64,000 nt of DNA. It comes from Podarcis vaucheri (lineage: Eukaryota). The stretch's first letter is position 1. Each line of letters opens with the position of its first letter. Positions 1 to 64,000 of this stretch are shown here, one piece after another. The DNA is taken from assembly GCA_965113315.1 (NCBI GenBank), contig OZ220382.1, one strand, 5' to 3'. The position numbers and the translations under genes are program-made. The notes under the pieces were generated by a model. That model worked only from the letters and a program-made list of their open reading frames with translations. It was not told where the DNA came from and searched no databases.

Positions 1-1188
1 ACATATGTAGCTATAAATATTGCAGGTGGTACTCTTTGCAACCAGTTCAAAAACAGTATGTGAAGCTCATGTGCCATTTTTTACACTTATTTACACTGTA
101 GCTATCTGCTGCATTTGTTGCCCATTTAAGAGGTTTGGAGACACACTTTTGGATCTCCTGAAAAGCCTGGTGTCATTCAAAAATTTTGCTCACTCGCTGC
201 TCACCTCCAACTGCAGATAATTTAAAACAACTTAAATAGTACTGGTCTGGGAAAAGATCATTGTGGGAACTTAATTTTACAAAAAGCAGATAAAATTAAC
301 CAATCCGAAACTGTTGCAATTTAAACATATTTTGTAAATATTCTGCTGCAGGAGTGCCAGACATTCCCTGCCAGTTTCATCTGGGATTATGTGCTCCTTT
401 GTTGGATGTTTCAGATTTGGGGTAAAGCAAGGTGTTTAGCAGACTCCATGTTTCTTATTTAATCCAGGCAAGAAATTTATCACTTGTTATTTTACTGTTA
501 AGTACAGTTCAGAAAACCATTTAAATGATTGGTTAGGTCAGAAATGAGGAGCCTCTGGCTCTGCAGATGTTGTTGGGACTCCCATCAGACCCAACCAACA
601 TGGTCAATGGTTAGAGATACTGGGAACACTGTAGTCCAATAACCGGTTTTCCAGACCCAGTTTGGGTTATTGAGAATAACTCATGTGGAGCCTTAGGCTC
701 ACATGCTAACTTTAAGCACATGCAACTTAAAGCACCACCTGAAACAATGCACAATGACTGAATTCAGAGGAGCCTCCAATTCATGCAAGTATAAGCCAAA
801 GCCTATATTTGGACAGCACAGCAAACGATGGCTAATACTGAACAGAAAAGCTGAAATGGATCATTAGGGCAAAGGAAGAGGAGAACCCAGTTCATTTCCA
901 TAGTCTGAAGGATCAGCTGAACTGTGCCCATTGTTGCACCTTTCAAGATCTGGGCTGAAATGTATTCTTTTGCAATGTTGCTATGAGGCTTTTGTCCCTG
1001 CTGTTCCAAAAAATTCCAGAGATTGGAAATGGGTAATGATTTCCATGGGGGGGGGGAGGTTCATACCAAGCTGCGTGGCCAAATAACATCATGAAATGTT
1101 AACGTAATATTCAGAACTCATGTTGCCTTTCAGCCATGTTTGTGGCTGAAAATAGATGCTTAGTAAGTGTGAATATGTTTTTACTTAC

Positions 1189-1287
1189 CCCCAACCAAAG
1201 ACAAACTTTATCTGTAGGAGGAACAGAAGCTTTACAGTAGAGGTTATCTGCCAATAAAAATCTGGTTTCCATCAGTTTTGTGGATTC
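1189..1287 (-). CDS. VBP1: VBP1 coding exon 4
   Basis: 99 nt, tag|GAA...GGG|gtaagt; ESTKLMETRFLLADNLYCKASVPPTDKVCLWLG. Confidence 0.96.
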
Positions 1288-1449
1288 CTACCGAAAGGAG
1301 AGATGACAAATGAACATGGCTAGAGCACTTGTGTTAAAATTAGTCATTATCAATAATTTTCTACAGCCAAATAAAAATTGATTTGTAATAACTATTGATG
1401 TAGCATTGTAGATAAGAAAAATACCCACCACATTGTAAAAGGTATTTAC

Positions 1450-1516
1450 CTTTTTCTTCTGCATGTGTTTTAAGATTTCTAATGTCTGCTTAATTTCAGG
1501 AATTTGATTTTTTAAC
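1450..1516 (-). CDS. VBP1: VBP1 coding exon 3
   Basis: 67 nt, cag|G...AAG|gtaaat; LKNQIPEIKQTLEILKHMQKKK. Confidence 0.96.
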
Positions 1517-1674
1517 CTGTGAATAAAACAGATATAAAATATTATTTATGCTATACTTACTAACCAATCTAATCTGCTTTATATATAATTGGGGTTTTGA
1601 GGTAGGGCAGAAACACTCAGTTCAGCATGTGAGGTTGTTCTACAGATATTTCCATATAAGGGACCCTTGCCTTA

Positions 1675-2520
1675 TTGGGAGTCAGCCTACATTTGAACTT
1701 ACGCCTCAGTTGTGATGCTGGAAATATTGAATTAAAATCAACCAAGGGGTTCTTGAACAATGGATGTTGCAAGATAACTCTTCTAACTTTCAGCACCCGT
1801 AGAATTCCAGCTATAATCATGAAAAAGAAGGCTCATTTAGCCAGGAAAGGAGTCTTCCCTTATCAGCATTTTGAAGACACATCACTTAAGCTACTGTTTG
1901 TACCTAAAAGGGCGATCAGGAGGAACAAAGTCACTTCAACTAAAGCTGACATTGACATTTGTCCTATTGCTGAAGAAGATCACAGTCAATGTGAAGAATT
2001 ATTATCAGAAACTCCAGAGATTATACAAGGAAAATTCAAGAAGTCTAATCCATCTACAGCAGTTCTGAATAAAAATTACCCTCCAGATTTAGCAGACTGG
2101 ATAGTCCCAGAAAAAGAGGATTTGCTAAGTAATTTTATTAACCTACCAGATAATGAGCAAAGTGGCATTCTCATCAAACTAGCTAAGTTTCAGTCCAGAT
2201 TGACCCAAATACAACAGCATGGACAACAAAACGTTGGTGAAACAACTGACAATCAAACCTTTTGCCCACAGACTGTTTCTCCAAAATGTATAGTTAAAAA
2301 GAGGACTACCAGAGGAACTTTTAAATGTATAGATGCAAACTGCAAACTCAACCCCCCCTTGGAATATGATATGGTTAGGGACAATCCTGATGGTGTGACT
2401 ACAAATTCCTGGCTGAGCTACTGGAAATTAGTTCCAAATGAAACAGGTAGTCCTCTCCCGAGAATCAAAAAGTATACCAACACCACTGAATGGGTTCCCA
2501 CTGATAAGAGGAATGGATAA
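1675..2520 (+). mobile_element. ORF1 region of an old RTE-X-like LINE, interrupted by the L2 insertion
   Basis: 281-codon open frame ending exactly at the L2 tail; same strand as, and upstream of, the APE endonuclease remnant at 6602-7485. Confidence 0.55.
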
Positions 2521-5500
2521 TAATGATAATGATAATGATAATGATTATTATTATTATTATTTATTATTTATACCCATCTGGCTGAGTTTCCCCAGCCACT
2601 CTGGGCGGCTCCCAATCAGTGTTAAAAACAGTACAGCGTTACATATTAAAAACTTCCCTGAACAGGGCTGCCTTAAGATGTCTTCTGAATGTCAGGTAAT
2701 TATTTATCTCTTTGACATCTGATAGGAGGGCGTTCCACAGGGCGGGCGCCACTACCAAGAAGGCCCTCTGCCTGGTTCCCTGTAGCCTCACTTCTTGCAA
2801 TGAGGGAACCGCCAGAAGGCCCTCGACGCTGGATCTCAGTGTCCGGGCTGAACGATGGGGGTGGAGACGCTCCTTCAGGTATACAGGACCGAGGCCGTTT
2901 AGGGCTTTAAAGGTCAGCACCAACACTTTGAATCGTGCTCGGAAACGTACTGGGAGCCAATGCAGATCTCTCAGAACCGGTGTTATGTGGTCCCGGTGGC
3001 CACTCCCAGTCACCAGTCTAGCTGCCGCATTCTGGATTAATTGCAGTTTCCGGGTCACCTTCAAAGGTAGCCCCACGTAGAGCGCGTTGCAGTAGTCCAA
3101 GCGTGAGATAACTAGAGCATGCACCACTCTGGCGAGACAGTTCGCGGGCAGGTAGGGTCTTAGCCTGCGTACCAGGTGGAGCTGGTAGACAGCTGCCCTG
3201 GACACAGAGTTAACCTGCTCCTCCATGGACAGCTGTGAGTCCAAAATGACTCCCAGGCGGCGCACCTGGTCCTTCAGGGGCATAGTTACCCCATTCAAGA
3301 CCAGGGAATCCCCCACACCAACCCGCTCCCTGTCCCCCAAAAACAGTACTTCTGTCTTGTCAGGATTCAACCTCAATCTGTTAGCCGCCATCCATCCTCC
3401 AACCGCCTCCAGGCACTCACACAGGACCTTCACCGCCTTCACTGGTTCTGATTTAAAGGAGAGGTAGAGCTGGGTGTCATCTGCATACTGATGAACACCC
3501 AGTCCAAACCCCCTGATGATCTCTGCCAGCGGCTTCATATAGATATTAAAAAGCATGGAGGACAGAACCCAGAGGCACCCCACAAGTGAGAGCCCAGGGG
3601 TCTGAACACTCATCCCCCACCACCACTTTCTGGACACGGCCCAGGAGGAGGGAGCGGAACCACTGTATGACAGTGCCCCCAGCTCCCAGCCCCTCTAGAC
3701 GGTCCAGAAGGATGTTATGGTCGATGGTATCAAAGGCCGCTGAGAGATCCAGCAGAACTAGGAAACAGCTCTCACCTTTGTCCCTAGCCCGCCGGAGATC
3801 ATCAACCAGCGTGGCCAAGGCAGTTTCAGTCCCATGGTGAGGCCTGAATCCCGATTGGAAGGGATCCAAATGGTCCGTTTCCTCCAGGCGTGCTTGGAGC
3901 TGTTCAGCAACCACCCGCTCAATCACCTTGCCCAAGAATGGCAGATTTGATACTGGGCGATAGTTGGCCAAATTGGCCGGGTCTAAAGATTTTTTTTAAG
4001 AAGCGGTTTAATGACCGCCTCTTTCAGCGGGTCTGGGAAGGCTCCCTCACAGAGGGAAGCATTCACCACCCCGCAGAGCCCATCGCCCAGCCCTTCCCAG
4101 CTCGCTTTTATCAGCCAGGATGGGCAAGGATCAAGGAGACAGGTGGTCGGTTTCACTTGTCCAAGCAGCCTGTCCACATCCTTGGAGGTAACAGATTGGA
4201 ATTGATCCCATGTAACAGGACCAGACAGAACTCTAGCACTCTCCCGCCCTGGCCCTGCTCCCACGGTGGAGTCTACCTCCTTCTGAATCTGAGCGATTTT
4301 ATCTGCAAAAAACTTTGCAAAAGCATTGCAGGAGATCTTGGGGTCCCTACCAGGCCCCGGTGGTACAGGTGGTTCCGATAGATTGCGAACCACTTGAAAA
4401 AGTCTCCTGCTGCTGTTTTCTGCAGATGCAATGGAGGCGGCGAAGAAGGCCCTCTTCGCCGTCGCCATTGCCACTTGGTAGGCTCGACGTTGAGCTCTAA
4501 CCCGTGTCCGGTCTGATTCAGAATGAGTTTTCCGCCACCGGCGCTCTAGCTGTCTCAACAATTGTTTCATCACCCTCAGCTCCGGGGAAAACCACGGGGC
4601 TGTCCGGGCTCCATGCAATCGGAGAGGGTGCTTTGGAGCCAGACAGTCAACAGCCCTGGTTAACTCCGCATTCCAGCGGGCCACCAGGGAATCAGCTGAA
4701 AGGCCATCAACTTGGGATAAAGCATCCCCTACCACTCTCTGGAAGCCAATTGGATCCATTAAGTGGTGGGGGCGGACCATCCGAATCGGTCCCACCTCCC
4801 TGCAGAGGGGAAGGGTTGCGGAGAAGTCCAGTTGCACCAGGAAGTGATCTGACCATGGCACTTCTTTTGTTTCGCTTTTAGTTAGTGTCAGATCACCAAC
4901 ATCCATAGAGGTGAACACCAAGTCTAAGGTATGTCCATGGCTATGAGTTGGGCCAAACTTATTCAGGGACAGTCCCATGGAGGCCATGCTTTCCACGAAG
5001 TCCCGAGCGGCCCCTTGTAAGGTCGTGTCGGCATGGATGTTAAAATCCCCCAGGACAACCAAGCTAGGTGTCTCCAGGAGCATATCCGCCACGACCTGAA
5101 GCAGCTCGGGCAGGGAATCCTTGGTGCAGCGGGGAGGTCGGTACACCAGTAGGAATCCTGTACTGCCCCTATTGCCCAACTTCCAGAACATACACTCAGA
5201 AAACTGGGTCTTCCCAATAGGACGCCTGGTGCAGACTAATGACTTCCTAAAAATCACTGCAACCCCCCCTCCCCGCCCACATGACCTGGGTTACTATGCG
5301 TAAGAGAAACCTGGTGGGCAAGCAGCGGCAAGCACAGGCCCATCAGCTTCATCCAACCAGGTCTCTGTCACACATGCCAGGTCAAATCCTCCAATCAGGT
5401 CGTGGATGGCAGTGGTTTTATTCATCATTGACCTGGCATTGCACAGCAACACTTTCAGGTCATGTGGGTTTCCCTTGCTGATTACTGTATCCTTCCGGTC

Positions 5501-5990
5501 AGGACCAGACCTGGAGGCAGGGATAGTCCTCAAACAACGACTAAACCTGCCTCCTCGGTAATGACATGGTCTGGTCTTAGCATAACTCCTCCTCCTGCCT
5601 GTGATCACTGAGATCGGGTGTCCCAAAACATCCCTCCCTGTGGAACCTGCCCCACCCAATCTATTGGCTGAGGCCCACTCCCAGGCAGCCATGACCCTTC
5701 CCCTTAAAAAGCAAAATACAAACTATATAATAATTTAAAATAATAATAATAATAATAATAAAACAAAGCAAGAAACAATAGCGCTGACTAAATGCTTATC
5801 CCACCCCAAGCAAAAATAAAATAATGAAATAATATAATATTATAAAAAACAACAACCACCATTTAAGGTGCTGCAAATTAAAAGCAATTAAAACATGGAA
5901 ACATGGAAGCATTAAAACAATTGTGCTGCAAATTAAAAGCATTTAAACATGGAAACATGGAAGCAATTAAAACATGGAAGCATTTTTAAA
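2521..5990 (-). mobile_element. Near full-length L2-clade LINE (endonuclease + RT), disrupted by stops/frameshifts
   Basis: ORF pieces 5294-5692, 3983-5257, 3546-3971, 2639-3637: LLCNARS, VTETWL, LGDFNIH, WSDHFL (APE); NYRPVSNLPFLGK, LLDLSAAFDTIDH, QYADDTQLY (RT); 3' microsatellite tail at 2521-2570; tandem repeats at 5' end 5868-5990. Confidence 0.93.
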
Positions 5991-6042
5991 GATGAAATTG
6001 GGTACTTGGACAAAGTTGAACCAAAAGGCCAGAGCCTTAAAG

Positions 6043-6593
6043 CAGTGTTTCCCAACCGGTGTTCCGCGGCACACTACTGTGCCGTGAGACATTGGCTGGT
6101 GTGCCGTCGGAGGGAGGCGGGCGAGTCGGGCGGTGAGAGGCGGCGGCGGCGAGGATCCGCGTCGAGCCGGGGGTGGCTCCGCGGTGGTGGTGCCGAGCGG
6201 AGGGGCAGCGCGTGCAAAAGGGAGGAGTGCGAGACAGCGGAGGAGGAGGCCAGCATGTCCGGGCAGCAGCAGCAACAACAGCAGCAGCAACTCCCGGCGA
6301 CGGCTCCTCAAGCCCCGCCGCCGCCCCCTCCTCCACCCGCTATCGCCGCCACCACCACAACAGCTGCCGCCGCCTCAGTTGCCGCCGTCCCTCAGTCCCT
6401 CGCTCTGCTGCCTCCTCCCACCCCCAAAGCTTGGAGGTTCCCCGGCAAGGGGGAGGGGAAAAACTTTCACTTTCGTGCGTCCCTCCCGGCATGACGCTGC
6501 GCGCTGACGTCACGGGGCTGTAATGGTGGTGTGCCGCGAGATTTTTTTCCTTAAACAGGTGTGCCGTTGCCCAAAAAAGGTTGGGAAACACTG
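6043..6593. mobile_element. Non-autonomous hAT element (551 bp) with GC-rich gene-like cargo
   Basis: Perfect 15-bp TIR CAGTGTTTCCCAACC/GGTTGGGAAACACTG; exact 8-bp TSD CCTTAAAG at 6035-6042 and 6594-6601; repeated subterminal GTGCCG. Confidence 0.93.
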
Positions 6594-6601
6594 CCTTAAA
6601 G

Positions 6602-7485
6602 GAGTTGGGGCTAAAACTGATGTCATGGAACATAGCAGGCTGTCATTCAAGGCAGATTAATAGACAGCTGATGAACTATTTTGTGCAATTTGATATTATT
6701 CTGCTTCAAGAAACATGGCACAATGACTCTATAATGATTAACGGAAACAAATGTCACTCATTGACAACCACTCCCTCAATGAAAGGTGGTAGGGTCAGTG
6801 GGTGTCTAGCATGTTTCATCTCCACAAAGTTGAATGCAACTACAACAGCCATGATTCCATGTAACCCATTTACAACTGCTGTCTTGGTTGTAGTTTTGAA
6901 AGTATGTTTAATGCTGATTAATGTCTACATACCACCTTGTCAAAAAGTTTAAAAAAAACAACTACTGTAAATACTATATGGACAGACGTAGAGAATTATA
7001 TAGAATCCATGGAATCCCTATATCCTACCACAGTGTTTATCATTGCAGGGGATTTTAATGTACATATGGGAGTTAACGATGTAAATTTGTATAAGATCAG
7101 ATTCTGAAACCAGATATTTACTTAGCCGGAGGTACCTCCCGCCTGTCTAATTACATCATAGATGTAATTATTCAGAGCTTTGTTTAGCCCAAGTTGTAAG
7201 GTGGAGGGACTTGCTAATATTGAACAGCATGATAGAGGGAGATCAATCCGGAGAATATACCCACTTTACAAAGCATGGAGGCAGTGTGACAGATTATATT
7301 GGTGATCTCATGATTTGCATAAGTTTGTCATGGAGTTAAAGCTGGGCAATAATATTGAAAGCAATCATTTACCTCTAACAATGGTACTAGTAGCCCCAGT
7401 ATTTAACAATTCTTCCCCCAAAACTCAATTTATCTCTAATGCAAACTTAGGTGTGACTGCAGGCAATGGAATTAGGTGGACACCA
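6602..7485 (+). mobile_element. Degenerate APE endonuclease domain (ORF2 5' part) of RTE-X-like LINE
   Basis: LKLMSWNIAG, FDIILLQETW, LINVYIPP, IIAGDFN (about 7039-7059), GEYTHFTKHGGSVTDYI, ESNHLPL in the expected order across frameshifts. Confidence 0.85.
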
Positions 7486-8150
7486 GTACACTTAATGCTT
7501 AACTCGTTCCGAGGGTCCTTACATACCCCCAAAAGTCCACAACTTGAGGCACCGTTTCTACGCATGTGAAGTGAAACCCGGAATTATACAATGTGATTGT
7601 ACATGCAATAGCATATGGAAACTTGACCTTGTTCTTTTGAATGAACACTTCTGTTGATTAATGCTAACCTATGATTGCTTTTTTTCTATTCCAGTAATAA
7701 TTATTGCCATCAAAATTTGTTCGATGGAATGGCCAGGCTCATTGTCTAATTTTTCACCTGGATTTACTTTAACTCCTAGTCAAGCAAAATAATGCATGAC
7801 AAAAAGCAACAGTGGGTGCAGATACCTAATTATTTAATACTGTGGCCCCATCACTACTGTAAAAACCAGCTCATTTAAGTCATGATATAAAGCAGAAAAA
7901 TATTAACTGCAAACATGTCAAATACTCTTATGTGCCTTTCAGACATTCCTCACAAGTTGGACCACAGTCCTAGCATTGCAAGTTGTTTTAGTATCCTACC
8001 AGTGCATCAGCTTGTAGCAACAACTGTCTAGCTTCTTAAAGGGTAGTAGCTTATTAAATTTTAACCAAAGAACAGTCTGCATGATGACATGGGGAGTAGC
8101 ATTATAACTTTAGAATAAGCCTTATAAAGGAGACCACAGAAAATACCTAC

Positions 8151-8275
8151 CTTCTTTTCTTCTGGGCAAGGTTAAGCTCCATAAATTTATATTTCTGATA
8201 CTGTTCATCCAATTTCTTGAGTACGGTGTCTGCCGTCTCATTTCCTGGCTGTTTCATAAAGGAATCTACATCTTC
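8151..8275 (-). CDS. VBP1: VBP1 coding exon 2
   Basis: 125 nt, aag|GAAGAT...AGAAG|gtaggt; EDVDSFMKQPGNETADTVLKKLDEQYQKYKFMELNLAQKKR. Confidence 0.97.
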
Positions 8276-9759
8276 CTTCGAGTAGAAACACATTATACAT
8301 AAGTAACTCCCAAAGCTTCAATTCATACAACCATGTGAAGAGTTGGTTGGTCAAGGCCTGGCCTGTTCTGACTTCTTCCAGGGCTGGCATTGGGGACAGG
8401 AATGGCCAAGCACCAGCCAAAGACCCTGCTCCAGTATGAGACCCACTACTGAGAGTCCCCTGGCCCTCCTCACCATTTCTAACCACTTGCTTGCCTACCC
8501 TTTTTTGCTTTTTAATTTCCTAAGTCATTTAGAGACTTCTTATATGTCAGCTGGCTACTAAAATTGAACAAATAACAATAATTCTGCTTTCTCTTCTACA
8601 TTCAAAAGCATAAACAGCATAGTCAAGCAGTAAAATATTTGGGAAGCAAGTCCAAGGTTAGTTTCTCCTTTTAGTATCAATCCCACATAAACAGGTTGCC
8701 TGAAAGGAATGGCAGCTATGCAGCCAGCCCCCTCCCCCCTGGGAATATGCAGACCTATCTAGCTGGCCACTCAAAGCAAACAAATGCCTGTCTAGAGAGA
8801 TGTTCAATATGATCCAGGAGGACTCTTATTCTTCATAATGAATTAGATTCATAAGATAGGAAGACTACAAGGGTTTTTTTTTGGGGGGGGCAGCCAATAG
8901 CAAGGAAATATTACTGCTTTCCGTGTATAATTGGCTACTCAACTACTGGTAGCAAAATGTTAGCATATGGCCTAATAAACCATAGCAAAATGGTAGCAAA
9001 ATGGTAGCATATGGCCTAATAAACCAGTCTCTGTTGCATCACACTGGCGCTCATAGAAGCATAAGGAACTGCCTTACACTGAGCCAGACCATTAGTCCAT
9101 GGAGCTCAGAACTGACTACACTATTTTATTCCCTCTCCTAGTTTACAGTATAAAAGCCCCCCTTCCTGGTCACTTGGAAGCAATTCTTACTTGATCTGAG
9201 CCAGCTCGGCTCTTCTTACAGAAGACAAATCCATGGTACACAGACCTATTAAACCATGACATTATAGCAGTTATAGTTCGCAAGACTAGCACAACCGTGA
9301 AGCTTGTTGGAAACTGACAGTATCTCTTCAGCTAGCTTCCCTTGCAGTGTTGCTTATAAGAACAGGGATGAGGGGGGAAGAGCAACGGGCAGTGTCTTAG
9401 GCTCTCTGGGAGGAAAGGCCGGATGCAGTAAGTACCGGTAAATTACAGACCACGGAACCTTCGCATTAAAAGGCAATCACTCTTGAAATCCGAAGTGGGT
9501 GGGGCGCAAAAAGCAGAAGAGGCTGCCCCCCCCATTCTTGCCCCCATCTTCCCTGCTGGATTTATTTCCCCAGAGGCGTGACACCCAACCTGCCTCTGAA
9601 TACCAGGGGAGCCCTCGCATTCCTGCCTCGTCTGCTGGCAGTCTTTTCCCAAACAAAAAACAGGCTGCTTGTCTTCGACTGACCTGGCAGGGCTTCCTGC
9701 CCGTTCCTTATAATAATAATAAATTAATAACAGTAGGCTACCTTAAAACGCCAGTTACT

Positions 9760-10340
9760 GCAGGGAAGGCCGCCGCCGCCGCCACGTGAAGGTATCAGGG
9801 CCTCCTTACTAACAGGCAGTCTACCCCTAAATGCCAGGTGCCGCAGAGCCTCCGCGCTCCTGCCCCGCGGCGAGGGCGCCGGTCGGAAAAGAGGGTCTTT
9901 GGGGCTGACAGCCTCCCGGACATCATTATTGAGGAGACCCCCCCCCACTCCCCGCTCCCTGTCAAAAGTGAAGCGCATGCGCAACAAGCACACCACGAAG
10001 AACACCCCCCACCCCACCCCACGTTCACCTCAGTACTCGAGGTCCACTCTGGCCCCTCCGCGTGGCTCCCCATTTCCCACCCACCCCGCGCCCACATTTT
10101 TGCTTACTACGAAGATGGCCTCGGGGATGCCCAGGTGCGCCCGTTTCCCGCCCGTTGGTCCGTCGCCGCAAACTGCCTCGCCGACGGTGACCGCCGCCAT
10201 CTTCATGAAGGGAGTAAAAGAATGGGGAGGGAGGGAGGGGGGGAATAGAGCCCGACGTGCTTTTCCTCCCTCGCGCATGCGGATTGGCGTCGAAACTGAG
10301 CTAACCGTAGCCCAGACGTCGCGCGCGCGGGTTCTGAGGA
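9760..10340 (-). promoter_or_regulatory. CpG island / promoter of VBP1
   Basis: Dense CpGs around exon 1; NRF1-type GCGCATGCG at 10273-10281 and perfect GCGCATGCGC at 9973-9982; CCAAT (minus) at 10283-10287; YY1-like AAGATGGCGGC over the start codon. Confidence 0.8.
10108..10200 (-). CDS. VBP1: VBP1 coding exon 1
   Basis: ATG at 10200 in AAGATGGCGG context; encodes MAAV...HLGIPEAIFV; donor GTAAGC at 10107; an in-frame ATG at 10206 would add MK. Confidence 0.95.
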
Positions 10341-10529
10341 GGGGGAGTGGAGGGTCTCCCTGTTGCCTGATAGGTCTTGATTGACTGCCCGAGGGTAAGG
10401 GAGGAGCTTGCCCTGCCATTCTCGTTTTTGGTGTGAAGGTTGTATTGTTGGTGTTAGATGGTGGTGATAATGTGCAGCTACCCCACTAAGAAAGCGAAAG
10501 CCCCTTCGTGATTTACCATATAAATAGGA

Positions 10530-10534
<5 letters not shown>

Positions 10535-10577
<43 letters not shown>
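10535..10577. repeat. (ATT)n microsatellite
   Basis: About 14 perfect trinucleotide units. Confidence 0.95.
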
Positions 10578-10966
10578 GCATAGAAGCAAGGCTGTGTACA
10601 CACTGGGTCATTAAAGCACATTGCTCCACCCCTCAAAGAATCCTGGGAACTGCAGTTACAGGATCGCCATGAAGGATGCCCGAATATTTGTTACTTTTAT
10701 ATCAGACGTTTCCTTCCAAGAGCTCAGTATGATGTATGTATCATTATAGAGTCCTAGAATGGTTGGAAGGGACCACGAGGATCAAACAATCTCTTCCCCT
10801 GCGCTGCCTCTGCAGGAATATTTCGCCCAAAGGGGGGTTTAAACCCACGGCCCCAAGACTAAGGGTCTCATGCTCTTCGGTTTTCCCACTCCCCGTTTTA
10901 TCCGCACGATAACCCTGTGTGGTAGGTTAGGTTGACTGTCAGAGGCGCAACACAGTGAGCCGGTGG

Positions 10967-11402
10967 CAGGGGCACCGACTTATAAAAAATATTGGGGGGG
11001 CCCATACCGGGGTCATGCCCCGGGAGGTTTTCTAAATTTTAGATGAAAATTAGTGAGATTTAAAGTATTTCGGCGGAGCCGGAGCGATTGGGAAGGAGGG
11101 GGCTTGTTGCCGGATTCTTCAGCTGGGCCGGAGATCCGCTGCTCGGGGATCCCTGGGCCGAGTTGTGAGCACGGCCTGCTGAAGGGAGATCCAGCCGATT
11201 GCGCGACGGGGGCGGCCGGGGCTCTCCGGCTAGGGCGCGCGGCTGGCTGGCTGGCTGGCGAGGGAGCAGGTGGGGAGGAGGCGGGGGACGGTGGTGGTGC
11301 TCTGCTGGAGGGGCGCCCGAGATTATTGGGGGGCGGAGCCCCCCCAAACGAATTTTTTAGGGGGCTCGGGCCCCCTCAGGCCCCATGGAGTCGGCGCCTA
11401 TG
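10967..11402. mobile_element. Non-autonomous hAT-like element (436 bp) with CpG-rich interior, inserted into an old MIR-like SINE
   Basis: Imperfect TIR CAGGGGCACCGACTT vs CATAGGCGCCGACTC (reverse complement of right end); 8-bp TSD GCCGGTGG (10959-10966) / GCAGGTGG (11403-11410). Confidence 0.8.
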
Positions 11403-11777
11403 GCAGGTGGGGATTTGAATCCTAGTTTCCACTACATCACATTAGCGGTGGCAAATGCCCCTTGATTATGGTAGGGAGGAAAGGGAGGCAGGGCAACAAG
11501 AGGTGGAGCCAGAGTCAAAGACAAGTAGAGCCGATTGATTCTGTTTTTGTCCCATCCACCTCCCTGCTGAATTCTACAAGGGCAGCACTGAGACTGAAAA
11601 AGAGGAAGATAACAACTACGTAGTTCCACTACCTCCTGGGTTGGTTGTAAGAAGGAAAGGAACTGAGATTGGTGCAGCAGTGCCACCTTAGCCCTTATGA
11701 ACCAACCTCTGATATATCACACTGGTGGCTTTCATAGAAAAACTTCCTTAGACCAAGTCAGACCATTGGTCCGTTTA

Positions 11778-11955
11778 CATAGCTGTCAACTTTCAGATTT
11801 GAAAAAAAGGGATCAGCAGCCTCGAAAATAAGGGATCAGCAGCCTCACCTGTCCCGGGGACAGTCTACAGGATATCTAACAATCCAGGATAGCAGCGGGA
11901 AACGGTGCTGGAACAAGGGAATTTTCCACCAAAAAAGGGACGGTTGACAGCTATG
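11778..11955. mobile_element. 178-bp TIR MITE with 6-bp TSD
   Basis: Perfect 13-bp TIR CATAGCTGTCAAC/GTTGACAGCTATG; CGTTTA on both sides; internal direct repeat AAGGGATCAGCAGCCTC x2. Confidence 0.85.
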
Positions 11956-12357
11956 CGTTTAGCTCAGTATTGTCCACACTGACTGGCAGCAGCTCTCCAA
12001 GTTTCCAGCTGGTGACATTGTTAGCCCTGCCTGGAGATGCCATGATTTGAACCTGAGAACCTGGTGCTCTACCACTGAGCCATGGCCCTTTCCCTTTACA
12101 CATAGATGTAGAAGATCTTTTTAAACGGCTTTTCTGGTGACTCTCACATAGTAATATTAAACTATAAATGTAAAAATAGCAAATACAAGCTACAAGAGGG
12201 GGAGCATTTTGATAAACAGATCTCAACTCTATTTTTAATAGATATGTCTAGTCAGAAGTAAGCTTGATTGAGTTCAATGGGACTTAGGTTCAGGTAAGTG
12301 CATATGGAGTTTCAACCTAAGGCTTCTTATCCTTCATCCTCTGCTGTGCGTTTAACT

Positions 12358-12711
12358 CAGGCATAGAAGAAGAAGAAGAGTTTGGATTTGATATCCCACC
12401 TTTCACCCCCCTTCAGGAGTCTCAAAGCAGCTAACATTCTCCTTTCCCTTCCTCCCCCACAACAAACACTTTGTGAGGTGAGTGGGGCTGAGAGACTTCA
12501 AATAAGTGTGACTAGCCCAAGGTCACCCAGCAGCTGCATGCGGAGGAGCAGAGACGCGAACCCGGTTTACCAGATTACAAGACTACCGCTCTTAACCACT
12601 ACACCACACTACAACTCCCATCATCCCTAGCTAACAGGACAGGTGGTCAGGGATGATGGGAATTGTACTGTAGTCCCAAAACGTCTGGAGGGCAGAGTTT
12701 GCCTATGCCTG
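12358..12711. mobile_element. hAT MITE disrupted by a SINE
   Basis: Termini CAGGCATAG/CTATGCCTG; exact 8-bp TSD GTTTAACT (12350-12357, 12712-12719). Confidence 0.85.
12365..12610 (-). mobile_element. tRNA-derived SINE (Squam3-like)
   Basis: A-box TGGTGTAGTGG, B-box GGTTCGCGTCT, CORE-like body, (TCT)n tail; near-identical to 16917-17168. Confidence 0.85.
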
Positions 12712-12912
12712 GTTTAACTGTTTATCATGTGTCCCCTTTTGTTACATTGAAGTTATTTAGTTACTTTTTATCATGTGTTATCATATGACATCCTATGCCC
12801 TTTTAAAATATGGGTTGGGGGGTTATTGTTTTTATTTTGATTATGTATTTTGTGGATTAAATTTTGATTTTATTCTGTGAACTGCCCTGAGACCGCTGGG
12901 TATAGAACTGTA

Positions 12913-13157
12913 CAGTGATACCTCGGGTTACATAAGCTTCAGGTTACATACACTTCAGGTTACAGACTCCGCTAACCCAGAAATAGTACCTCGGGTTAAG
13001 AATTTTGCTTCAGGATGAAAACAGAAATCGTGCGGTGGCGGCACAGCAGCAGCAGCGGGAGGCTCCATTAGCTAAAGTGGTGCTTCAGGTTAAGAACAGT
13101 TTCAGGTTAAGAACGAACCTCCGAAACGAATTAAGTACTTAACCCGAGGTACCACTG
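12913..13157. mobile_element. Tc1/mariner (Tigger-like) MITE
   Basis: TA|CAGTGATACCTCGGGTTA...TAACCCGAGGTACCACTG|TA; same family as 39127-39368 and 54366-54594. Confidence 0.9.
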
Positions 13158-14270
13158 TATATAAATTCAATAAAGAATAATATCAGTTGTCTCATTCTAC
13201 ATGATTTACTATACTGTATAAATGAAAGGAAAAATAGTATCAAACAATGTGATACACAGTTGTTAGGTGGTTTAGTGACATTTTATACAAATTCCAGCAA
13301 TCAAACCTTAGCCTGAGATCATAAGCCACTGCCAACTCCAGGCTTAGATGGAGCATTGGTCTGAAGACTCCTCAGAGACTCAGAGTGTGGTCTCTGGCCA
13401 ACAAAAGCTTATAGTGTAACAAGTATGTAAAATAGTCCTGTATCAGTGATTCCCAAACTTGAAAATTAATGAGTGTGTTGGTGGACCACTTAAAATAGTT
13501 TTTCTGCCCATTGCAGCAATTGTAACGCATTTGTGTTAGATGCCATATTCATTTTAATTTTATTTTTATTGCTTCTATTTTGATATGTTTGCTTCCTTTC
13601 ACTTGTTTTCCTGGCTCCTAATCTTCTCCACTCCTTTTAAATCTCTCCCTCCTGCTCTTCTGTATTCTTAATCCTCCCCACTCCTTTTAAATCACTTCCT
13701 CTTGTATAAGATCCTAATCCTCTTCATTTCTTTCAAGTCTCTCCCCTTGCCAGAGGATTGCTGGGTTCTCAGAATGAGCAGCTGCTGCACCCACTGTTCT
13801 TCACAGCCATGCTGTGGACCACCTGAGTGATGCTCATAGAACTCTAGCACTCAACTCTATTGTTTATGATGTCCCCTTGGAATACTCTGGGCCACTGTGA
13901 GAATATGTCTCCCAGCCCAGCTGCCCAGGACTGGTAAGGGCCCTGCTACTCTGATGTAAGCCTGCCAGAGCTCTCATGAACACGGAAATAGGGCCATGAG
14001 GTTATTTCATTGAGGGCCTCCCTCAAATCTAGAACCAGCCCTGCTAAGATCAGCCAGAGTTTGCACCAGAGTCCACTTCCTCTGTTTAGCACCTCAATGC
14101 CCAGCAGTCTCCTTGCCCGAGCTCAGAGCTGGCATTGAGGACTCCCAGACTGCTATTTCTGGGCAACTTCAGCATCCATGCCAAGGCGATTTGCTCCCCA
14201 TTTGTGAATGCTCTCTATACAGAGTATCACCTGGCACCTTCATTACATATCTTTAGATGCCAGGAATGTA

Positions 14271-14439
14271 CCGTATTTTTCGCTCTATAACATGCACCCG
14301 ACCATAACACGGACGTAGTTTTTAGGGGAGGAAAATCCGTAGGCATGCCACCCGTAGGCATTTCCTCCATAACACGCACAGACATTTCCCCTTACTTTCT
14401 AGGAGGAAAAAAGTGAGTGTTATGGTGCAAAAAATACGG
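14271..14439. mobile_element. Short Tc1/mariner (pogo-like) MITE, 169 bp
   Basis: TA|CCGTATTTTT...AAAAATACGG|TA; termini shared with the 1.3-kb element at 54597-55898. Confidence 0.88.
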
Positions 14440-16363
14440 TATATCTCAACTAGGTATTTTCTCTTCAACCATGGCTTTTTAAATGGTTTTTTTTGGGGGG
14501 GCTGTTACGTTTGTTTTTCGTGTATTATGTAGCTTGAATTCTAATTTTGTATTTTTATGTTGTGAACCGCCCTGTGACCTTTGGATGAAAGGCAGTATAC
14601 TGACTAAATAAATAAGACAAGGAGGAAGAACATGTACCATTCATAACCAGCTACCCACCCAGATATGTGGTTTGCAAGCTTGCTACCTCTCTTCTCTCAC
14701 ACATCCATTCTTGTTCCATAGGAATTTCAAGTCTATATACATTTGATGTACACAATTTGCTTTCCATATCATTGATGCTAATACATACCAGTAACTTTTA
14801 CTAACTTCACAGCTTGGGTCCTGCTTTGGGTGTTTCATGAAACCAAGTGAAGTGAGAGGTGGCATTTTCAGCAGTGACAGCACCCTAGTTATGGACTAGT
14901 CTTCACAAATAAATTTATTTGACACCATCACTGTGGTCTTTTCAGATTCAGGTGAAGATCTTTCCGATAGCCTAAATTATCTAAAAGCCCTAGGTAATCT
15001 GGGCATATTACACACACACACACACACACACACAGCTTTTTTTCTGGGGATATGCAGGGGTACACATACCCCTAAACGTTTTGTGAATCTTTGTACTTTT
15101 GTCCATTTAATGTATTTATTTTTCCTGATTTGAACTATAAAATGGTGATTTTCTTGAGTCAAAATGAGAGTACTATTTCAATTGTTTTTTTGACATTTAT
15201 TGTTAAGTTGCCCAGAGAACTATGTTGTTGGGCCACACACAAACACAATAAAAATAGTTTCTGTACTGTGAAACCGATTCCAGTAGGAATGCAATTATGA
15301 ATGAGGCATAATTTGAGGCTTTTAATGGCACAATAAATGAGTGATGAGAGAGTTAAAACCGTAGGTCTTTGTTTATATGCATTTTTCTGCCTAAGGCCCT
15401 CATTTCATATATGGATATGTGGTATGAGAATGAATGTATTTTGTACATGGGAATAGCTTCCAGTAGACAAAGCTAAACTTAGAAAGCAACTCTAATATAG
15501 TACAAATTTCCAGTTGGTTCCAAGGCAAACAATGCAGGTATAAGCTCTAAATTTTACTTTAACATAAAATTAGAATACACAACCAAGGTGTTATAGGCCA
15601 AGAAAATAAGAAGTTAGGCAATGTGGTGGGGAAGGTGTGTACACTCACCTGCTTGCATTGAGAGATGATGTACTTTGGTTTTTGATAGCTAGGTTCATTA
15701 TATGTATGCAAAACTTGAAGACAACTTCCTAGCTTTCATGTCATTCTGTAACAGCCTGTAAATATGCACATATACCTGAAACAACCATGTAGTGCATCCT
15801 TTTTTACTGCCTATGCTATTTCTGCTGTAACAAATTTTGGATTGGGTCAGGGACCTGTTTTATTGTGATTTGTAAGGCACTAGTCACTGGTGGAGCTATA
15901 TAAATAATAATAAAAAGGGTAAGGCAGTTCTTAAGTTGAAGAAAAATGTAAGTAATTTACCAGAATTGCCAACCATAAACATTGACACAACTACTTAATT
16001 CCAAAAGTGACAGTACACTAATAGATTTGATAGGTTCAACTGAAAGGTCACACAGACATTCAGCCCATTCACTTCTTGGTAGCTTCTTAGCTGGTCCTAC
16101 TCAAAAGGATTAAATCTACTGATTTTGGGGAACGTTTTATTCTACTGGTTTGACATTGGCTACCTGAACCATTAATGAAAATGTGTATCCCTTTTGGAAG
16201 AGCCCTTTGGTTCATTAGCCATCCTTAAACACCCAATGCCAATGGCATGAAATAAAACAATAAATGCTTTTAAGTGTTGCTGGTTGACCTGCACCATTGG
16301 CTGAAATGAAACACTGCTTTTAAGAAAAATATTAAAACACACACCCAAGACACTTTGTGCCAG

Positions 16364-16369
16364 TTTATT
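16364..16369 (-). terminator. Candidate distal polyadenylation signal of the PICALM-like gene
   Basis: Minus-strand AATAAA followed by GTGTCTTGGGTGTGTGTTTTAATATTTTTCTT, a GU/U-rich downstream element. Confidence 0.5.
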
Positions 16370-16916
16370 TTCCAAAACCTGTTTCATTAACAAAATGGAG
16401 GACTCTCAACCACCTCCTGTTTTACATACTGTCAAGGATCATTAAAATGTTAACATAGCAAGCCCTGTGCTTCAGCAAAGTAAGTGCTGGGGGCAGGGAG
16501 AAGAGGCAGGAATTTATTTACTTTTTTTGATGGCTAGATGCACCATGTTCTCACACTGCAACTTTGTAAAGGGAAAGCATATCAAAATCAATCTAAGTAA
16601 GAACAAGCAGAGCTGGGCAAAATACATTTTTTGAGTAGCTTAAATAAAAAACACAATACACTCCATTAAGCTATATTTCAAATATGAAATAAACTGAGAA
16701 ATGTTTGAAATACAAAATATGAGAACATTTGCAGAAACCCTGTTTTCAAAATAAATTGCTAAATGCATTTATTCAGTAATGTTTTACCAATGCTTGTACA
16801 ACCTCCAATTTTTAATTGTACTAGGGGTTTTAATTGTTTTACAGATAATTAAATATGCTATTTGTTATATCAGTCAAGGGGAAATTATTGAATCTGCTTT
16901 GATAAACTGAAGTCTA

Positions 16917-17168
16917 GAAGAAGAAGAAGAGTTTGGATTTGATATCCCGCCTTTCACACCCTTTAAGGAGTCTCAAAGTGGCTAACATTCTCCTTTCCCT
17001 TCCTCCCCCACAACAAACACTCTGTGAGGTGAGTGGGGCTGAGAGACTTCAAAGAAGTGTGACTAGCCCAAGGTCACCCAGCAGCTGCATGTGGAGGAGC
17101 GGACACGTGAACCCGGTTCCCCAGATTACGAGACTACCGCTCTTAACCACTACACCACACTGGCTCTC
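16917..17168 (-). mobile_element. tRNA-derived SINE (Squam3-like)
   Basis: Same head, body and (TCT)n tail as 12365-12610. Confidence 0.85.
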
Positions 17169-20100
17169 AAGAATCATTTTGGTGTTTAGTGGCCTTCACC
17201 ACAACAAAACTATTGGTTGATTAATCATAATGGTACTTTAAAAGAAATTTCCTGCAGGTGCAAATGGCTATAAACTTGTATTTTATTAACTAAACAAAAT
17301 TTGGGTTGCTAGGTATTCATGCATCATTCAAACATTTTGCTGTTTGTCATTCAATTAATGTGGCAGGTATTACTATAATGTGTTCTCAAAACAAAAGAAA
17401 AATTCACAATACGACTTCCTCTTTTTCTAAAATAAGAAGTCAACTCTGCAGCTGCATTCAACATTATTTTTCTGAATATAGTCTGTCTCTATCACAGCCA
17501 GGCAACAGGGACCACAGCTTCACATCTAGCCTTTAAGCTGTGGTTCCTGCTGCCTAGCTGTGATAAGAGACGGAAGAAGCAAAGAGGTCACTGAATTAAG
17601 GATTCGGCTCATAATGCTCACCAATACCATTTCTCAGAGAATAAGGTGTAGTAGACTTTTAAAAACTGACTCACAGGGGGAAATATTGTTAATACCACAG
17701 TGACAATCAAATGCTTTGTCTCAGAAACTTTTATCCTGTTGCTTCCACCAATAGCTGGTAAATGGCACTAGTGTGTCATGAACTCCCCATGTTTGCTGAG
17801 AGTCTCCTTGCCTGCACTAGCACTATTGATGTAAGCAGTTGCTTTCCGAACTGCAAAGACTGTAAGACTCACTAAGCAGCTCCTTCCCTTCAGCTGACCT
17901 CTTGGGACCATGTTAGACAATGCAATAAATGAGTAACCTGATTTCATGTGTCTTAAAAAGGAAAAGAGAGGAAATAGCGACAATCAGGTGTCTGGGTTAT
18001 AATATGCAAGAAGAAGGGTTTAAGCCTTTCCCCCACACTCTAGTAATCTTGACACCCACTCACCCCCAATCTGCTATTTGTTCTGTGAAGGAAATAGTTA
18101 CTGGAGTTAGTGGCATATTCTCTTGATTGCAAGGAGGCTTGTTCAACCAACTCAACACCATAGGTTGATCCCAGACTAAGGCAGTTATATCAGACTAAGG
18201 CAGTAATCAAGTTACTACTAACTTGTCCCATTAATTACAATGGGAGCTATGTGCTACTGGGTATCTGGATCCAATGCTGCATGTTGTTTAGTGAGCACAT
18301 GGGACCTAAAATCTGCTTGAAAACCCAACTAAACTTCCAACCTTCTCCAGCAATGAGGTTTTCCTTGCTTGTTCTACCTACAGAATAGAAAAGGATCAAA
18401 TACTACGGAAAAACCCCCAATACATTTTCTCTATCAGATACAATATGCAATTTAAATCATATTTGAAATACAAATATATGGATTATCAATACTGCCCTGC
18501 TGTGACAAAAATTATACAAGAATTTTAAAGAGTCATCCTGCAAACAGGAAGCACCTATCAAATTAATATATATATATAAAGGCACATACCTATTGCATTG
18601 GGGTGGGGCAAGGAAGAGAATATTGGGAACAATAAATTGAAATTATCAATTAGAAAACCAAACCCAGAACACATACACATTTAACACCTTTTCCCCCTGC
18701 TTCCAACATTTCAAGAAAATTCCAGCCAAGTGTTTTATAAAGGAATACAATTGCATCAAATTATTTACCAAACTGGTAGGGTAGGGGGAGAAGAAGAATA
18801 AAGACTGCATTGGTTATTACAATATTTTAAAATAAATGCTATCATCAGAAAGCTGGGGGTATGAGGTACACAATACATACTAAAGCAATGGGACAGCCAA
18901 GAAGTCAAATTACATATTCAAAAGCAACATTTCTAAGTAATTTCTAGAAACTGTAGAGATAGCATGTACAGTTCCCCATTACTCAAAAATATAATCTTTA
19001 AAATGGAAATAAGTAACTGGTACACAGCGCATGTCAATATTATTCTCAAAATGCAGGCTACTTAAAAAGAAAAGAAGTTTTCCCTTTTATGTACAAATAA
19101 AAGCACTGATCCACAGTGCATTCTACTCTAAAATTGTAGTCCACCCTTACCACACATCAATAAACCCCAAACAGATCCAGGTACACCCTGTATTTAAAGT
19201 CAAAGACAACATTTTACAAAAAAAACCCAAAAAGTATACTTGCTTTCTTTTTAAGCTCTACACATTCTTATCAGAGACTGAAAATGTCTTTATTACATTT
19301 TTTAAAAAATGAATGTATATCTAGGAAAAGGAGCAACAGCTTTAGAAGAGACATTTTCAAGTATGACAATATTACCCATTAATATCACATTTCTATTCTT
19401 ATGGCCAACTAATGTGACCATAGCAGCCATGTTTATTTATTCCTGGGTTTCATATAAAGTGGGGTAAGGTGGAGGCTGGCTTTAACTGCAACAGGTTTGC
19501 AACAATAAAGGGGACTGACTCTTCTCAGTCCATGGCATTAACTACATGGGGCTCATTGCCCATTATTTACTCCCAGCTCATTTCATTTCCAGTGTAGAAG
19601 CAGAGCTGGAGGGACACATGTGGGCAATGGACTACGGGAGGGAACAGGCTCTGGTTTCCATGCCTGTCCATGCTTTCTAATATTAAGCTCAGATGCCACC
19701 TTCCATTCTATATGAAAACGAGGCAGAGATGTGAACAGAAAAAGCCACTATCATCATGTCTAATCTGACCCTTAAAGAGAGCACTCTCTGTACAAGGGCA
19801 CCTATCACCCTTCAGATTCTCACACACTCTCCTAGAAGCCACATGATGAAACTGCCATTGCTCTCATCCTGTTTTAAGAATGTACGAAATCATAATATTA
19901 TAATCGAACTGTCCATGCTTCCCAAAGCTTTTAAGACAGAATTCTTGCCATTTTAATAATATGTCTTTTTAAAAGCAAAAATAAATCTCTAATCAGAGTT
20001 GAATATGGGAAATGTAGAAAATGGTGTTGACACAGAAATCCACATTGGGGGGGGGGGAGCGTGAGTGTGTGTATTTCTTTCTCCTCAGCTTCATGCATTT

Positions 20101-21193
20101 TTTTCTCTGAATACCTGTGGGAATCACAACCCTGACCTACCAGTCTAATTATCAAACTATAAAAGTATCAAACACAACTAAAGCCAGGACACACCAATCT
20201 TAAGATTTAGACTGTGACCCTAAATACAATGGAAACAATGAAACAAAAACAGATGAAATAAATCTGCCTTCGTTTTGTAGCTTTTAAAATGGCAGCCTTG
20301 TAGCACTGCCTTAAGGATAGCACCGCCTTAAGGATAATCTTGTGACAAGACCACCACCACATTGCTTCACCTGCAAATATTTCAGGACCACAAACACATA
20401 TTTGCAGTCAACCCGTTAATGGCCAAATCACTATGGCAACCTTCCACAGCTTGGCGCCTCCAGATGTTTTGGACTACAACTACCATCAGCCCCGCCAGCA
20501 TGGGAAGGTTGCCCTAAAATAATGAATAATAGAAATGATACCAATATATTAATAAGGAAGGAGTTGTTCTCTAAAGTCAGTATCTTTGAGAAGGCAGTAG
20601 GTTGGTCAGCATCTTACTCTCACAATAAATTTACAAAACGATGTCATATGCAGTGCAATCCTGTCCTGAGTTTAGTTGAGTTGCTATTTTTATAGTTAGC
20701 TTTAACCTGCTAATATATCTAATAGGGAAGCAGCAAATGTCAAGTATGTATGATGGACATCTTATTGGCTTTTAAAAACCTTTAAATACATATAATCTAA
20801 CATTATTCAGACAGTTCAATTATAAACACCACTAATACCACTGTAAACAACCTTTCGCCAACTGGAAGTTGAAAATAGTACAGCTACCTGTACTTTTAGC
20901 ATTTCTGGCAAGACGAATAAAAGTGTAATTCTGGCAACAGCAACCCCAAATGCAGTTTCAATAATGTTAACAGTGACCACCATCTAACTGCTAGGGTCAG
21001 CTATTAAAAAAAGATGCAATCTTTCAGCAAGGAAATGAGTGATAAACCCACCTCCACAGAGATAGGAGAGTTCAAATTCTCCAGATTTGGCACAGAAAGT
21101 GGTGCTAGCAGTTGTGACCAAACTGTTATTTTGGTTTTCCATAAGGACAGACAATTCCCTAAAGACCCAGTGTGGCTGTAGGGATGACTAGCC

Positions 21194-22113
21194 CAGGTAC
21201 GAGGGGGGGGGGAGAGGGCGGTCTGCCCTGGGTGCCACCCTAACATGGGGCGACAAAATGGCAGGCAGCACTCGTCACCGCGGGGCTTGCAGCACACACA
21301 AGCCACATATCTCAGCGCCCACAGGCTCTGTACTGTCCACCTGCCTCCCCCCCCCCAGCTGTAGGGTGGCTGAGGCCCCAGTGTGCGCCCCGTCCCTATG
21401 GGCACTGCGCGCCCCGTCTCATCCCTAAGGGCACAGTCTTGTCCCTATGGGCACTGTGCGCCCCATGGCGCTCGGTGCCCATAGGAATGGCACAGGGTGT
21501 GCGGCAGTGCCCACAGGGACGCAGCGCGTGGCAGTGCCCATAGTGACGGCACGGGATGCTGAGCACCCTGTTCCGTCCCTATGAGCACCCCACCCCTATG
21601 AGCAGTTTGCCCCGCCCCTATGGGCACTGCGCGCCCTGTCTCATCCCTAAGGGCACAGTCTTGTCCCTATGGGCACTGTGCGCCCCATGGCGCTCGGTGC
21701 CCATAGGAATGGCACAGGGTGTGCGGCAGTGCCCACAGGGACGCAGCGCGTGGCAGTGCCCATAGTGACGGCACGGGATGCTGAGCACCCTGTTCCGTCC
21801 CTATGAGCACCCCACCCCTATGAGCAGTTTGCCCCGCCCCTATGGGCACTGCGCGCCCCGTCTCATCCCTAAGGGCACAGTCTTGTCCCTATGGGCACTG
21901 TGCGCCCCATGGCGCTCAGTGCCCATAGGAATGGCACAGGGTGTGCGGCAGTGCCCACAGGGACGCAGCGCGTGGCAGTGCCCATAGTGACGGCACGGGA
22001 TGCTGAGCACCCTGTTCCGTCCCTATGAGCGCCCCACCCCTATGAGCAGTTTGCCCCGCCCCTATGGGCGGTTCACCCCACCCCACGTGCCTGAAAGGCT
22101 TCCTCCACCACTG
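21194..22113. mobile_element. Non-autonomous hAT-like element (920 bp) with internal tandem array
   Basis: Exact 8-bp TSD GACTAGCC (21186-21193, 22114-22121); CAG...CTG termini, left TIR degenerate; GC-rich block in AT-rich flanks. Confidence 0.8.
21394..22068. repeat. 222-bp tandem repeat, 3 near-identical copies
   Basis: CCCTATGGG unit start recurs at 21394, 21616, 21838, 22060; duplicate ORFs offset by 222. Confidence 0.95.
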
Positions 22114-25100
22114 GACTAGCCATGACTGTATTCTGCTCTTCCCCCAATTTATTTTGATCTCACACCTTGCCACTGTTCTCAATTGCGGCAACCTAAATAT
22201 GAAGCAAAGACAGCACTCTAATCATACTCAAGAACCACCCCACCAATTGCACATTAAAGATCTGATAAAGGAGATTTATATATATAAGTTAAAGAACTAC
22301 AGACTAAGTATTACCTACAAAGGTTCAATGCTAATATTGACAGCCAAAATACAGCTACTGACATTTATTACTTTTTTGGACAAGATGCCATTGGTTTATT
22401 GAACAAATAGATAATCACTTATTGTCTAGAAAGCTCATTTATTATAAAATCAAAGTCCCTGGTTATAAGATAAAAGCACAACCTCCAAGTTTAGGGTTAT
22501 TGGAGACAGAATGTAAAACTGAATCTGACAAAAATTACACCAGTATAGTGGGCAACAATTCTTAAAAAGAATTCCTCAAATAACCATTACTGGTTAAGAG
22601 TAATGCCATTACTAGGGTTTACAGGTTACCTTCATGTATGAGCATGGGGGAATCCCCACACATTTGCTGTAGGGAAAAGGTTAAATTAGGTTGTGCAAGT
22701 ATCACACTGCTTACAAAGATTGCAAGCATGAGAAGATGCACATACTCAGTAACATTTTGAATTCTAGTCACTGAGCTGGAGAGTTAGATACGAAAAGAGA
22801 AATTACAAAATCCAGTCTTCCTTAATGAATTAAATTGCATATGAATAGAAGCAAGAATGTGTAAGTATTGGGGGCTTATGCTACCGTGGGAATATTGTGA
22901 TTATTATTATGATTTTAATGGATACATCAATGATTACTGTATAATGCTGTAGAAAGCACATAAACAACATACATAAACCCATTCATTTGGAGAGTTGAAG
23001 CTGCCCTCTCTCTGAGGAGGTGGGTATTGCATGAAGTTCCCTGCTGTAAGACTGCAGCCAGTAAATGCAATAAATTAAGCACAGTTAAACTGAATTATTA
23101 GAAAATAATATCTGGGGGATAAAAAAGGTTGCTGCCTATTTTACAACCCCAAACTTTACATGGTCACAGCCTCTGAGATCAAACATTTTAGCTAGTTATT
23201 ATAAAATCTGTGTAATTTAAATACATGTACTGATCCAAACTGGATTAAGAGACAGAAAATTGGTTAGAAGCATGATTTAAAATCCTAAATGAGGATCAAT
23301 AGAATTAACTCACTAGAATATCAACTAAAACAAGGCCTTTAAGTAAGCTGCTCCAGCTTGTATAGGGCTACAATAAATATTGGTTTTGGACAAACCAGGA
23401 GAGTACATTAAAGCCCAAAGCCCTTGAAAATTCACTTTCCACATTTAATTACTGTACATGCATCCAGTTTATGTCTTTGCCAGTACATGTCCAAGATTTG
23501 GTCTGAAACGTTTTTTCCAACTTGCAACATTTAATCCATACAAAGTTAGTGGTTACAAATTGCAAACACATATGTAAAAAAACGATTTGATTTTTTTAAA
23601 AAATCATGTTTAGTTTGACAAAACAAGTATATCTTTCTTGAAGCAAGCATATATATATATATATTTACATTCTTGGCACAATATTAACAAACACAAAAGA
23701 CACTTACAGGGAAAAGACTGGTTTTCTAGAATTTGACACAGCCTGAGCCACAAAAGTACTTTTTGTTTCTGCAAATCCCTTCCCACGGAACAAGGGCCAA
23801 TAACTTGGCAAAAACACTTGGGAGATCAAGCTCAAGTGCTGCAAAAAGTTTTAAATGATAAAAAGGGGCAAGCTTAATGAAAGAAAGCCACATTGACATT
23901 TAAGAGAGAGGCTTTTTGCTGTTATTGCTACCGCAATGAGCTCAAGACAAGAAAATCATCACAGCAGTGATAGAAAGGAAAGAACCAGTTTGCACGCTTT
24001 CTTCAGTTAAAATGTTCTTTAAAAAATAAATAATCATCATCATTTTTTGCTTCCCATCTCCCCTCATAGGTATGCCCTAGACTCCATCTGACAAATTAAA
24101 AAATAATGTTTAAGGTAATCCTTTCATTATTTGGGGGCATTGTGTTTGAAAATCATGGACCATCTTACATTCTCCTACACTGCAATAATATCTTAAGTAT
24201 CTTGAAGGATAATGGTCTGAACTTTTCAATACAAAAGAAATTTGAGCTAAATGTCTTAAAGCAGTACGATATCTGCATTTTGAATGTGTTACAAAGAAGA
24301 AGAAAAGATTATACAGCACTAGATTTTTTTTGTATTTCAGGGTTTACAAATATTTACACTCCCTCCCCCCCCAAAAAAGTTTGTTTTATGTAGTGACTGG
24401 CCCTTTTAAAATTTTCGTTTGCTCCTTTACCCACAACATGGGTCGCAGGCTATAGAGGGATAGAGGAGCTCAGGAACACAATTTTCCAGTTCTTAAAGTG
24501 CAGCACTGTAAATGATGAATGACTAAGAAAATGCTGGTGCCCTACATCTTAAATTAAGGGCAAAAAGCTTCCCAGACTCACTGCTGCTGGCCACCTGCAG
24601 ACTTTTTTCTGGGACATGAAGGCAACTCTAGCTAAAGTCTGAAATGATGCTGCTATCTGTACATAAGAGGCTGCATAAGGAAGTGCAGCTATTGCCATCC
24701 ATGCCAGGACTGCACACACTCTACTTTGTAACATACTATTTTCTTCAGAATAGGTCAGGTGCCCCAGTCTCTGCCAAAGCATAGCTCTATCACTTGGCAA
24801 GGCAACGCTCTGCTGAAATGCCAATTGACTATAGTTTTCTGCTAATGGCCTACATTTAGTTAAAAGTTGATTCACAGCATTTAAAACTCACAGTACAAAA
24901 TTTGTGAATTAGAAGAAGCTAGTCTAGCATGAGAAAAAGCAGTCAATATTGGCATTTCTGATAATGCAAGATTCTTCTCAGAGTCTTATTGTATCAGGTA
25001 CTGCTTAAGAGTATCTGAAAGGTTTATTGCTCAGCTTCATTCAGTGGTGCCATGGTAACAACGGCCACAGAATTCTGGGAGAAAATAAATAGAATAATTA

Positions 25101-25451
25101 TACCCTCCACTAGCTTACTAGAGGCTAGCTGTTGCATGGAAATGCTGCAAAGAGTTTCCAAGTAAGCTCTTATTTAAAAAGGGAAAGTCAAGATTCTCCT
25201 TACATACTTTGCTGACCTTCAGCTTCAGAATACTTCAGCTTTCCACTGAAAACAGTCTTATGCTATCCAAAACCAAACATGATTTCATACCATAGTGACT
25301 GTTATAACAATAATCTCTAAAGCACAGCAATTCAAAGTAATTGATATTGTATGGGAAGCAGGTATGTGCCCTAGTGAGGACCGCAGTTCAAAAGTTCTGT
25401 CTTCTTTCTACCAATATTTGGTTGTCAAAGTGTCTTGCTGCTTTGGCGGGT

Positions 25452-25466
25452 CTACATAAATTGTAT
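25452..25466 (-). CDS. PICALML: PICALM-like last coding exon (IQFM-stop)
   Basis: ttgcag|ATACAATTTATGTAG; same C-terminal tetrapeptide as PICALM. Confidence 0.92.
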   Translation of the reverse strand: MQFM

Positions 25467-25606
25467 CTGCAACATATATAAAGAAAAACAAGCTGAATGA
25501 AAGTCATTAAGGTTACATATTTTTATTCACAAAATACTTGTAAACTGCTTTTTCATATATTTTTAAAAACAAAATTCTGGTGCACAATTCTTTTGTACAT
25601 ACACAC

Positions 25607-25945
25607 AGGTAAAGGGACCCCTGACCATTAGGTCCATTCCTGGTCCATTGCAGCGCTCATCTTGCTTTATCAGCTGAGGGAGCCGGCGTACAGCTTCCGG
25701 GTCATGTGGCCAGCATGACTAAGCCGCTTCTGGCGAACAAGAGCAGCACACGGAAACGCCATTTACCTTCCCACCGGAGTGGTACCTATTTATCTACTTG
25801 CACGTTGATGTGCTTTCGAACTGCTAGGTTGGCAGGAGCTGGGACCGAGCAACGGGAGCTCACCCCGTCACGGGGATTCAAACCGCCGACCTTCTGATTG
25901 GCAAGCCCAAGAGGCTCAGTGGTTTAACCCACAGCGCCACCTGCA
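25607..25945 (-). mobile_element. Sauria SINE
   Basis: Head GGTGGCGCTGTGGGTTAAACC, tail GGGTCCCTTTACCT; TSD ACATACACAC at 25597-25606 and 25950-25959. Confidence 0.9.
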
Positions 25946-26668
25946 TTCAACATACACACACTAAAACCATGTAAAATTTAAAATCACAGATCACCTTCCA
26001 TCTGCTTAATAATATCCCAGGAATATCTCTAAAAAGTTGTGCTGATCAATCAGAGGCTTGGTTGAAGCCCTGCTTCTTAAAGTTGAACTACAAGGTATCA
26101 AGTCTTAAGTTTTGAACTTTCATCACAATAAAAGTTCCACTACTCTACTAACTACAATAAAATAGAACTTAATTGCAAATTAGGCAAACATTTTTTTTGG
26201 TCTGTTTTCAACAAAAAAACAAAATAAGAAACAAAGAACTGGTTTGTTTCCTGCTAGCAACATCCAGGCACAATCAGTTGCTGACAGACCCATTGCTGAA
26301 GGGCCCACAACTGCTTTTTTTAAAAAAGAACATTTTAAATAAATGTATATTTGATTCATTCTGTAACTCTTTGAGTGGAGCTGATCAAGCTCTATCTGAA
26401 AGTCTTAGCCTGCCTAACTTTCATCAGGAGGGGGTCTCAGTGATGTGAGGCAAGTACTTTAGGATCTGAGATGGTAAAAGAACATACCAGTATCCTTTCA
26501 AGCTCACGGACAGTTGAGTATAAATAGTGATGGTGATGATATTTTGCAGCCTAAGGAGCAGATTTGACCAATCAGGGGCAGTATATAAATATTTTAAAGT
26601 GGGAAGTGCTGTTAACAGTCTACAGGAATCATGAAGAGTTTCATCTTTATGCTAAGGAATACACTAAC

Positions 26669-26776
26669 CTGTGTTCCAGAGATAGGTGCAAAAGGATTTG
26701 TTGGCCTTAGGCTGGTTTGGGTATATATCATAGGCTGGGGTGCCATAATAGGAGTAGCTCCAATCTGAGCAGGTAC
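26669..26776 (-). CDS. PICALML: PICALM-like exon 20
   Basis: 108 nt; VPAQIGATPIMAPQPMIYTQTSLRPTNPFAPISGTQ. Confidence 0.92.
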
Positions 26777-27940
26777 CTAAATGTCAGACAGAAATAGGAA
26801 TGTATAAAGTCATTTACTGATCCTCTGAGCTTGAACATGGTTGCTCTATCTATATATTTTGAAAGCTAAACAAATTCTAGTTCCCTTTCAGCAACTTAAC
26901 GCCAAAGCTCTCGAGGCTAGGTGCAGAAGCCGCTTATGCATGAACACAGTACTCCTACTGCTGAAGCGGCCAGTTTCTGCACTCTTCAGACAGTGGTTTC
27001 ATGTGGTCTTCAACAGAGTCAGACCACTAATCCATCTAGCCCAGTGACATCTATTCTTACGGGAAGCAGCTTTCCAATGAGTCTGGCAGAGAAGATAATT
27101 TTCCCTGCCTGAAATCTGAGAGAGATGGAGGATTGAATTTGCTTGCAAGGAACTGAAATGCCTCAGAAGTGTGTTGACCAGATAATTCCACCCACCTGTA
27201 ATGGCCAGCTTCTATAATAAATTGTCATAGAGCAACATGAGCATAATTATAAATGCAGGAGTTCAGATACAGCCAAGGTATTTCACCTCTTTGGAATTTG
27301 TACATAAATGGTGGGGGTGGATTAAGTTACAACTTGAATGCACTTTCAAACACCACCAAACGAATGGGCACCAAATAATAAACACCACCAAACAAATGGA
27401 ATCAGTTACATAAAATATGACTAAAATTCTGTTTTAGCCTCAGATTTCCATACCTAAGCTATTGTAGACATCATTATAAAAACATGGAGACAGAATATTT
27501 GTGTCTGTTTCAAGAAAGAGATGGGGAGGCTAAGATAACTTCCTTGGGGAGGGACAAACTAGTGAAAAGGTCTTGCTCTAAGGGGATGCTAAAATTGCAT
27601 CCATTAAAAGATGTTAAGACCACACTGGCAAATCTTAAAACGTGGTCTGGGGATAATATAAAAGACATTTCTTAGGACATCCAAGTAAAGCAGTGGGAAA
27701 AACTTTATACCACACTTTGATTAAAATGTTGGTAAGTACTGGGAAGCAAGATAAAAAATACTTCAGTGACTTCCCTTGTGCATGCAGAAGCTTTTCAGAC
27801 TACTTTACAATGCAACAGAATAACAAAAAAATTAGTACTTGAGATTTCAGGCTCATACTGCTGCAAATTACGATGTATGACATTCAAAATAGAACATCTT
27901 CTCAATGTATTATATAAATATAAAGAGTGAATATTCTTAC

Positions 27941-27997
27941 CATTCCATACACAGGCACTTGAGGTGTATTCAGTGGGTAGGTTACTGGAGCAGGTAC
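27941..27997 (-). CDS. PICALML: PICALM-like exon 19
   Basis: 57 nt; VPAPVTYPLNTPQVPVYGM; aag|...|gtaag. Confidence 0.85.
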
Positions 27998-28106
27998 CTT
28001 TGACAGGGGGGGGGGGAGATTGCATATAAAATTTGGCTACAAATTCCACTGCTAACACTGAAGGAAATGTATAAAATGCATCTTATTTTGCAGGATAGGA
28101 ACTCGC

Positions 28107-28130
28107 ATATCCAAGATAAGGTACTCCATT
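28107..28130 (-). CDS. PICALML: PICALM-like 24-nt microexon (alternative; non-canonical GC donor)
   Basis: tttttgccatgctag|AATGGAGTACCTTATCTTGGATAT|gcgagt; NGVPYLGY, positional match to the PICALM 8-aa cassette NGMHFPQY. Confidence 0.65.
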
Positions 28131-29198
28131 CTAGCATGGCAAAAAGGAGGAGGGACAGAAAATTATTGGGAGTAACAGGATACCAAAACTAGAATGACTT
28201 TAGCTGGAAACAAGACAAGCTAGTTATGAAGTTAATTATCCTCAGTCTTGCACACCATGTAACTGTACATTCAAAAAGAATTAAAGCAATGTGGCTGAAT
28301 GAAATTACGGGGCAGCTATATTATTTGACTGCTCTTTTGTACAGAGAAAGTTCTCTTTCCATATAAGGAAGGAATAGCTAAGGAGAATATTTTCATTAAT
28401 TTGATTCATGCTTTTCAACTCAGATTTGAAGCAACCAGGAAGCATAATAGATATCTAAGAAAGAGCTACCATTTATATACATAAGAGCAATTCACACCGA
28501 AACAGTAAAGCTGCAATCTGTGCTACTACAAACAAGTTAGAAGGCATCAAGCACCTGTTACTGGGAGCTGGAATACAAGGCTATGAATTTTTGTCATATC
28601 TGCCAGGATCCTGTCAAAAATAAAACACCAATCCACAAAGAACTGGAGACCAGAAGTGTACATGTACCAGGGTTTATAGGGCTGTTTCTCTTCAGCTGCT
28701 TCTCCAAAGCCCTTTAATTTCAATTTAGTACACATTAGCTACCTTCAGAATACAGTATTTTCCTTCTGCAGCTTACAACATTAAAATCATTTAAAGTAAT
28801 AAAATATAAACATCTTGAAGGGGAGTCTCAAAGCCAGTTTATGATGGCTGTAAAGTGCTCAGAGAAAAACAAGGCAACAATTCCACTAGGGTAGCACCAG
28901 CCCCTAGTGTGCAATTAAGTAGTTCTTTGGATTCTGGCCAATATTTTTATCACAAAAATACTTTAAAAAATACAGAGAATCACATCTAGAAGGTACTAAA
29001 GTATTTACATGCTATACAAGATGCACTGTAACCTCCAATTTATTTTATGTCCAAATCCTCTCCCTTGGGATTCTAAAATTTCATGCCAAAGCCTTATTGG
29101 TAAATTCCTCTCAAAATTTTGACAAGAATGCTTTGTGAAATACAGGGGAAAGGCAAACACACAAACAATTTAAAGGCTGAAAATACTGTAAGTATTAC

Positions 29199-29319
29199 CA
29201 TCTGTGGAGCAGGAGGAATAGGGACAGTATTCCATGTAGTTGAGGTGCTTGTTTTCGCTTGCCAGTTGGTTCCACCAGTAAGTTTCTTCTCTGTAGGCTG
29301 ATTCCACTGCATATCAGAT
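29199..29319 (-). CDS. PICALML: PICALM-like exon 17
   Basis: 121 nt; SDMQWNQPTEKKLTGGTNWQAKTSTSTTWNTVPIPPAPQM. Confidence 0.92.
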
Positions 29320-30279
29320 CTAAAAACGAATTGAAAGCTGAGCAGTTACATATGGAGAACAGCTGAAATGATACTGCAATATATGGAACTGTTCTGTTAA
29401 TCACTAATTTCTTTTACCTGCCACTATAATTACACTTCACGGCCCCTAGATCATAGCATTTGGTATATGTAACTTTTTAAGCACCACATCTACTTTTTAT
29501 TAAATTCATAACTGCAAAATAAATTACTTCCTCCGTTTGTTTCAAGGTGTGCTTACTTCAGAAAGAGCCTGGCAAGTAAGAGAGCCAAATTTCCATAAAA
29601 CTGGTGCTACGGTTACTGCTAAGGTAGCAGATAACTCAGCTGGCTTTATACATCGGAAACTGCTCTCACAAAGCAGTTCCCAGAGGTTTAGGCAAATTTT
29701 AAATCATACCAACCAGCCCACCACCTGGTCAAAACAATATTTTTATTAGCAATGTTAACAATTCACCTGCGCCAGGAACATCCCACACCCTGTGCCTTAT
29801 TGATAGCATCCCTACACCCAAGGTGTGAAGCACGACTCAGAGCACATGGTGGCAAGTTTGATGTCACTGCACTTACAGGCAAATTCTATTTGTGATTTGT
29901 TTTATAGTCAATTAAATTAGACTTTTAACATCTTTTACTCTGGGACTTCTTCTTTACCTGTTTTAGTTATTGATTATAGCAAGATATATATGTTAATTTT
30001 TGAATGTTTAGAATTAAAACATTTGGATTTCCCCCCCTCTAGTCAGAAGAGACTGGCAGGATGGTGAAAGTTTTACAAACCTTTCTTTTCCAATACTTGA
30101 ACAATAGTGCTATTCATGAAATCAGTTGCATCACATGTTTTTGGAGTGGGATTTGTGCCCCAACCCTGGCCCGGAAATGACTACCAGAACAGCCAGGTGT
30201 TACATGGGGAGATTGGGTTTGTTTTTAATCTTTGCTTAATTTTGTATTTTTAGCTGGATGTTAAAACGGGATGTTTTCA

Positions 30280-30645
30280 TAAATTATATGGAAAAAAGAG
30301 GTTCCCAAGACTTCGCTTGGCTTAGTGTAGATTAAACTCCCACTGGCAATTAGAATGCTCTCCACAGACTTATTAACTGAATACAGATAATAAGAAATAA
30401 TGAATTATTAGGAATCGTTTAAGGGAGGCGGGAAGTTACAAATAAGGGAGATGAGCCAGAAGTTGTAAAAAGATGGCTTGTAAATACAAAGATGTATAAC
30501 TGAAAATGTTCAGGTTTTTTTTAAACTTTCTTTCTTTTTCTTCTTATGTTTTTTATTTCTTCTTCTTCTCTATTTTTTAAATTCTTTTTCTGTTTTTCTG
30601 TATGTATGTGTATTTGTAAAATGTAACTAAAAAAAAAGAAAAAAG
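30280..30645 (+). mobile_element. Probable L1 3'UTR fragment with A tail
   Basis: GGGAAGT motif, T-rich tract and A-rich end, resembling the 3'UTR of the L1 at 47815-50527. Confidence 0.45.
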
Positions 30646-30913
30646 CACTACCTTGAACCCCTGGGCTTGTACGAAGGCAGGCTATAAATCTTCTTAATAA
30701 CTCAAAACAATCTTAAAAAGCTATTGCTGAATGTCTCCTTTTGAAGGTTAAGGTCTGTTCCGTTAGGCAATATTTGCTCTCACAGAATGATTGTATTGGC
30801 ACAACACTGAATATTAGAAAATTCTGTGATAGCTCAGCAATGCAAACACAAGTCAAGGACATTTTTATCAATATATAATTAGAAATTATGAAATTAAGGA
30901 ATATATGTCTCAC

Positions 30914-30944
30914 TTTTTCGATGGTGTTCCTCCAAAGCCAAGAT
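30914..30944 (-). CDS. PICALML: PICALM-like exon 16
   Basis: 31 nt; LGFGGTPSK; cag|...|gtgag. Confidence 0.9.
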
Positions 30945-31043
30945 CTGTAATAAAACACCAAAAAACATTTAATTAAGATTTAGAATTCCTTTCATAATAA
31001 ACGTAGGGAAGCCTTTCTTTAAAAATGAAAGTGTTAAACTTAC

Positions 31044-31160
31044 TTCCAACCAGATTAGCAAGTGAAGAATCAAGGTCATTGGCCAAAATCTTCCCACTGT
31101 GCTGACCAATTAAAGCTACTCTCTGATTTTGAGCTTGTACTGTTGGTTGCAATACATCAT
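31044..31160 (-). CDS. PICALML: PICALM-like exon 15
   Basis: 117 nt; DVLQPTVQAQNQRVALIGQHSGKILANDLDSSLANLVG. Confidence 0.92.
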
Positions 31161-32429
31161 CTGTAAATTAAAGACTGGGTACAAAGGAGATAACCTTTTA
31201 AAAAAAGAGTATTATTGGTTTGCAGCTATCATTTCAACTGGTAACAGAAGGCAGAAAAGGGTACCACCACCCAGAAATCCCCTTCTCCCAATAAAATGCC
31301 ACAACCCTTTTCGCCTAGTTAAATTAGTTGTATATGTGATAGTCTGCTTACATCCACAGATGTAGGAATAAGAGTTACATCTATACTGTGATACTCACTG
31401 AAATGTCAGAATGTATATTTTGGCGAAGCTGGGATGTGCAAACCCACCTAAGCACACTATTTACCGAGAGCAATGGAAACTGAATTCTAGCCAGTATTAG
31501 CTTTTATGTACAGTTTCCATTTCAAAAGAGCTTAAAGATTAGACAAGATATAGGTTAAACCCCACATTATTCCTGGAAAAAATGATTCTAGACAAAATTC
31601 TAATAAGCTGCTGGAATGTAAGATTTACACTTCAAAGCTTTAAAAAGGAATTCTTAAACCCTGGATTTTCAAGCAGTCTTGAAAGTGTACAAAATATTTT
31701 AATGCACACAAAGATAACCACAGTTTCTCCTATGTATATGGTGGTTTGACAATTGCACTGTCTTAGAGATGTAAAATTAGAAAGCACAAACCAAAACCCA
31801 CACACAACCATCAGTGCAGGAAATGGACTTGCCCAAGCAGCACCAAAAAGAGGAAATTTACAAAACTGGAGTGGGCGTAGATGGGGAGGTCATAATGTTT
31901 ATTTTATCAGAATAATCAGTTAAAAGAAATTAGATAGCAATGTTTCAATTATAGCCTTCAGGTGTCTTAAGTACTTTAAAGCCAGCGTGTGTGGTAGTTT
32001 GAATGCTGGAATTAGGTACAGCAACCTAATCGGCCACTATCCTTCCTGGGTGATCTTAAGCCACTCATCATCTCTCAGACTAGCCAACCTCAAAGGGTTG
32101 GTGTGAAGAAAAGGGGGGAGTGCCATGTACATTGGCCTGAGTTCTCCAGAAGAGGGGAATGATAAAGATCAATAAAAGTTTTTTAATGCAAGGATCATGT
32201 TCTTAGCGTTAGGCAAATATAACAGCTAAGAACTGCAGGCATGCTAAAACACCATGATGTAATGGTCCTTAGAGACCGGCTGTTTGCCTTCCCCTGGCAA
32301 TGTTTGTCTTGGAAGTGGTGGTTCCTATAGAGAAGCATTCAGTGTTGGAGGCAGTAGCTGGGGAGTGAGAATGGAGAGAGTGTTCTTGCACTTTGGTCAG
32401 CCACTGTGAGAACAGGATGCTAGACTATT

Positions 32430-33190
32430 ATTATTACCCATCCTTTACCCTCAAGGTAGATTTCAACAATTAAAGCACAATGTTAAAAACAAGCAACTTA
32501 AAATAGCAGAAATAAGTTGGGAACTAAATATATATTTAACTCATGTGTCAAAAGCCAGGTTAAAGAGATATATGCCTTCAACATTTTCTGAAAGCTGTAT
32601 AATGAAGATACCAGACACATCTCTATGGGGAGAGAGTTCCACAATTTAGGGTCTGTTGCAGAGAATGCACTCTCCCAGGCACCCCACCCCAAGCTTCTGG
32701 GGGCAGTGAAATAATCAACAGGGTGCCCTCTGCCAATCTTAACACCTGACAGGGCTTGTTGCAGTCTTTCAATTATTCAGGGCCTGGGTGTTTTAGGGCT
32801 TTACTCATTAATTGTGAGCAACTGGGAACAAACTAGTAACCAGTGCAGCTGTTTTAAAACAGGAGTTATATGAGATCTAAACAGAATCTGGCTGCTGCAT
32901 TTGGGGCCAGTTGAAGTTTAAAAGTTGCCTTCAAGGCCAGCCCCACATGGACCACATCACAGTAATTGAATCTGGAAGTTACAAGAGCATAAAGTGCGGT
33001 GGCCAAGTCATTTCTGTCCAAACGGGGCCATTGCTGGCAGAACACCCAGAGCTGGAAAAAGGGGTTCTGGTCACAGAAGTCACCTGAGCTTCCAGTGACA
33101 GTGTTGAATCCAGAAACAGGCCCAAGCTGTGGATGTGCTTCTTCCGAGGAAGTACAACCCCATCCTGGATGCCTGCCTCGGTTTTCTGAT
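32430..33190 (-). mobile_element. Old L2 3' fragment
   Basis: AFSATDPKLWNSLP..SLYSFQKMLKAY, homologous to the L2 ORF2 C-terminus. Confidence 0.75.
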
Positions 33191-34655
33191 CTGGGTCTCT
33201 AAATAGGCACTGGTCAAACAGGGCTCATCTTATGTTCCAGTATGTTTTAAGACAATGCATTCCTATGGTCACAGGAGTTGAGTTTTGTCCTCTGCAATCT
33301 AAGATAGTTCCACATTCATTTCAATTGAGGACTCTGATCTGGGCATGTATTCTTTTACAATCATATTCATTCCCTCCCTTGCAGTTGAACACAATATTGA
33401 GTGCCCAGGAAACTCTGGAAGCATGTGCATTTGAGGTGGATAAGAGAAGCATTTTTGGTCTGTACACCAATCAGACTAATCTCTGCACAAACACCTTTCA
33501 AGTGCTCATTGAGGAGCAGTTTCCTGCTCACAACCTATAAATGCCCAGGTGGCCTTTCTATGTAAAATCATTGCTATGAGTAAGAAGAACCTTAAAGCCC
33601 TTGATTTTACTTCCTGGGTTACACTTAAGGGCAGAGACCACGGGTAGCACAAACTTATTTATGTTTACAGAGAACAGAATTCTGTGCTATTCAGTGGGGC
33701 TCACTCCCAGGTTAAGCATGCATAGGATTGCAGCCTTAAGCTTACAATCACTTTATTAACTTACCCATTGAAATCCATGATCCGGAACGCCACATTGAAA
33801 TATACCAAAAATAAAGAAAAGGACAATCACAATGGGTATTAGATTAGCAGGAAACAGAACTAAGCACTTGTACTTTGGGGCAGGTAACTTTTTTCTAAAA
33901 GACAATTTAATCAGAAACATTCTAAGGAGCTTAGAATTTCTAAATTTAAATTATTTAAGTCCATCAGTTTAAAAAGACAGGCACCCTCCAGCGAATAAAA
34001 CCATTTGATACACCATTTAAGCAAAATTAAAGTATGACTTCATCCCCATGATTAGGCAGCATGGTGAGTCAGCAAGTGACTAACTAGCAAGTAGAAAAGA
34101 GCAAGGACTATTTTCCCCTCCTCTTGTGGCTGAGCTTTAATGTCTAATACAACAGTGGGCATTCCTGCTGCCCTACAATTGTTTTGAGATTCCAATGCCC
34201 ATCAACCCCAGCCAGAATGGCCAAGGGTCAGGGATGATGGAAGATGTAGATCAGCAATATCTTGAGGGCCACAGGTCTCCCCAACCTAATGGAAATGCCA
34301 AGAACAACATTTAGCAGCCCGGGACTCTGAGGAAAGGCTATTCATGCATGTTCAAGGAAAGGAAACATACAGAGAAAAGTTATGGCTGCGCAATAAATGA
34401 CAAGAAGGAAATTTGCCAGATAGGTTTATTCATTTGCTTTCCACTCCTTAGCCACTAGCTGTCCATACATGTGAAGAATTGGTGCTCTGTCTTCCATGCA
34501 TTCTGGAAAGCAGTGTTTTACAGATTGACATTATATAAAATAATTATCTGATAAAAAGGCAAATACTGAATCCAATGATCTATATAACTAGACAAATAAA
34601 AGTAGCTGCTGGCTTTATAAAATGCAGAAATTTGAAACACATTAAATAGCTTTAC

Positions 34656-34766
34656 CTGTTGCAGTTCTAAATTCTTGTACTGCTGATTTGCCACCAAATA
34701 CAGCATCAAAATCCACATTGACTGTTGAAGAGGCAGTATTCTGTGGTACCGAATTAAGGGGATATC
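34656..34766 (-). CDS. PICALML: PICALM-like exon 14
   Basis: 111 nt; YPLNSVPQNTASSTVNVDFDAVFGGKSAVQEFRTAT (cf. PICALM NVDFESVFGNKS). Confidence 0.9.
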
Positions 34767-34963
34767 CTACAAATGATAATAAAAATTATTGGTACTGTTG
34801 TCATTAAATAGTTCTGCAATTCTAAGAGGCTGATGTTATGTAAACATTTATAAGAAAAGTACAGGGTAGTGTAGAGAAAGAAAGGAACAAAGTAGACCCC
34901 AGATTTAAGAAGGGGCATCTAGTGAATTATAGAACTTTGGAAACCCAATCATGTATATATGAT

Positions 34964-34995
<32 letters not shown>

Positions 34996-35244
34996 CCTTT
35001 TTTAAAAAAAAGGTTATGGTCATGAACATGTCAAAAGTAACACATGCAATTTTGCATATTTAAAGTGCACAATTTTGATTCTTAATTAAAACTGTCAGAG
35101 TTATCTGACCAACAATTAGCAGTTGTAATGTGGTTTTGAGTTGAAACTAAGAAAATTAATGCAGAAACTGAGAATTAATACAATTAGAAATATTAGAATC
35201 ACTGTAATAATGTATATTTGGAAAGAAATTAGAGGATGATTTAC

Positions 35245-35391
35245 CACTAAACAGTTCCACTGTTTGTTTGGAGGTAAAGGTGGATGTCACAAAAGGGGTG
35301 GTACTTTTTACAGCTTCTTCAACTGGCTTCATATCAAAGAGGTCCAGGTGGGGTGGAGACCCAACACAACCATTTGTGGATGAGAAAGTTC
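35245..35391 (-). CDS. PICALML: PICALM-like exon 13 (frame-preserving, probably alternative)
   Basis: 147 nt, phase 1-1; TFSSTNGCVGSPPHLDLFDMKPVEEAVKSTTPFVTSTFTSKQTVELFS; weak AAG acceptor, donor GTAAAT. Confidence 0.8.
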
Positions 35392-36485
35392 CTTTCAGAT
35401 ACAGCATTAGGTTGAAAGAAAGGGAAAGAAGTAAAACTAGAACACAAGGAGTACTCAAGAGAGAAGACACACTGAACAACATGGGGAGTTCACAGAAGCA
35501 GGATGGTAAGGACTTAACACGGTTTTGTGTAAGGCTGTTTCTCATTGGTCTGCTCACCCAAACACTACTGAATGAAATTCATACCAGTTTTGTCTTTCAT
35601 ACAAAAATGCACAACCCTTTGGGAGCGGGAAACATATATTACACCAGAACACACTTCCAGGTCTTTAGACCAAGCAGTTGCTATTTCTACTTGAGCCTCA
35701 CTGACTTGCTCACAAAATACACCTTGCATTCTACCAACACAGATTCATCTTTGGCTGTCAATCTAAGTCTGCTTTAGGTATAAAGTAGAGATGGAATTCT
35801 CATAACCTGTCTCTGCATTACATCTGAACCTTTGCTTGTTCTGCACTGGAATGCTAGCCACTGTTTCCTGGTAGACATATTTCTAACTTCTGGGGGCAGG
35901 TGGTTAAGCTATCCACTTGTTAACTTTTCTCATAAGTAGAGTGACCTGTAGGATTTTCTGGCACTATATTTTCCTTCCCCAAAACTCTGACGCAGAAGTG
36001 TATGATGCACAAGAGAGGATATCTGTAAGTATGAGTTTGTGACATGATCTTACTGTGCCTATAGTTGAAGCTGGGAAGCAGCATCTCAACAACCGGTTTG
36101 GACTATATCTGTACTATAGCCGAATTTTCTATGTGTTGAGGACATAACTATTTTTACTCCTGTACATATCTGTTCTATATAGCAGCCTTATTTAATTCCA
36201 TCACTAACTAGAATCCTAATGAGAGGAAGACATTCAAGTTATAATTATGGGCAGAGGCAACTCCGTGTAGACCAAACTTCCTACCTCAAGTTGTTCTGAT
36301 AGCAGCTAAGCATTTGGATGTAGAACTCAGAAATGCAAAATGGGACAGTTACAAATACCCACAAACCACAAACATTCTGTTATGTTCTCTGCTCCTGTTA
36401 CATGTTTCATTTACTATGGAAAACTGGTTCACAATGACCTAACAGTTCAGAACACACACCAGGAGATGCAGAGAAGATGTTACAC

Positions 36486-36601
36486 CAGGGCCATGTGGCA
36501 GCGGGGGGGGGGGGGCAGCCGGGTGCACCTGCCCTAGGCCTCGGGGGGCTCCGCCAGGGACTAGCTGCTCTTTTTTTTTTACTTTATTCTAACAAGGCCT
36601 G
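36486..36601. mobile_element. Small hAT MITE (116 bp)
   Basis: CAGGGCC...GGCCTG termini; exact 8-bp TSD TGTTACAC (36478-36485, 36602-36609). Confidence 0.8.
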
Positions 36602-36878
36602 TGTTACACCCTATGTAACGTACCCTCAGCAGACAAAATTTGCAGATGTTTATGTTTCTAATAAAACTAGGAAGAAAAACAGCAATAATTTTGGGGTACA
36701 ATAATAGCTGCTGTTATCAATTACATGTTTCTCTGCCACAGCTATTAATAAAGGCAACTGGATTACATGACAACATAAGATTAGCTGTGCATTCAGGAAT
36801 GTATGACAATCTGAAAGGGTAAAGACAATTAATTCCAAGGACTGTAAATGTTTTGTTTAACCACAGCAGTAAACTTAC

Positions 36879-36982
36879 CTCCCCAGGCACTGCCTGCTGA
36901 TGTTGCTATGGCTGGAGTACTCTGTACCGTTGGAACAAATGCAGGTTGGAGATCAAAGAGATCAGTAGAAAGATTGGGCATG
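36879..36982 (-). CDS. PICALML: PICALM-like exon 12
   Basis: 104 nt; MPNLSTDLFDLQPAFVPTVQSTPAIATSAGSAWG. Confidence 0.92.
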
Positions 36983-38048
36983 CTGAAAGTTCCAAGAAGG
37001 TTGTCAGCTATAAATGGCATACTTAAGCAAGAGGAAGTTTATTATGCTGTTTGAACATCTGAACATTAGACAACTTCAAGAAATGCCTGCATATACATCC
37101 ACTGACATGAGAGAAAGAACTTGAAATTTCACTTTACAACACAAATTTGATTTGATGAGATCCTCCAAGAATCCTCCTCTCCAAGGTAGATTTTGTTCAC
37201 AACAATAAAGCAAGTATTAACCCACTGTCACCCCAACAATACTGTCAATGCCAGGCTTGTGCTGCAGAAGATTCTGTAGCCTTGTTTGGACTCCTCTTTA
37301 TAGGCCTTCCAATAAATGGTGAAGGAAGGCTTTCAGCATCTGACCTTTTTAGTAACTGGTTTTATTTGACCGTTTTAATCTTAAATTGGTTTTAATATTT
37401 GTTCTGCTGCTGGTGGTTTGTAACATTTTAAGGTGGAATTTTTATGCGGCTTTTATATTGGTTTTATTTATTGTTCTTGTGGCTGTTGATTTTCAACTGC
37501 AGGATAAGCAGGATATAACTCCTAAATTGGAAAAAGTCTACAATCCAGTTGTTGACTGGGTGAGGTCATTATTAATGCATGGAGGAATGCCATATTAATT
37601 TAAGGCTGGAAGTTTGGACAGTACTATGTACAACCTTTGGTGCCTGATCTCATACATTCATTTCTCATTGCAAAGTCAGATTTGAGCAACTTCTTTTACA
37701 TTTTTTTCTTGCTGGTATCACTTCTATGTTATATGCTTTATGTAAAAATGACTGTATATGTCTTGATGTTCAGTATTCAATCCTAATTTTTCAATTAATT
37801 GATTACAAAGATTATTGTAAAAGGGAAGGAGAAAGGTTACAACTGCTTTTTTAACAAAGGAACTTAGTCAAGTTTCTCTTCAGTAAAACAATGAATGAGA
37901 GTCTAAAACCTTTATGCAAATGAAGTGCCTGTTCTCTTCAATTCCCACAAAGCATTTTGAGTTTCCACTTGGGAATGCTTTCCAATACCATAATATGAAG
38001 AAGTTCTGACTCTAGATTATTTGTACCCGATATTGAAATATTCCTCAC

Positions 38049-38188
38049 CTATTGGTGGTTGGAGCAGGTGTTGCAAATAGGTCAACAGCTGCAGCATTGG
38101 TGTTTACACTCTTCCCTGATAAAGTGCTTGGAGAGGCAGAAGTAGAAGTTGAATTTGACACCACAGAAATCTCTCTCAATCGCTGTTC
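38049..38188 (-). CDS. PICALML: PICALM-like exon 11
   Basis: 140 nt; EQRLREISVVSNSTSTSASPSTLSGKSVNTNAAAVDLFATPAPTTN. Confidence 0.92.
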
Positions 38189-38609
38189 CTAAAAGAGGTG
38201 TGCAAGATAATTCAAATTTTACATTATGTGAGTTTTTCAGAATGCAAGTACACCAACAATGAAACTTAACTATCTTGCGAAGTTAACCCACATCTCCATT
38301 CTACAGTGTTATGATGTAATCCAGCCATATTCCACTGTCATGAAAATCAGTGAGACTGTCCTGTTCATGAGTTAAGGCCATGATCCAGCCAAAGCTAATC
38401 ACTTTCAAATCACTTTGATTTCATGAAGAATTTGGTTGGCTCTTTCCACACCAAGCTAAGTGAGATGTGGAAATGCTCAACTTTGGCTTGATCTGTGAAT
38501 CCAAGATTTTTAAAATAGGTCAGAGATTTGATGCTGTGATCAAAATGAAAACTAAGGCCGCAGCATATGGTCAATTCCCAAACACTCAAAGCACTCTTTC
38601 TCACTTACA

Positions 38610-38644
<35 letters not shown>

Positions 38645-38763
38645 CTCTCACTTTAACAAGACACAGAGCCAAGTTACTTTTTACAGGGGTATATGAAGTG
38701 CAGCTGCCAAACTAGCTTACACATTTTCTGACTCTGCATGTCCAACAAAACCAGAAGCAGTAC

Positions 38764-38887
38764 CTTCAGTGCTTGAAGTCTAGCTTGCTCCTCCTCCAAT
38801 GCCTGCTGTTTCTCTCTTTCGTCCATTTTAGTGAAGGACATTCCTGTGTTGGCAAGTGTAGAAACTGCATTGGATAGGGTGCTTGCT
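38764..38887 (-). CDS. PICALML: PICALM-like exon 10
   Basis: 124 nt; ASTLSNAVSTLANTGMSFTKMDEREKQQALEEEQARLQALK. Confidence 0.94.
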
Positions 38888-39126
38888 CTGAAATTTTAAA
38901 GGAAAAGGACCACATATTTAAGATCTTTGAACTCGAAGGAAGCTTCAAGCATCACCTAGATAGTTCATGAGTAAGGGGGAAGCAGGACAGAATTCAGATC
39001 CCTACAACGTTAGTCTTCTCCAAATTAACCTGGCAAAGAATGATAGAAGGGCATAGCATCTGGGATCCTATGTACACTTACCTGGGAAGAAAGCTCACTG
39101 AACTGAGAGGGACTTGAATTCAAGTA

Positions 39127-39368
39127 CAGTGGTACCTCGGGTTATATACGCTTCAGGTTATATATGCTTCAGGTTACAGACTCTGCTAACCCAGAAATAG
39201 TGCTTCAGGTTAAGAACTTTGCTTCGGGATGAGAACAGAAATCGTGCTCCAGCGGTGCAGCAGCAGCAGGAGGCCCCATTAGCTAAAGTGGTGCTTCAGG
39301 TTAGGAACAGTTTCACGTTAAGTACGGACTTCCGGAACAAATTAAATACTTAGCCAGAGGTACCACTG
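39127..39368. mobile_element. Tc1/mariner (Tigger-like) MITE
   Basis: TA|CAGTGGTACCTC...GAGGTACCACTG|TA. Confidence 0.9.
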
Positions 39369-40084
39369 TAAATGAGTGCGAAACATGATATCTCAAAGTA
39401 TCCATGTTTACCATGCTTTTTTATGCACTTAAACTGGATTACAAAATACAACAAATTACAATAAAATAAGCACAACATATTACAGTTGTTACAACAGGCA
39501 GGAAAATTATTAGATAGTCCACTGAGGTCCATGGTCGTTTGGGAACCACTGGTTTAGAGTATACTTCGCGATGAAAAATGATCTGATTTGTCTGGAAATC
39601 CAAAGTAAATCCAAATAAAGATTTTTAGAGTGCTTACAAGAGATAAGAGATCTCAAAGGGAGGGTAATTCCACACGTATGAGGCAGCTACCAAGATGACC
39701 ATATGCATGTAGACAGTACTAAGTCATTTAGGTGGAGAACTGAGGAATTCACCGGGTTCTTTTCAGGGAGTGTGGGGGGAAAAAGAATTATTTTTCCCAT
39801 TTTAGCCCATAATTCCACCCACCCACTCTTAAAGGCAGATGATAGCAGCAGATGCTTTGGGCTAATTATACAATTCAGTAAATCTTCTGTGCAACTTTAA
39901 CAGCCTGCTTTGCATTATTGCTTTGGTGTTATCACCCACTTTTGCCCATACTATTTGAGAAGAAACAATTCTGCTACATTACATTGAAGTCATAAAAAAT
40001 AAGAGATGGGAACATCCTATACTTCAACACTCCAGTATGCCAATAATCAATACTCTGGTTGCAGTCTACCTTCCTATTTATTAC

Positions 40085-40170
40085 CTGCTAGCAGCTGAAA
40101 CCTCCTTTGTCTTCTTCCCTTCCAGTGAAGCCAGATGCTGCTCCAAAGCTTCAAGAAGACTGCTGGGAGC
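40085..40170 (-). CDS. PICALML: PICALM-like exon 9
   Basis: 86 nt; APSSLLEALEQHLASLEGKKTKEVSAAS. Confidence 0.95.
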
Positions 40171-43011
40171 CTAAAGTGAAAATTCTTATCAAATGTATGC
40201 AGGATTGCAAACTACTACTTCTTCTTCTTTACATTTTTCCACTCCAAATACAAAAGAAATCACTTATATGTAAGGTATATTCATAGAGAGGAAAGACAAT
40301 GGCCTCAAAGCCTCCACATCTACTTTCCACCATAATCTCATAACTGAGCGAAATGAACAGTGGCTGCCTTACATCAGGTCAGACAACTTGCCAATAAGAC
40401 CCAGCATTGCTGATTCTGACTGGCAACAGCTTGCCAGAACCAAAGGCAGCAATCTTTTCCATTATCTCCTACATGGTCCTTTTTATTTTGAGCTTCCAGG
40501 GACTAAATCTGGGTCCTTTTGCAGGCAAAACATTGCTCTCTCTTTGAGCAAGGTTGTTTTTTTAAAAAATTTAGGCAGGAGGCTTGTTATAACATTTCTG
40601 TCACCATCTTCCAGATGAGTTGTTTTCAGGAACTATTCCAGAGAACCGTAGGAGCACCCCAGCAATACCAGTTCTTGAAGTGAAATCGGTTAGCCCTGAC
40701 AATTCCACAGTGAAGTTTTCAGTTTATTATGTTGGTATGCTAGAGTCTGAAACGTTCCTTATATTTACTTGTAAAAAAGATTCATCAGCACACAGCTCAT
40801 TAACTTCTACAGTAGACAAAATGATCAGAAACAAGAGCACATGATATGCACAACTGAAGAATGCTGAATTCATTTTAAAACGGCTCAGCTCCATAAACTA
40901 CCTGAGTGTCATTTTGTTTTACTAGATGCTCACACACAGGTAAATGGAGTGGATTGCATTTCTCCAAAACATGGCACATATAGTATTTACAGAAAAAATT
41001 GGCTGTTCTGCAAGGGCTCAAACTAAGCCTCCCAAAGTAAAAGAAAACAACTATTATGCCAAGGTAATAGTTCTAAAGAGCTAACTTGCAAAAGTTGTTC
41101 CAAAGGCATTAGACACTGTATTAATGAAGATTCCTGTATTGTGCATCACTGTAGCTTTGATTCACAAGGGGTGGCATATGAACTGCTTGAAAGAGAGTAG
41201 GTAAATCAATTCAACATCTCCTGGATGCATACTAAGGCTGGATGCACACTAAGGTAGTTGCACTTCATTCCCACTGAAATAAACCACTGAAGCTTACCCA
41301 AAGACTGGGGTGATCTGCATTGATTTCACGGTGTCTGCTCCTAACATTGGATATCACCTATTGTTTTTCTTTGCCTATGTTTGCATTAAAAACAAAAAAC
41401 AAAAACCTCCCCACGCTTCTATAGCTTGCATTATTCAGCAGGGCTCCACACAAACATAATAGTCCTAGTTTTGCTCCCAGTTTGTCAGATTAAGATTCAA
41501 CATGTACAGAAGTCTGAAGCCATTCAGTGGGGTATTAATGGTGTGACCCCCAAAAATGTGGGGGGACACACACAACATTTTAAAGAAGGGACCCACTTCA
41601 GGGGCATGCAGTCAAAAGGAGTACCTTGCCTTTACTAGGCACCCAAGTCATCAGAACAGTCAAGAAGCCAGAAGGGCTGACAAAGCAATTGACACATTGT
41701 GGGGGCTGTCTCATTGGATTGGTAAGACAGAAACAGACAGGAGTTAAGCAACTGTAGAGGCAATAATAAAAAAAAGGGGACAGAGGGATGACATGCGCAA
41801 GTAGGTACAAAAGGCAATGCCTATTTGGGACAAGAAAAGAAACAGAAGAGCATGGCATGGTGCCAGCAAATGGAAAGATCCACGAAGATTAAGAGGGATC
41901 TAGGGAACCATTTGATGCAATGTTGTAACATCAGCAGCATGTGAACTACTGTATCAGATTCTGAGCTAGCTAGCAAGAATTTTTCACTTTGTAGAGCTGT
42001 CCTACAGGAATTAATTCTGTACACCCCCCAGTGTGTGAACACGTGGGGCTATTTTACATTGAATCAGACTGTTGTTTTGTTTAGCCCAGTGTTTAGCTCT
42101 CTAAACTCTTTAAGTTAAATTCTTGCCTAGCTTTGCTAACTGTATCCTATAACTAGAGATCCTGGAGATTGAATATTGGGCCATTTTCAGATAAAGTTTG
42201 CTCTGCCACTGAGCTATAGGCCTCATCAAGTCTTTGTAGCTGTGGCTGCAACTTCTGAATAATATGCCTGGTGTATGAGCACCAGCAAACCTCATAGAAG
42301 AAACTATATAGTTTCCATAACCAGGAGTTTATACCTATGTCAGCACCCAAAGGACAACTTTAGAGGCCTCCATTTTCTACTTTTTATTTGAACAGTCAAC
42401 TCCCTCCCTGGCTTTCAATTACATTTTTTAAAAAAATCTCTGAAACACACAGGAACATTGGAAGCTGCTTTATACCAAGTCAGACTATTTGCCCAATAAT
42501 GTCTACTCTGATGAGCACAGGCTCTCCAGGTTCCCAGGCAGAGAGATTTTACTGATTTATTTTTTTAAAGGATGTTGAGCCAAGCATATGCTCTTCCATT
42601 GTGCTATGGTCCCCTCCTGAGCAAGGGGAGGGGAAAGCTGTTCAGCAAGTGAAGTAGTTGTACTGCCCCGCTTGCTCAGTTTGTGTAAATTGCTGATTAA
42701 AACAAAGCACCAGGTTTAGGTATCCAACCCCATGTGTTTTAAGGGTGGTGGTGTTGGTTTTAAATAAACACCAAAAATTTCTAGTAATAATATTCTCCAA
42801 AACAGCACAGGAAAAACAAAAGCATTAATTGTTACTGAGCACATTACCTATATGAAGCAAAAAAGGTTACAGGAAAAATGGCATGTATTTCCATATATAG
42901 TATATATGGAAGAAAATGATTTCTCAGAATGTATAGAATGGAACACTAACTATTAAAATCACAAAAGGACACAGGACTTGGGGGTTAAATTAATATGAAA
43001 TGTACACTGAC

Positions 43012-43053
43012 CTGAGTAAGATCTGGAATGTCACCCTGATCAATTCCAACTTG
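43012..43053 (-). CDS. PICALML: PICALM-like exon 8
   Basis: 42 nt; QVGIDQGDIPDLTQ. Confidence 0.94.
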
Positions 43054-43547
43054 CTGGGTTCACAAAAAAGGAAAAAAATGTACATTACTACATGCAGTGG
43101 CAATGAAAAGAAAGAACTGTGGATCTGAATGTCTACATAAAAGCTAAGGGAACAGGGAGGACATGGAGAGCTTTCTGAACTGGTACAACTCTAAATGCAA
43201 CTTCTAAGCTAAATTTCATATGGAGATCCTGAAAGGTATTTCTTAAGATTTTATATATTTCAGTTACCAGAAATAGTAATAAATAGCTTGTCAGAACTTT
43301 GGAGGAAAAAAATATTCAATAGATAAGTTTTTAAAAAACCACAACCTTTGTTCAACAGGCATTTCTTAGTTGATAAAAATGAATAGAAACAGAGCTTTCA
43401 AAATATACCCTTAAATGTACATAGTTTAAGTGATGTTTACATTCAGCAACATACATAACTTGCATGAAATTGTGATCATAAGCACTTATTACTGTACCAG
43501 TCCAGAGAGCTAAATGAAATACTACTAATGCTACTGGATTTATTTAC

Positions 43548-43654
43548 CTCTGCCACTTTGAGGAATTCTGACAATTTGGTCATTCTGGCTAAGAATTTTT
43601 TGTAAATATCCAGACCTTCTTTGCACTGGTTCTTCTTCATATCAAAATACTTTT
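43548..43654 (-). CDS. PICALML: PICALM-like exon 7
   Basis: 107 nt; [35 protein letters not shown]. Confidence 0.96.
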
Positions 43655-45025
43655 CTGAAGCATGAAATTCAAAGAAAAAATTGTGTGTAAATAAAAGAAC
43701 AGTAACATAATATTATTATTATTAATAATAAAGTGGTATGTTAAACTTAAAAAGGCTAGGTTTGATGCTTTACTATTTGAAGATTTCACTAACTGATTTC
43801 AACTTTATTTAACAGCAGTTTTAGCCAAGACCATAAAATGAATCCACCAATAACAGTTAAGTTTATTCAACAAGTGCCCTTCACAGGAACTTCACTGACA
43901 GAAGCAGGGATTGCAAAGCCTGAAGAAGAACTGAAGGTCAGCTGAAAAGATATATCTGCAGCTGAGGATGAATACACTGATCAAAATCTATTGCTATTGC
44001 TAGTGTGAGTCTCAGAAGGGGCCTACAATCTTCTGGTTTACTGCACACACATTAAATTTGTTTGAGTTTAGAATACTGTAGGAACTTAATTAGTAAGCCA
44101 ATCATATTCAAACACTGACAAACAAGCTTCCATATCTTCCAAACAATCAGAACATCAATCAAAGCCTTAACTACACTGAAAATAATAATATATATATATA
44201 AAGCACTTTCTGAGCATAAGCATGCACTCTTGCTGTCATCACACCCAAGAACTTTTACATATTACCATGGCCATCACTGGAGCATAAAATGAGAGCACAC
44301 ACACACAAAAGCTTTAAGTGTTTTTGCCAAGTTACTCCAGCCACCACTACCCTTTAAAATCAGATAAACACAACAAAAGAAAAGACAATAGAAACCAGCT
44401 ATTGAATTCTGCAGGGTGAAATGAGTCTTCCCTAGACATTGGCTTAGCACTGAAGTGTTAAGCTATGTCTATGAACACTTCAGCTGCCTAGTAGTTTAAA
44501 TATAAAATAAATTTCTGGCACACTAGAATTATGTGTACTGTTATGAGAAGGAGTGCAACAGAAGAGATAATAGGCAGGACTATTAAGGTGTTGGCCATCC
44601 GTTAGCTATGTGCACATGTTTAAGAGAAACTATTTGAACATGGTGTAAGTATAAAAGTAGTGAATGGGCTGGCTTGCATGTCTTGGTAAGCCAAAGCAAG
44701 AAATTAACCGTGGATTGTTGCAAATGAGCAACATTGCTCAACTGCTCCCACTTCACTCTGCCCTGCCTGGAGCCAGGAGAAACAAACGAGGAGACTTGGC
44801 TTACTATGATGTGTGAATCAGCAAAATTTAGGATTATTATGTGCAAGTTCAATGAAGGGGGAAGGAAAGAGGGAGAGAAGGGAGAGAGAAACACATGGAA
44901 AAGAACACAAGGGAGTGAAGGGAGAAATGAACATGGAAGATATTACAAACAAAACCACATCTGCATATTTATACAGGTCTCCACTGGTAAATGTTTAAAC
45001 AATTGTTGTGTTTTGTTTCACATAC

Positions 45026-45137
45026 CTAACAAGTTAATGATCCCCTCATTATAGGCTGCAAAAAGTCTAATGGAATCTTTAAAGAGGAGCATGAAAGCAG
45101 CATTTATTACACCATTCGTTAGTTCATTTGGGTTTGC
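45026..45137 (-). CDS. PICALML: PICALM-like exon 6
   Basis: 112 nt; [37 protein letters not shown]. Confidence 0.96.
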
Positions 45138-45259
45138 CTGCGTAAAAAGCAAAAAGATTTTTTTAGTCAAATCACTAGAAAGTGAAATCACAACACATTT
45201 TTCACCCTCCATAAAGCTTATCATGGATTGTAGTAATAAATAACAGCTACAGTGCTTAC

Positions 45260-45353
45260 ATCAAAATCGAGAAGTGCATCTAGTTGATTCTGAATAATTG
45301 GGAGTGTTTTCAGAAGTTTTTCAGTATTCATTGTTCTCATCACACCATCAATC
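45260..45353 (-). CDS. PICALML: PICALM-like exon 5
   Basis: 94 nt; [31 protein letters not shown]. Confidence 0.96.
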
Positions 45354-45819
45354 CTTCAAAATAAAATAGAAAATAAACCAAACAAATACAATCATTGAAC
45401 ACACTATTATGGTATCCGATGTCAGCACTACAGATTATATCAAACAAAGAGGACTCTACTGCTGCCCATTGAAATCAGTGGGACTTTTGAATAACATATA
45501 TAGAATAGTATTTTCCAAAGTTCTGCATCAAATTATTCCATATAAAATACTTTAAAGAATATTCTGATCTCCCAAAAGGTTCAAACTTATACCTAAAAGT
45601 TTATGCAAGCTGTTGCAACAGTGCCACTGAACATTTTATGTACTGTCAGATTCAATGCTCCAAAAGTTGCATTTTTCTATCACTGCATACTTCAAATTTC
45701 ACATCAGAACATGTTTTTTTGCACAAATTTCCAAACTCTGTTTTGACAATTTTGCTTTCTCAAACACTTTGATGCCCATCCAGTCACTAGAAGAGCATAA
45801 AAATAAATGGAATTCTTAC

Positions 45820-45922
45820 CCTCTTTTCATTTTGGTGAAATCAACTGCTACAAGTCTGTAAGAAAGTGCTTTTTCATTCAAGTATCTGCTGTATCGTCTG
45901 ATGAAAGTAGACATATCATAGC
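45820..45922 (-). CDS. PICALML: PICALM-like exon 4
   Basis: 103 nt; [33 protein letters not shown]. Confidence 0.96.
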
Positions 45923-47814
45923 CTGGAAATGAAATGCTATTCAATTAGACTTTTCATTCTTCTAGTATTCTTATCACTTTTTACTCAGTGTGAATTATGC
46001 TCCAAAAGTTCCTTGGGAACCTTCTTCACACCTTTGCCATTATTAAACACATTTGAAACTAGTAGTATAGTGATCATGCTTCAAGCACTGATAAGTTGGT
46101 ATAGTTTCTCTGAATGTTGCCTCATGAAATTAATAAAAACCAACACTTTTTGAACCAGTGAGACTCTCTAACAGTCTTAATTGAAAAATAAGTTTATGTG
46201 TGGTTAACACATGTTTATGTGGTTCACACAAGATTTTATAAAAGTTTTGTATTGCACCAATAAACTAATATTTTAACAATCTGCACCATCAGAAAGCCAT
46301 TTTACCAGGGTTGATAAAAATGATTTTTAAATTTAGATTCTTTATTTCTGAGGTACACTATAATTGAAACAATAACAACAACAAACTGGTTTAAAAGGAA
46401 ATCTAAATTATATACATGTTAAAGTCTACACTTATCTCTTCAAAATAGAATGAATATCTATCAAATAGAAACATAATTCATGTAAGAGAACCGGGGGGAA
46501 TGTTATCTAGCATCTGGGGGTAACCATTATTTTCCTTTGGCTCTCTCTTCCAGAGACACATAAATCACATACTGCCCTGATTCAGTTTAGAAGCTTCAAA
46601 ATTCATGGGTATGGTGCCAGAAGTGGGTGCCAGGGTCAAGATGCAAAGGATCTGCTGGGCTTGCATCAAGTCCCATTACATTCAAACTAGGGAATTCTGG
46701 CCACATGTTGGTTTGAAAACCAAGTTGAGATCATAAGCCATAGTTTATGAAGCCTCAACTGTCTAGACCAGGTTGCTATATCCCAGTGGGTATTCTGCCA
46801 CTGGGACAAACAAGTCATCAGAGCCGCCATGATCCGGGAGTGGACAATTCTATGTATCATAAGGATTACAGAATCCCCCATAAGTAACCTCGGAGTGAAA
46901 CAACAAACAACACAAGTTCTGCAGTGTGTATTTCTCAGGTTTTGAATATTTAGAACTCTACTAAGCAACCAAAAAGATTGTAGATTTACATTTAATGGAG
47001 AAAGAACAGTGATATCTGCATGCAACACTAAACCATGACTATTTCAGCTATGACCATCCATGTGTGCTTGGTTTTCATGTCCCAAAAGCCCCAAGCAATA
47101 TGACCAATAATCAGGGGTAATTGGATGTGCAATCCAACAACACCTGGAGAGCTACAGGTGTTTAACTAATTGTGGTCTGTTTGAATATTCAAACCCATCC
47201 TGAGAACTAATGATGTTTTGCTTGTTTCTGACAAACTAGGGTTTGAATGCCAATGTGTGCTAACTGTAGTTTCTTGTTGTTTCAAAACCTGGCATCCTGA
47301 CTAACTCCCAGTTTGTTTTAGTGTTGAATTCTGGCCACTTACTTGGCAACAGAGGTGCAAGGCAAGAGTGGCTGTAAAAAGAAACTGCTCCCAAGATTAA
47401 GCAACTCTCAGCTGCCACTTTCCGACTCTTACCCTCTATCCAAACACTTTGCATAGCAGGAGGTTTCCTCCCTGTCCTATTCCTTCCCAACAAGTTCCCC
47501 CTTTCATGCCTGCCTATTTTGCTTTGAAGTAATTTCAATTTCACATCCTTCTCCTTGAGCATGTGTTAAAAACACAGCTTAGAATTGGCAGCTAACACAC
47601 ATCAATGGTGAATGTCTCCTTCTGCCTCCTTCCTTCCATAAAGGTTTGGAAATTCATGGAGACAAGAGTGAAAGGTGCTTGAGGATAAATTCCCTAGAGC
47701 AGTTCATTGGGCCATGGGATAAGTATTCACATGCCCCTTCTCTCATAAGGCACATTTCCTGGAGCTTAATAAAATATTAATAAAGGAGAGGGCTTGCAGG
47801 GTTAAGAAAAGATC

Positions 47815-50527
47815 TCAGATCAAAGTAAAAGAATTTTGAATGAGAAAATAACAGGACAAGAAATAGAGGACGCCATTCAGAAGATGAAACTGGGAAAATC
47901 TCCAGGCCCAGATGGCTTGACTGCTAGATACTACAAGGCACTGAAGGATTGGTTAATACAACCACTGAAGGAAGTTTGTAATGAAATTTTGGAAGGGAAA
48001 AAGGCACCCGAATCGTGGAAAGAAGCTTTTATTTCACTTATACCGAAAGCAGAGGTTGAAAAGAACCAGGTCAAAAACTACCGCCCTATATCATTACTCA
48101 ATGTGGATTACAAAATCTTTGCAGACATTTTAGCAAAAAGATTGAAGAGAGTATTGGTGCAGGAGATTCATAAGGACCAAACAGGCTTTCTCCCAGGGAG
48201 ACATATGTCAGACAATGTAAGGAACATTATAGACATTTTAGAGTTGTTGGAAGTTAACATTAATAGAAAGGCAGTGATAATTTTTGTGGATGCGGAGAAA
48301 GCCTTTGATAACATTGGTTGGACCTTTATGAAGAAGAATCTCCAAGGGATGGGGGTAGGCCAAAGATTTGAAAACGGTATAGGTGCTATATATTCTAAGC
48401 AAAAAGCAAAGCTGATTGTTAACAATGTGGTAACGGAAGAGATTCCTATAGAAAAAGGTACACGACAGGGATGCCCAATATCACCCTTACTTTTTATAAC
48501 AGTCCTGGAGGTTTTGCTGAACATGATTAGAGGGGACCAATTGGTTAAAGGCGTTCAGCTCGGAGCAAAAGACTACAAATTAAGGGCGTTTGCAGATGAT
48601 TTGGTACTGACGTTGCAACAGCCAGAGACTAGTACTAAAAGGGTCTTAGAACTAATTGAGAATTTTGGTCAAGTAGCAGGATTTAAACTGAATATGCAAA
48701 AAACTAAAGTGTTAGAGAAAAATCTAACAATGGCAGAAAAAGACAAGTTTCAGAAGGAAACAGGTTTAACAATAACAAAAAAGGTGAAATATCTGGGTGT
48801 GAACTTGACTTCTAAAAATGTAAACCTATTTAAAGACAATTATGTTAAATGTTGGACAGAGGTGAAGAAAGATCTAGAAATATGGTCAAGATTGAAACTC
48901 TCCTTGTTAGGCCGAATTGCTGTCATTAAGATGAATGTATTGCCTAGGATGTTGTTTTTATTCCAGACACTCCAGATCTTAGATAAGATGGACTGTTTCA
49001 AGAGGTGGCAAAAAGACATATCAAAATTTGTCTGGCAGGGTAAAAAGCCCAGAATAAACTTTAAGATTTTAACTGATGCAAAAGATAGAGGGGGTTTTGC
49101 CCTGCCGGACTTGAGACTTTATTATGAATCGGCAGCTTTTTGCTGGCTGAAACAATGGCTACTTCTTGAGAATACAGACATTTTGGATCTGGAAGGGTAT
49201 GATAATAGATTTGGCTGGCATGCATACATATGGTATGACAAGGTAAAATTGCATAAAGGCTTTAAAAACCATATTGTGAGGAAAGCACTGTACAATGTTT
49301 GGATAAGATACAAAGATTTGCTGGAAAGTAAAACCCCTAGGTGGTTATCACCAATGGAGGCTAAAGAGGTAAAAAAACTAAATATGGAGTCCAACTGGCC
49401 AAAATATTCTGAAATTTTAGAACAAGATGGTGAAAGAGTTAAATTGCAGAGTTTTGACAAATTAAAGTCTAAGGTGCGAAATTGGTTGCATTACCGTCAG
49501 ATAAATGAGGTATTTAAACAGGACAGGAAAATAGGTTTCCAGAGGGAGAGGTCGAAATTAGAAACAGAACTGTTAGAACCCAATACTAAGAACCTGTCGA
49601 GAATGTACAATTTGCTGCTGAAGTGGAATACACAAGATCAAGTAGTAAAACCAGCCATGATTAAATGGGCACAAGACATAGGTCATGACATAATGATTGA
49701 TGACTGGGAACAGTTATGGAATACAGGTATTAAGTTTACAGCTTGTAATGTATTAAGAGAGAATATAATGAAAATGATCTATAGGTGGTACATGACCCCA
49801 GTCAAACTTGCAAAAATTTACCATCTGCCCAGTAATAAATGTTGGAAATGTAATGAGACGGAAGGTACCTTCTATCACCTTTGGTGGACCTGCCCGAAGG
49901 TAAAGGCCTACTGGGAAATGATCTATAATGAAATAAAAAAGGTCCTTAAATGGACATTTTTGAAAAAGCCAGAGGCCTTTCTTCTGGGTATGGTAGGCCA
50001 ATTGGTGCCAAGGAAGGACAAAACATTTTTTATGTATGCTACCACAGCGGCAAGAATTCTTCTGGCAAAGTATTGGAAGATGCAGCAGCTACCTACTCTG
50101 GAAGAATGGCAAGCGAAGGTGATCGAATATATGGGAATGGCAGAAATGACCGGCAGAGTCCGCGACCAGGGGAGAGAGACGGGGAAGAAGACTGGAAGAA
50201 ATTTAAAAAATATCTTAAAGACTGTTGTAAAATTGATGATGCTTGAGATGTTACGGTTATAAGAAATAGAGAACTGCAGCTGTAAACTATAATCTTAAAG
50301 AATGTACAAAGAAAATGAGCGAATTAACTGAACGAAGGGTTGCTGAGAAGGGGTTAATATAAGGATGCAGAAAAAGGGAGGTATGGGGAAGTCCGGGAAA
50401 GAAGGTTTTGAAAATAAGTTTAAGAAATTATACATGTTTATTTGTTTGTATGTCTTGTAGGGTTTGTTTTGTTATTTGTTTTATTATATGTTTGGAAAAT
50501 TAATAAAAATTATTATAAAAAAGAAAA
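47815..50527 (+). mobile_element. 5'-truncated young L1-clade LINE in PICALM-like intron 3 (antisense)
   Basis: RT ORF, 3'UTR, AATAAA near 50501 and A tail; TSD AAGAAAAGATC (47804-47814, 50528-50538) at a TT|AAGA site. Confidence 0.93.
47836..50262 (+). CDS. L1 ORF2 fragment: reverse transcriptase and C-terminal zinc knuckle (no endonuclease)
   Basis: GKSPGPDG, NYRPISLLNVDYKI, VDAEKAFD, GTRQGCPISPLLF, AFADDL, KYLGV, CWKC...HLWWTC; likely frameshift near 50180. Confidence 0.9.
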   Translation: MNEKITGQEIEDAIQKMKLGKSPGPDGLTARYYKALKDWLIQPLKEVCNEILEGKKAPESWKEAFISLIPKAEVEKNQVKNYRPISLLNVDYKIFADILAKRLKRVLVQEIHKDQTGFLPGRHMSDNVRNIIDILELLEVNINRKAVIIFVDAEKAFDNIGWTFMKKNLQGMGVGQRFENGIGAIYSKQKAKLIVNNVVTEEIPIEKGTRQGCPISPLLFITVLEVLLNMIRGDQLVKGVQLGAKDYKLRAFADDLVLTLQQPETSTKRVLELIENFGQVAGFKLNMQKTKVLEKNLTMAEKDKFQKETGLTITKKVKYLGVNLTSKNVNLFKDNYVKCWTEVKKDLEIWSRLKLSLLGRIAVIKMNVLPRMLFLFQTLQILDKMDCFKRWQKDISKFVWQGKKPRINFKILTDAKDRGGFALPDLRLYYESAAFCWLKQWLLLENTDILDLEGYDNRFGWHAYIWYDKVKLHKGFKNHIVRKALYNVWIRYKDLLESKTPRWLSPMEAKEVKKLNMESNWPKYSEILEQDGERVKLQSFDKLKSKVRNWLHYRQINEVFKQDRKIGFQRERSKLETELLEPNTKNLSRMYNLLLKWNTQDQVVKPAMIKWAQDIGHDIMIDDWEQLWNTGIKFTACNVLRENIMKMIYRWYMTPVKLAKIYHLPSNKCWKCNETEGTFYHLWWTCPKVKAYWEMIYNEIKKVLKWTFLKKPEAFLLGMVGQLVPRKDKTFFMYATTAARILLAKYWKMQQLPTLEEWQAKVIEYMGMAEMTGRVRDQGRETGKKTGRNLKNILKTVVKLMMLEMLRL

Positions 50528-51419
50528 AAGAAAAGATCAAATCCAGGCAAGCACTGAATGCATTGTGGAAGGGAGGTAAACTTCATGGTGCGCTGAGAGC
50601 AATCAAAGAACTCAGAGGAGAGTTCCTCTGTCCTGCTGCTGATGTTGGTTAGTGATATAGTGAGGCTGTAACACTTTATAGCACCATAGAGTCATGTGGG
50701 ATATCAAGCTGTGTTGGCTGCAATACAAATCCTGGCTATTGCAACAAACCATGGTTTAGTGGTACATGCAAACAAGGCCAATATTTTACCCAGTAAGTAT
50801 CAACCCTTGCTTTCTGGAAAATCCTGGATGCTTACAAAACTGATCCTATCCATGTTTACTTGGAAGTAAGTCCAACTTTCCTCTAACAAGACTTACAGAT
50901 AAATAAATATACTTGGATAATATCCTCAGCCTTCAGATAAGTTATCTTACTTAGGAACCATGAAGATGTACAGAGAGCCAGTCAGAAATATGCATCTTAT
51001 CCCTAAGCAGATATAATTCTGAGGTGAATGTCAGGTTCATGATGAAATTTTATGCAATTATAGCTAGTATAAATGCTCATATTAATTTGATTTATTTGTT
51101 TCCCAATACAAAACATATCAGAAATATTCTAAGGCCACACTCCTAGATACTTACTTTGTTGTGAAGTTTACTAAAGTCAGTGGGACTTCCATACTTACAA
51201 ATCCTGGACTGGACTACTGGTCTACTAGAGCCAATGAGTGAAACTGCAGAATACACCTGGATGCAAACTTCAATAAATAAAAGAGCATGCCTCTCCAATA
51301 CAATTTGGATACATTAATGGGTTTATTTAAGATGACTGAATTTCTAACATTCCTTTAGCCCATAGAAGTTATTCTGCAAATTGCAATCTGCCTCAGAATA
51401 GAAAGTAAAAAATTCTTAC

Positions 51420-51495
51420 CCTGCATGGCACTTTTATCCAGATAGTTGTTGAGATTAAACAGGGTATTTCGAGATGCCAAGTATTGGATAAAACG
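51420..51495 (-). CDS. PICALML: PICALM-like exon 3
   Basis: 76 nt; RFIQYLASRNTLFNLNNYLDKSAMQ. Confidence 0.96.
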
Positions 51496-52934
51496 CTGTT
51501 TGAGAAAGAATTAGATTCCAGATTACTTCATTTATTTTTTTCCCCATAGACATAACCGTGTTAAGAGAAACTAGTTTCTACGCAGCTGTATAAGGCATAT
51601 CTAAAAGCAGGAGGGGAATCTAATACTAAGACAAGCAAATTAGATCTACTATCAAGCCTGATTTTTTCAATCACTGCTCAGGAGAGCCAGAATTGGAACT
51701 GAGTTGTGCAACAAGGGCCAATGTGTAACACAATTGACAGCCACCATGTTGTGCAAACTCTGATGTGAAGAAAGGATAACGGCAGCAGAACTTGTTACAC
51801 ATTACGCCTTTGCATAAAATTCATTTATATGTGGCCCACATCACAGCAGGGTTATGAAAAGATACAAACATGGTTCCGAGGCTATTCTTTAGTGACGCAC
51901 ATGCAAACTCTCCATCTACATGGAATAGGGAAATGAAGCTAGTATAAACTACAGACAAATACATTCTCCTCCTCCCCCATTGCCAACACCTTCAACGCTC
52001 ATCACATTTACAGCAAGATGACATGACTAAGGAACTATTCACTCATTCACTCATTGTCCCTTGGGATTGTTCCAGCCGTGAGATAGAGAATGCACCCTGC
52101 TCCCTCTTACCACTGACAGGAGTTATCAACCATACTTGGGAGGTCTGTGCTTATTTGATTGCTGCATCTCCCCAATCCCATGAGACTGAATCCACTAGAA
52201 AGCAAGTTATACCCTGTAATTTCAAGGAAATTCAGTTTTTCAAATTGAAGTGGGATCTACTCAAGCACTTCTTATTTTATTGTGAGAAGAAATTTAGGGG
52301 AGTTGATTGGGGCAAATGAGACCAAGGCCTGCTCCTGATTCCACCATGAATAGACTTTCAAGGGCTAAGTAATGAATGAAAAAGCTCCAAGCTTATTCTC
52401 CAAAAACAGTTCCTGTACAATTCTGTGAAGAGTGAGATGGTTGTAGAAAAGCTTATTGTTCAAATTCACCCCAATGTGTGTAGGTATATATGTGTTATAA
52501 TGAGATGTGTATTAAATTCATTTCCGATTCAGACTTCCGTAGGAATATTTCTAATCTAGCCAAATGCAACCTGACACATAGTTTCCACAACTGCTAGATA
52601 CAGAAAAGAGTTCCTGCACCTTTGAGTATATGTATAAATTTCTCCTACAGAAATGAAAAGCTATACCAGCAGTTCAATGCTGACAATTCATTCATTTAAT
52701 ACAATCACTAATTTAGCAATCTGAGTATTTTAAAGGCAGCGGCAGGGGGGTTATTGCTAATTTCAGGCTTTCGTACTTGCTTACTAATAGGTGAGGCAAC
52801 AGGATAGACAATTCAGACTGGTATTTTTAAATTGTTCTCTCTCACCATCATTTCAGAGATCACCAGCACTTCACATCTGAATGTTTTCCTACCATTAAAC
52901 ACAATGTTCTATGGCAAATTGACTACTGTCTTAC

Positions 52935-53077
52935 CTCATTTCCATACATCATGAGGTGGTGTGTTGTAATTAGAGCTTTGAACACTACTACCCAGCTACT
53001 GTTTGCTGTCCTCTCAAAAAGTGTGTCTGCCAGCTGTGGAATATTCACATTCATCTCATTTGTGCACTGAATAAGAT
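52935..53077 (-). CDS. PICALML: PICALM-like exon 2
   Basis: 143 nt; [47 protein letters not shown]; tag|...|gtaag. Confidence 0.96.
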
Positions 53078-53204
53078 CTAAAATATAAGAAAACAAGATA
53101 ATTTACTTAAAACAAATATGGGAAAATGTGACAAAAACAGCAGGGCAAATGTTTTTATTTAGTGCCTTAAATATTTTGCAGGTGTTATACATAAGTGGGA
53201 AATA

Positions 53205-53559
53205 CAGTGGTGCCCCGCAAGACGAATGCCTCGCAAGACGAAAAACTCGCTAGATGAAAGGGTTTTCCGTTTTTTGAGCTGTTTCGCAAGACCAATTTCC
53301 CTATGGGCTTGCTTCGCAAGATGAAAACGTCTTGCAAGTTTGTTTCCTTTTTCTTAACACCGTTAATACAGTTGGAACTTGACTTCGAGGAGCAACTCAT
53401 AGAATGCGGTGTGGTAGCCTTTTTTTGAGGTTTTTGAAGACTTTGATGATTTTTGAAGCTTTTCCAAAACTTTCCTGACACCGTTCTTCGCAAGACGAAA
53501 AATTCGCTAGACGAAAAAACTCACGGAACGAATTAATTTTGTCTTGCGAGGCACCACTG
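53205..53559. mobile_element. Tc1/mariner (Tigger-like) MITE
   Basis: TA|CAGTGGTGCCCCGCAAGAC...GTCTTGCGAGGCACCACTG|TA; internal CGCAAGACGAA repeats. Confidence 0.9.
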
Positions 53560-54044
53560 TACGCTTAAGAAGCCTCTCATTAGGAATCTGGCCTGCAAGC
53601 AATCTGGTTGCCAGTCCATTCTTTCCTCATTCCCTAACCTCACATTCTCCAGGTTTCTGCCATTTCTTCTTTAACAATAACTATGCACTCCAGGGGTACG
53701 GGGGGGGGGGAGAGAAACAGGCTTAAATAAATCCCAAATGCTGCTTTCCTTTTGCATATCTTTCAGTATCAAGTTGCTCCCTTTTCTCTTTTTCATTAAT
53801 TCCTTGCACTGGTAAAGACAATACTTCAAGCTTTCTAAAACCAGTCTCTATATTAAGCTCTGTGCCTTTCTGACACCCAACCTTTGGTTAAAAATAGTCT
53901 CACAGAGCCACAGCATGCAAGCAGGTGCTGAAAAGAGTGTGCTACCAACTCAATAAAGAAAAATAAAGTGTATTATCTTGAAATAAATAAGTGTTCTCTC
54001 TTCCCAAGAGGAGGAATAAAAGATGTGAGCATTGACTATAGGCA

Positions 54045-54094
<50 letters not shown>

Positions 54095-54365
54095 ATTTCT
54101 ATACTATCATTCATCAGAAGATCACAGGGTATTTTAGGAAAATGGTAAATGACCCCTGGATAGTTAAGTCCAGTCAAAGGTAACTATGGGGTACGGTGCT
54201 CATTTTACTTCAGGCCGAGGGATCAGCTGTTTGTCCACGGACAGTTTTCTGGGTTATGTGCCCAGCATGACTAAACTGCTTCTGGTGCAACAAAGCACCA
54301 TGACAGAAGCCAGAGTGCACAGAAACGCTGTTTATCTTCCCTCCACAGCGGTACCTATTTATCTA

Positions 54366-54594
54366 CAGTGGTACCTTGGGTTACAAACATCTCAGGTTAC
54401 AAACACTTCGGGTTACAGACTCTGCTAACCCGGAAGTAGTACCTCAGGTTCAGAACTGTGCCTGCCCCAGGATGAGAACAGAAATCGTGTGCTGGTGGCA
54501 CAGCAGCAGTGGTAGGCCGCATTAACTAAAGTGGTACCTCAGGTTAGGAACGGACCTCCGGAACGAATTAAGATCGTAACCAGAAGTACCAATG
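54366..54594. mobile_element. Tc1/mariner (Tigger-like) MITE
   Basis: TA|CAGTGGTACC...AGTACCAATG|TA. Confidence 0.88.
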
Positions 54595-54596
54595 TA

Positions 54597-55416
54597 CCGT
54601 ATTTTTCGCTCTATAACACGCACCTGACCATAACACGCACATCGTTTTTAGAGGAGGAAAACAAGGGAAAAAATATTCTGAATGAAACAGTGGACGTATC
54701 ATTTTTGTGCTTCATGCTGTGGCCACAGACATGTGATCTGATGGTGAATTTAGGGTGACCCAATGCAAAAATCCTGAGAATCCCTGTGGATCCATGCTTT
54801 GTAACCATGTTTTTGCACCATTGCAGCCCCAGGCAACAGTGGGTGCGTGATTTTTTTTTGGGGGGGGGGACAGGCTGTAGCCATGGACATGCTATGTGCT
54901 CTGATGGTGAATTTTGGCTGACCCAATGCAAAGATCCTGAGGATCCATGTGGATCCATGCTTTGTAACCACGTTTTTGCACCATTGCAGCCCCAGGCAAC
55001 AGTGGGTGCGTGATTTTTTTTTTGGGGGGGGGACAGGCTGTAGCCATGGACATGCTATGTGCTCTGATGGTGAATTTTGGCTGACCCAATGCAAAGATCC
55101 TGAGGATCCATGTGGATTCATGCTTTGTAACCACGTTTTTGCACCATTGCAGCCCCAGGCAAGAGTGGGTGCGTGATTTTTTTGGGGGGGGGCAGGCTGT
55201 AGCCATGGACATGCTGTGTGCTCTGATGGTGAATTTGGGGTGACCCAATGCAAAGATCCTGAGGATCCATGTGGATCCATGCTTTGTAACCACATTTTAA
55301 GTGGGGAGGGAAGGAAAAACACAGAAGGCTAAGAATGCAGGAGAGGGCTATAACGTGAGGAAAGGAAGGCAAAAGTTTCCCCCCACCTACCCACACAAGC
55401 CAGCCAGCGTGTGCTT

Positions 55417-55462
<46 letters not shown>

Positions 55463-55898
55463 TTTAAATGGAAGAAAGCATATTTGAATGCTGTGTGTCT
55501 CCAAAAACAAAAAGCAGGAAGTCAAATCAGAATTTTAAGCCGAACCTGTAATCTCTCTTCCCTTCACAAACATTGTTCCTCCGGAGCAGGGAGAGGATAG
55601 AAGGACGGACGCTCTGCTTTCCTCTCTTCTTGCCTGGAGGGGAGGGGCTTCCCCTGCTCTTTGTTCCGTTTGAGCAAACACAGTAACGAAACAGAGAGGG
55701 CGGGCAGTAAGACCCTGAGGCAGAATGCAGGAAAGCTGCCACTTCCTCTCTTCAGGCTTCCCTTCTCCCTGAAGCGCGGTTTGATTTTTGCCTCATTTTT
55801 CGGCTCCAGGGACCACACATTCGCTCCATAACACGCACAGACATTTCCCCTTCCTTTTTAGGAGAAAAAATCTGCGTGTTATAGAGCGAAAAATACGG
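54597..55898. mobile_element. 1.3-kb non-autonomous Tc1/mariner (pogo-like) element with tandem array and unrelated interior
   Basis: TIR CCGTATTTTTCGCTCTATAACACGCA/TGCGTGTTATAGAGCGAAAAATACGG; TA TSD. Confidence 0.92.
54738..55293. repeat. About 163-bp tandem repeat, 3.4 copies
   Basis: CTGATGGTGAATTT recurs at 54738, 54901, 55064, 55223. Confidence 0.95.
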
Positions 55899-56132
55899 TA
55901 CTTGCACACTGGTGTGCTTTCGAAATGCTAGGTTGGCAGAAGTTGGGACAGAGGAATGGGCGCACACCCCATCGCGTGGATTCAAACCACCGAACTTCCG
56001 ATCAGCGAGCCCAAGAGCCTCGGTGATTTAGACCACAGCGCCACCCACTCCCATTCTACAGGGTAGTTTACAATATAAAAATACAAAAATACACAACATT
56101 GCAACAAACAAAAATAGTAACTCCCCACATTA

Positions 56133-56369
56133 CAGTGGTACCTTGGTTTTTGAACATCTCCATTGATGAACATTTCGGTTTTCAAACACCGTAAATCCAG
56201 AAGTAAATGGTTTGGTTTTCGGACAAGCCTTGGAAATTGAACATGCCACGCGGCTTCCGTATTGAGTTTTCCATACTGAGGCTTTTGTTTTGAGTTTTCG
56301 GTTTTTGAACATTTCAGAACTCGAACAGTCTTCTGGAATGGATTACATTTGAAAACCCAGGTACCACTG
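56133..56369. mobile_element. Tc1/mariner (Tigger-like) MITE
   Basis: TA|CAGTGGTACCT...AGGTACCACTG|TA. Confidence 0.88.
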
Positions 56370-57879
56370 TATTATTATTATTATTTATTACATTTCTATT
56401 AGAAGAAGCCATCTAAACCAAAGCAGGAATCTAAGACCAATACATCTGGCAAAGAGCCAGTGCAAAAGAGGTTTGCCCCTTCCAACATTTCAAAGCAAGG
56501 ATAAAAGCTTTATAGTTTCTCTGGAGACCTTACAACACACAGCGGGCAAGGGGAGGGTCAGATGTGGGAAGCATTTGCACAGGCTGGAAAGAATTGTACA
56601 GTGAAATGGCACTACCCCAATGCTTTGGCAATAAGCAAAACTAAACTGTCTATATTCACTGAGATTATTTTCACTTTACAATGGAACATTTATGCTTAGA
56701 AATGTGAAGGCCTGGGAAAAACTGGAGCCCCCCATTTGGGGGGGGGGCTTCACATCTCCATTTATGATGCAATTAATCATTTACTCTGGAGTAATCCAAA
56801 CTTCCTTCAGTAGAGTACCTTACAGCAAAACAGGAGACGGCTGGTTTAAGTCCTCCAACAGAGAACAAGTAGGGGAAAGAGTCTCTGCAAGCACCGGGTG
56901 GCCAACTGAGAAAAACCATAGAAAATGAGTTAAGGGCAATTCCCAGGGCCAGGCTACACTGGTGCTGCACTACAGGGATCCCCACCCTGCAAATATCAAC
57001 CAACAAAGCAAGGAAGGGAACTTGTAGCAGGGTGGTAATAATGGTAAATAGCTACTACTGTATATCTAGCCTGTTTTCTACTTAGTCTCAGAGCAGCTAG
57101 CAGCACAAGTAAAACTGTAATCATGAAATACGTGATTACGTTAAGAGTTACGAAATGTGAGTAAACCTCCATGGGTAGGTGGAAGAAAACTTCTTACAAC
57201 TACAGTATTCTTGCTCTTTTAGAGTAGTTTTTCAAAAGGGCTAAGTCCCCAAAGATGACCGTCCCGGCCACAGCTCACACAAAGTACTGAACTATCTTCA
57301 GAACTTGCAAGGCAACTATGGACTTAGAAGGGCAAAGGGCAATTCCCCAAGGACTGCTACAGCTTGCCACAGTATCAGGCTCACCTTTTGCTTGCCTTCT
57401 TTTAACTCATGCATTCCAAACCGCAGGGATCAATTTATAAATGTGAACATGTGCCAAAAGATCCTGCAATGCTCCCCCGCCCAGTGTTCTTCGCTTTTTT
57501 TTGAACTCAGGCCCCTTTTAAAAACCTATTTTACCCTTCTGGGGCCTCTAACCCAGCACAAATAGTCTGTGAATCTGCAGCAATCTTCGCATGCAGTGGT
57601 ATGCAGTTACTACCACTACTAAAGGTAAAGGATAAAGGTTAGTAGCTACAGACAGAAGAACTTATCCCAATGCCAGCACTAAAACAGAAAATGAGCGGGA
57701 CATCTCTGATCTCCTTTCCCAAAAGCAGCAATTCTATCCAAACCCCGTTCTCAAATCTCAAGAAGATGGGAGAGTGAGGGTGCAGCTGCTATCACACTCA
57801 GGAACACAGTGCGGATGAACAAGGGTCCTCTGCCAGGTCAGCATGCAAGTTTCCATTCAGCATATTTGCAAAATATTGT

Positions 57880-58310
57880 GGAAAATTGGAGTGCATACAT
57901 TATTGCAGTGCACTCTGTGTGTGGCTACCCTTGAGATTGATCCAGAGGCTTCTGCTAGTACAGAATTCAGAGGCTAGGTTGCTTGTGGGAGCAAAGTATC
58001 ACCAACGCATTCTGCAAATTGTCTGCAGGATTTACACTGACTGGCAATCTGCTGCTGGGCCAAGTTCAAGGTTTTAGTATGAATATATAAGACCCTATAC
58101 AGCTCTGGACCACTTTACTTAAGAGACCACCTCATCCCTTATATACCTGGTAGGCCACTGCGTTCTGAAGGACAGTTTTTCCTCTAAGCCCCTAAAATAT
58201 CAGACGCCTGTTCACAGCAACTGGGCTTTCAGTGTGGATGCTCCTATTTCATGGAACAACATTCCTACTGAGATATGACTATTTCCATAAAAAACTGAAG
58301 ATGCTGTGCA
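57880..58310 (+). mobile_element. Old L2 3' fragment
   Basis: HYCSALCVWLPLRLIQRLLLVQNSEARLL resembles L2 DYCNALYVGLPLK..LQLIQNAAARL. Confidence 0.75.
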
Positions 58311-58738
58311 TTAGCTTTCCACCACTGTGTGGCAGGTGCTGCTGTCTAGAAGAGCTGAGCCTTTAATGAGGGGATACACAAGATCAATTAACCGCTGCTC
58401 GTCTTGACAATTAGAAGAAAAGCATTAGACCTGGAAGACTAAGAACCAACCTCAGGGAATAATATCTAATTTACTCCACCAATACCTTGTTTCTCACAAC
58501 TACTGGATCTCTGTTGTCAGGGAAATGCTTTCTGCCACACCCATTATTCCAATTGCGCGCACATAATGATCCACATCTGAGGTCTGTTTGTACTGCTACA
58601 ATTGCATTTTGTACCAGGTGTAAACCCGATTGCTATATTCTACATATTCTTTTCAAAAAATGTAGTAGGATTATTATTGTTAGTAGCCTTGAACAATATT
58701 GGAGGGAAAGGAGAGAAATGAATGTAAATAATATAAGG

Positions 58739-58739
<1 letters not shown>

Positions 58740-58785
<46 letters not shown>

Positions 58786-58786
58786 A
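58740..58786. repeat. (GAAA)n microsatellite
   Basis: About 11 tetranucleotide units. Confidence 0.95.
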
Positions 58787-59297
58787 CCAGCTCCTGGTGA
58801 GGGGGATGAAAAAGGCATCTATTGCTTGTCATTTCCTAGAATTCTGAGCCCTCTACCAGGTGCCCCCCCAAAGGCGGAAGAGCTGCCCCATAGCTTGAGA
58901 ACTAAGGATTTATTTAAAATGGACACCCCAAATTGGAGGACAAAGCTATACGACCTTAACTGCAAATACTTTTTCAATTTATGAAAACCAAAGATAGTAA
59001 TGCTGGCCTGTAAGAAAAATACTTCCAAATCCAGAGTTGAGCAAATAACTGGAACCAACCCAAAATGTAACAAAATTGTGGCAAACTTTAAAGTTTTTCA
59101 GAACTCTTAATCAGGAAACTTGTTACATTAAGCAGTGGGTGGGGGCGGGGGGGACACAAGGAAAAATAGGTTAAATGTTATGAAGACTTACAGTCCTATT
59201 TTTCTTCAAATTTTCCCTTGAATTATGGAACCAACCATCCACTATATGAATATGTGAAAGATCCAGTTATTTAAAGGTATCTATGGATTTCCTATCA

Positions 59298-59638
59298 GGG
59301 ACGTGGGTGGCGCTGTGGGTTAAACCACAGAGCCTAGGACTTGCCGATCAGAAGGTTGGAGGTTCGAATCCCCACGACGTAGTGAACTCCTGTTGCTCGG
59401 TCCCTGCTCCTGCCAACCTAGCAGTTCGAAAGCGCATCAAAGTGCAAGTAAATAAATAGCTACCGCTCCGGCAGGAAGGTAAACGGCGTTTCTGTGTGCT
59501 GCTCTGGTTCGCCAGAAGCGGCTTAGTCATGCTGGCCACATGACTGTACGCCGGCTCCCTCAGCCGTTAAAGTGAGATGAGCGCCGCAACCCCAGAGTCG
59601 GTCACGACTGGACCTAATGGTCAGGGGTCCCTTTACCT
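59298..59638 (+). mobile_element. Sauria SINE, full length
   Basis: GGGACGTGGGTGGCGCTGTGGG head, B-box GGTTCGAATCC, CCTTTACCT tail; TSD TATGGATTTCCTA (59282-59294, 59642-59654). Confidence 0.93.
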
Positions 59639-60924
59639 ATTTATGGATTTCCTAGTAAATCACATTGATTTGTACACAAGCTTCTTGAATTTATCAAGAG
59701 ATATAAACAGCGCAAGTTGCAGTTCAGAAGAAAATATAGTTTTTCTATTGTAATAATGACCAGAACAATTCAGTGTGTTTGCCTCAGATTCTAATCATCA
59801 TAGTTTTTTCCTAGGATCACAATGATCATATCCAGCCTCATGCAAGTTGCATCAAAACATTATTCTCCAAGAAATGTCTATTGCTAACAGTTTTAAACAC
59901 ACTGAAAAGGAACCCCAAGTTTTCTTAGAAAGCAGACTACTGCTGCTTGTGAGGAGTATGCCTTAATTTCTAGTTTGGTTTCCCTGCATGCTTCCCACAC
60001 ACAAACCTCCTGCAACCACATAATCTCTAGTCTTGGGAAGGCTCACAATAAAAAGAATCCACATTTTGGACTAAAATGAAAGCAACCTTCTTTACTACTA
60101 GCTAAGGCAAGATGCAACAGTGCATGTTTAGTGAAGAATGAGATCTGTGTATTGTGATCTGTGAATGTGCCTGCTGGATGACTCTCAATAAAAATGAACA
60201 AATATATTTTCACATTTCATTACTCTGACAAGCTGCTCTGAGGAATGCAAATGTACTGGAAGGGTAGGTTATAAATCTCTTGAACAAACAAATGCATACA
60301 TAGACCTATTGCTGGGCAGTGATATTAATATAATTGCAATATGGTGTATATATAAATCTGTATCAGAAGTTAATGTCAGCATCCCTTCCACTAATAGATC
60401 ACATAAGCCACCTCTTGGGCCAGTTCAGATAAAGATTTTCTCTTCCTGGCCATTTCCAAACACCCCTGGGTATAAAATGCAATATGAGATGTGCATCAAT
60501 CCCTTCAGCAAGCAATTTAAATGATTGTGGCAGTACCTTATGGCGCCCCCACCACTGCTTGCTTATTCAGAGGTTGTGTTTCTCCATAGGATCATATGCA
60601 CAAGAGAATACCCAAGAGCAATTATGTGGAGAAAAGCACCAAGGAAGGTGCATGCATGAAGCAGGTGAAGACCCATTATCCAGCTGGGGAAAATCTGTCA
60701 GATCAAAAGTATATTAAATTGTTTCCAAAAAGTGCAGATAGTGGGCACCTGTCACATCTCAACAGGAATGCTTTTCCACTGAGTGGGCTTCTGAGATCTT
60801 TGTAACTTGCATCAGAAACTCTTCCACAGACTGCAACAATCTACTGGGTGTATAAAGGGTAAGGCAGTCTCTTGTAACTTGGTCCTAAGCTTCATAGAGA
60901 TTTATATGTCAGTAATAACATATT

Positions 60925-61248
60925 GGGGATGCAGGTAGCACTGTGGTCTAAACCACTGAGCCTCTTGGGCTCGGCAGTTCAAATCCCCGCAACGGAGTGA
61001 GGTCCCATTGCTCGGTCCCAGCTGCCAGCCTAGCAGTTCGAAAGCACACCAGAAAGTGCAAGTAGATAATTAGGTACTGCTTCGGTGGGAAGGTAAACGG
61101 TGTTTCCATGCGCTGCTCTGGTTTCACCATGCTGGCCACATGACCCGGAAAAACTGTCTGTGGACAAACACCGGCTCCCTCAGCCTGTAAAGCGAGATGA
61201 GCGCTGCAACTGGACTTAACTGTCAGGGGTCCTTTACCTTTACCTTTT
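60925..61248 (+). mobile_element. Sauria SINE inserted in an old L2 fragment
   Basis: Same head/tail, (ACCTTT)n end; TSD TAATAACA (60913-60920, 61249-61256). Confidence 0.88.
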
Positions 61249-61419
61249 TAATAACACTTTGAATTTCGCCCAGTAGCAAACTGGCAGTCAGTGCAAATCC
61301 TGAAAGCAAGGTGTTATAAGCCAACAGAAATAAAGATTATGAAGTACTAAAACCACAATGGGCACCTGTAACATTCGCAATTTCAAATGCATCATTTCCC
61401 CATCAGTGCTGCTTAACTA

Positions 61420-62125
61420 CATATTGTTGTTGAAATCCATCTGCCTCAAGAGACAATGGAGGAGTGCACACTTGGGGGTGAAGCCAAACTGCTGGAAGTT
61501 TGACCAATATTAGAGAGATGTTTTGTTACAGCTGGGTCAGATTAAGGCATCCAATTGTGCTACTACAGATGTACCAAGGCGTTTCTTCTTTCTGTGCTCT
61601 TCCCGGTGGTCATTCCTCCTCTGTTAACTGCTGTGGATAAACAACCTGACTGTCCGTCTCTAGGCACTGTGGTTGTCTGCAAGGGTTTTCCACATGGCAG
61701 GGTTAATGTTGCCAGCCTTCATGTTCTCAGACATCTTTGCAAACCAGAATTAGTCTGCCAACAGGCCTAGTGCCTGAAGCCAGGCTCCTCATAGAGCATG
61801 TCCTTGGGGGTCCTGTTATCTTCCATTGTGTGGGCATGACCAAGCTCCTGGCAGGTGCAAGTTGCCCATGTCTCACTATCACAAAGCAGTGTGCTCATCT
61901 TGGTATTGGACGTTAGCATCACATTCTCCCATATCCTTTTGGAGAGGCAAGCCATTGCCATAGATGTTTTGCCAATACACTTGTCCAGCTCAGCATCAAT
62001 GGAAAGGTTGTTGGTTATGGTGGAACCCAGGTAAACAAAAATGTCTACTACATAGGAATTATTGCTATAAACTGTGTAGATGGATGATCTGATCAAACCT
62101 TCAGATCTACATGAGACCACATAGA
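61420..62125 (-). mobile_element. RTE-clade (BovB-related) LINE 3' fragment
   Basis: FVYLGSTITNNLSIDAELDKCIGK...LSKRIWEN..LTSNTKM...TLLCDSETW...MEDNRTPKDMLY. Confidence 0.8.
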
Positions 62126-63719
62126 CTGAAGCTAGTGGACATTAACACAACACAGAGTTTTAGTGAATGAAGTGAAGGAAAATTTGTGTTTCAATATCAC
62201 ACATTATGATGAAATCTCATTAAAATTCAATAGTAACAAAATCCAAGATAACAATTCACTACACATATGAACATCTGGCTTAATGAAGGTTAATTTACCG
62301 ATTCTGAGAATTTTGAAATAATGACCAAGATAGAGTTGTGTATTGGTCTTTTATAACAAAACTTCAGAATTTCAGTGAGACACATCTTCCACGGGGAGAA
62401 AGCATTATGATACTGACATGTTCTTCTCCTGACATGTTCCTACTCTTCTCTTTGCATATATGAAGACCATGTGCACAGAAAGCAGCACAGGAATTGTTTA
62501 CCAACATTTATACCCAACGGCAACTATGGAGGCAACATTCAACTCTTCCTTGATGCTTCCCTCTTTCACTTGCAGCTGTTTAAAAAGCTCTGCTGTTGCT
62601 GCTTCACAGAAATGACCAGGAGAAAAAGGATGGAAATAGCAGCCCTGTTCCATTTCTGTGGATCAAGGAAGACTGAAGCTCATTGAAGATTGAAGATCAT
62701 TGAAGCTAAGTGGCCTCGATCCTCAGAAATGGGGCAGGGCTGCTCTGAAGAGGAATAAGCCTTTACATTACACTAGAAAGAAATGGAGACTATAGGTGAT
62801 GGCTCACAGGATGAGGTACAAAAAACCAGATCCATCCCCACTAATGCCAGCAAATGATTATCTGAAAAGCTGCTAGTTCATATGCTTGTTTTGGAAATTT
62901 TATTCATCTGAGTTCTATTATAATTATTACTACTACAACAATACCATCATCACTGTGCATGGGGTTTTAAGAGTAACTTAACCGAAGTACAGATCCCTGC
63001 CTTGAAGATCTTATGGTCTATAAATTTCCACAGTTGGGAGACCAACACAGAGGAGAAAAGGGAAAGGTGCAGGTAACAAGAAGCAAACATGAGGACTCAT
63101 GGTTATAGAGGCCCCCAGTCTTTTTAACATTTACATGAAACCACTGGAAGCTAACCCAATTTGGTTTCTATTGTATTGCACTCATGAGCTCTGCATAATT
63201 ATTCTCCATAATAATTCTGCATAATTACTACAAGGAGTACTGTACTTCTTCTAGCCTACATCTTCCTTACAAAAGAACTTTGTATTACAGTATCTGCTAG
63301 AGATCATCATAAACTTACAACTGTTTTCTGTATTTCCAAAAAAAAAAAAAAAAAGGAGCTCCTTAGGGTGTTTCTTGTCACAGCATGCCTCTGAGACTAA
63401 CAAGTTCTGATTTCCTCCATTACCATACAAGGATCCAATTCAGAACTCTGTTGTGCCATGCAGTGCTGTAGGCTACTGTATTCTAAATCCCTGGCATTCT
63501 TTACCCTGGCAAACCCCAGGCATATCTTGTGTTCAGACTGCATGGTTCAGCTGCTGTGCAGCAGCCAAAGAGGTGTTATTGTAACTAATCCTCAGAACAG
63601 TACCTACTAAGAAGCTACAACTCCCCTGAGCCCGATCCACAATGGCTGGGAAGTGCTGCAGCTGTGCCAACTAGCTGCAGAAGTCTGATGGGTGTTCTAC
63701 AGCTGACTGCCTATGTCAT

Positions 63720-64000
63720 CCCCAACCCCTGGTTTGCCTGGGATTTGATAGTCCGCCCGCCCCGCCCACCCCCCGTTTTCTCTCAGAAACCCCTAAATTG
63801 GAGCAAACATCAACCTCTATCAGTTTTTCTGTGGATTGACATTTGTTCCGATTCAGTGGTAAACAGTGGGTTTTCCTGGGGAAATGGGTGGGATAAATGA
63901 AATACCGCTTGGACCCGTGTCTAGAAAACACGGGGCAAGTGGAAAACCTCTCAGGCCCGTGTTTTCTAGGCACAGGACAAGTGGAATTGTGAACAACCCT
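63720..64000. mobile_element. Partial palindromic MITE-like repeat running off the window
   Basis: Inverted pair GTGTCTAGAAAACACGGG / CCCGTGTTTTCTAGGCAC within about 63915-63975. Confidence 0.4.

Follow-up and report, generated by a model that had tools for sequence, protein, structure and literature searches.

The window, 64,000 nucleotides of one contig of the lizard Podarcis vaucheri, contains two transposons, E1 and E2, that very probably belong to young, high-copy hAT families carrying DNA from single host CpG islands, copied into the elements and then multiplied by transposition. They are two of four elements (E1 to E4, Table 1) that an earlier note had described as TSD-flanked and mutually unrelated, and on both counts it was right. 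With boundaries exactly as given there, E1 has TIRs matching at 15/15 positions and the TSD CCTTAAAG (8/8), E2 a TIR of 11/15 and a TSD of 7/8, E3 the TSD GACTAGCC (8/8) but a TIR of just 7/15, and E4 a TIR of 15/15 (29-nt arm) with TA as its TSD. These are not chance structures, because each element is a member of a dispersed family with copy-specific TSDs: 30/30 fetched copies of E1 and 20/20 of E2 have their own TSDs at 7/8 or better, TA/TA flanks 20/20 fetched copies of the E4 family, and two distinct relatives of E3 have perfect TSDs among 14 loci parsed. E1 to E3 share the 8-bp target-site duplication of hAT elements, and E4 has the TA duplication and TIRs of Tc1/mariner. hAT TIRs are described as short and starting with YARNG (PMC3014272); E1 starts in this way at both ends, E2 at one of its two (CAGGG and CATAG), and the ends of E3 read CAGGT/CAGTG. 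When parts of the four elements were compared with one another, none matched across elements at E ≤ 1e−5.

Table 1. Elements and internal features in the window (donor positions are given where a donor was found).
Feature	Position	Strand	Description
E1	6043..6593	+	Non-autonomous Pack-hAT; Charlie/Buster-like ends; nnnTAnnn-centred TSD
E1 GC-rich segment	6108..6232	+	5' of the RANBP9 piece; matches other E1 copies
E1 captured block 1	6233..6311	+	RANBP9 5' UTR end, start codon and first codons; donor L114:7353-7425 (G000:C27:33787353-33787425)
E1 chimeric 79-codon frame	6255..6494	+	Captured RANBP9 ATG into non-RANBP9 interior
E1 captured block 2	6312..6381	+	RANBP9 poly-Pro/Ala stretch; donor L114:7513-7582
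E2	10967..11402	-	Non-autonomous hAT; ~760 bp upstream of the VBP1-like start codon
E2 captured CpG-island DNA	11065..11321	+	257 bp; donor L209:1712-1964 (G000:C37:34592556-34592808, another contig)
Short element with E4-type ends	14271..14439	+	169 bp; without the long E4 interior
E3	21194..22113	+	Old hAT-type copy; 476 bp minus extra repeat units
E3 222-bp unit, x3.1	21387..22069	+	Units differ at 2-3 sites
E4	54597..55898	+	Tc1/mariner-type non-autonomous element; TIRs and TA
E4 163-bp tandem repeat	54731..55298	+	CpG o/e 0.15

E1 lies within an intron of a VBP1-like gene. All 30 fetched family members are full length, 29 of them with the central TA in the TSD, and they agree with the family majority at 99.2% on average. 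The two captured blocks of the majority (82 + 70 nt) match the first coding exon of a gene at C27:33.787 Mb, block 1 at 72/73 positions plus a 9-nt length difference in poly-Q and block 2 at 65/70, and the 87 nt that separate them in the donor were deleted at a 6-nt direct repeat, so that the host interior of 149 bp keeps 149/230 donor bases. The match scores 199, against 57 or less in 100 triplet shuffles, and its two parts reach 103 and 96 bits where the best match in 590 kb of unselected sequence was 46 bits. The donor exon was identified as RANBP9 (PDB 7nsc/5ji7, E = 1e−37) in an alignment that spans the captured poly-Pro/Ala; since the exon encodes RANBP9 through the captured part, it predates E1. 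RNA reads also exit E1 at 6312 into RANBP9 donor sequence. On these sequence comparisons we regard E1 as a true Pack-TIR holding a piece of the RANBP9 first coding exon, and because the piece falls within one exon, an RNA template is possible. The donor was reached through synteny with a NUC129-domain gene, for which we assumed a RANBP9-NOL7 neighbourhood as guide, and a PF10607 search for it matched not RANBP9 but other exons, presumably GID8-, RMND5- and MAEA-like.

About 200 bp of the GC-rich interior of E1 remains without a donor. The segment 5' of the RANBP9 piece matched solely other E1 copies in the 1.72 Mb fetched and is possibly another captured 5' UTR. The chimeric frame is open in 30/30 fetched copies, but these are too young for openness to be a sign of selection and we rejected it as a new gene; a protein search with the 79-aa product gave no match (weak evidence, given its low complexity) and a protein atlas none that was usable. 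In two other organisms, two contigs and one contig, which we guess to be RNA, match E1 across the cargo junctions. A 1.28-kb element with E1 ends (L309:4526-5806) has a different, promoter-like GC-rich interior.

In E2, host CpG-island DNA stands between a native transposon 3' end (10967-11064) and a native 5' end (11322-11402). Its donor is part of an island of 2.3 kb (GC 0.68, o/e 0.91) that has no transposon ends, and the family majority matches it at 250/251 positions. A rare long form of the interior occurs at nine places, eight with E2 ends and one without, and the match at the end-free place (C37) spans precisely this interior. In longer relatives the GPR155 CpG island has contributed a further 615 bp, found at seven places, namely six element copies and one end-free locus that precedes a GPR155 coding exon by 6 kb; this piece was inserted into the first (C37) piece, a serial addition. 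Each host piece is an uninterrupted stretch of genomic island DNA, and one extends into an AT-rich likely intron. All E2 forms share the main 5' junction, which is blunt; the 3' junction has 6 nt of microhomology and a small further deletion. Microhomology was seen at some junctions only, here and at the E1 internal deletion (6 nt). We regard E2, too, as a true Pack-TIR, with cargo from a single CpG island. The direction of capture at C37 is read from structure; Pfam scans of 141 + 73 frames around the island gave no match above the curated cut-off. The interior of a 342-bp E2 subfamily is itself high-copy (1227 candidates) and no donor emerged for it. A degenerate pattern for excluding E2 copies was discarded after it matched an unrelated repeat family (37 matches).

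The earlier note had taken four such elements in 64 kb to imply many genome-wide. A TIR+TSD scan of 600 kb, in stretches spaced evenly over the genome, found 37 hAT-type elements, about one per 16 kb, which makes the window ordinary; the same scan found one in 300 kb of shuffled control, and in the window it overlooked E3, whose TIR is weak, and reported one probable chance pair (20731-22669). Moreover, three of the four elements belong to families with first-look candidates in the range of ~950-1,800 (E1 1792, E2 1759, E4 949), so that we are dealing with few captures, copied en masse afterwards, and not with four independent captures. In 940 kb, partly sequence adjoining the donors, we counted three copies of E1 and one of E2, giving genome-wide 95% ranges of 1,063-15,062 and 43-9,572; the 600 kb of evenly spaced stretches held one E1 and no E2. 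We estimate that both are young families of roughly 1,000-5,000 copies each, with the qualification that divergence was taken from the best-scoring copies, which understates family age.

These copies were also expected by the earlier note to be dispersed mini CpG islands, which their mutation pattern speaks against. Transitions at CpG and non-CpG sites number 48/3533 vs 1/7645 in E1 copies and 66/1259 vs 17/3853 in E2 copies, an excess decay of 12-100-fold over the non-CpG rate with none comparable in the donor. The copies bear the marks of methylation and are likely silent; a functional CpG island is unmethylated in the germ line, and judged indirectly by these transitions the copies are not. 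RNA reads from related or same-species runs cover the element on both strands with family-majority letters. Over the element ends this is expected because many intronic copies would be read through, and the strand-biased signal in the E1 cargo is at least partly RANBP9 mRNA. The reads do not support any one copy being a transcription unit.

It is therefore doubtful that all four elements are cargo carriers dispersing working mini CpG islands and satellite seeds, as had been proposed. In favour of that reading, the traced pieces come from CpG islands in 3/3 cases vs ~5% island-like sequence in 600 kb (two of the three were sought because of GC-rich interiors), another promoter-like interior occurs in the 1.28-kb element, and repeat number differs between E4 copies. 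Against it are the CpG decay and the RNA pattern described above, and also the properties of E3 and E4, for which no long array was seen. The claim that the elements are GC- or CpG-richer than their flanks holds for E1 (GC 0.67, CpG o/e 0.87, flanks 0.30/0.30). E2 (GC 0.64, o/e 0.80) has flanks of 0.79 on the left and 0.24 on the right, the left value being high because that flank is the VBP1-like CpG island, and E3 has GC 0.66 and o/e 0.52. E4 (GC 0.49, o/e 0.37, flanks 0.33/0.44) is somewhat GC-richer but not CpG-richer and was rejected as a CpG-island carrier.

Internal tandem arrays, likewise proposed for all, occur in E3 (222 bp x3.1) and E4 (163 bp x3.5) and are absent from E1 and E2; the arrays comprise 2-7 units and lie inside the elements. 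E3 has 14 non-self matches, 68-88% alike and 420-518 bp long where parsed, and its array is private to this copy, hence a recent local triplication. The E4 family is very young (0-1 mismatches in 336 bp among 20 fetched), ranges from 949 to 1752 bp and varies from about 1 to 7 units by motif count. Capture of CpG-island or 5' UTR sequence is thus borne out for E1 and E2 and lacks a donor in the other two: the E3 matches examined lie in related elements, and the best 40 of 949 E4 candidates are 99-100% copies, which would mask a donor. Most likely E3 and E4 are ordinary non-autonomous elements whose repeats expand through slippage or unequal repair.

Could the donors instead be former transposon copies, stripped of their ends and adopted by the host? 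Two donors do have E1 and E2 copies at distances of a few to tens of kb, but we consider this reading highly improbable. Over the captured stretch RANBP9 exon 1 shows homology to mammalian RanBP9, and it has 87 nt, in frame, that the cargo lacks; the three donors run seamlessly into larger islands without TSD remnants, and no end remnants were found within ~300 bp of any donor junction (scores 20-30). Exact removal of both ends from elements so young is itself unlikely.

The E2 family retains its autonomous partner. Three transposase copies (L306, L315 and L316) are 98% alike and contain PF05699 and PF14291. In L315 the 5' region is AT-rich, includes a TATA-like box and is free of cargo. Cargo is present in L306, whose 727-aa frame (PF14291 + PF05699) is open from its ATG, and in L316, whose frame is broken; in both it lies at the MITEs' own junction, includes 109 bp of the E2 interior, and places host DNA where the native promoter was. 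The cargo-replaced 5' region of L306 also contains a 2.4-kb insert. The E2 ends (82 and 98 bp) derive from this autonomous hAT. Among 30 + 10 transposase loci of 64 matches no partner of E1, E3 or E4 was found, the search having scored 150/369 candidates. The earlier note had held that its idea would fall if the interiors were plain deletion derivatives of autonomous elements; E2 is not one, because the native autonomous element lacks the cargo. Such an origin, free of host DNA, is now barely credible and already refuted for E1 and E2: it would suit the descent of the E2 ends, the interior sequence shared by 2/3 transposase copies and the Anolis non-autonomous hAT families, mostly deleted autonomous elements (PMC3014272), but L315 keeps a promoter region of its own and lacks the E2 interior, which matches a single end-free island, and the E1 interior matches a conserved coding exon.

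We hypothesize that host DNA served as template in the repair of a broken transposon, which so took up a host piece, once per piece, by gap repair or template switching, in keeping with models of capture by TIR transposons (PMC8277862). A transposase-bearing E2 element may have captured at least 471 bp that replaced its own promoter, and the 436-, 607-, 1209- and 342-bp E2 forms would have arisen from it by deletion, insertion and replacement. The cargo of E1 and E2 would have been multiplied afterwards by ordinary cut-and-paste transposition, and the inserted copies methylated in the germ line, with consequent CpG decay.

Lizard hAT capture and bat Helitron 5'-end capture are already published. 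E1 and E2 have 100-5000 bp of non-TE interior (149 and 257 bp), a parent at ≥90% identity that is not flanked by the TE's ends, and copies that lie far from the parent, each with its own TSD, as multicopy Pack-TIRs do. Although fitting this biological definition, they escape the pipeline of PMC8277862 because its unique-top-hit and length filters fail: the top hits are family copies, and 149/230 for E1 is outside 80-120% of the parent. That study lists four multicopy Pack-TIRs in its reference-genome set and none in anole, for which no hAT was annotated in the build. Among them, Pack-hAT-N8_XT of frog (CAPSL 5' UTR, 3 copies; Tan et al. 2021, PMC8277862) likewise has hAT ends, a GC-rich 5'-gene piece, a distant end-free parent and distinct TSDs; E1 and E2 differ in that each family has an estimated 1,000 copies or more, captures followed one upon another and the native autonomous parent is known. 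In excerpts of Novick et al. 2011 (PMC3014272), hobo_AC and hobo-N of Anolis carolinensis (16-689 copies per family) are also lizard hATs, autonomous and non-autonomous, that capture genomic DNA and keep transposing, but their TIRs differ (TAGGCTT...), the filler is known by old TE fragments and those excerpts name no single-copy gene or CpG-island donor. HelibatN3, a bat Helitron, carries the NUBPL promoter and exon 1 (Thomas et al. 2014, PMC4224331). Bat Helitrons similarly capture 5' gene ends preferentially and sequentially and reach at least 1,000 copies, but they are rolling-circle elements without TIRs or 8-bp TSDs, whereas E1 and E2 are cut-and-paste hATs. Pack-MULEs and Pack-TYPE elements belong to plant superfamilies and are usually of low copy per cargo. 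They too are TIR elements with GC-rich gene pieces from several loci; E1 and E2 are unlike them in having few cargos and MITE-like copy number. Plant Pack-MULEs have a GC and 5' bias (PMC8277862).

In the published view, gene capture by animal cut-and-paste transposons is rare and nearly always single-copy. Here, pieces of single host CpG islands, including the RANBP9 start codon and the codons next to it, form the core of MITE families estimated at 1,000 copies or more. Repeat libraries would file such families as 'transposon' and Pack-TIR pipelines would drop them; when repeats are masked they can hide true promoters and first exons, and they can mislead the mapping of reads to RANBP9, GPR155 and the C37 locus. 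Because the E2 family retains its native parent, cargo-bearing transposase copies and derivatives at 98-99% identity, the capture mechanism and any preference for GC-rich 5' ends are directly testable. A bolder reading, which we think unlikely though less so than working mini islands in all four elements, is that lizard hATs systematically capture CpG-island promoters and first exons, that the cargo aids the element and that some copies become new promoters or exons. On this reading the cargo, which took the place of the native promoter in a transposase copy with an intact frame, would let the forms that bear it amplify beyond the rest. If it were true, RANBP9 and other gene starts would have been seeded at thousands of sites.

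Two of the four transposons in the window, E1 and E2, are high-copy Pack-hATs (hAT transposons carrying captured host DNA) whose donors were located; for E2 a parent is preserved too. The earlier note had described four mutually unrelated elements, GC- or CpG-richer than their flanks, and inferred that such elements routinely capture host DNA. All four were found where the note placed them, with TSDs and terminal repeats, and no parts of E1-E4 matched one another. CpG-richness held for E1 (o/e 0.87) and E2 (0.80), was moderate in E3 (0.52) and did not extend to E4 (0.37 vs 0.33 and 0.44 in its flanks). Cargo capture was likewise recovered for E1, with a RANBP9 exon, and E2, with an island on contig C37, but as a routine property of all such elements it was not borne out (two of four), and neither was the seeding of satellites. 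E3 and E4 carry tandem arrays (222 bp x3.1 and 163 bp x3.5, respectively). The E3 unit has 14 non-self matches (68-88%) in related old elements and its triplication is private to the window copy, the E4 repeat ranges from about 1 to 7 units across family members, and no long arrays were seen.

Coordinates of features in the window (G000:C42:25730001-25794000)
Feature	Window position	Strand
LINE-like remnant, about 3 kb (presumed)	2570-5700	
E1 (hAT)	6043-6593	
VBP1 (prefoldin subunit 3), first exons with CpG island	8150-8281, about 10110-10206	minus
E2 (hAT)	10967-11402	
Fifth hAT-type element	12358-12711	
E3 (hAT)	21194-22113	
Nested region containing E4	54250-56050	
TA-flanked element bordering E4	about 54366-54594	
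E4 (Tc1/mariner-type)	54597-55898	

E1 lies within a VBP1 intron and E2 is inserted about 760 bp 5' of the VBP1 start codon. The GC- and CpG-rich stretch to the left of E1 is explained by the remnant there, which we take from its sequence appearance to be a LINE-like retroelement. One more hAT-type element, the fifth, was absent from the original list; its 8-bp TSD is perfect. E4 borders, at TA, another TA-flanked element that itself splits a SINE-like repeat.

E1, E2 and E4 are members of families rather than single events. Interior searches gave 1792, 1759 and 949 first-look candidates, respectively, only 40 per family being scored, and complete elements with their own TSDs were present at 30/30, 20/20 and 20/20 fetched loci (the window's copy counted in each). 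Among these best-scoring copies, mean identity to the majority (the consensus letters of a family's copies) was 99.2% for E1 (30 copies) and 98.4% for E2 (18 of 20 copies aligned; a long form and an unparsed copy were set aside). Three E1 copies and one E2-cargo copy were found in a 940-kb sample not chosen for E1 or E2 (600 kb evenly spaced plus 340 kb adjoining donors or other matches), which extrapolates to about 5,000 (1,063-15,062) and 1,700 (43-9,572) genome copies. A TSD+TIR scan recovered 37 hAT-type elements in the 600 kb, against 1 in 300 kb of shuffled sequence, so four transposons per 64 kb is ordinary.

In the E1 interior a start codon opens a run of poly-Gln/Pro/Ala codons. The NUC129-domain gene, expected to neighbour a possible donor, was located and 200 kb beside it fetched. 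In a CpG island there, the first coding exon aligns with E1 in two blocks, which agree with the majority at 72/73 and 65/70 positions; between them 87 nt have been deleted, and the blocks meet at a 6-nt direct repeat. The alignment score was 199, with a maximum of 57 in 100 shuffles. The exon product is Ran-binding protein 9 (E 1e-37), and the alignment to a mammalian RanBP9 chain spans the captured Pro/Ala part; the direction was therefore from host to transposon. RNA reads exiting E1 at 6312 run on into donor sequence. Some subfamilies (L111, L142, L223) have additional cargo deletions, and no donor was found for about 200 bp of the GC-rich interior.

For E2, the private part of a longer, 607-bp copy (L047) occurs at nine places, eight with E2 ends and one without. 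At the latter (C37:34.592 Mb), inside a 2.3-kb CpG island, the match covers precisely positions 52-525, the long-form interior. The 436-bp window form retains 253 donor bases, with donor and majority identical at 250 of 251 aligned sites (one differing site). A 1209-bp form carries an extra 615 bp present at seven places. Six of these are elements; the seventh, at C1:119.358 Mb (95.4%), lacks transposon ends and lies at a CpG island edge, with a GPR155 coding exon 6 kb downstream of it. Of the C37 donor, a 342-bp subfamily (1227 candidates; TSD in 21 of 25 parsed, 30 fetched) keeps 32 bp, and no donor showed up for the different remainder of its interior. No E1 or E2 end remnants were seen beside any donor. 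Each of the three traced pieces derives from a CpG island, whereas only about 5% of the 600-kb sample is island-like, but two had been sought for their GC-richness and only the GPR155 piece was found blind.

A search for the hAT dimerisation domain (64 matches; 150 of 369 candidates scored) led to an element of 5115 bp that has E2 ends and a TSD of its own and whose transposase frame is open. Three transposase-bearing family copies share 98% identity. One of them, the native relative L315, is free of cargo and its AT-rich 5' region contains a TATA-like box, so E2 interiors are not plain deletion derivatives. In L306 and L316 the cargo starts at the junction common to every MITE form, and 109 bp of C37 island is followed by a 2.38-kb insert (L306:600-2983), six further donor bases and the native 5' UTR. 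The insert, flanked by a 7-bp duplication, is CpG-rich in its first 1.2 kb and almost unmatched among fetched loci. The captured DNA may have driven the transposase, but the insert could itself be the driver or a disabler. In the simplest history, a transposase-bearing copy would have gained at least 471 bp of C37 island and lost its own promoter, and the MITE forms would then have arisen by deletions, one more capture and one replacement. The main capture junction is blunt and some others have short microhomologies; gap-filling or fork-switching models (PMC8277862) may account for the capture step.

Other elements were noted in passing. A 1.28-kb element (G000:C1:119354526-119355806; L309:4526-5806) has E1-type ends, a perfect TSD of 8 bp and a 1.05-kb GC-rich interior. 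This interior resembles a promoter together with a first exon, its splice donor and an intron, includes what we take to be ZNF143-like motifs, and is likely another capture. A young transposase-bearing hAT (L300:1618-6543 on C28, and L299; 99.7% between copies) shares its ends with an abundant MITE family; in the sampled stretches this family has several interiors that differ from one another, and a GC-rich one of about 420 bp recurs in three.

In published work, four multicopy Pack-TIRs are described, biased to GC, including a frog 5' UTR in three copies, with an anole count of zero (Tan et al. 2021; PMC8277862). Lizard hobo elements, with families of 16-689 copies, take up genomic DNA (Novick et al. 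2011; PMC3014272), and in bats thousands of copies of promoters and first exons were produced by Helitrons (Thomas et al. 2014; PMC4224331); PMC2872659 does not appear comparable. In the openly accessible literature we found no report of a RANBP9 capture or a thousand-copy vertebrate Pack-hAT.

In ten reads of RNA run X23 on window 6000-6640, five letters separate an E1-type right end from a left end that follows it, as might be expected of copies in tandem or of an excision product whose ends were joined. Autonomous transcription of copies was not evident in RNA reads. The earlier suggestion of mini CpG islands does not agree with the excess of CpG transitions in E1 copies (1.4% vs 0.013% at non-CpG C/G sites) and E2 copies (5.2% vs 0.44%), whereas the C37 donor and the majority differ at a single site. 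This excess reads as a germ-line methylation signature, and most E1 and E2 copies are therefore likely silenced and fading rather than new islands.

Follow-up and report, generated by a model that had tools for sequence, protein, structure and literature searches.

The sequence at 6043–6593 of the window (the whole 64-kb stretch of DNA that was analysed) is a non-autonomous, Charlie/SPIN-like hAT element that belongs to a very abundant family. The best explanation as a whole, to which we give a probability of roughly 0.6, is an abundant non-autonomous hAT subfamily whose middle part came from the CpG-island 5' end of a gene. The region 5800–6800 was compared, at a likeness of at least 90%, with the contigs of three DNA runs carrying three organism labels (X1, X2, and X3) and with raw reads from a single RNA run (X24). 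The features of the element and its flank, with the basis of each assignment, are the following.

6035–6042, no strand: left copy of the target site duplication (TSD), CCTTAAAG (sequence match, NYYTARRN fit)
6043–6057, plus strand: left terminal inverted repeat (TIR), CAGTGTTTCCCAACC (exact pair with 6579–6593)
6043–6139, plus strand: left arm, family-wide (contig depth; TGTGCCG subterminal repeats)
6140–6460, plus strand: subfamily-specific GC-rich interior, or cargo (contig depth, loose ends, composition)
6255–6494, plus strand: ORF of 79 codons and a stop (ORF list)
6461–6593, plus strand: right arm, family-wide (contig depth; CRE and TGTGCCG repeats)
6505–6512: CRE palindrome, TGACGTCA, inside the right arm
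6579–6593, minus strand: right TIR (exact pair with the left TIR)
6594–6601, no strand: right copy of the TSD, CCTTAAAG (sequence match; empty-site joint)
6613–6952, plus strand: flank, N-terminal portion of the decayed endonuclease ORF of a LINE (match to Exo_endo_phos in Pfam)

Structure of the element

The element is bounded by a perfect 15-bp pair of TIRs, and their first letters, CAGTG, follow the hAT YARNG motif. When the window was searched with the 15-mer at up to two mismatches, where the chance expectation for CAGTGTTTCCCAACC was 0.10 matches, just two other, different hAT-like ends were found besides the pair. The 8-bp TSD is exact on both sides and agrees with NYYTARRN, the pattern given for the SPIN/hAT-N families of the anole (PMC3014272). 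The perfect TIRs and the exact TSD are present as the first-pass annotation had described them, and its assignment of the sequence to the hAT elements is supported by the CAGTG terminus, the TSD pattern, an empty-site contig, and the many copies with differing flanks.

The two arms measure ~97 bp (left) and ~133 bp (right), ~230 bp together, and the specific interior measures ~320 bp. The heptamer TGTGCCG occurs six times in the window, and five of these lie within the arms, at 6067–6073 (minus strand), 6078–6084, and 6100–6106 (both plus strand) on the left and at 6530–6536 and 6560–6566 on the right. These repeats have the usual look of the subterminal transposase-binding repeats of hAT elements. 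Pfam detected no transposase domain in any ORF of the element, a phmmer search of 1.84 billion representatives gave no transposase-like match for the ORF, and Rfam gave no match over 5000–8000. The middle of the element resembles neither its arms nor any transposase. An element that carries no transposase must depend on a transposase supplied in trans for its cut-and-paste movement.

Copy abundance and family structure

The summed contig depth, which is not a true copy number and is used here as a ratio only, was ~456,000 at the left terminus and ~476,000 at the right terminus in X1, with 150–1,700 in the flanks. The depth of the ends therefore exceeds that of the flanks by a factor of about 1000, and the same shape of the profile was found in X2 and X3. 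Contigs with an exact match to the flank had depths of ~14 (X1) and ~13 (X2). Should these values be near the single-copy depth, the ends are present on the order of 10^4 times.

High depth was found in two arms, from 6043 to ~6139 and from ~6460/6480 to 6593. In X1, the left arm had a depth of 187k–456k, which dropped after 6139 to 73k and then to 41k, and the right arm had 280k–476k from 6480 on, equal to the termini. Over 6140–6445, the X1 depth was 27k–80k, or about 7–18% of the ends, and the corresponding share was 6–25% in X2 and 28–35% in X3. A dip at 6242–6309 is the CAG tract, which the depth program skipped. The high depth of the interior indicates that it forms the body of a subfamily whose copies number in the hundreds to thousands. 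The GC-rich interior is common to several related organisms (at least three labels) and is not private to one copy, which does not support the young element that had been proposed for this locus. The ~410 bp of CpG-dense interior described earlier is indeed CpG-dense, but just ~320 bp of it (6140 to ~6460) is specific to the subfamily, and the rest belongs to the family-wide arms.

The interior took a larger share of the arm depth in X3 (organism C, about 30%) than in X1 (organism A, under 10%), at uncalibrated coverage, and the cargo-bearing subfamily may have been amplified to different extents in related species.

Loose contig ends cluster at 6460–6463 in all runs. Short forms in X3 join 6127 straight to 6573/6574, and the dominant alternative in the X24 RNA reads is an AT-rich interior whose junction with the right arm lies at 6521 (agreement 0.96 over 108 reads). 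The family is therefore one in which the arms are common and the interiors are of several kinds. Just beyond the TIRs, the X24 reads showed 111 to 188 loose ends of low agreement (0.59–0.60), which points to many different insertion sites. In ten X24 reads (joint 6594/6041), the right terminus of an element is followed, after no more than TCTAG, by the left terminus of a second one, so that members of the family sit end to end elsewhere in the genome. Other contigs follow the interior as far as 6240 (X1 and X3) or 6457 (X2) and then diverge, with 255 letters of diverging sequence in X3 and X2; they may be rearranged copies, another subfamily, or the source locus.

Insertion site and surrounding repeats

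The repeat that received the hAT element is a LINE with an endonuclease ORF, and the insertion lies in its 5' region. The Exo_endo_phos match of the downstream flank had an E-value of 4.7e-05, slightly below the curated cut-off of Pfam. The flank had a depth of ~150–280 in X1 (summed contigs), which makes it a moderate repeat itself. In X1, a contig of depth 22 passes from 6033 directly to 6593, and nine letters at the joint fit both sides. This joint holds both flanks and a single CCTTAAAG; it is an empty site, and it confirms an insertion with target duplication. Because the flank is a LINE, the contig may represent either a paralogous LINE copy or an allele.

An AT-rich tandem repeat of AAACATGGAAGCATT-type units is found at 5876–5996, just upstream of the insertion. 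The contig depth over 5902–5969 was zero in X1 and X2 and ~30 in X3, so that the tandem tract varies among LINE copies or individuals. Further upstream, at 2639–5257 on the minus strand, two long ORFs matched Exo_endo_phos_2 (endonuclease-reverse transcriptase, E 2.8e-09) and RVT_1 (E 4e-11) in Pfam. This is a GC-rich CR1-type LINE, placed head-to-head with the LINE fragment that holds the hAT element.

Composition of the interior and its ORF

The whole element has a GC content of 66.6% and a CpG observed/expected ratio (o/e) of 0.87, while the ratio is 0.18 in each 500-bp flank and 0.29 in the whole window. This agrees with the earlier statement that the inserted DNA is unlike the LINE that it interrupts. 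The segment 6140–6455 (316 bp) has 72% GC and a CpG o/e of 0.78, above the thresholds for a CpG island (GC >50%, CpG o/e >0.6, length >200 bp), and the CpG o/e of the gene-5'-end-like interior ranges from 0.78 to 1.14.

Within the interior, 6140–6254 (115 bp) is G-rich, resembles a 5'UTR, and bears GGGCGG GC boxes; a C-rich, coding-like part comes next. The ORF at 6255–6494 starts with MSGQQQQQQQQQLPATAPQAPPPPPPPP, its ATG has a purine at −3, and its product contains MSGQ, Q9, P8, and T/A runs. The 5'UTR-like stretch, the ATG, and the 79-codon ORF are all present as the annotation described them. The Q, P, T, and A runs are written in mixed synonymous codons (CAG/CAA; CCG/CCC/CCT/CCA; ACC/ACA; GCT/GCC) and are not pure repeats. 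Lag-3 codon periodicity was not significant in the ORF (chi-square p 0.26), and the test was therefore not used as evidence for a coding origin. About 11 last codons and the stop lie inside the right arm. The ORF is probably a mere side product, with its stop codon supplied by the arm of the transposon, and it bears no sign of a protein product.

Origin of the interior

An origin of the interior from the 5' end of a gene is plausible, judging from the GC boxes, the context of the ATG, and the mixed-codon Q/P/A runs. The product of mammalian RANBP9 starts with MSGQ followed by P and Q runs, and RANBP9 is a reasonable candidate for the source, which we put forward tentatively and at less than even odds. 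The expected human N-terminal letters gave no match in the literature searched. The N-terminus of RanBPM has been described as proline- and glutamine-rich (PMC5493780).

Protein searches with the ORF pointed to no source. In the word-indexed search, the 79-aa ORF had no relative at E ≤0.01 among proteins of 43–138 aa, and the same region within a 181-aa ORF had none at E ≤1 among proteins of 100–317 aa; the length window of this search (43–317 aa) leaves out full-length RANBP9. The phmmer search of the 1.84 billion representatives gave six low-identity matches, none of them RANBP9. Three of the six were RCC1-type repeat, tandem-repeat, and Cys-rich repeat proteins, which are unrelated and were rejected as relatives. 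The PDB chains gave one chance match (E 4.3) and no RANBP9, the ESM Atlas gave no usable match, and Pfam gave only sub-threshold LCE matches. These blank searches are weak evidence because the query is of low complexity and HMMER discounts Q/P/A runs.

If the middle part was captured, it would have been gained in a single event, probably through a template switch while the gap left by an excision was repaired, a route modelled on proposals for Ds and Pack-type elements. The source would be the CpG-island 5' end of a host gene, that is, a 5'UTR together with ~55 initial codons for an N-terminus rich in Q, P, and A. The composite of the arms and the captured middle would then have been amplified by ordinary transposition. 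A fuller version, in which the CpG-island leader and first codons of a housekeeping gene (RANBP9 or similar) was captured a single time and then reached ~1000 or more copies across several lizard species, with some copies possibly becoming new promoters or methylation targets, appears doubtful to us as a complete statement.

The interior might never have been genic, and consist of low-complexity (GGC)n, (CAG)n, and (CCG)n grown within the element or of anonymous GC-rich DNA, with the ATG and the ORF as accidents of composition. Such an origin would agree with the blank protein searches, with the result of the periodicity test, with an ORF that has its stop in the arm and does not extend to a conserved domain, and with the partial complementarity of the G-rich and C-rich halves (inverted pairs I3, I5, and I7; fold z −3.0). 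It does not account well for the use of mixed synonymous codons in all four kinds of run, for a UTR-like leader with GC boxes before an ATG with a purine at −3, or for MSGQ followed by Q and P runs, which resembles the start of RANBP9, and we regard it as unlikely. We consider it quite unlikely that the 5' end of another Q/P/A-rich gene was captured in place of RANBP9, or that the interior was assembled from two sources that meet near 6240. No other named gene is pointed to by the data, and the link to RANBP9 consists of the N-terminal letters. The contigs of X1 and X3 that leave the interior at 6240 continue in a different GC-rich sequence (255 letters in X3), a divergence that hints at a second locus or at a subfamily sharing the leader only; rearranged or truncated copies would explain these loose ends equally well.

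In most cases, non-autonomous hAT families have arisen from autonomous ones by deletion (PMC3014272), and no sharp landmark in the sequence separates the arms from the interior. In principle, the interior could then come from the 5' end of an autonomous hAT of this family, with its promoter, leader, and first transposase codons. This is very improbable, since no transposase or BED/hAT-dimerisation match was found in Pfam or among the 1.84 billion representatives, the interior occurs in just 7–35% of the family members, and the ORF ends after 79 codons.

Ageing and CpG decay of the copy

Over ~483 covered bases, no fewer than 16 sites distinguish the copy at 6043–6593 from the majority of the family: 6077, 6108, 6134, 6174, 6201, 6213, 6228, 6335, 6365, 6458, 6491, 6536, 6550, 6551, 6558, and 6566. 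Seven of the 16 listed differences are losses of CpG to TpG or CpA (6134, 6174, 6213, 6228, 6335, 6365, and 6491), and at these sites nearly all contigs keep C or G where this copy has T or A. Within the cargo, all six differences fall on consensus CpGs, and five of the six are CpG-to-TpG/CpA transitions. This pattern means that the copy has undergone methylation-type decay since its insertion and is not brand new; it is still CpG-rich because it began as a very dense island. The first-pass annotation took the CpGs to be undecayed and concluded that the insertion was recent or unmethylated, a view that was rejected on account of these seven losses. The element at 6043–6593 is an ordinary, moderately aged copy of its family in a LINE remnant.

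CRE palindrome and transcription

The CRE palindrome described by the annotation is present, at 6505–6512, but it is not part of the cargo. Its depth equals that of the termini, which assigns it to the transposon backbone, and its interpretation as captured promoter DNA was rejected since the depth profile puts it in the family-wide right arm.

In X24, 901 reads matched the region; 851 of them lay only partly on 5800–6800, and 20 matched at a likeness of at least 99%. No pile-up of molecule starts or ends was seen in this one RNA run, and both orientations occurred. The reads stem from many copies embedded in other transcripts, and nothing in X24 points to a transcript from the copy at 6043–6593.

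Comparison with known systems

The capture of gene fragments or other extraneous DNA by hAT elements is already a known kind of event, and the single locus described here is ordinary. In plants, cut-and-paste transposons are well known to capture gene fragments; in animals, such capture is considered rare and nearly always single-copy (PMC8277862). Tan et al. 2021 reported 370 animal Pack-TIRs in 100 genomes, mostly of the hAT type, of which four were multicopy (PMC8277862). One example is hAT-N8_XT of the frog, which carries 291 bp of the CAPSL 5'UTR and is found on three chromosomes (PMC8277862). The same survey found none in the lizard genome, where just 77 TIR elements were annotated (PMC8277862). 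Our element resembles the animal Pack-hATs in being a short non-autonomous hAT with intact TIRs, 8-bp TSDs, and a few hundred bp of 5'UTR-like, apparently non-transposon DNA. As in Pack-hATs, its copies have different TSDs, so the composite has transposed (PMC8277862). The Pack-TIRs of that survey are defined by an identified parental copy (PMC8277862). For our element, no TIR-free parental copy was seen in the contigs and reads, in which a single one would not stand out among about 10^3 copies. Compared with the multicopy cases of the survey, the cargo is present here at hundreds to thousands of copies (PMC8277862).

If the gene origin is true, the unusual part is how far the cargo has been amplified: its hundreds to thousands of copies, spread over several lizards, are far above the handful known for any animal Pack-TIR. 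It would also mean that CpG-island-like DNA bearing GC boxes and a CRE has been scattered through introns and repeats, and the family would offer a system for studying the methylation, decay, and promoter gain of dispersed CpG-island fragments.

Novick et al. 2011 described the non-autonomous hAT families SPIN_NA, hAT-N1 to hAT-N4, and hAT-N3_AC in Anolis carolinensis (PMC3014272). The non-autonomous hAT and hobo families of the anole incorporate extraneous DNA, and several families have nothing but their TIRs in common with an autonomous element and contain "extraneous" DNA (PMC3014272). Our element is similar to the anole hAT-N families in its NYYTARRN TSD and in its length, which is about 0.3–0.8 kb in those families (PMC3014272). 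The anole TIRs CAGTGGTTCCCAACCT and CAGTGKTTCTCAACCT are close to CAGTGTTTCCCAACC, one or two letters apart, and CAGTGTTTCCCAACC is identical to the TIR of none of the families listed in that report, which describes no gene-derived interior for its anole families (PMC3014272).

Common ends with variable cargo, a bias to GC-rich gene 5' ends, and the amplification of some composites are also features of the plant Pack-MULEs and Pack-TYPE elements (PMC8903248). These differ from our element in that they are Mutator and not hAT elements, and the host here is a vertebrate (PMC8903248).

The first 14 nt of our element (6043–6056) are the same as CAGTGTTTCCCAAC, the TIR given for the insect MITE hAT2_NA of Manduca sexta, and the TSD of hAT2_NA is likewise 8 bp (PMC3845634). 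The TIR of hAT2_NA is CGGTGTTTCCCAAC in Bombyx, Rhodnius, and Heliconius (PMC3845634). The hosts of hAT2_NA are insects, and the identity of CAGTGTTTCCCAAC, seen in a comparison of the TIRs, is a possible hint of horizontal transfer.

Elsewhere in the window, solitary ends at 13444–13458 (plus strand) and 39537–39551 (minus strand) match the TIR of the anole hAT-HT3, CAGTGRTTCCCAAA (PMC3014272, Table 1); neither has a partner end within two mismatches. A Tc1/mariner-type MITE is located at 39126–39372, with inverted ends that begin with CAGTGGTACCTC and finish with GAGGTACCACTG and with TA on both sides.
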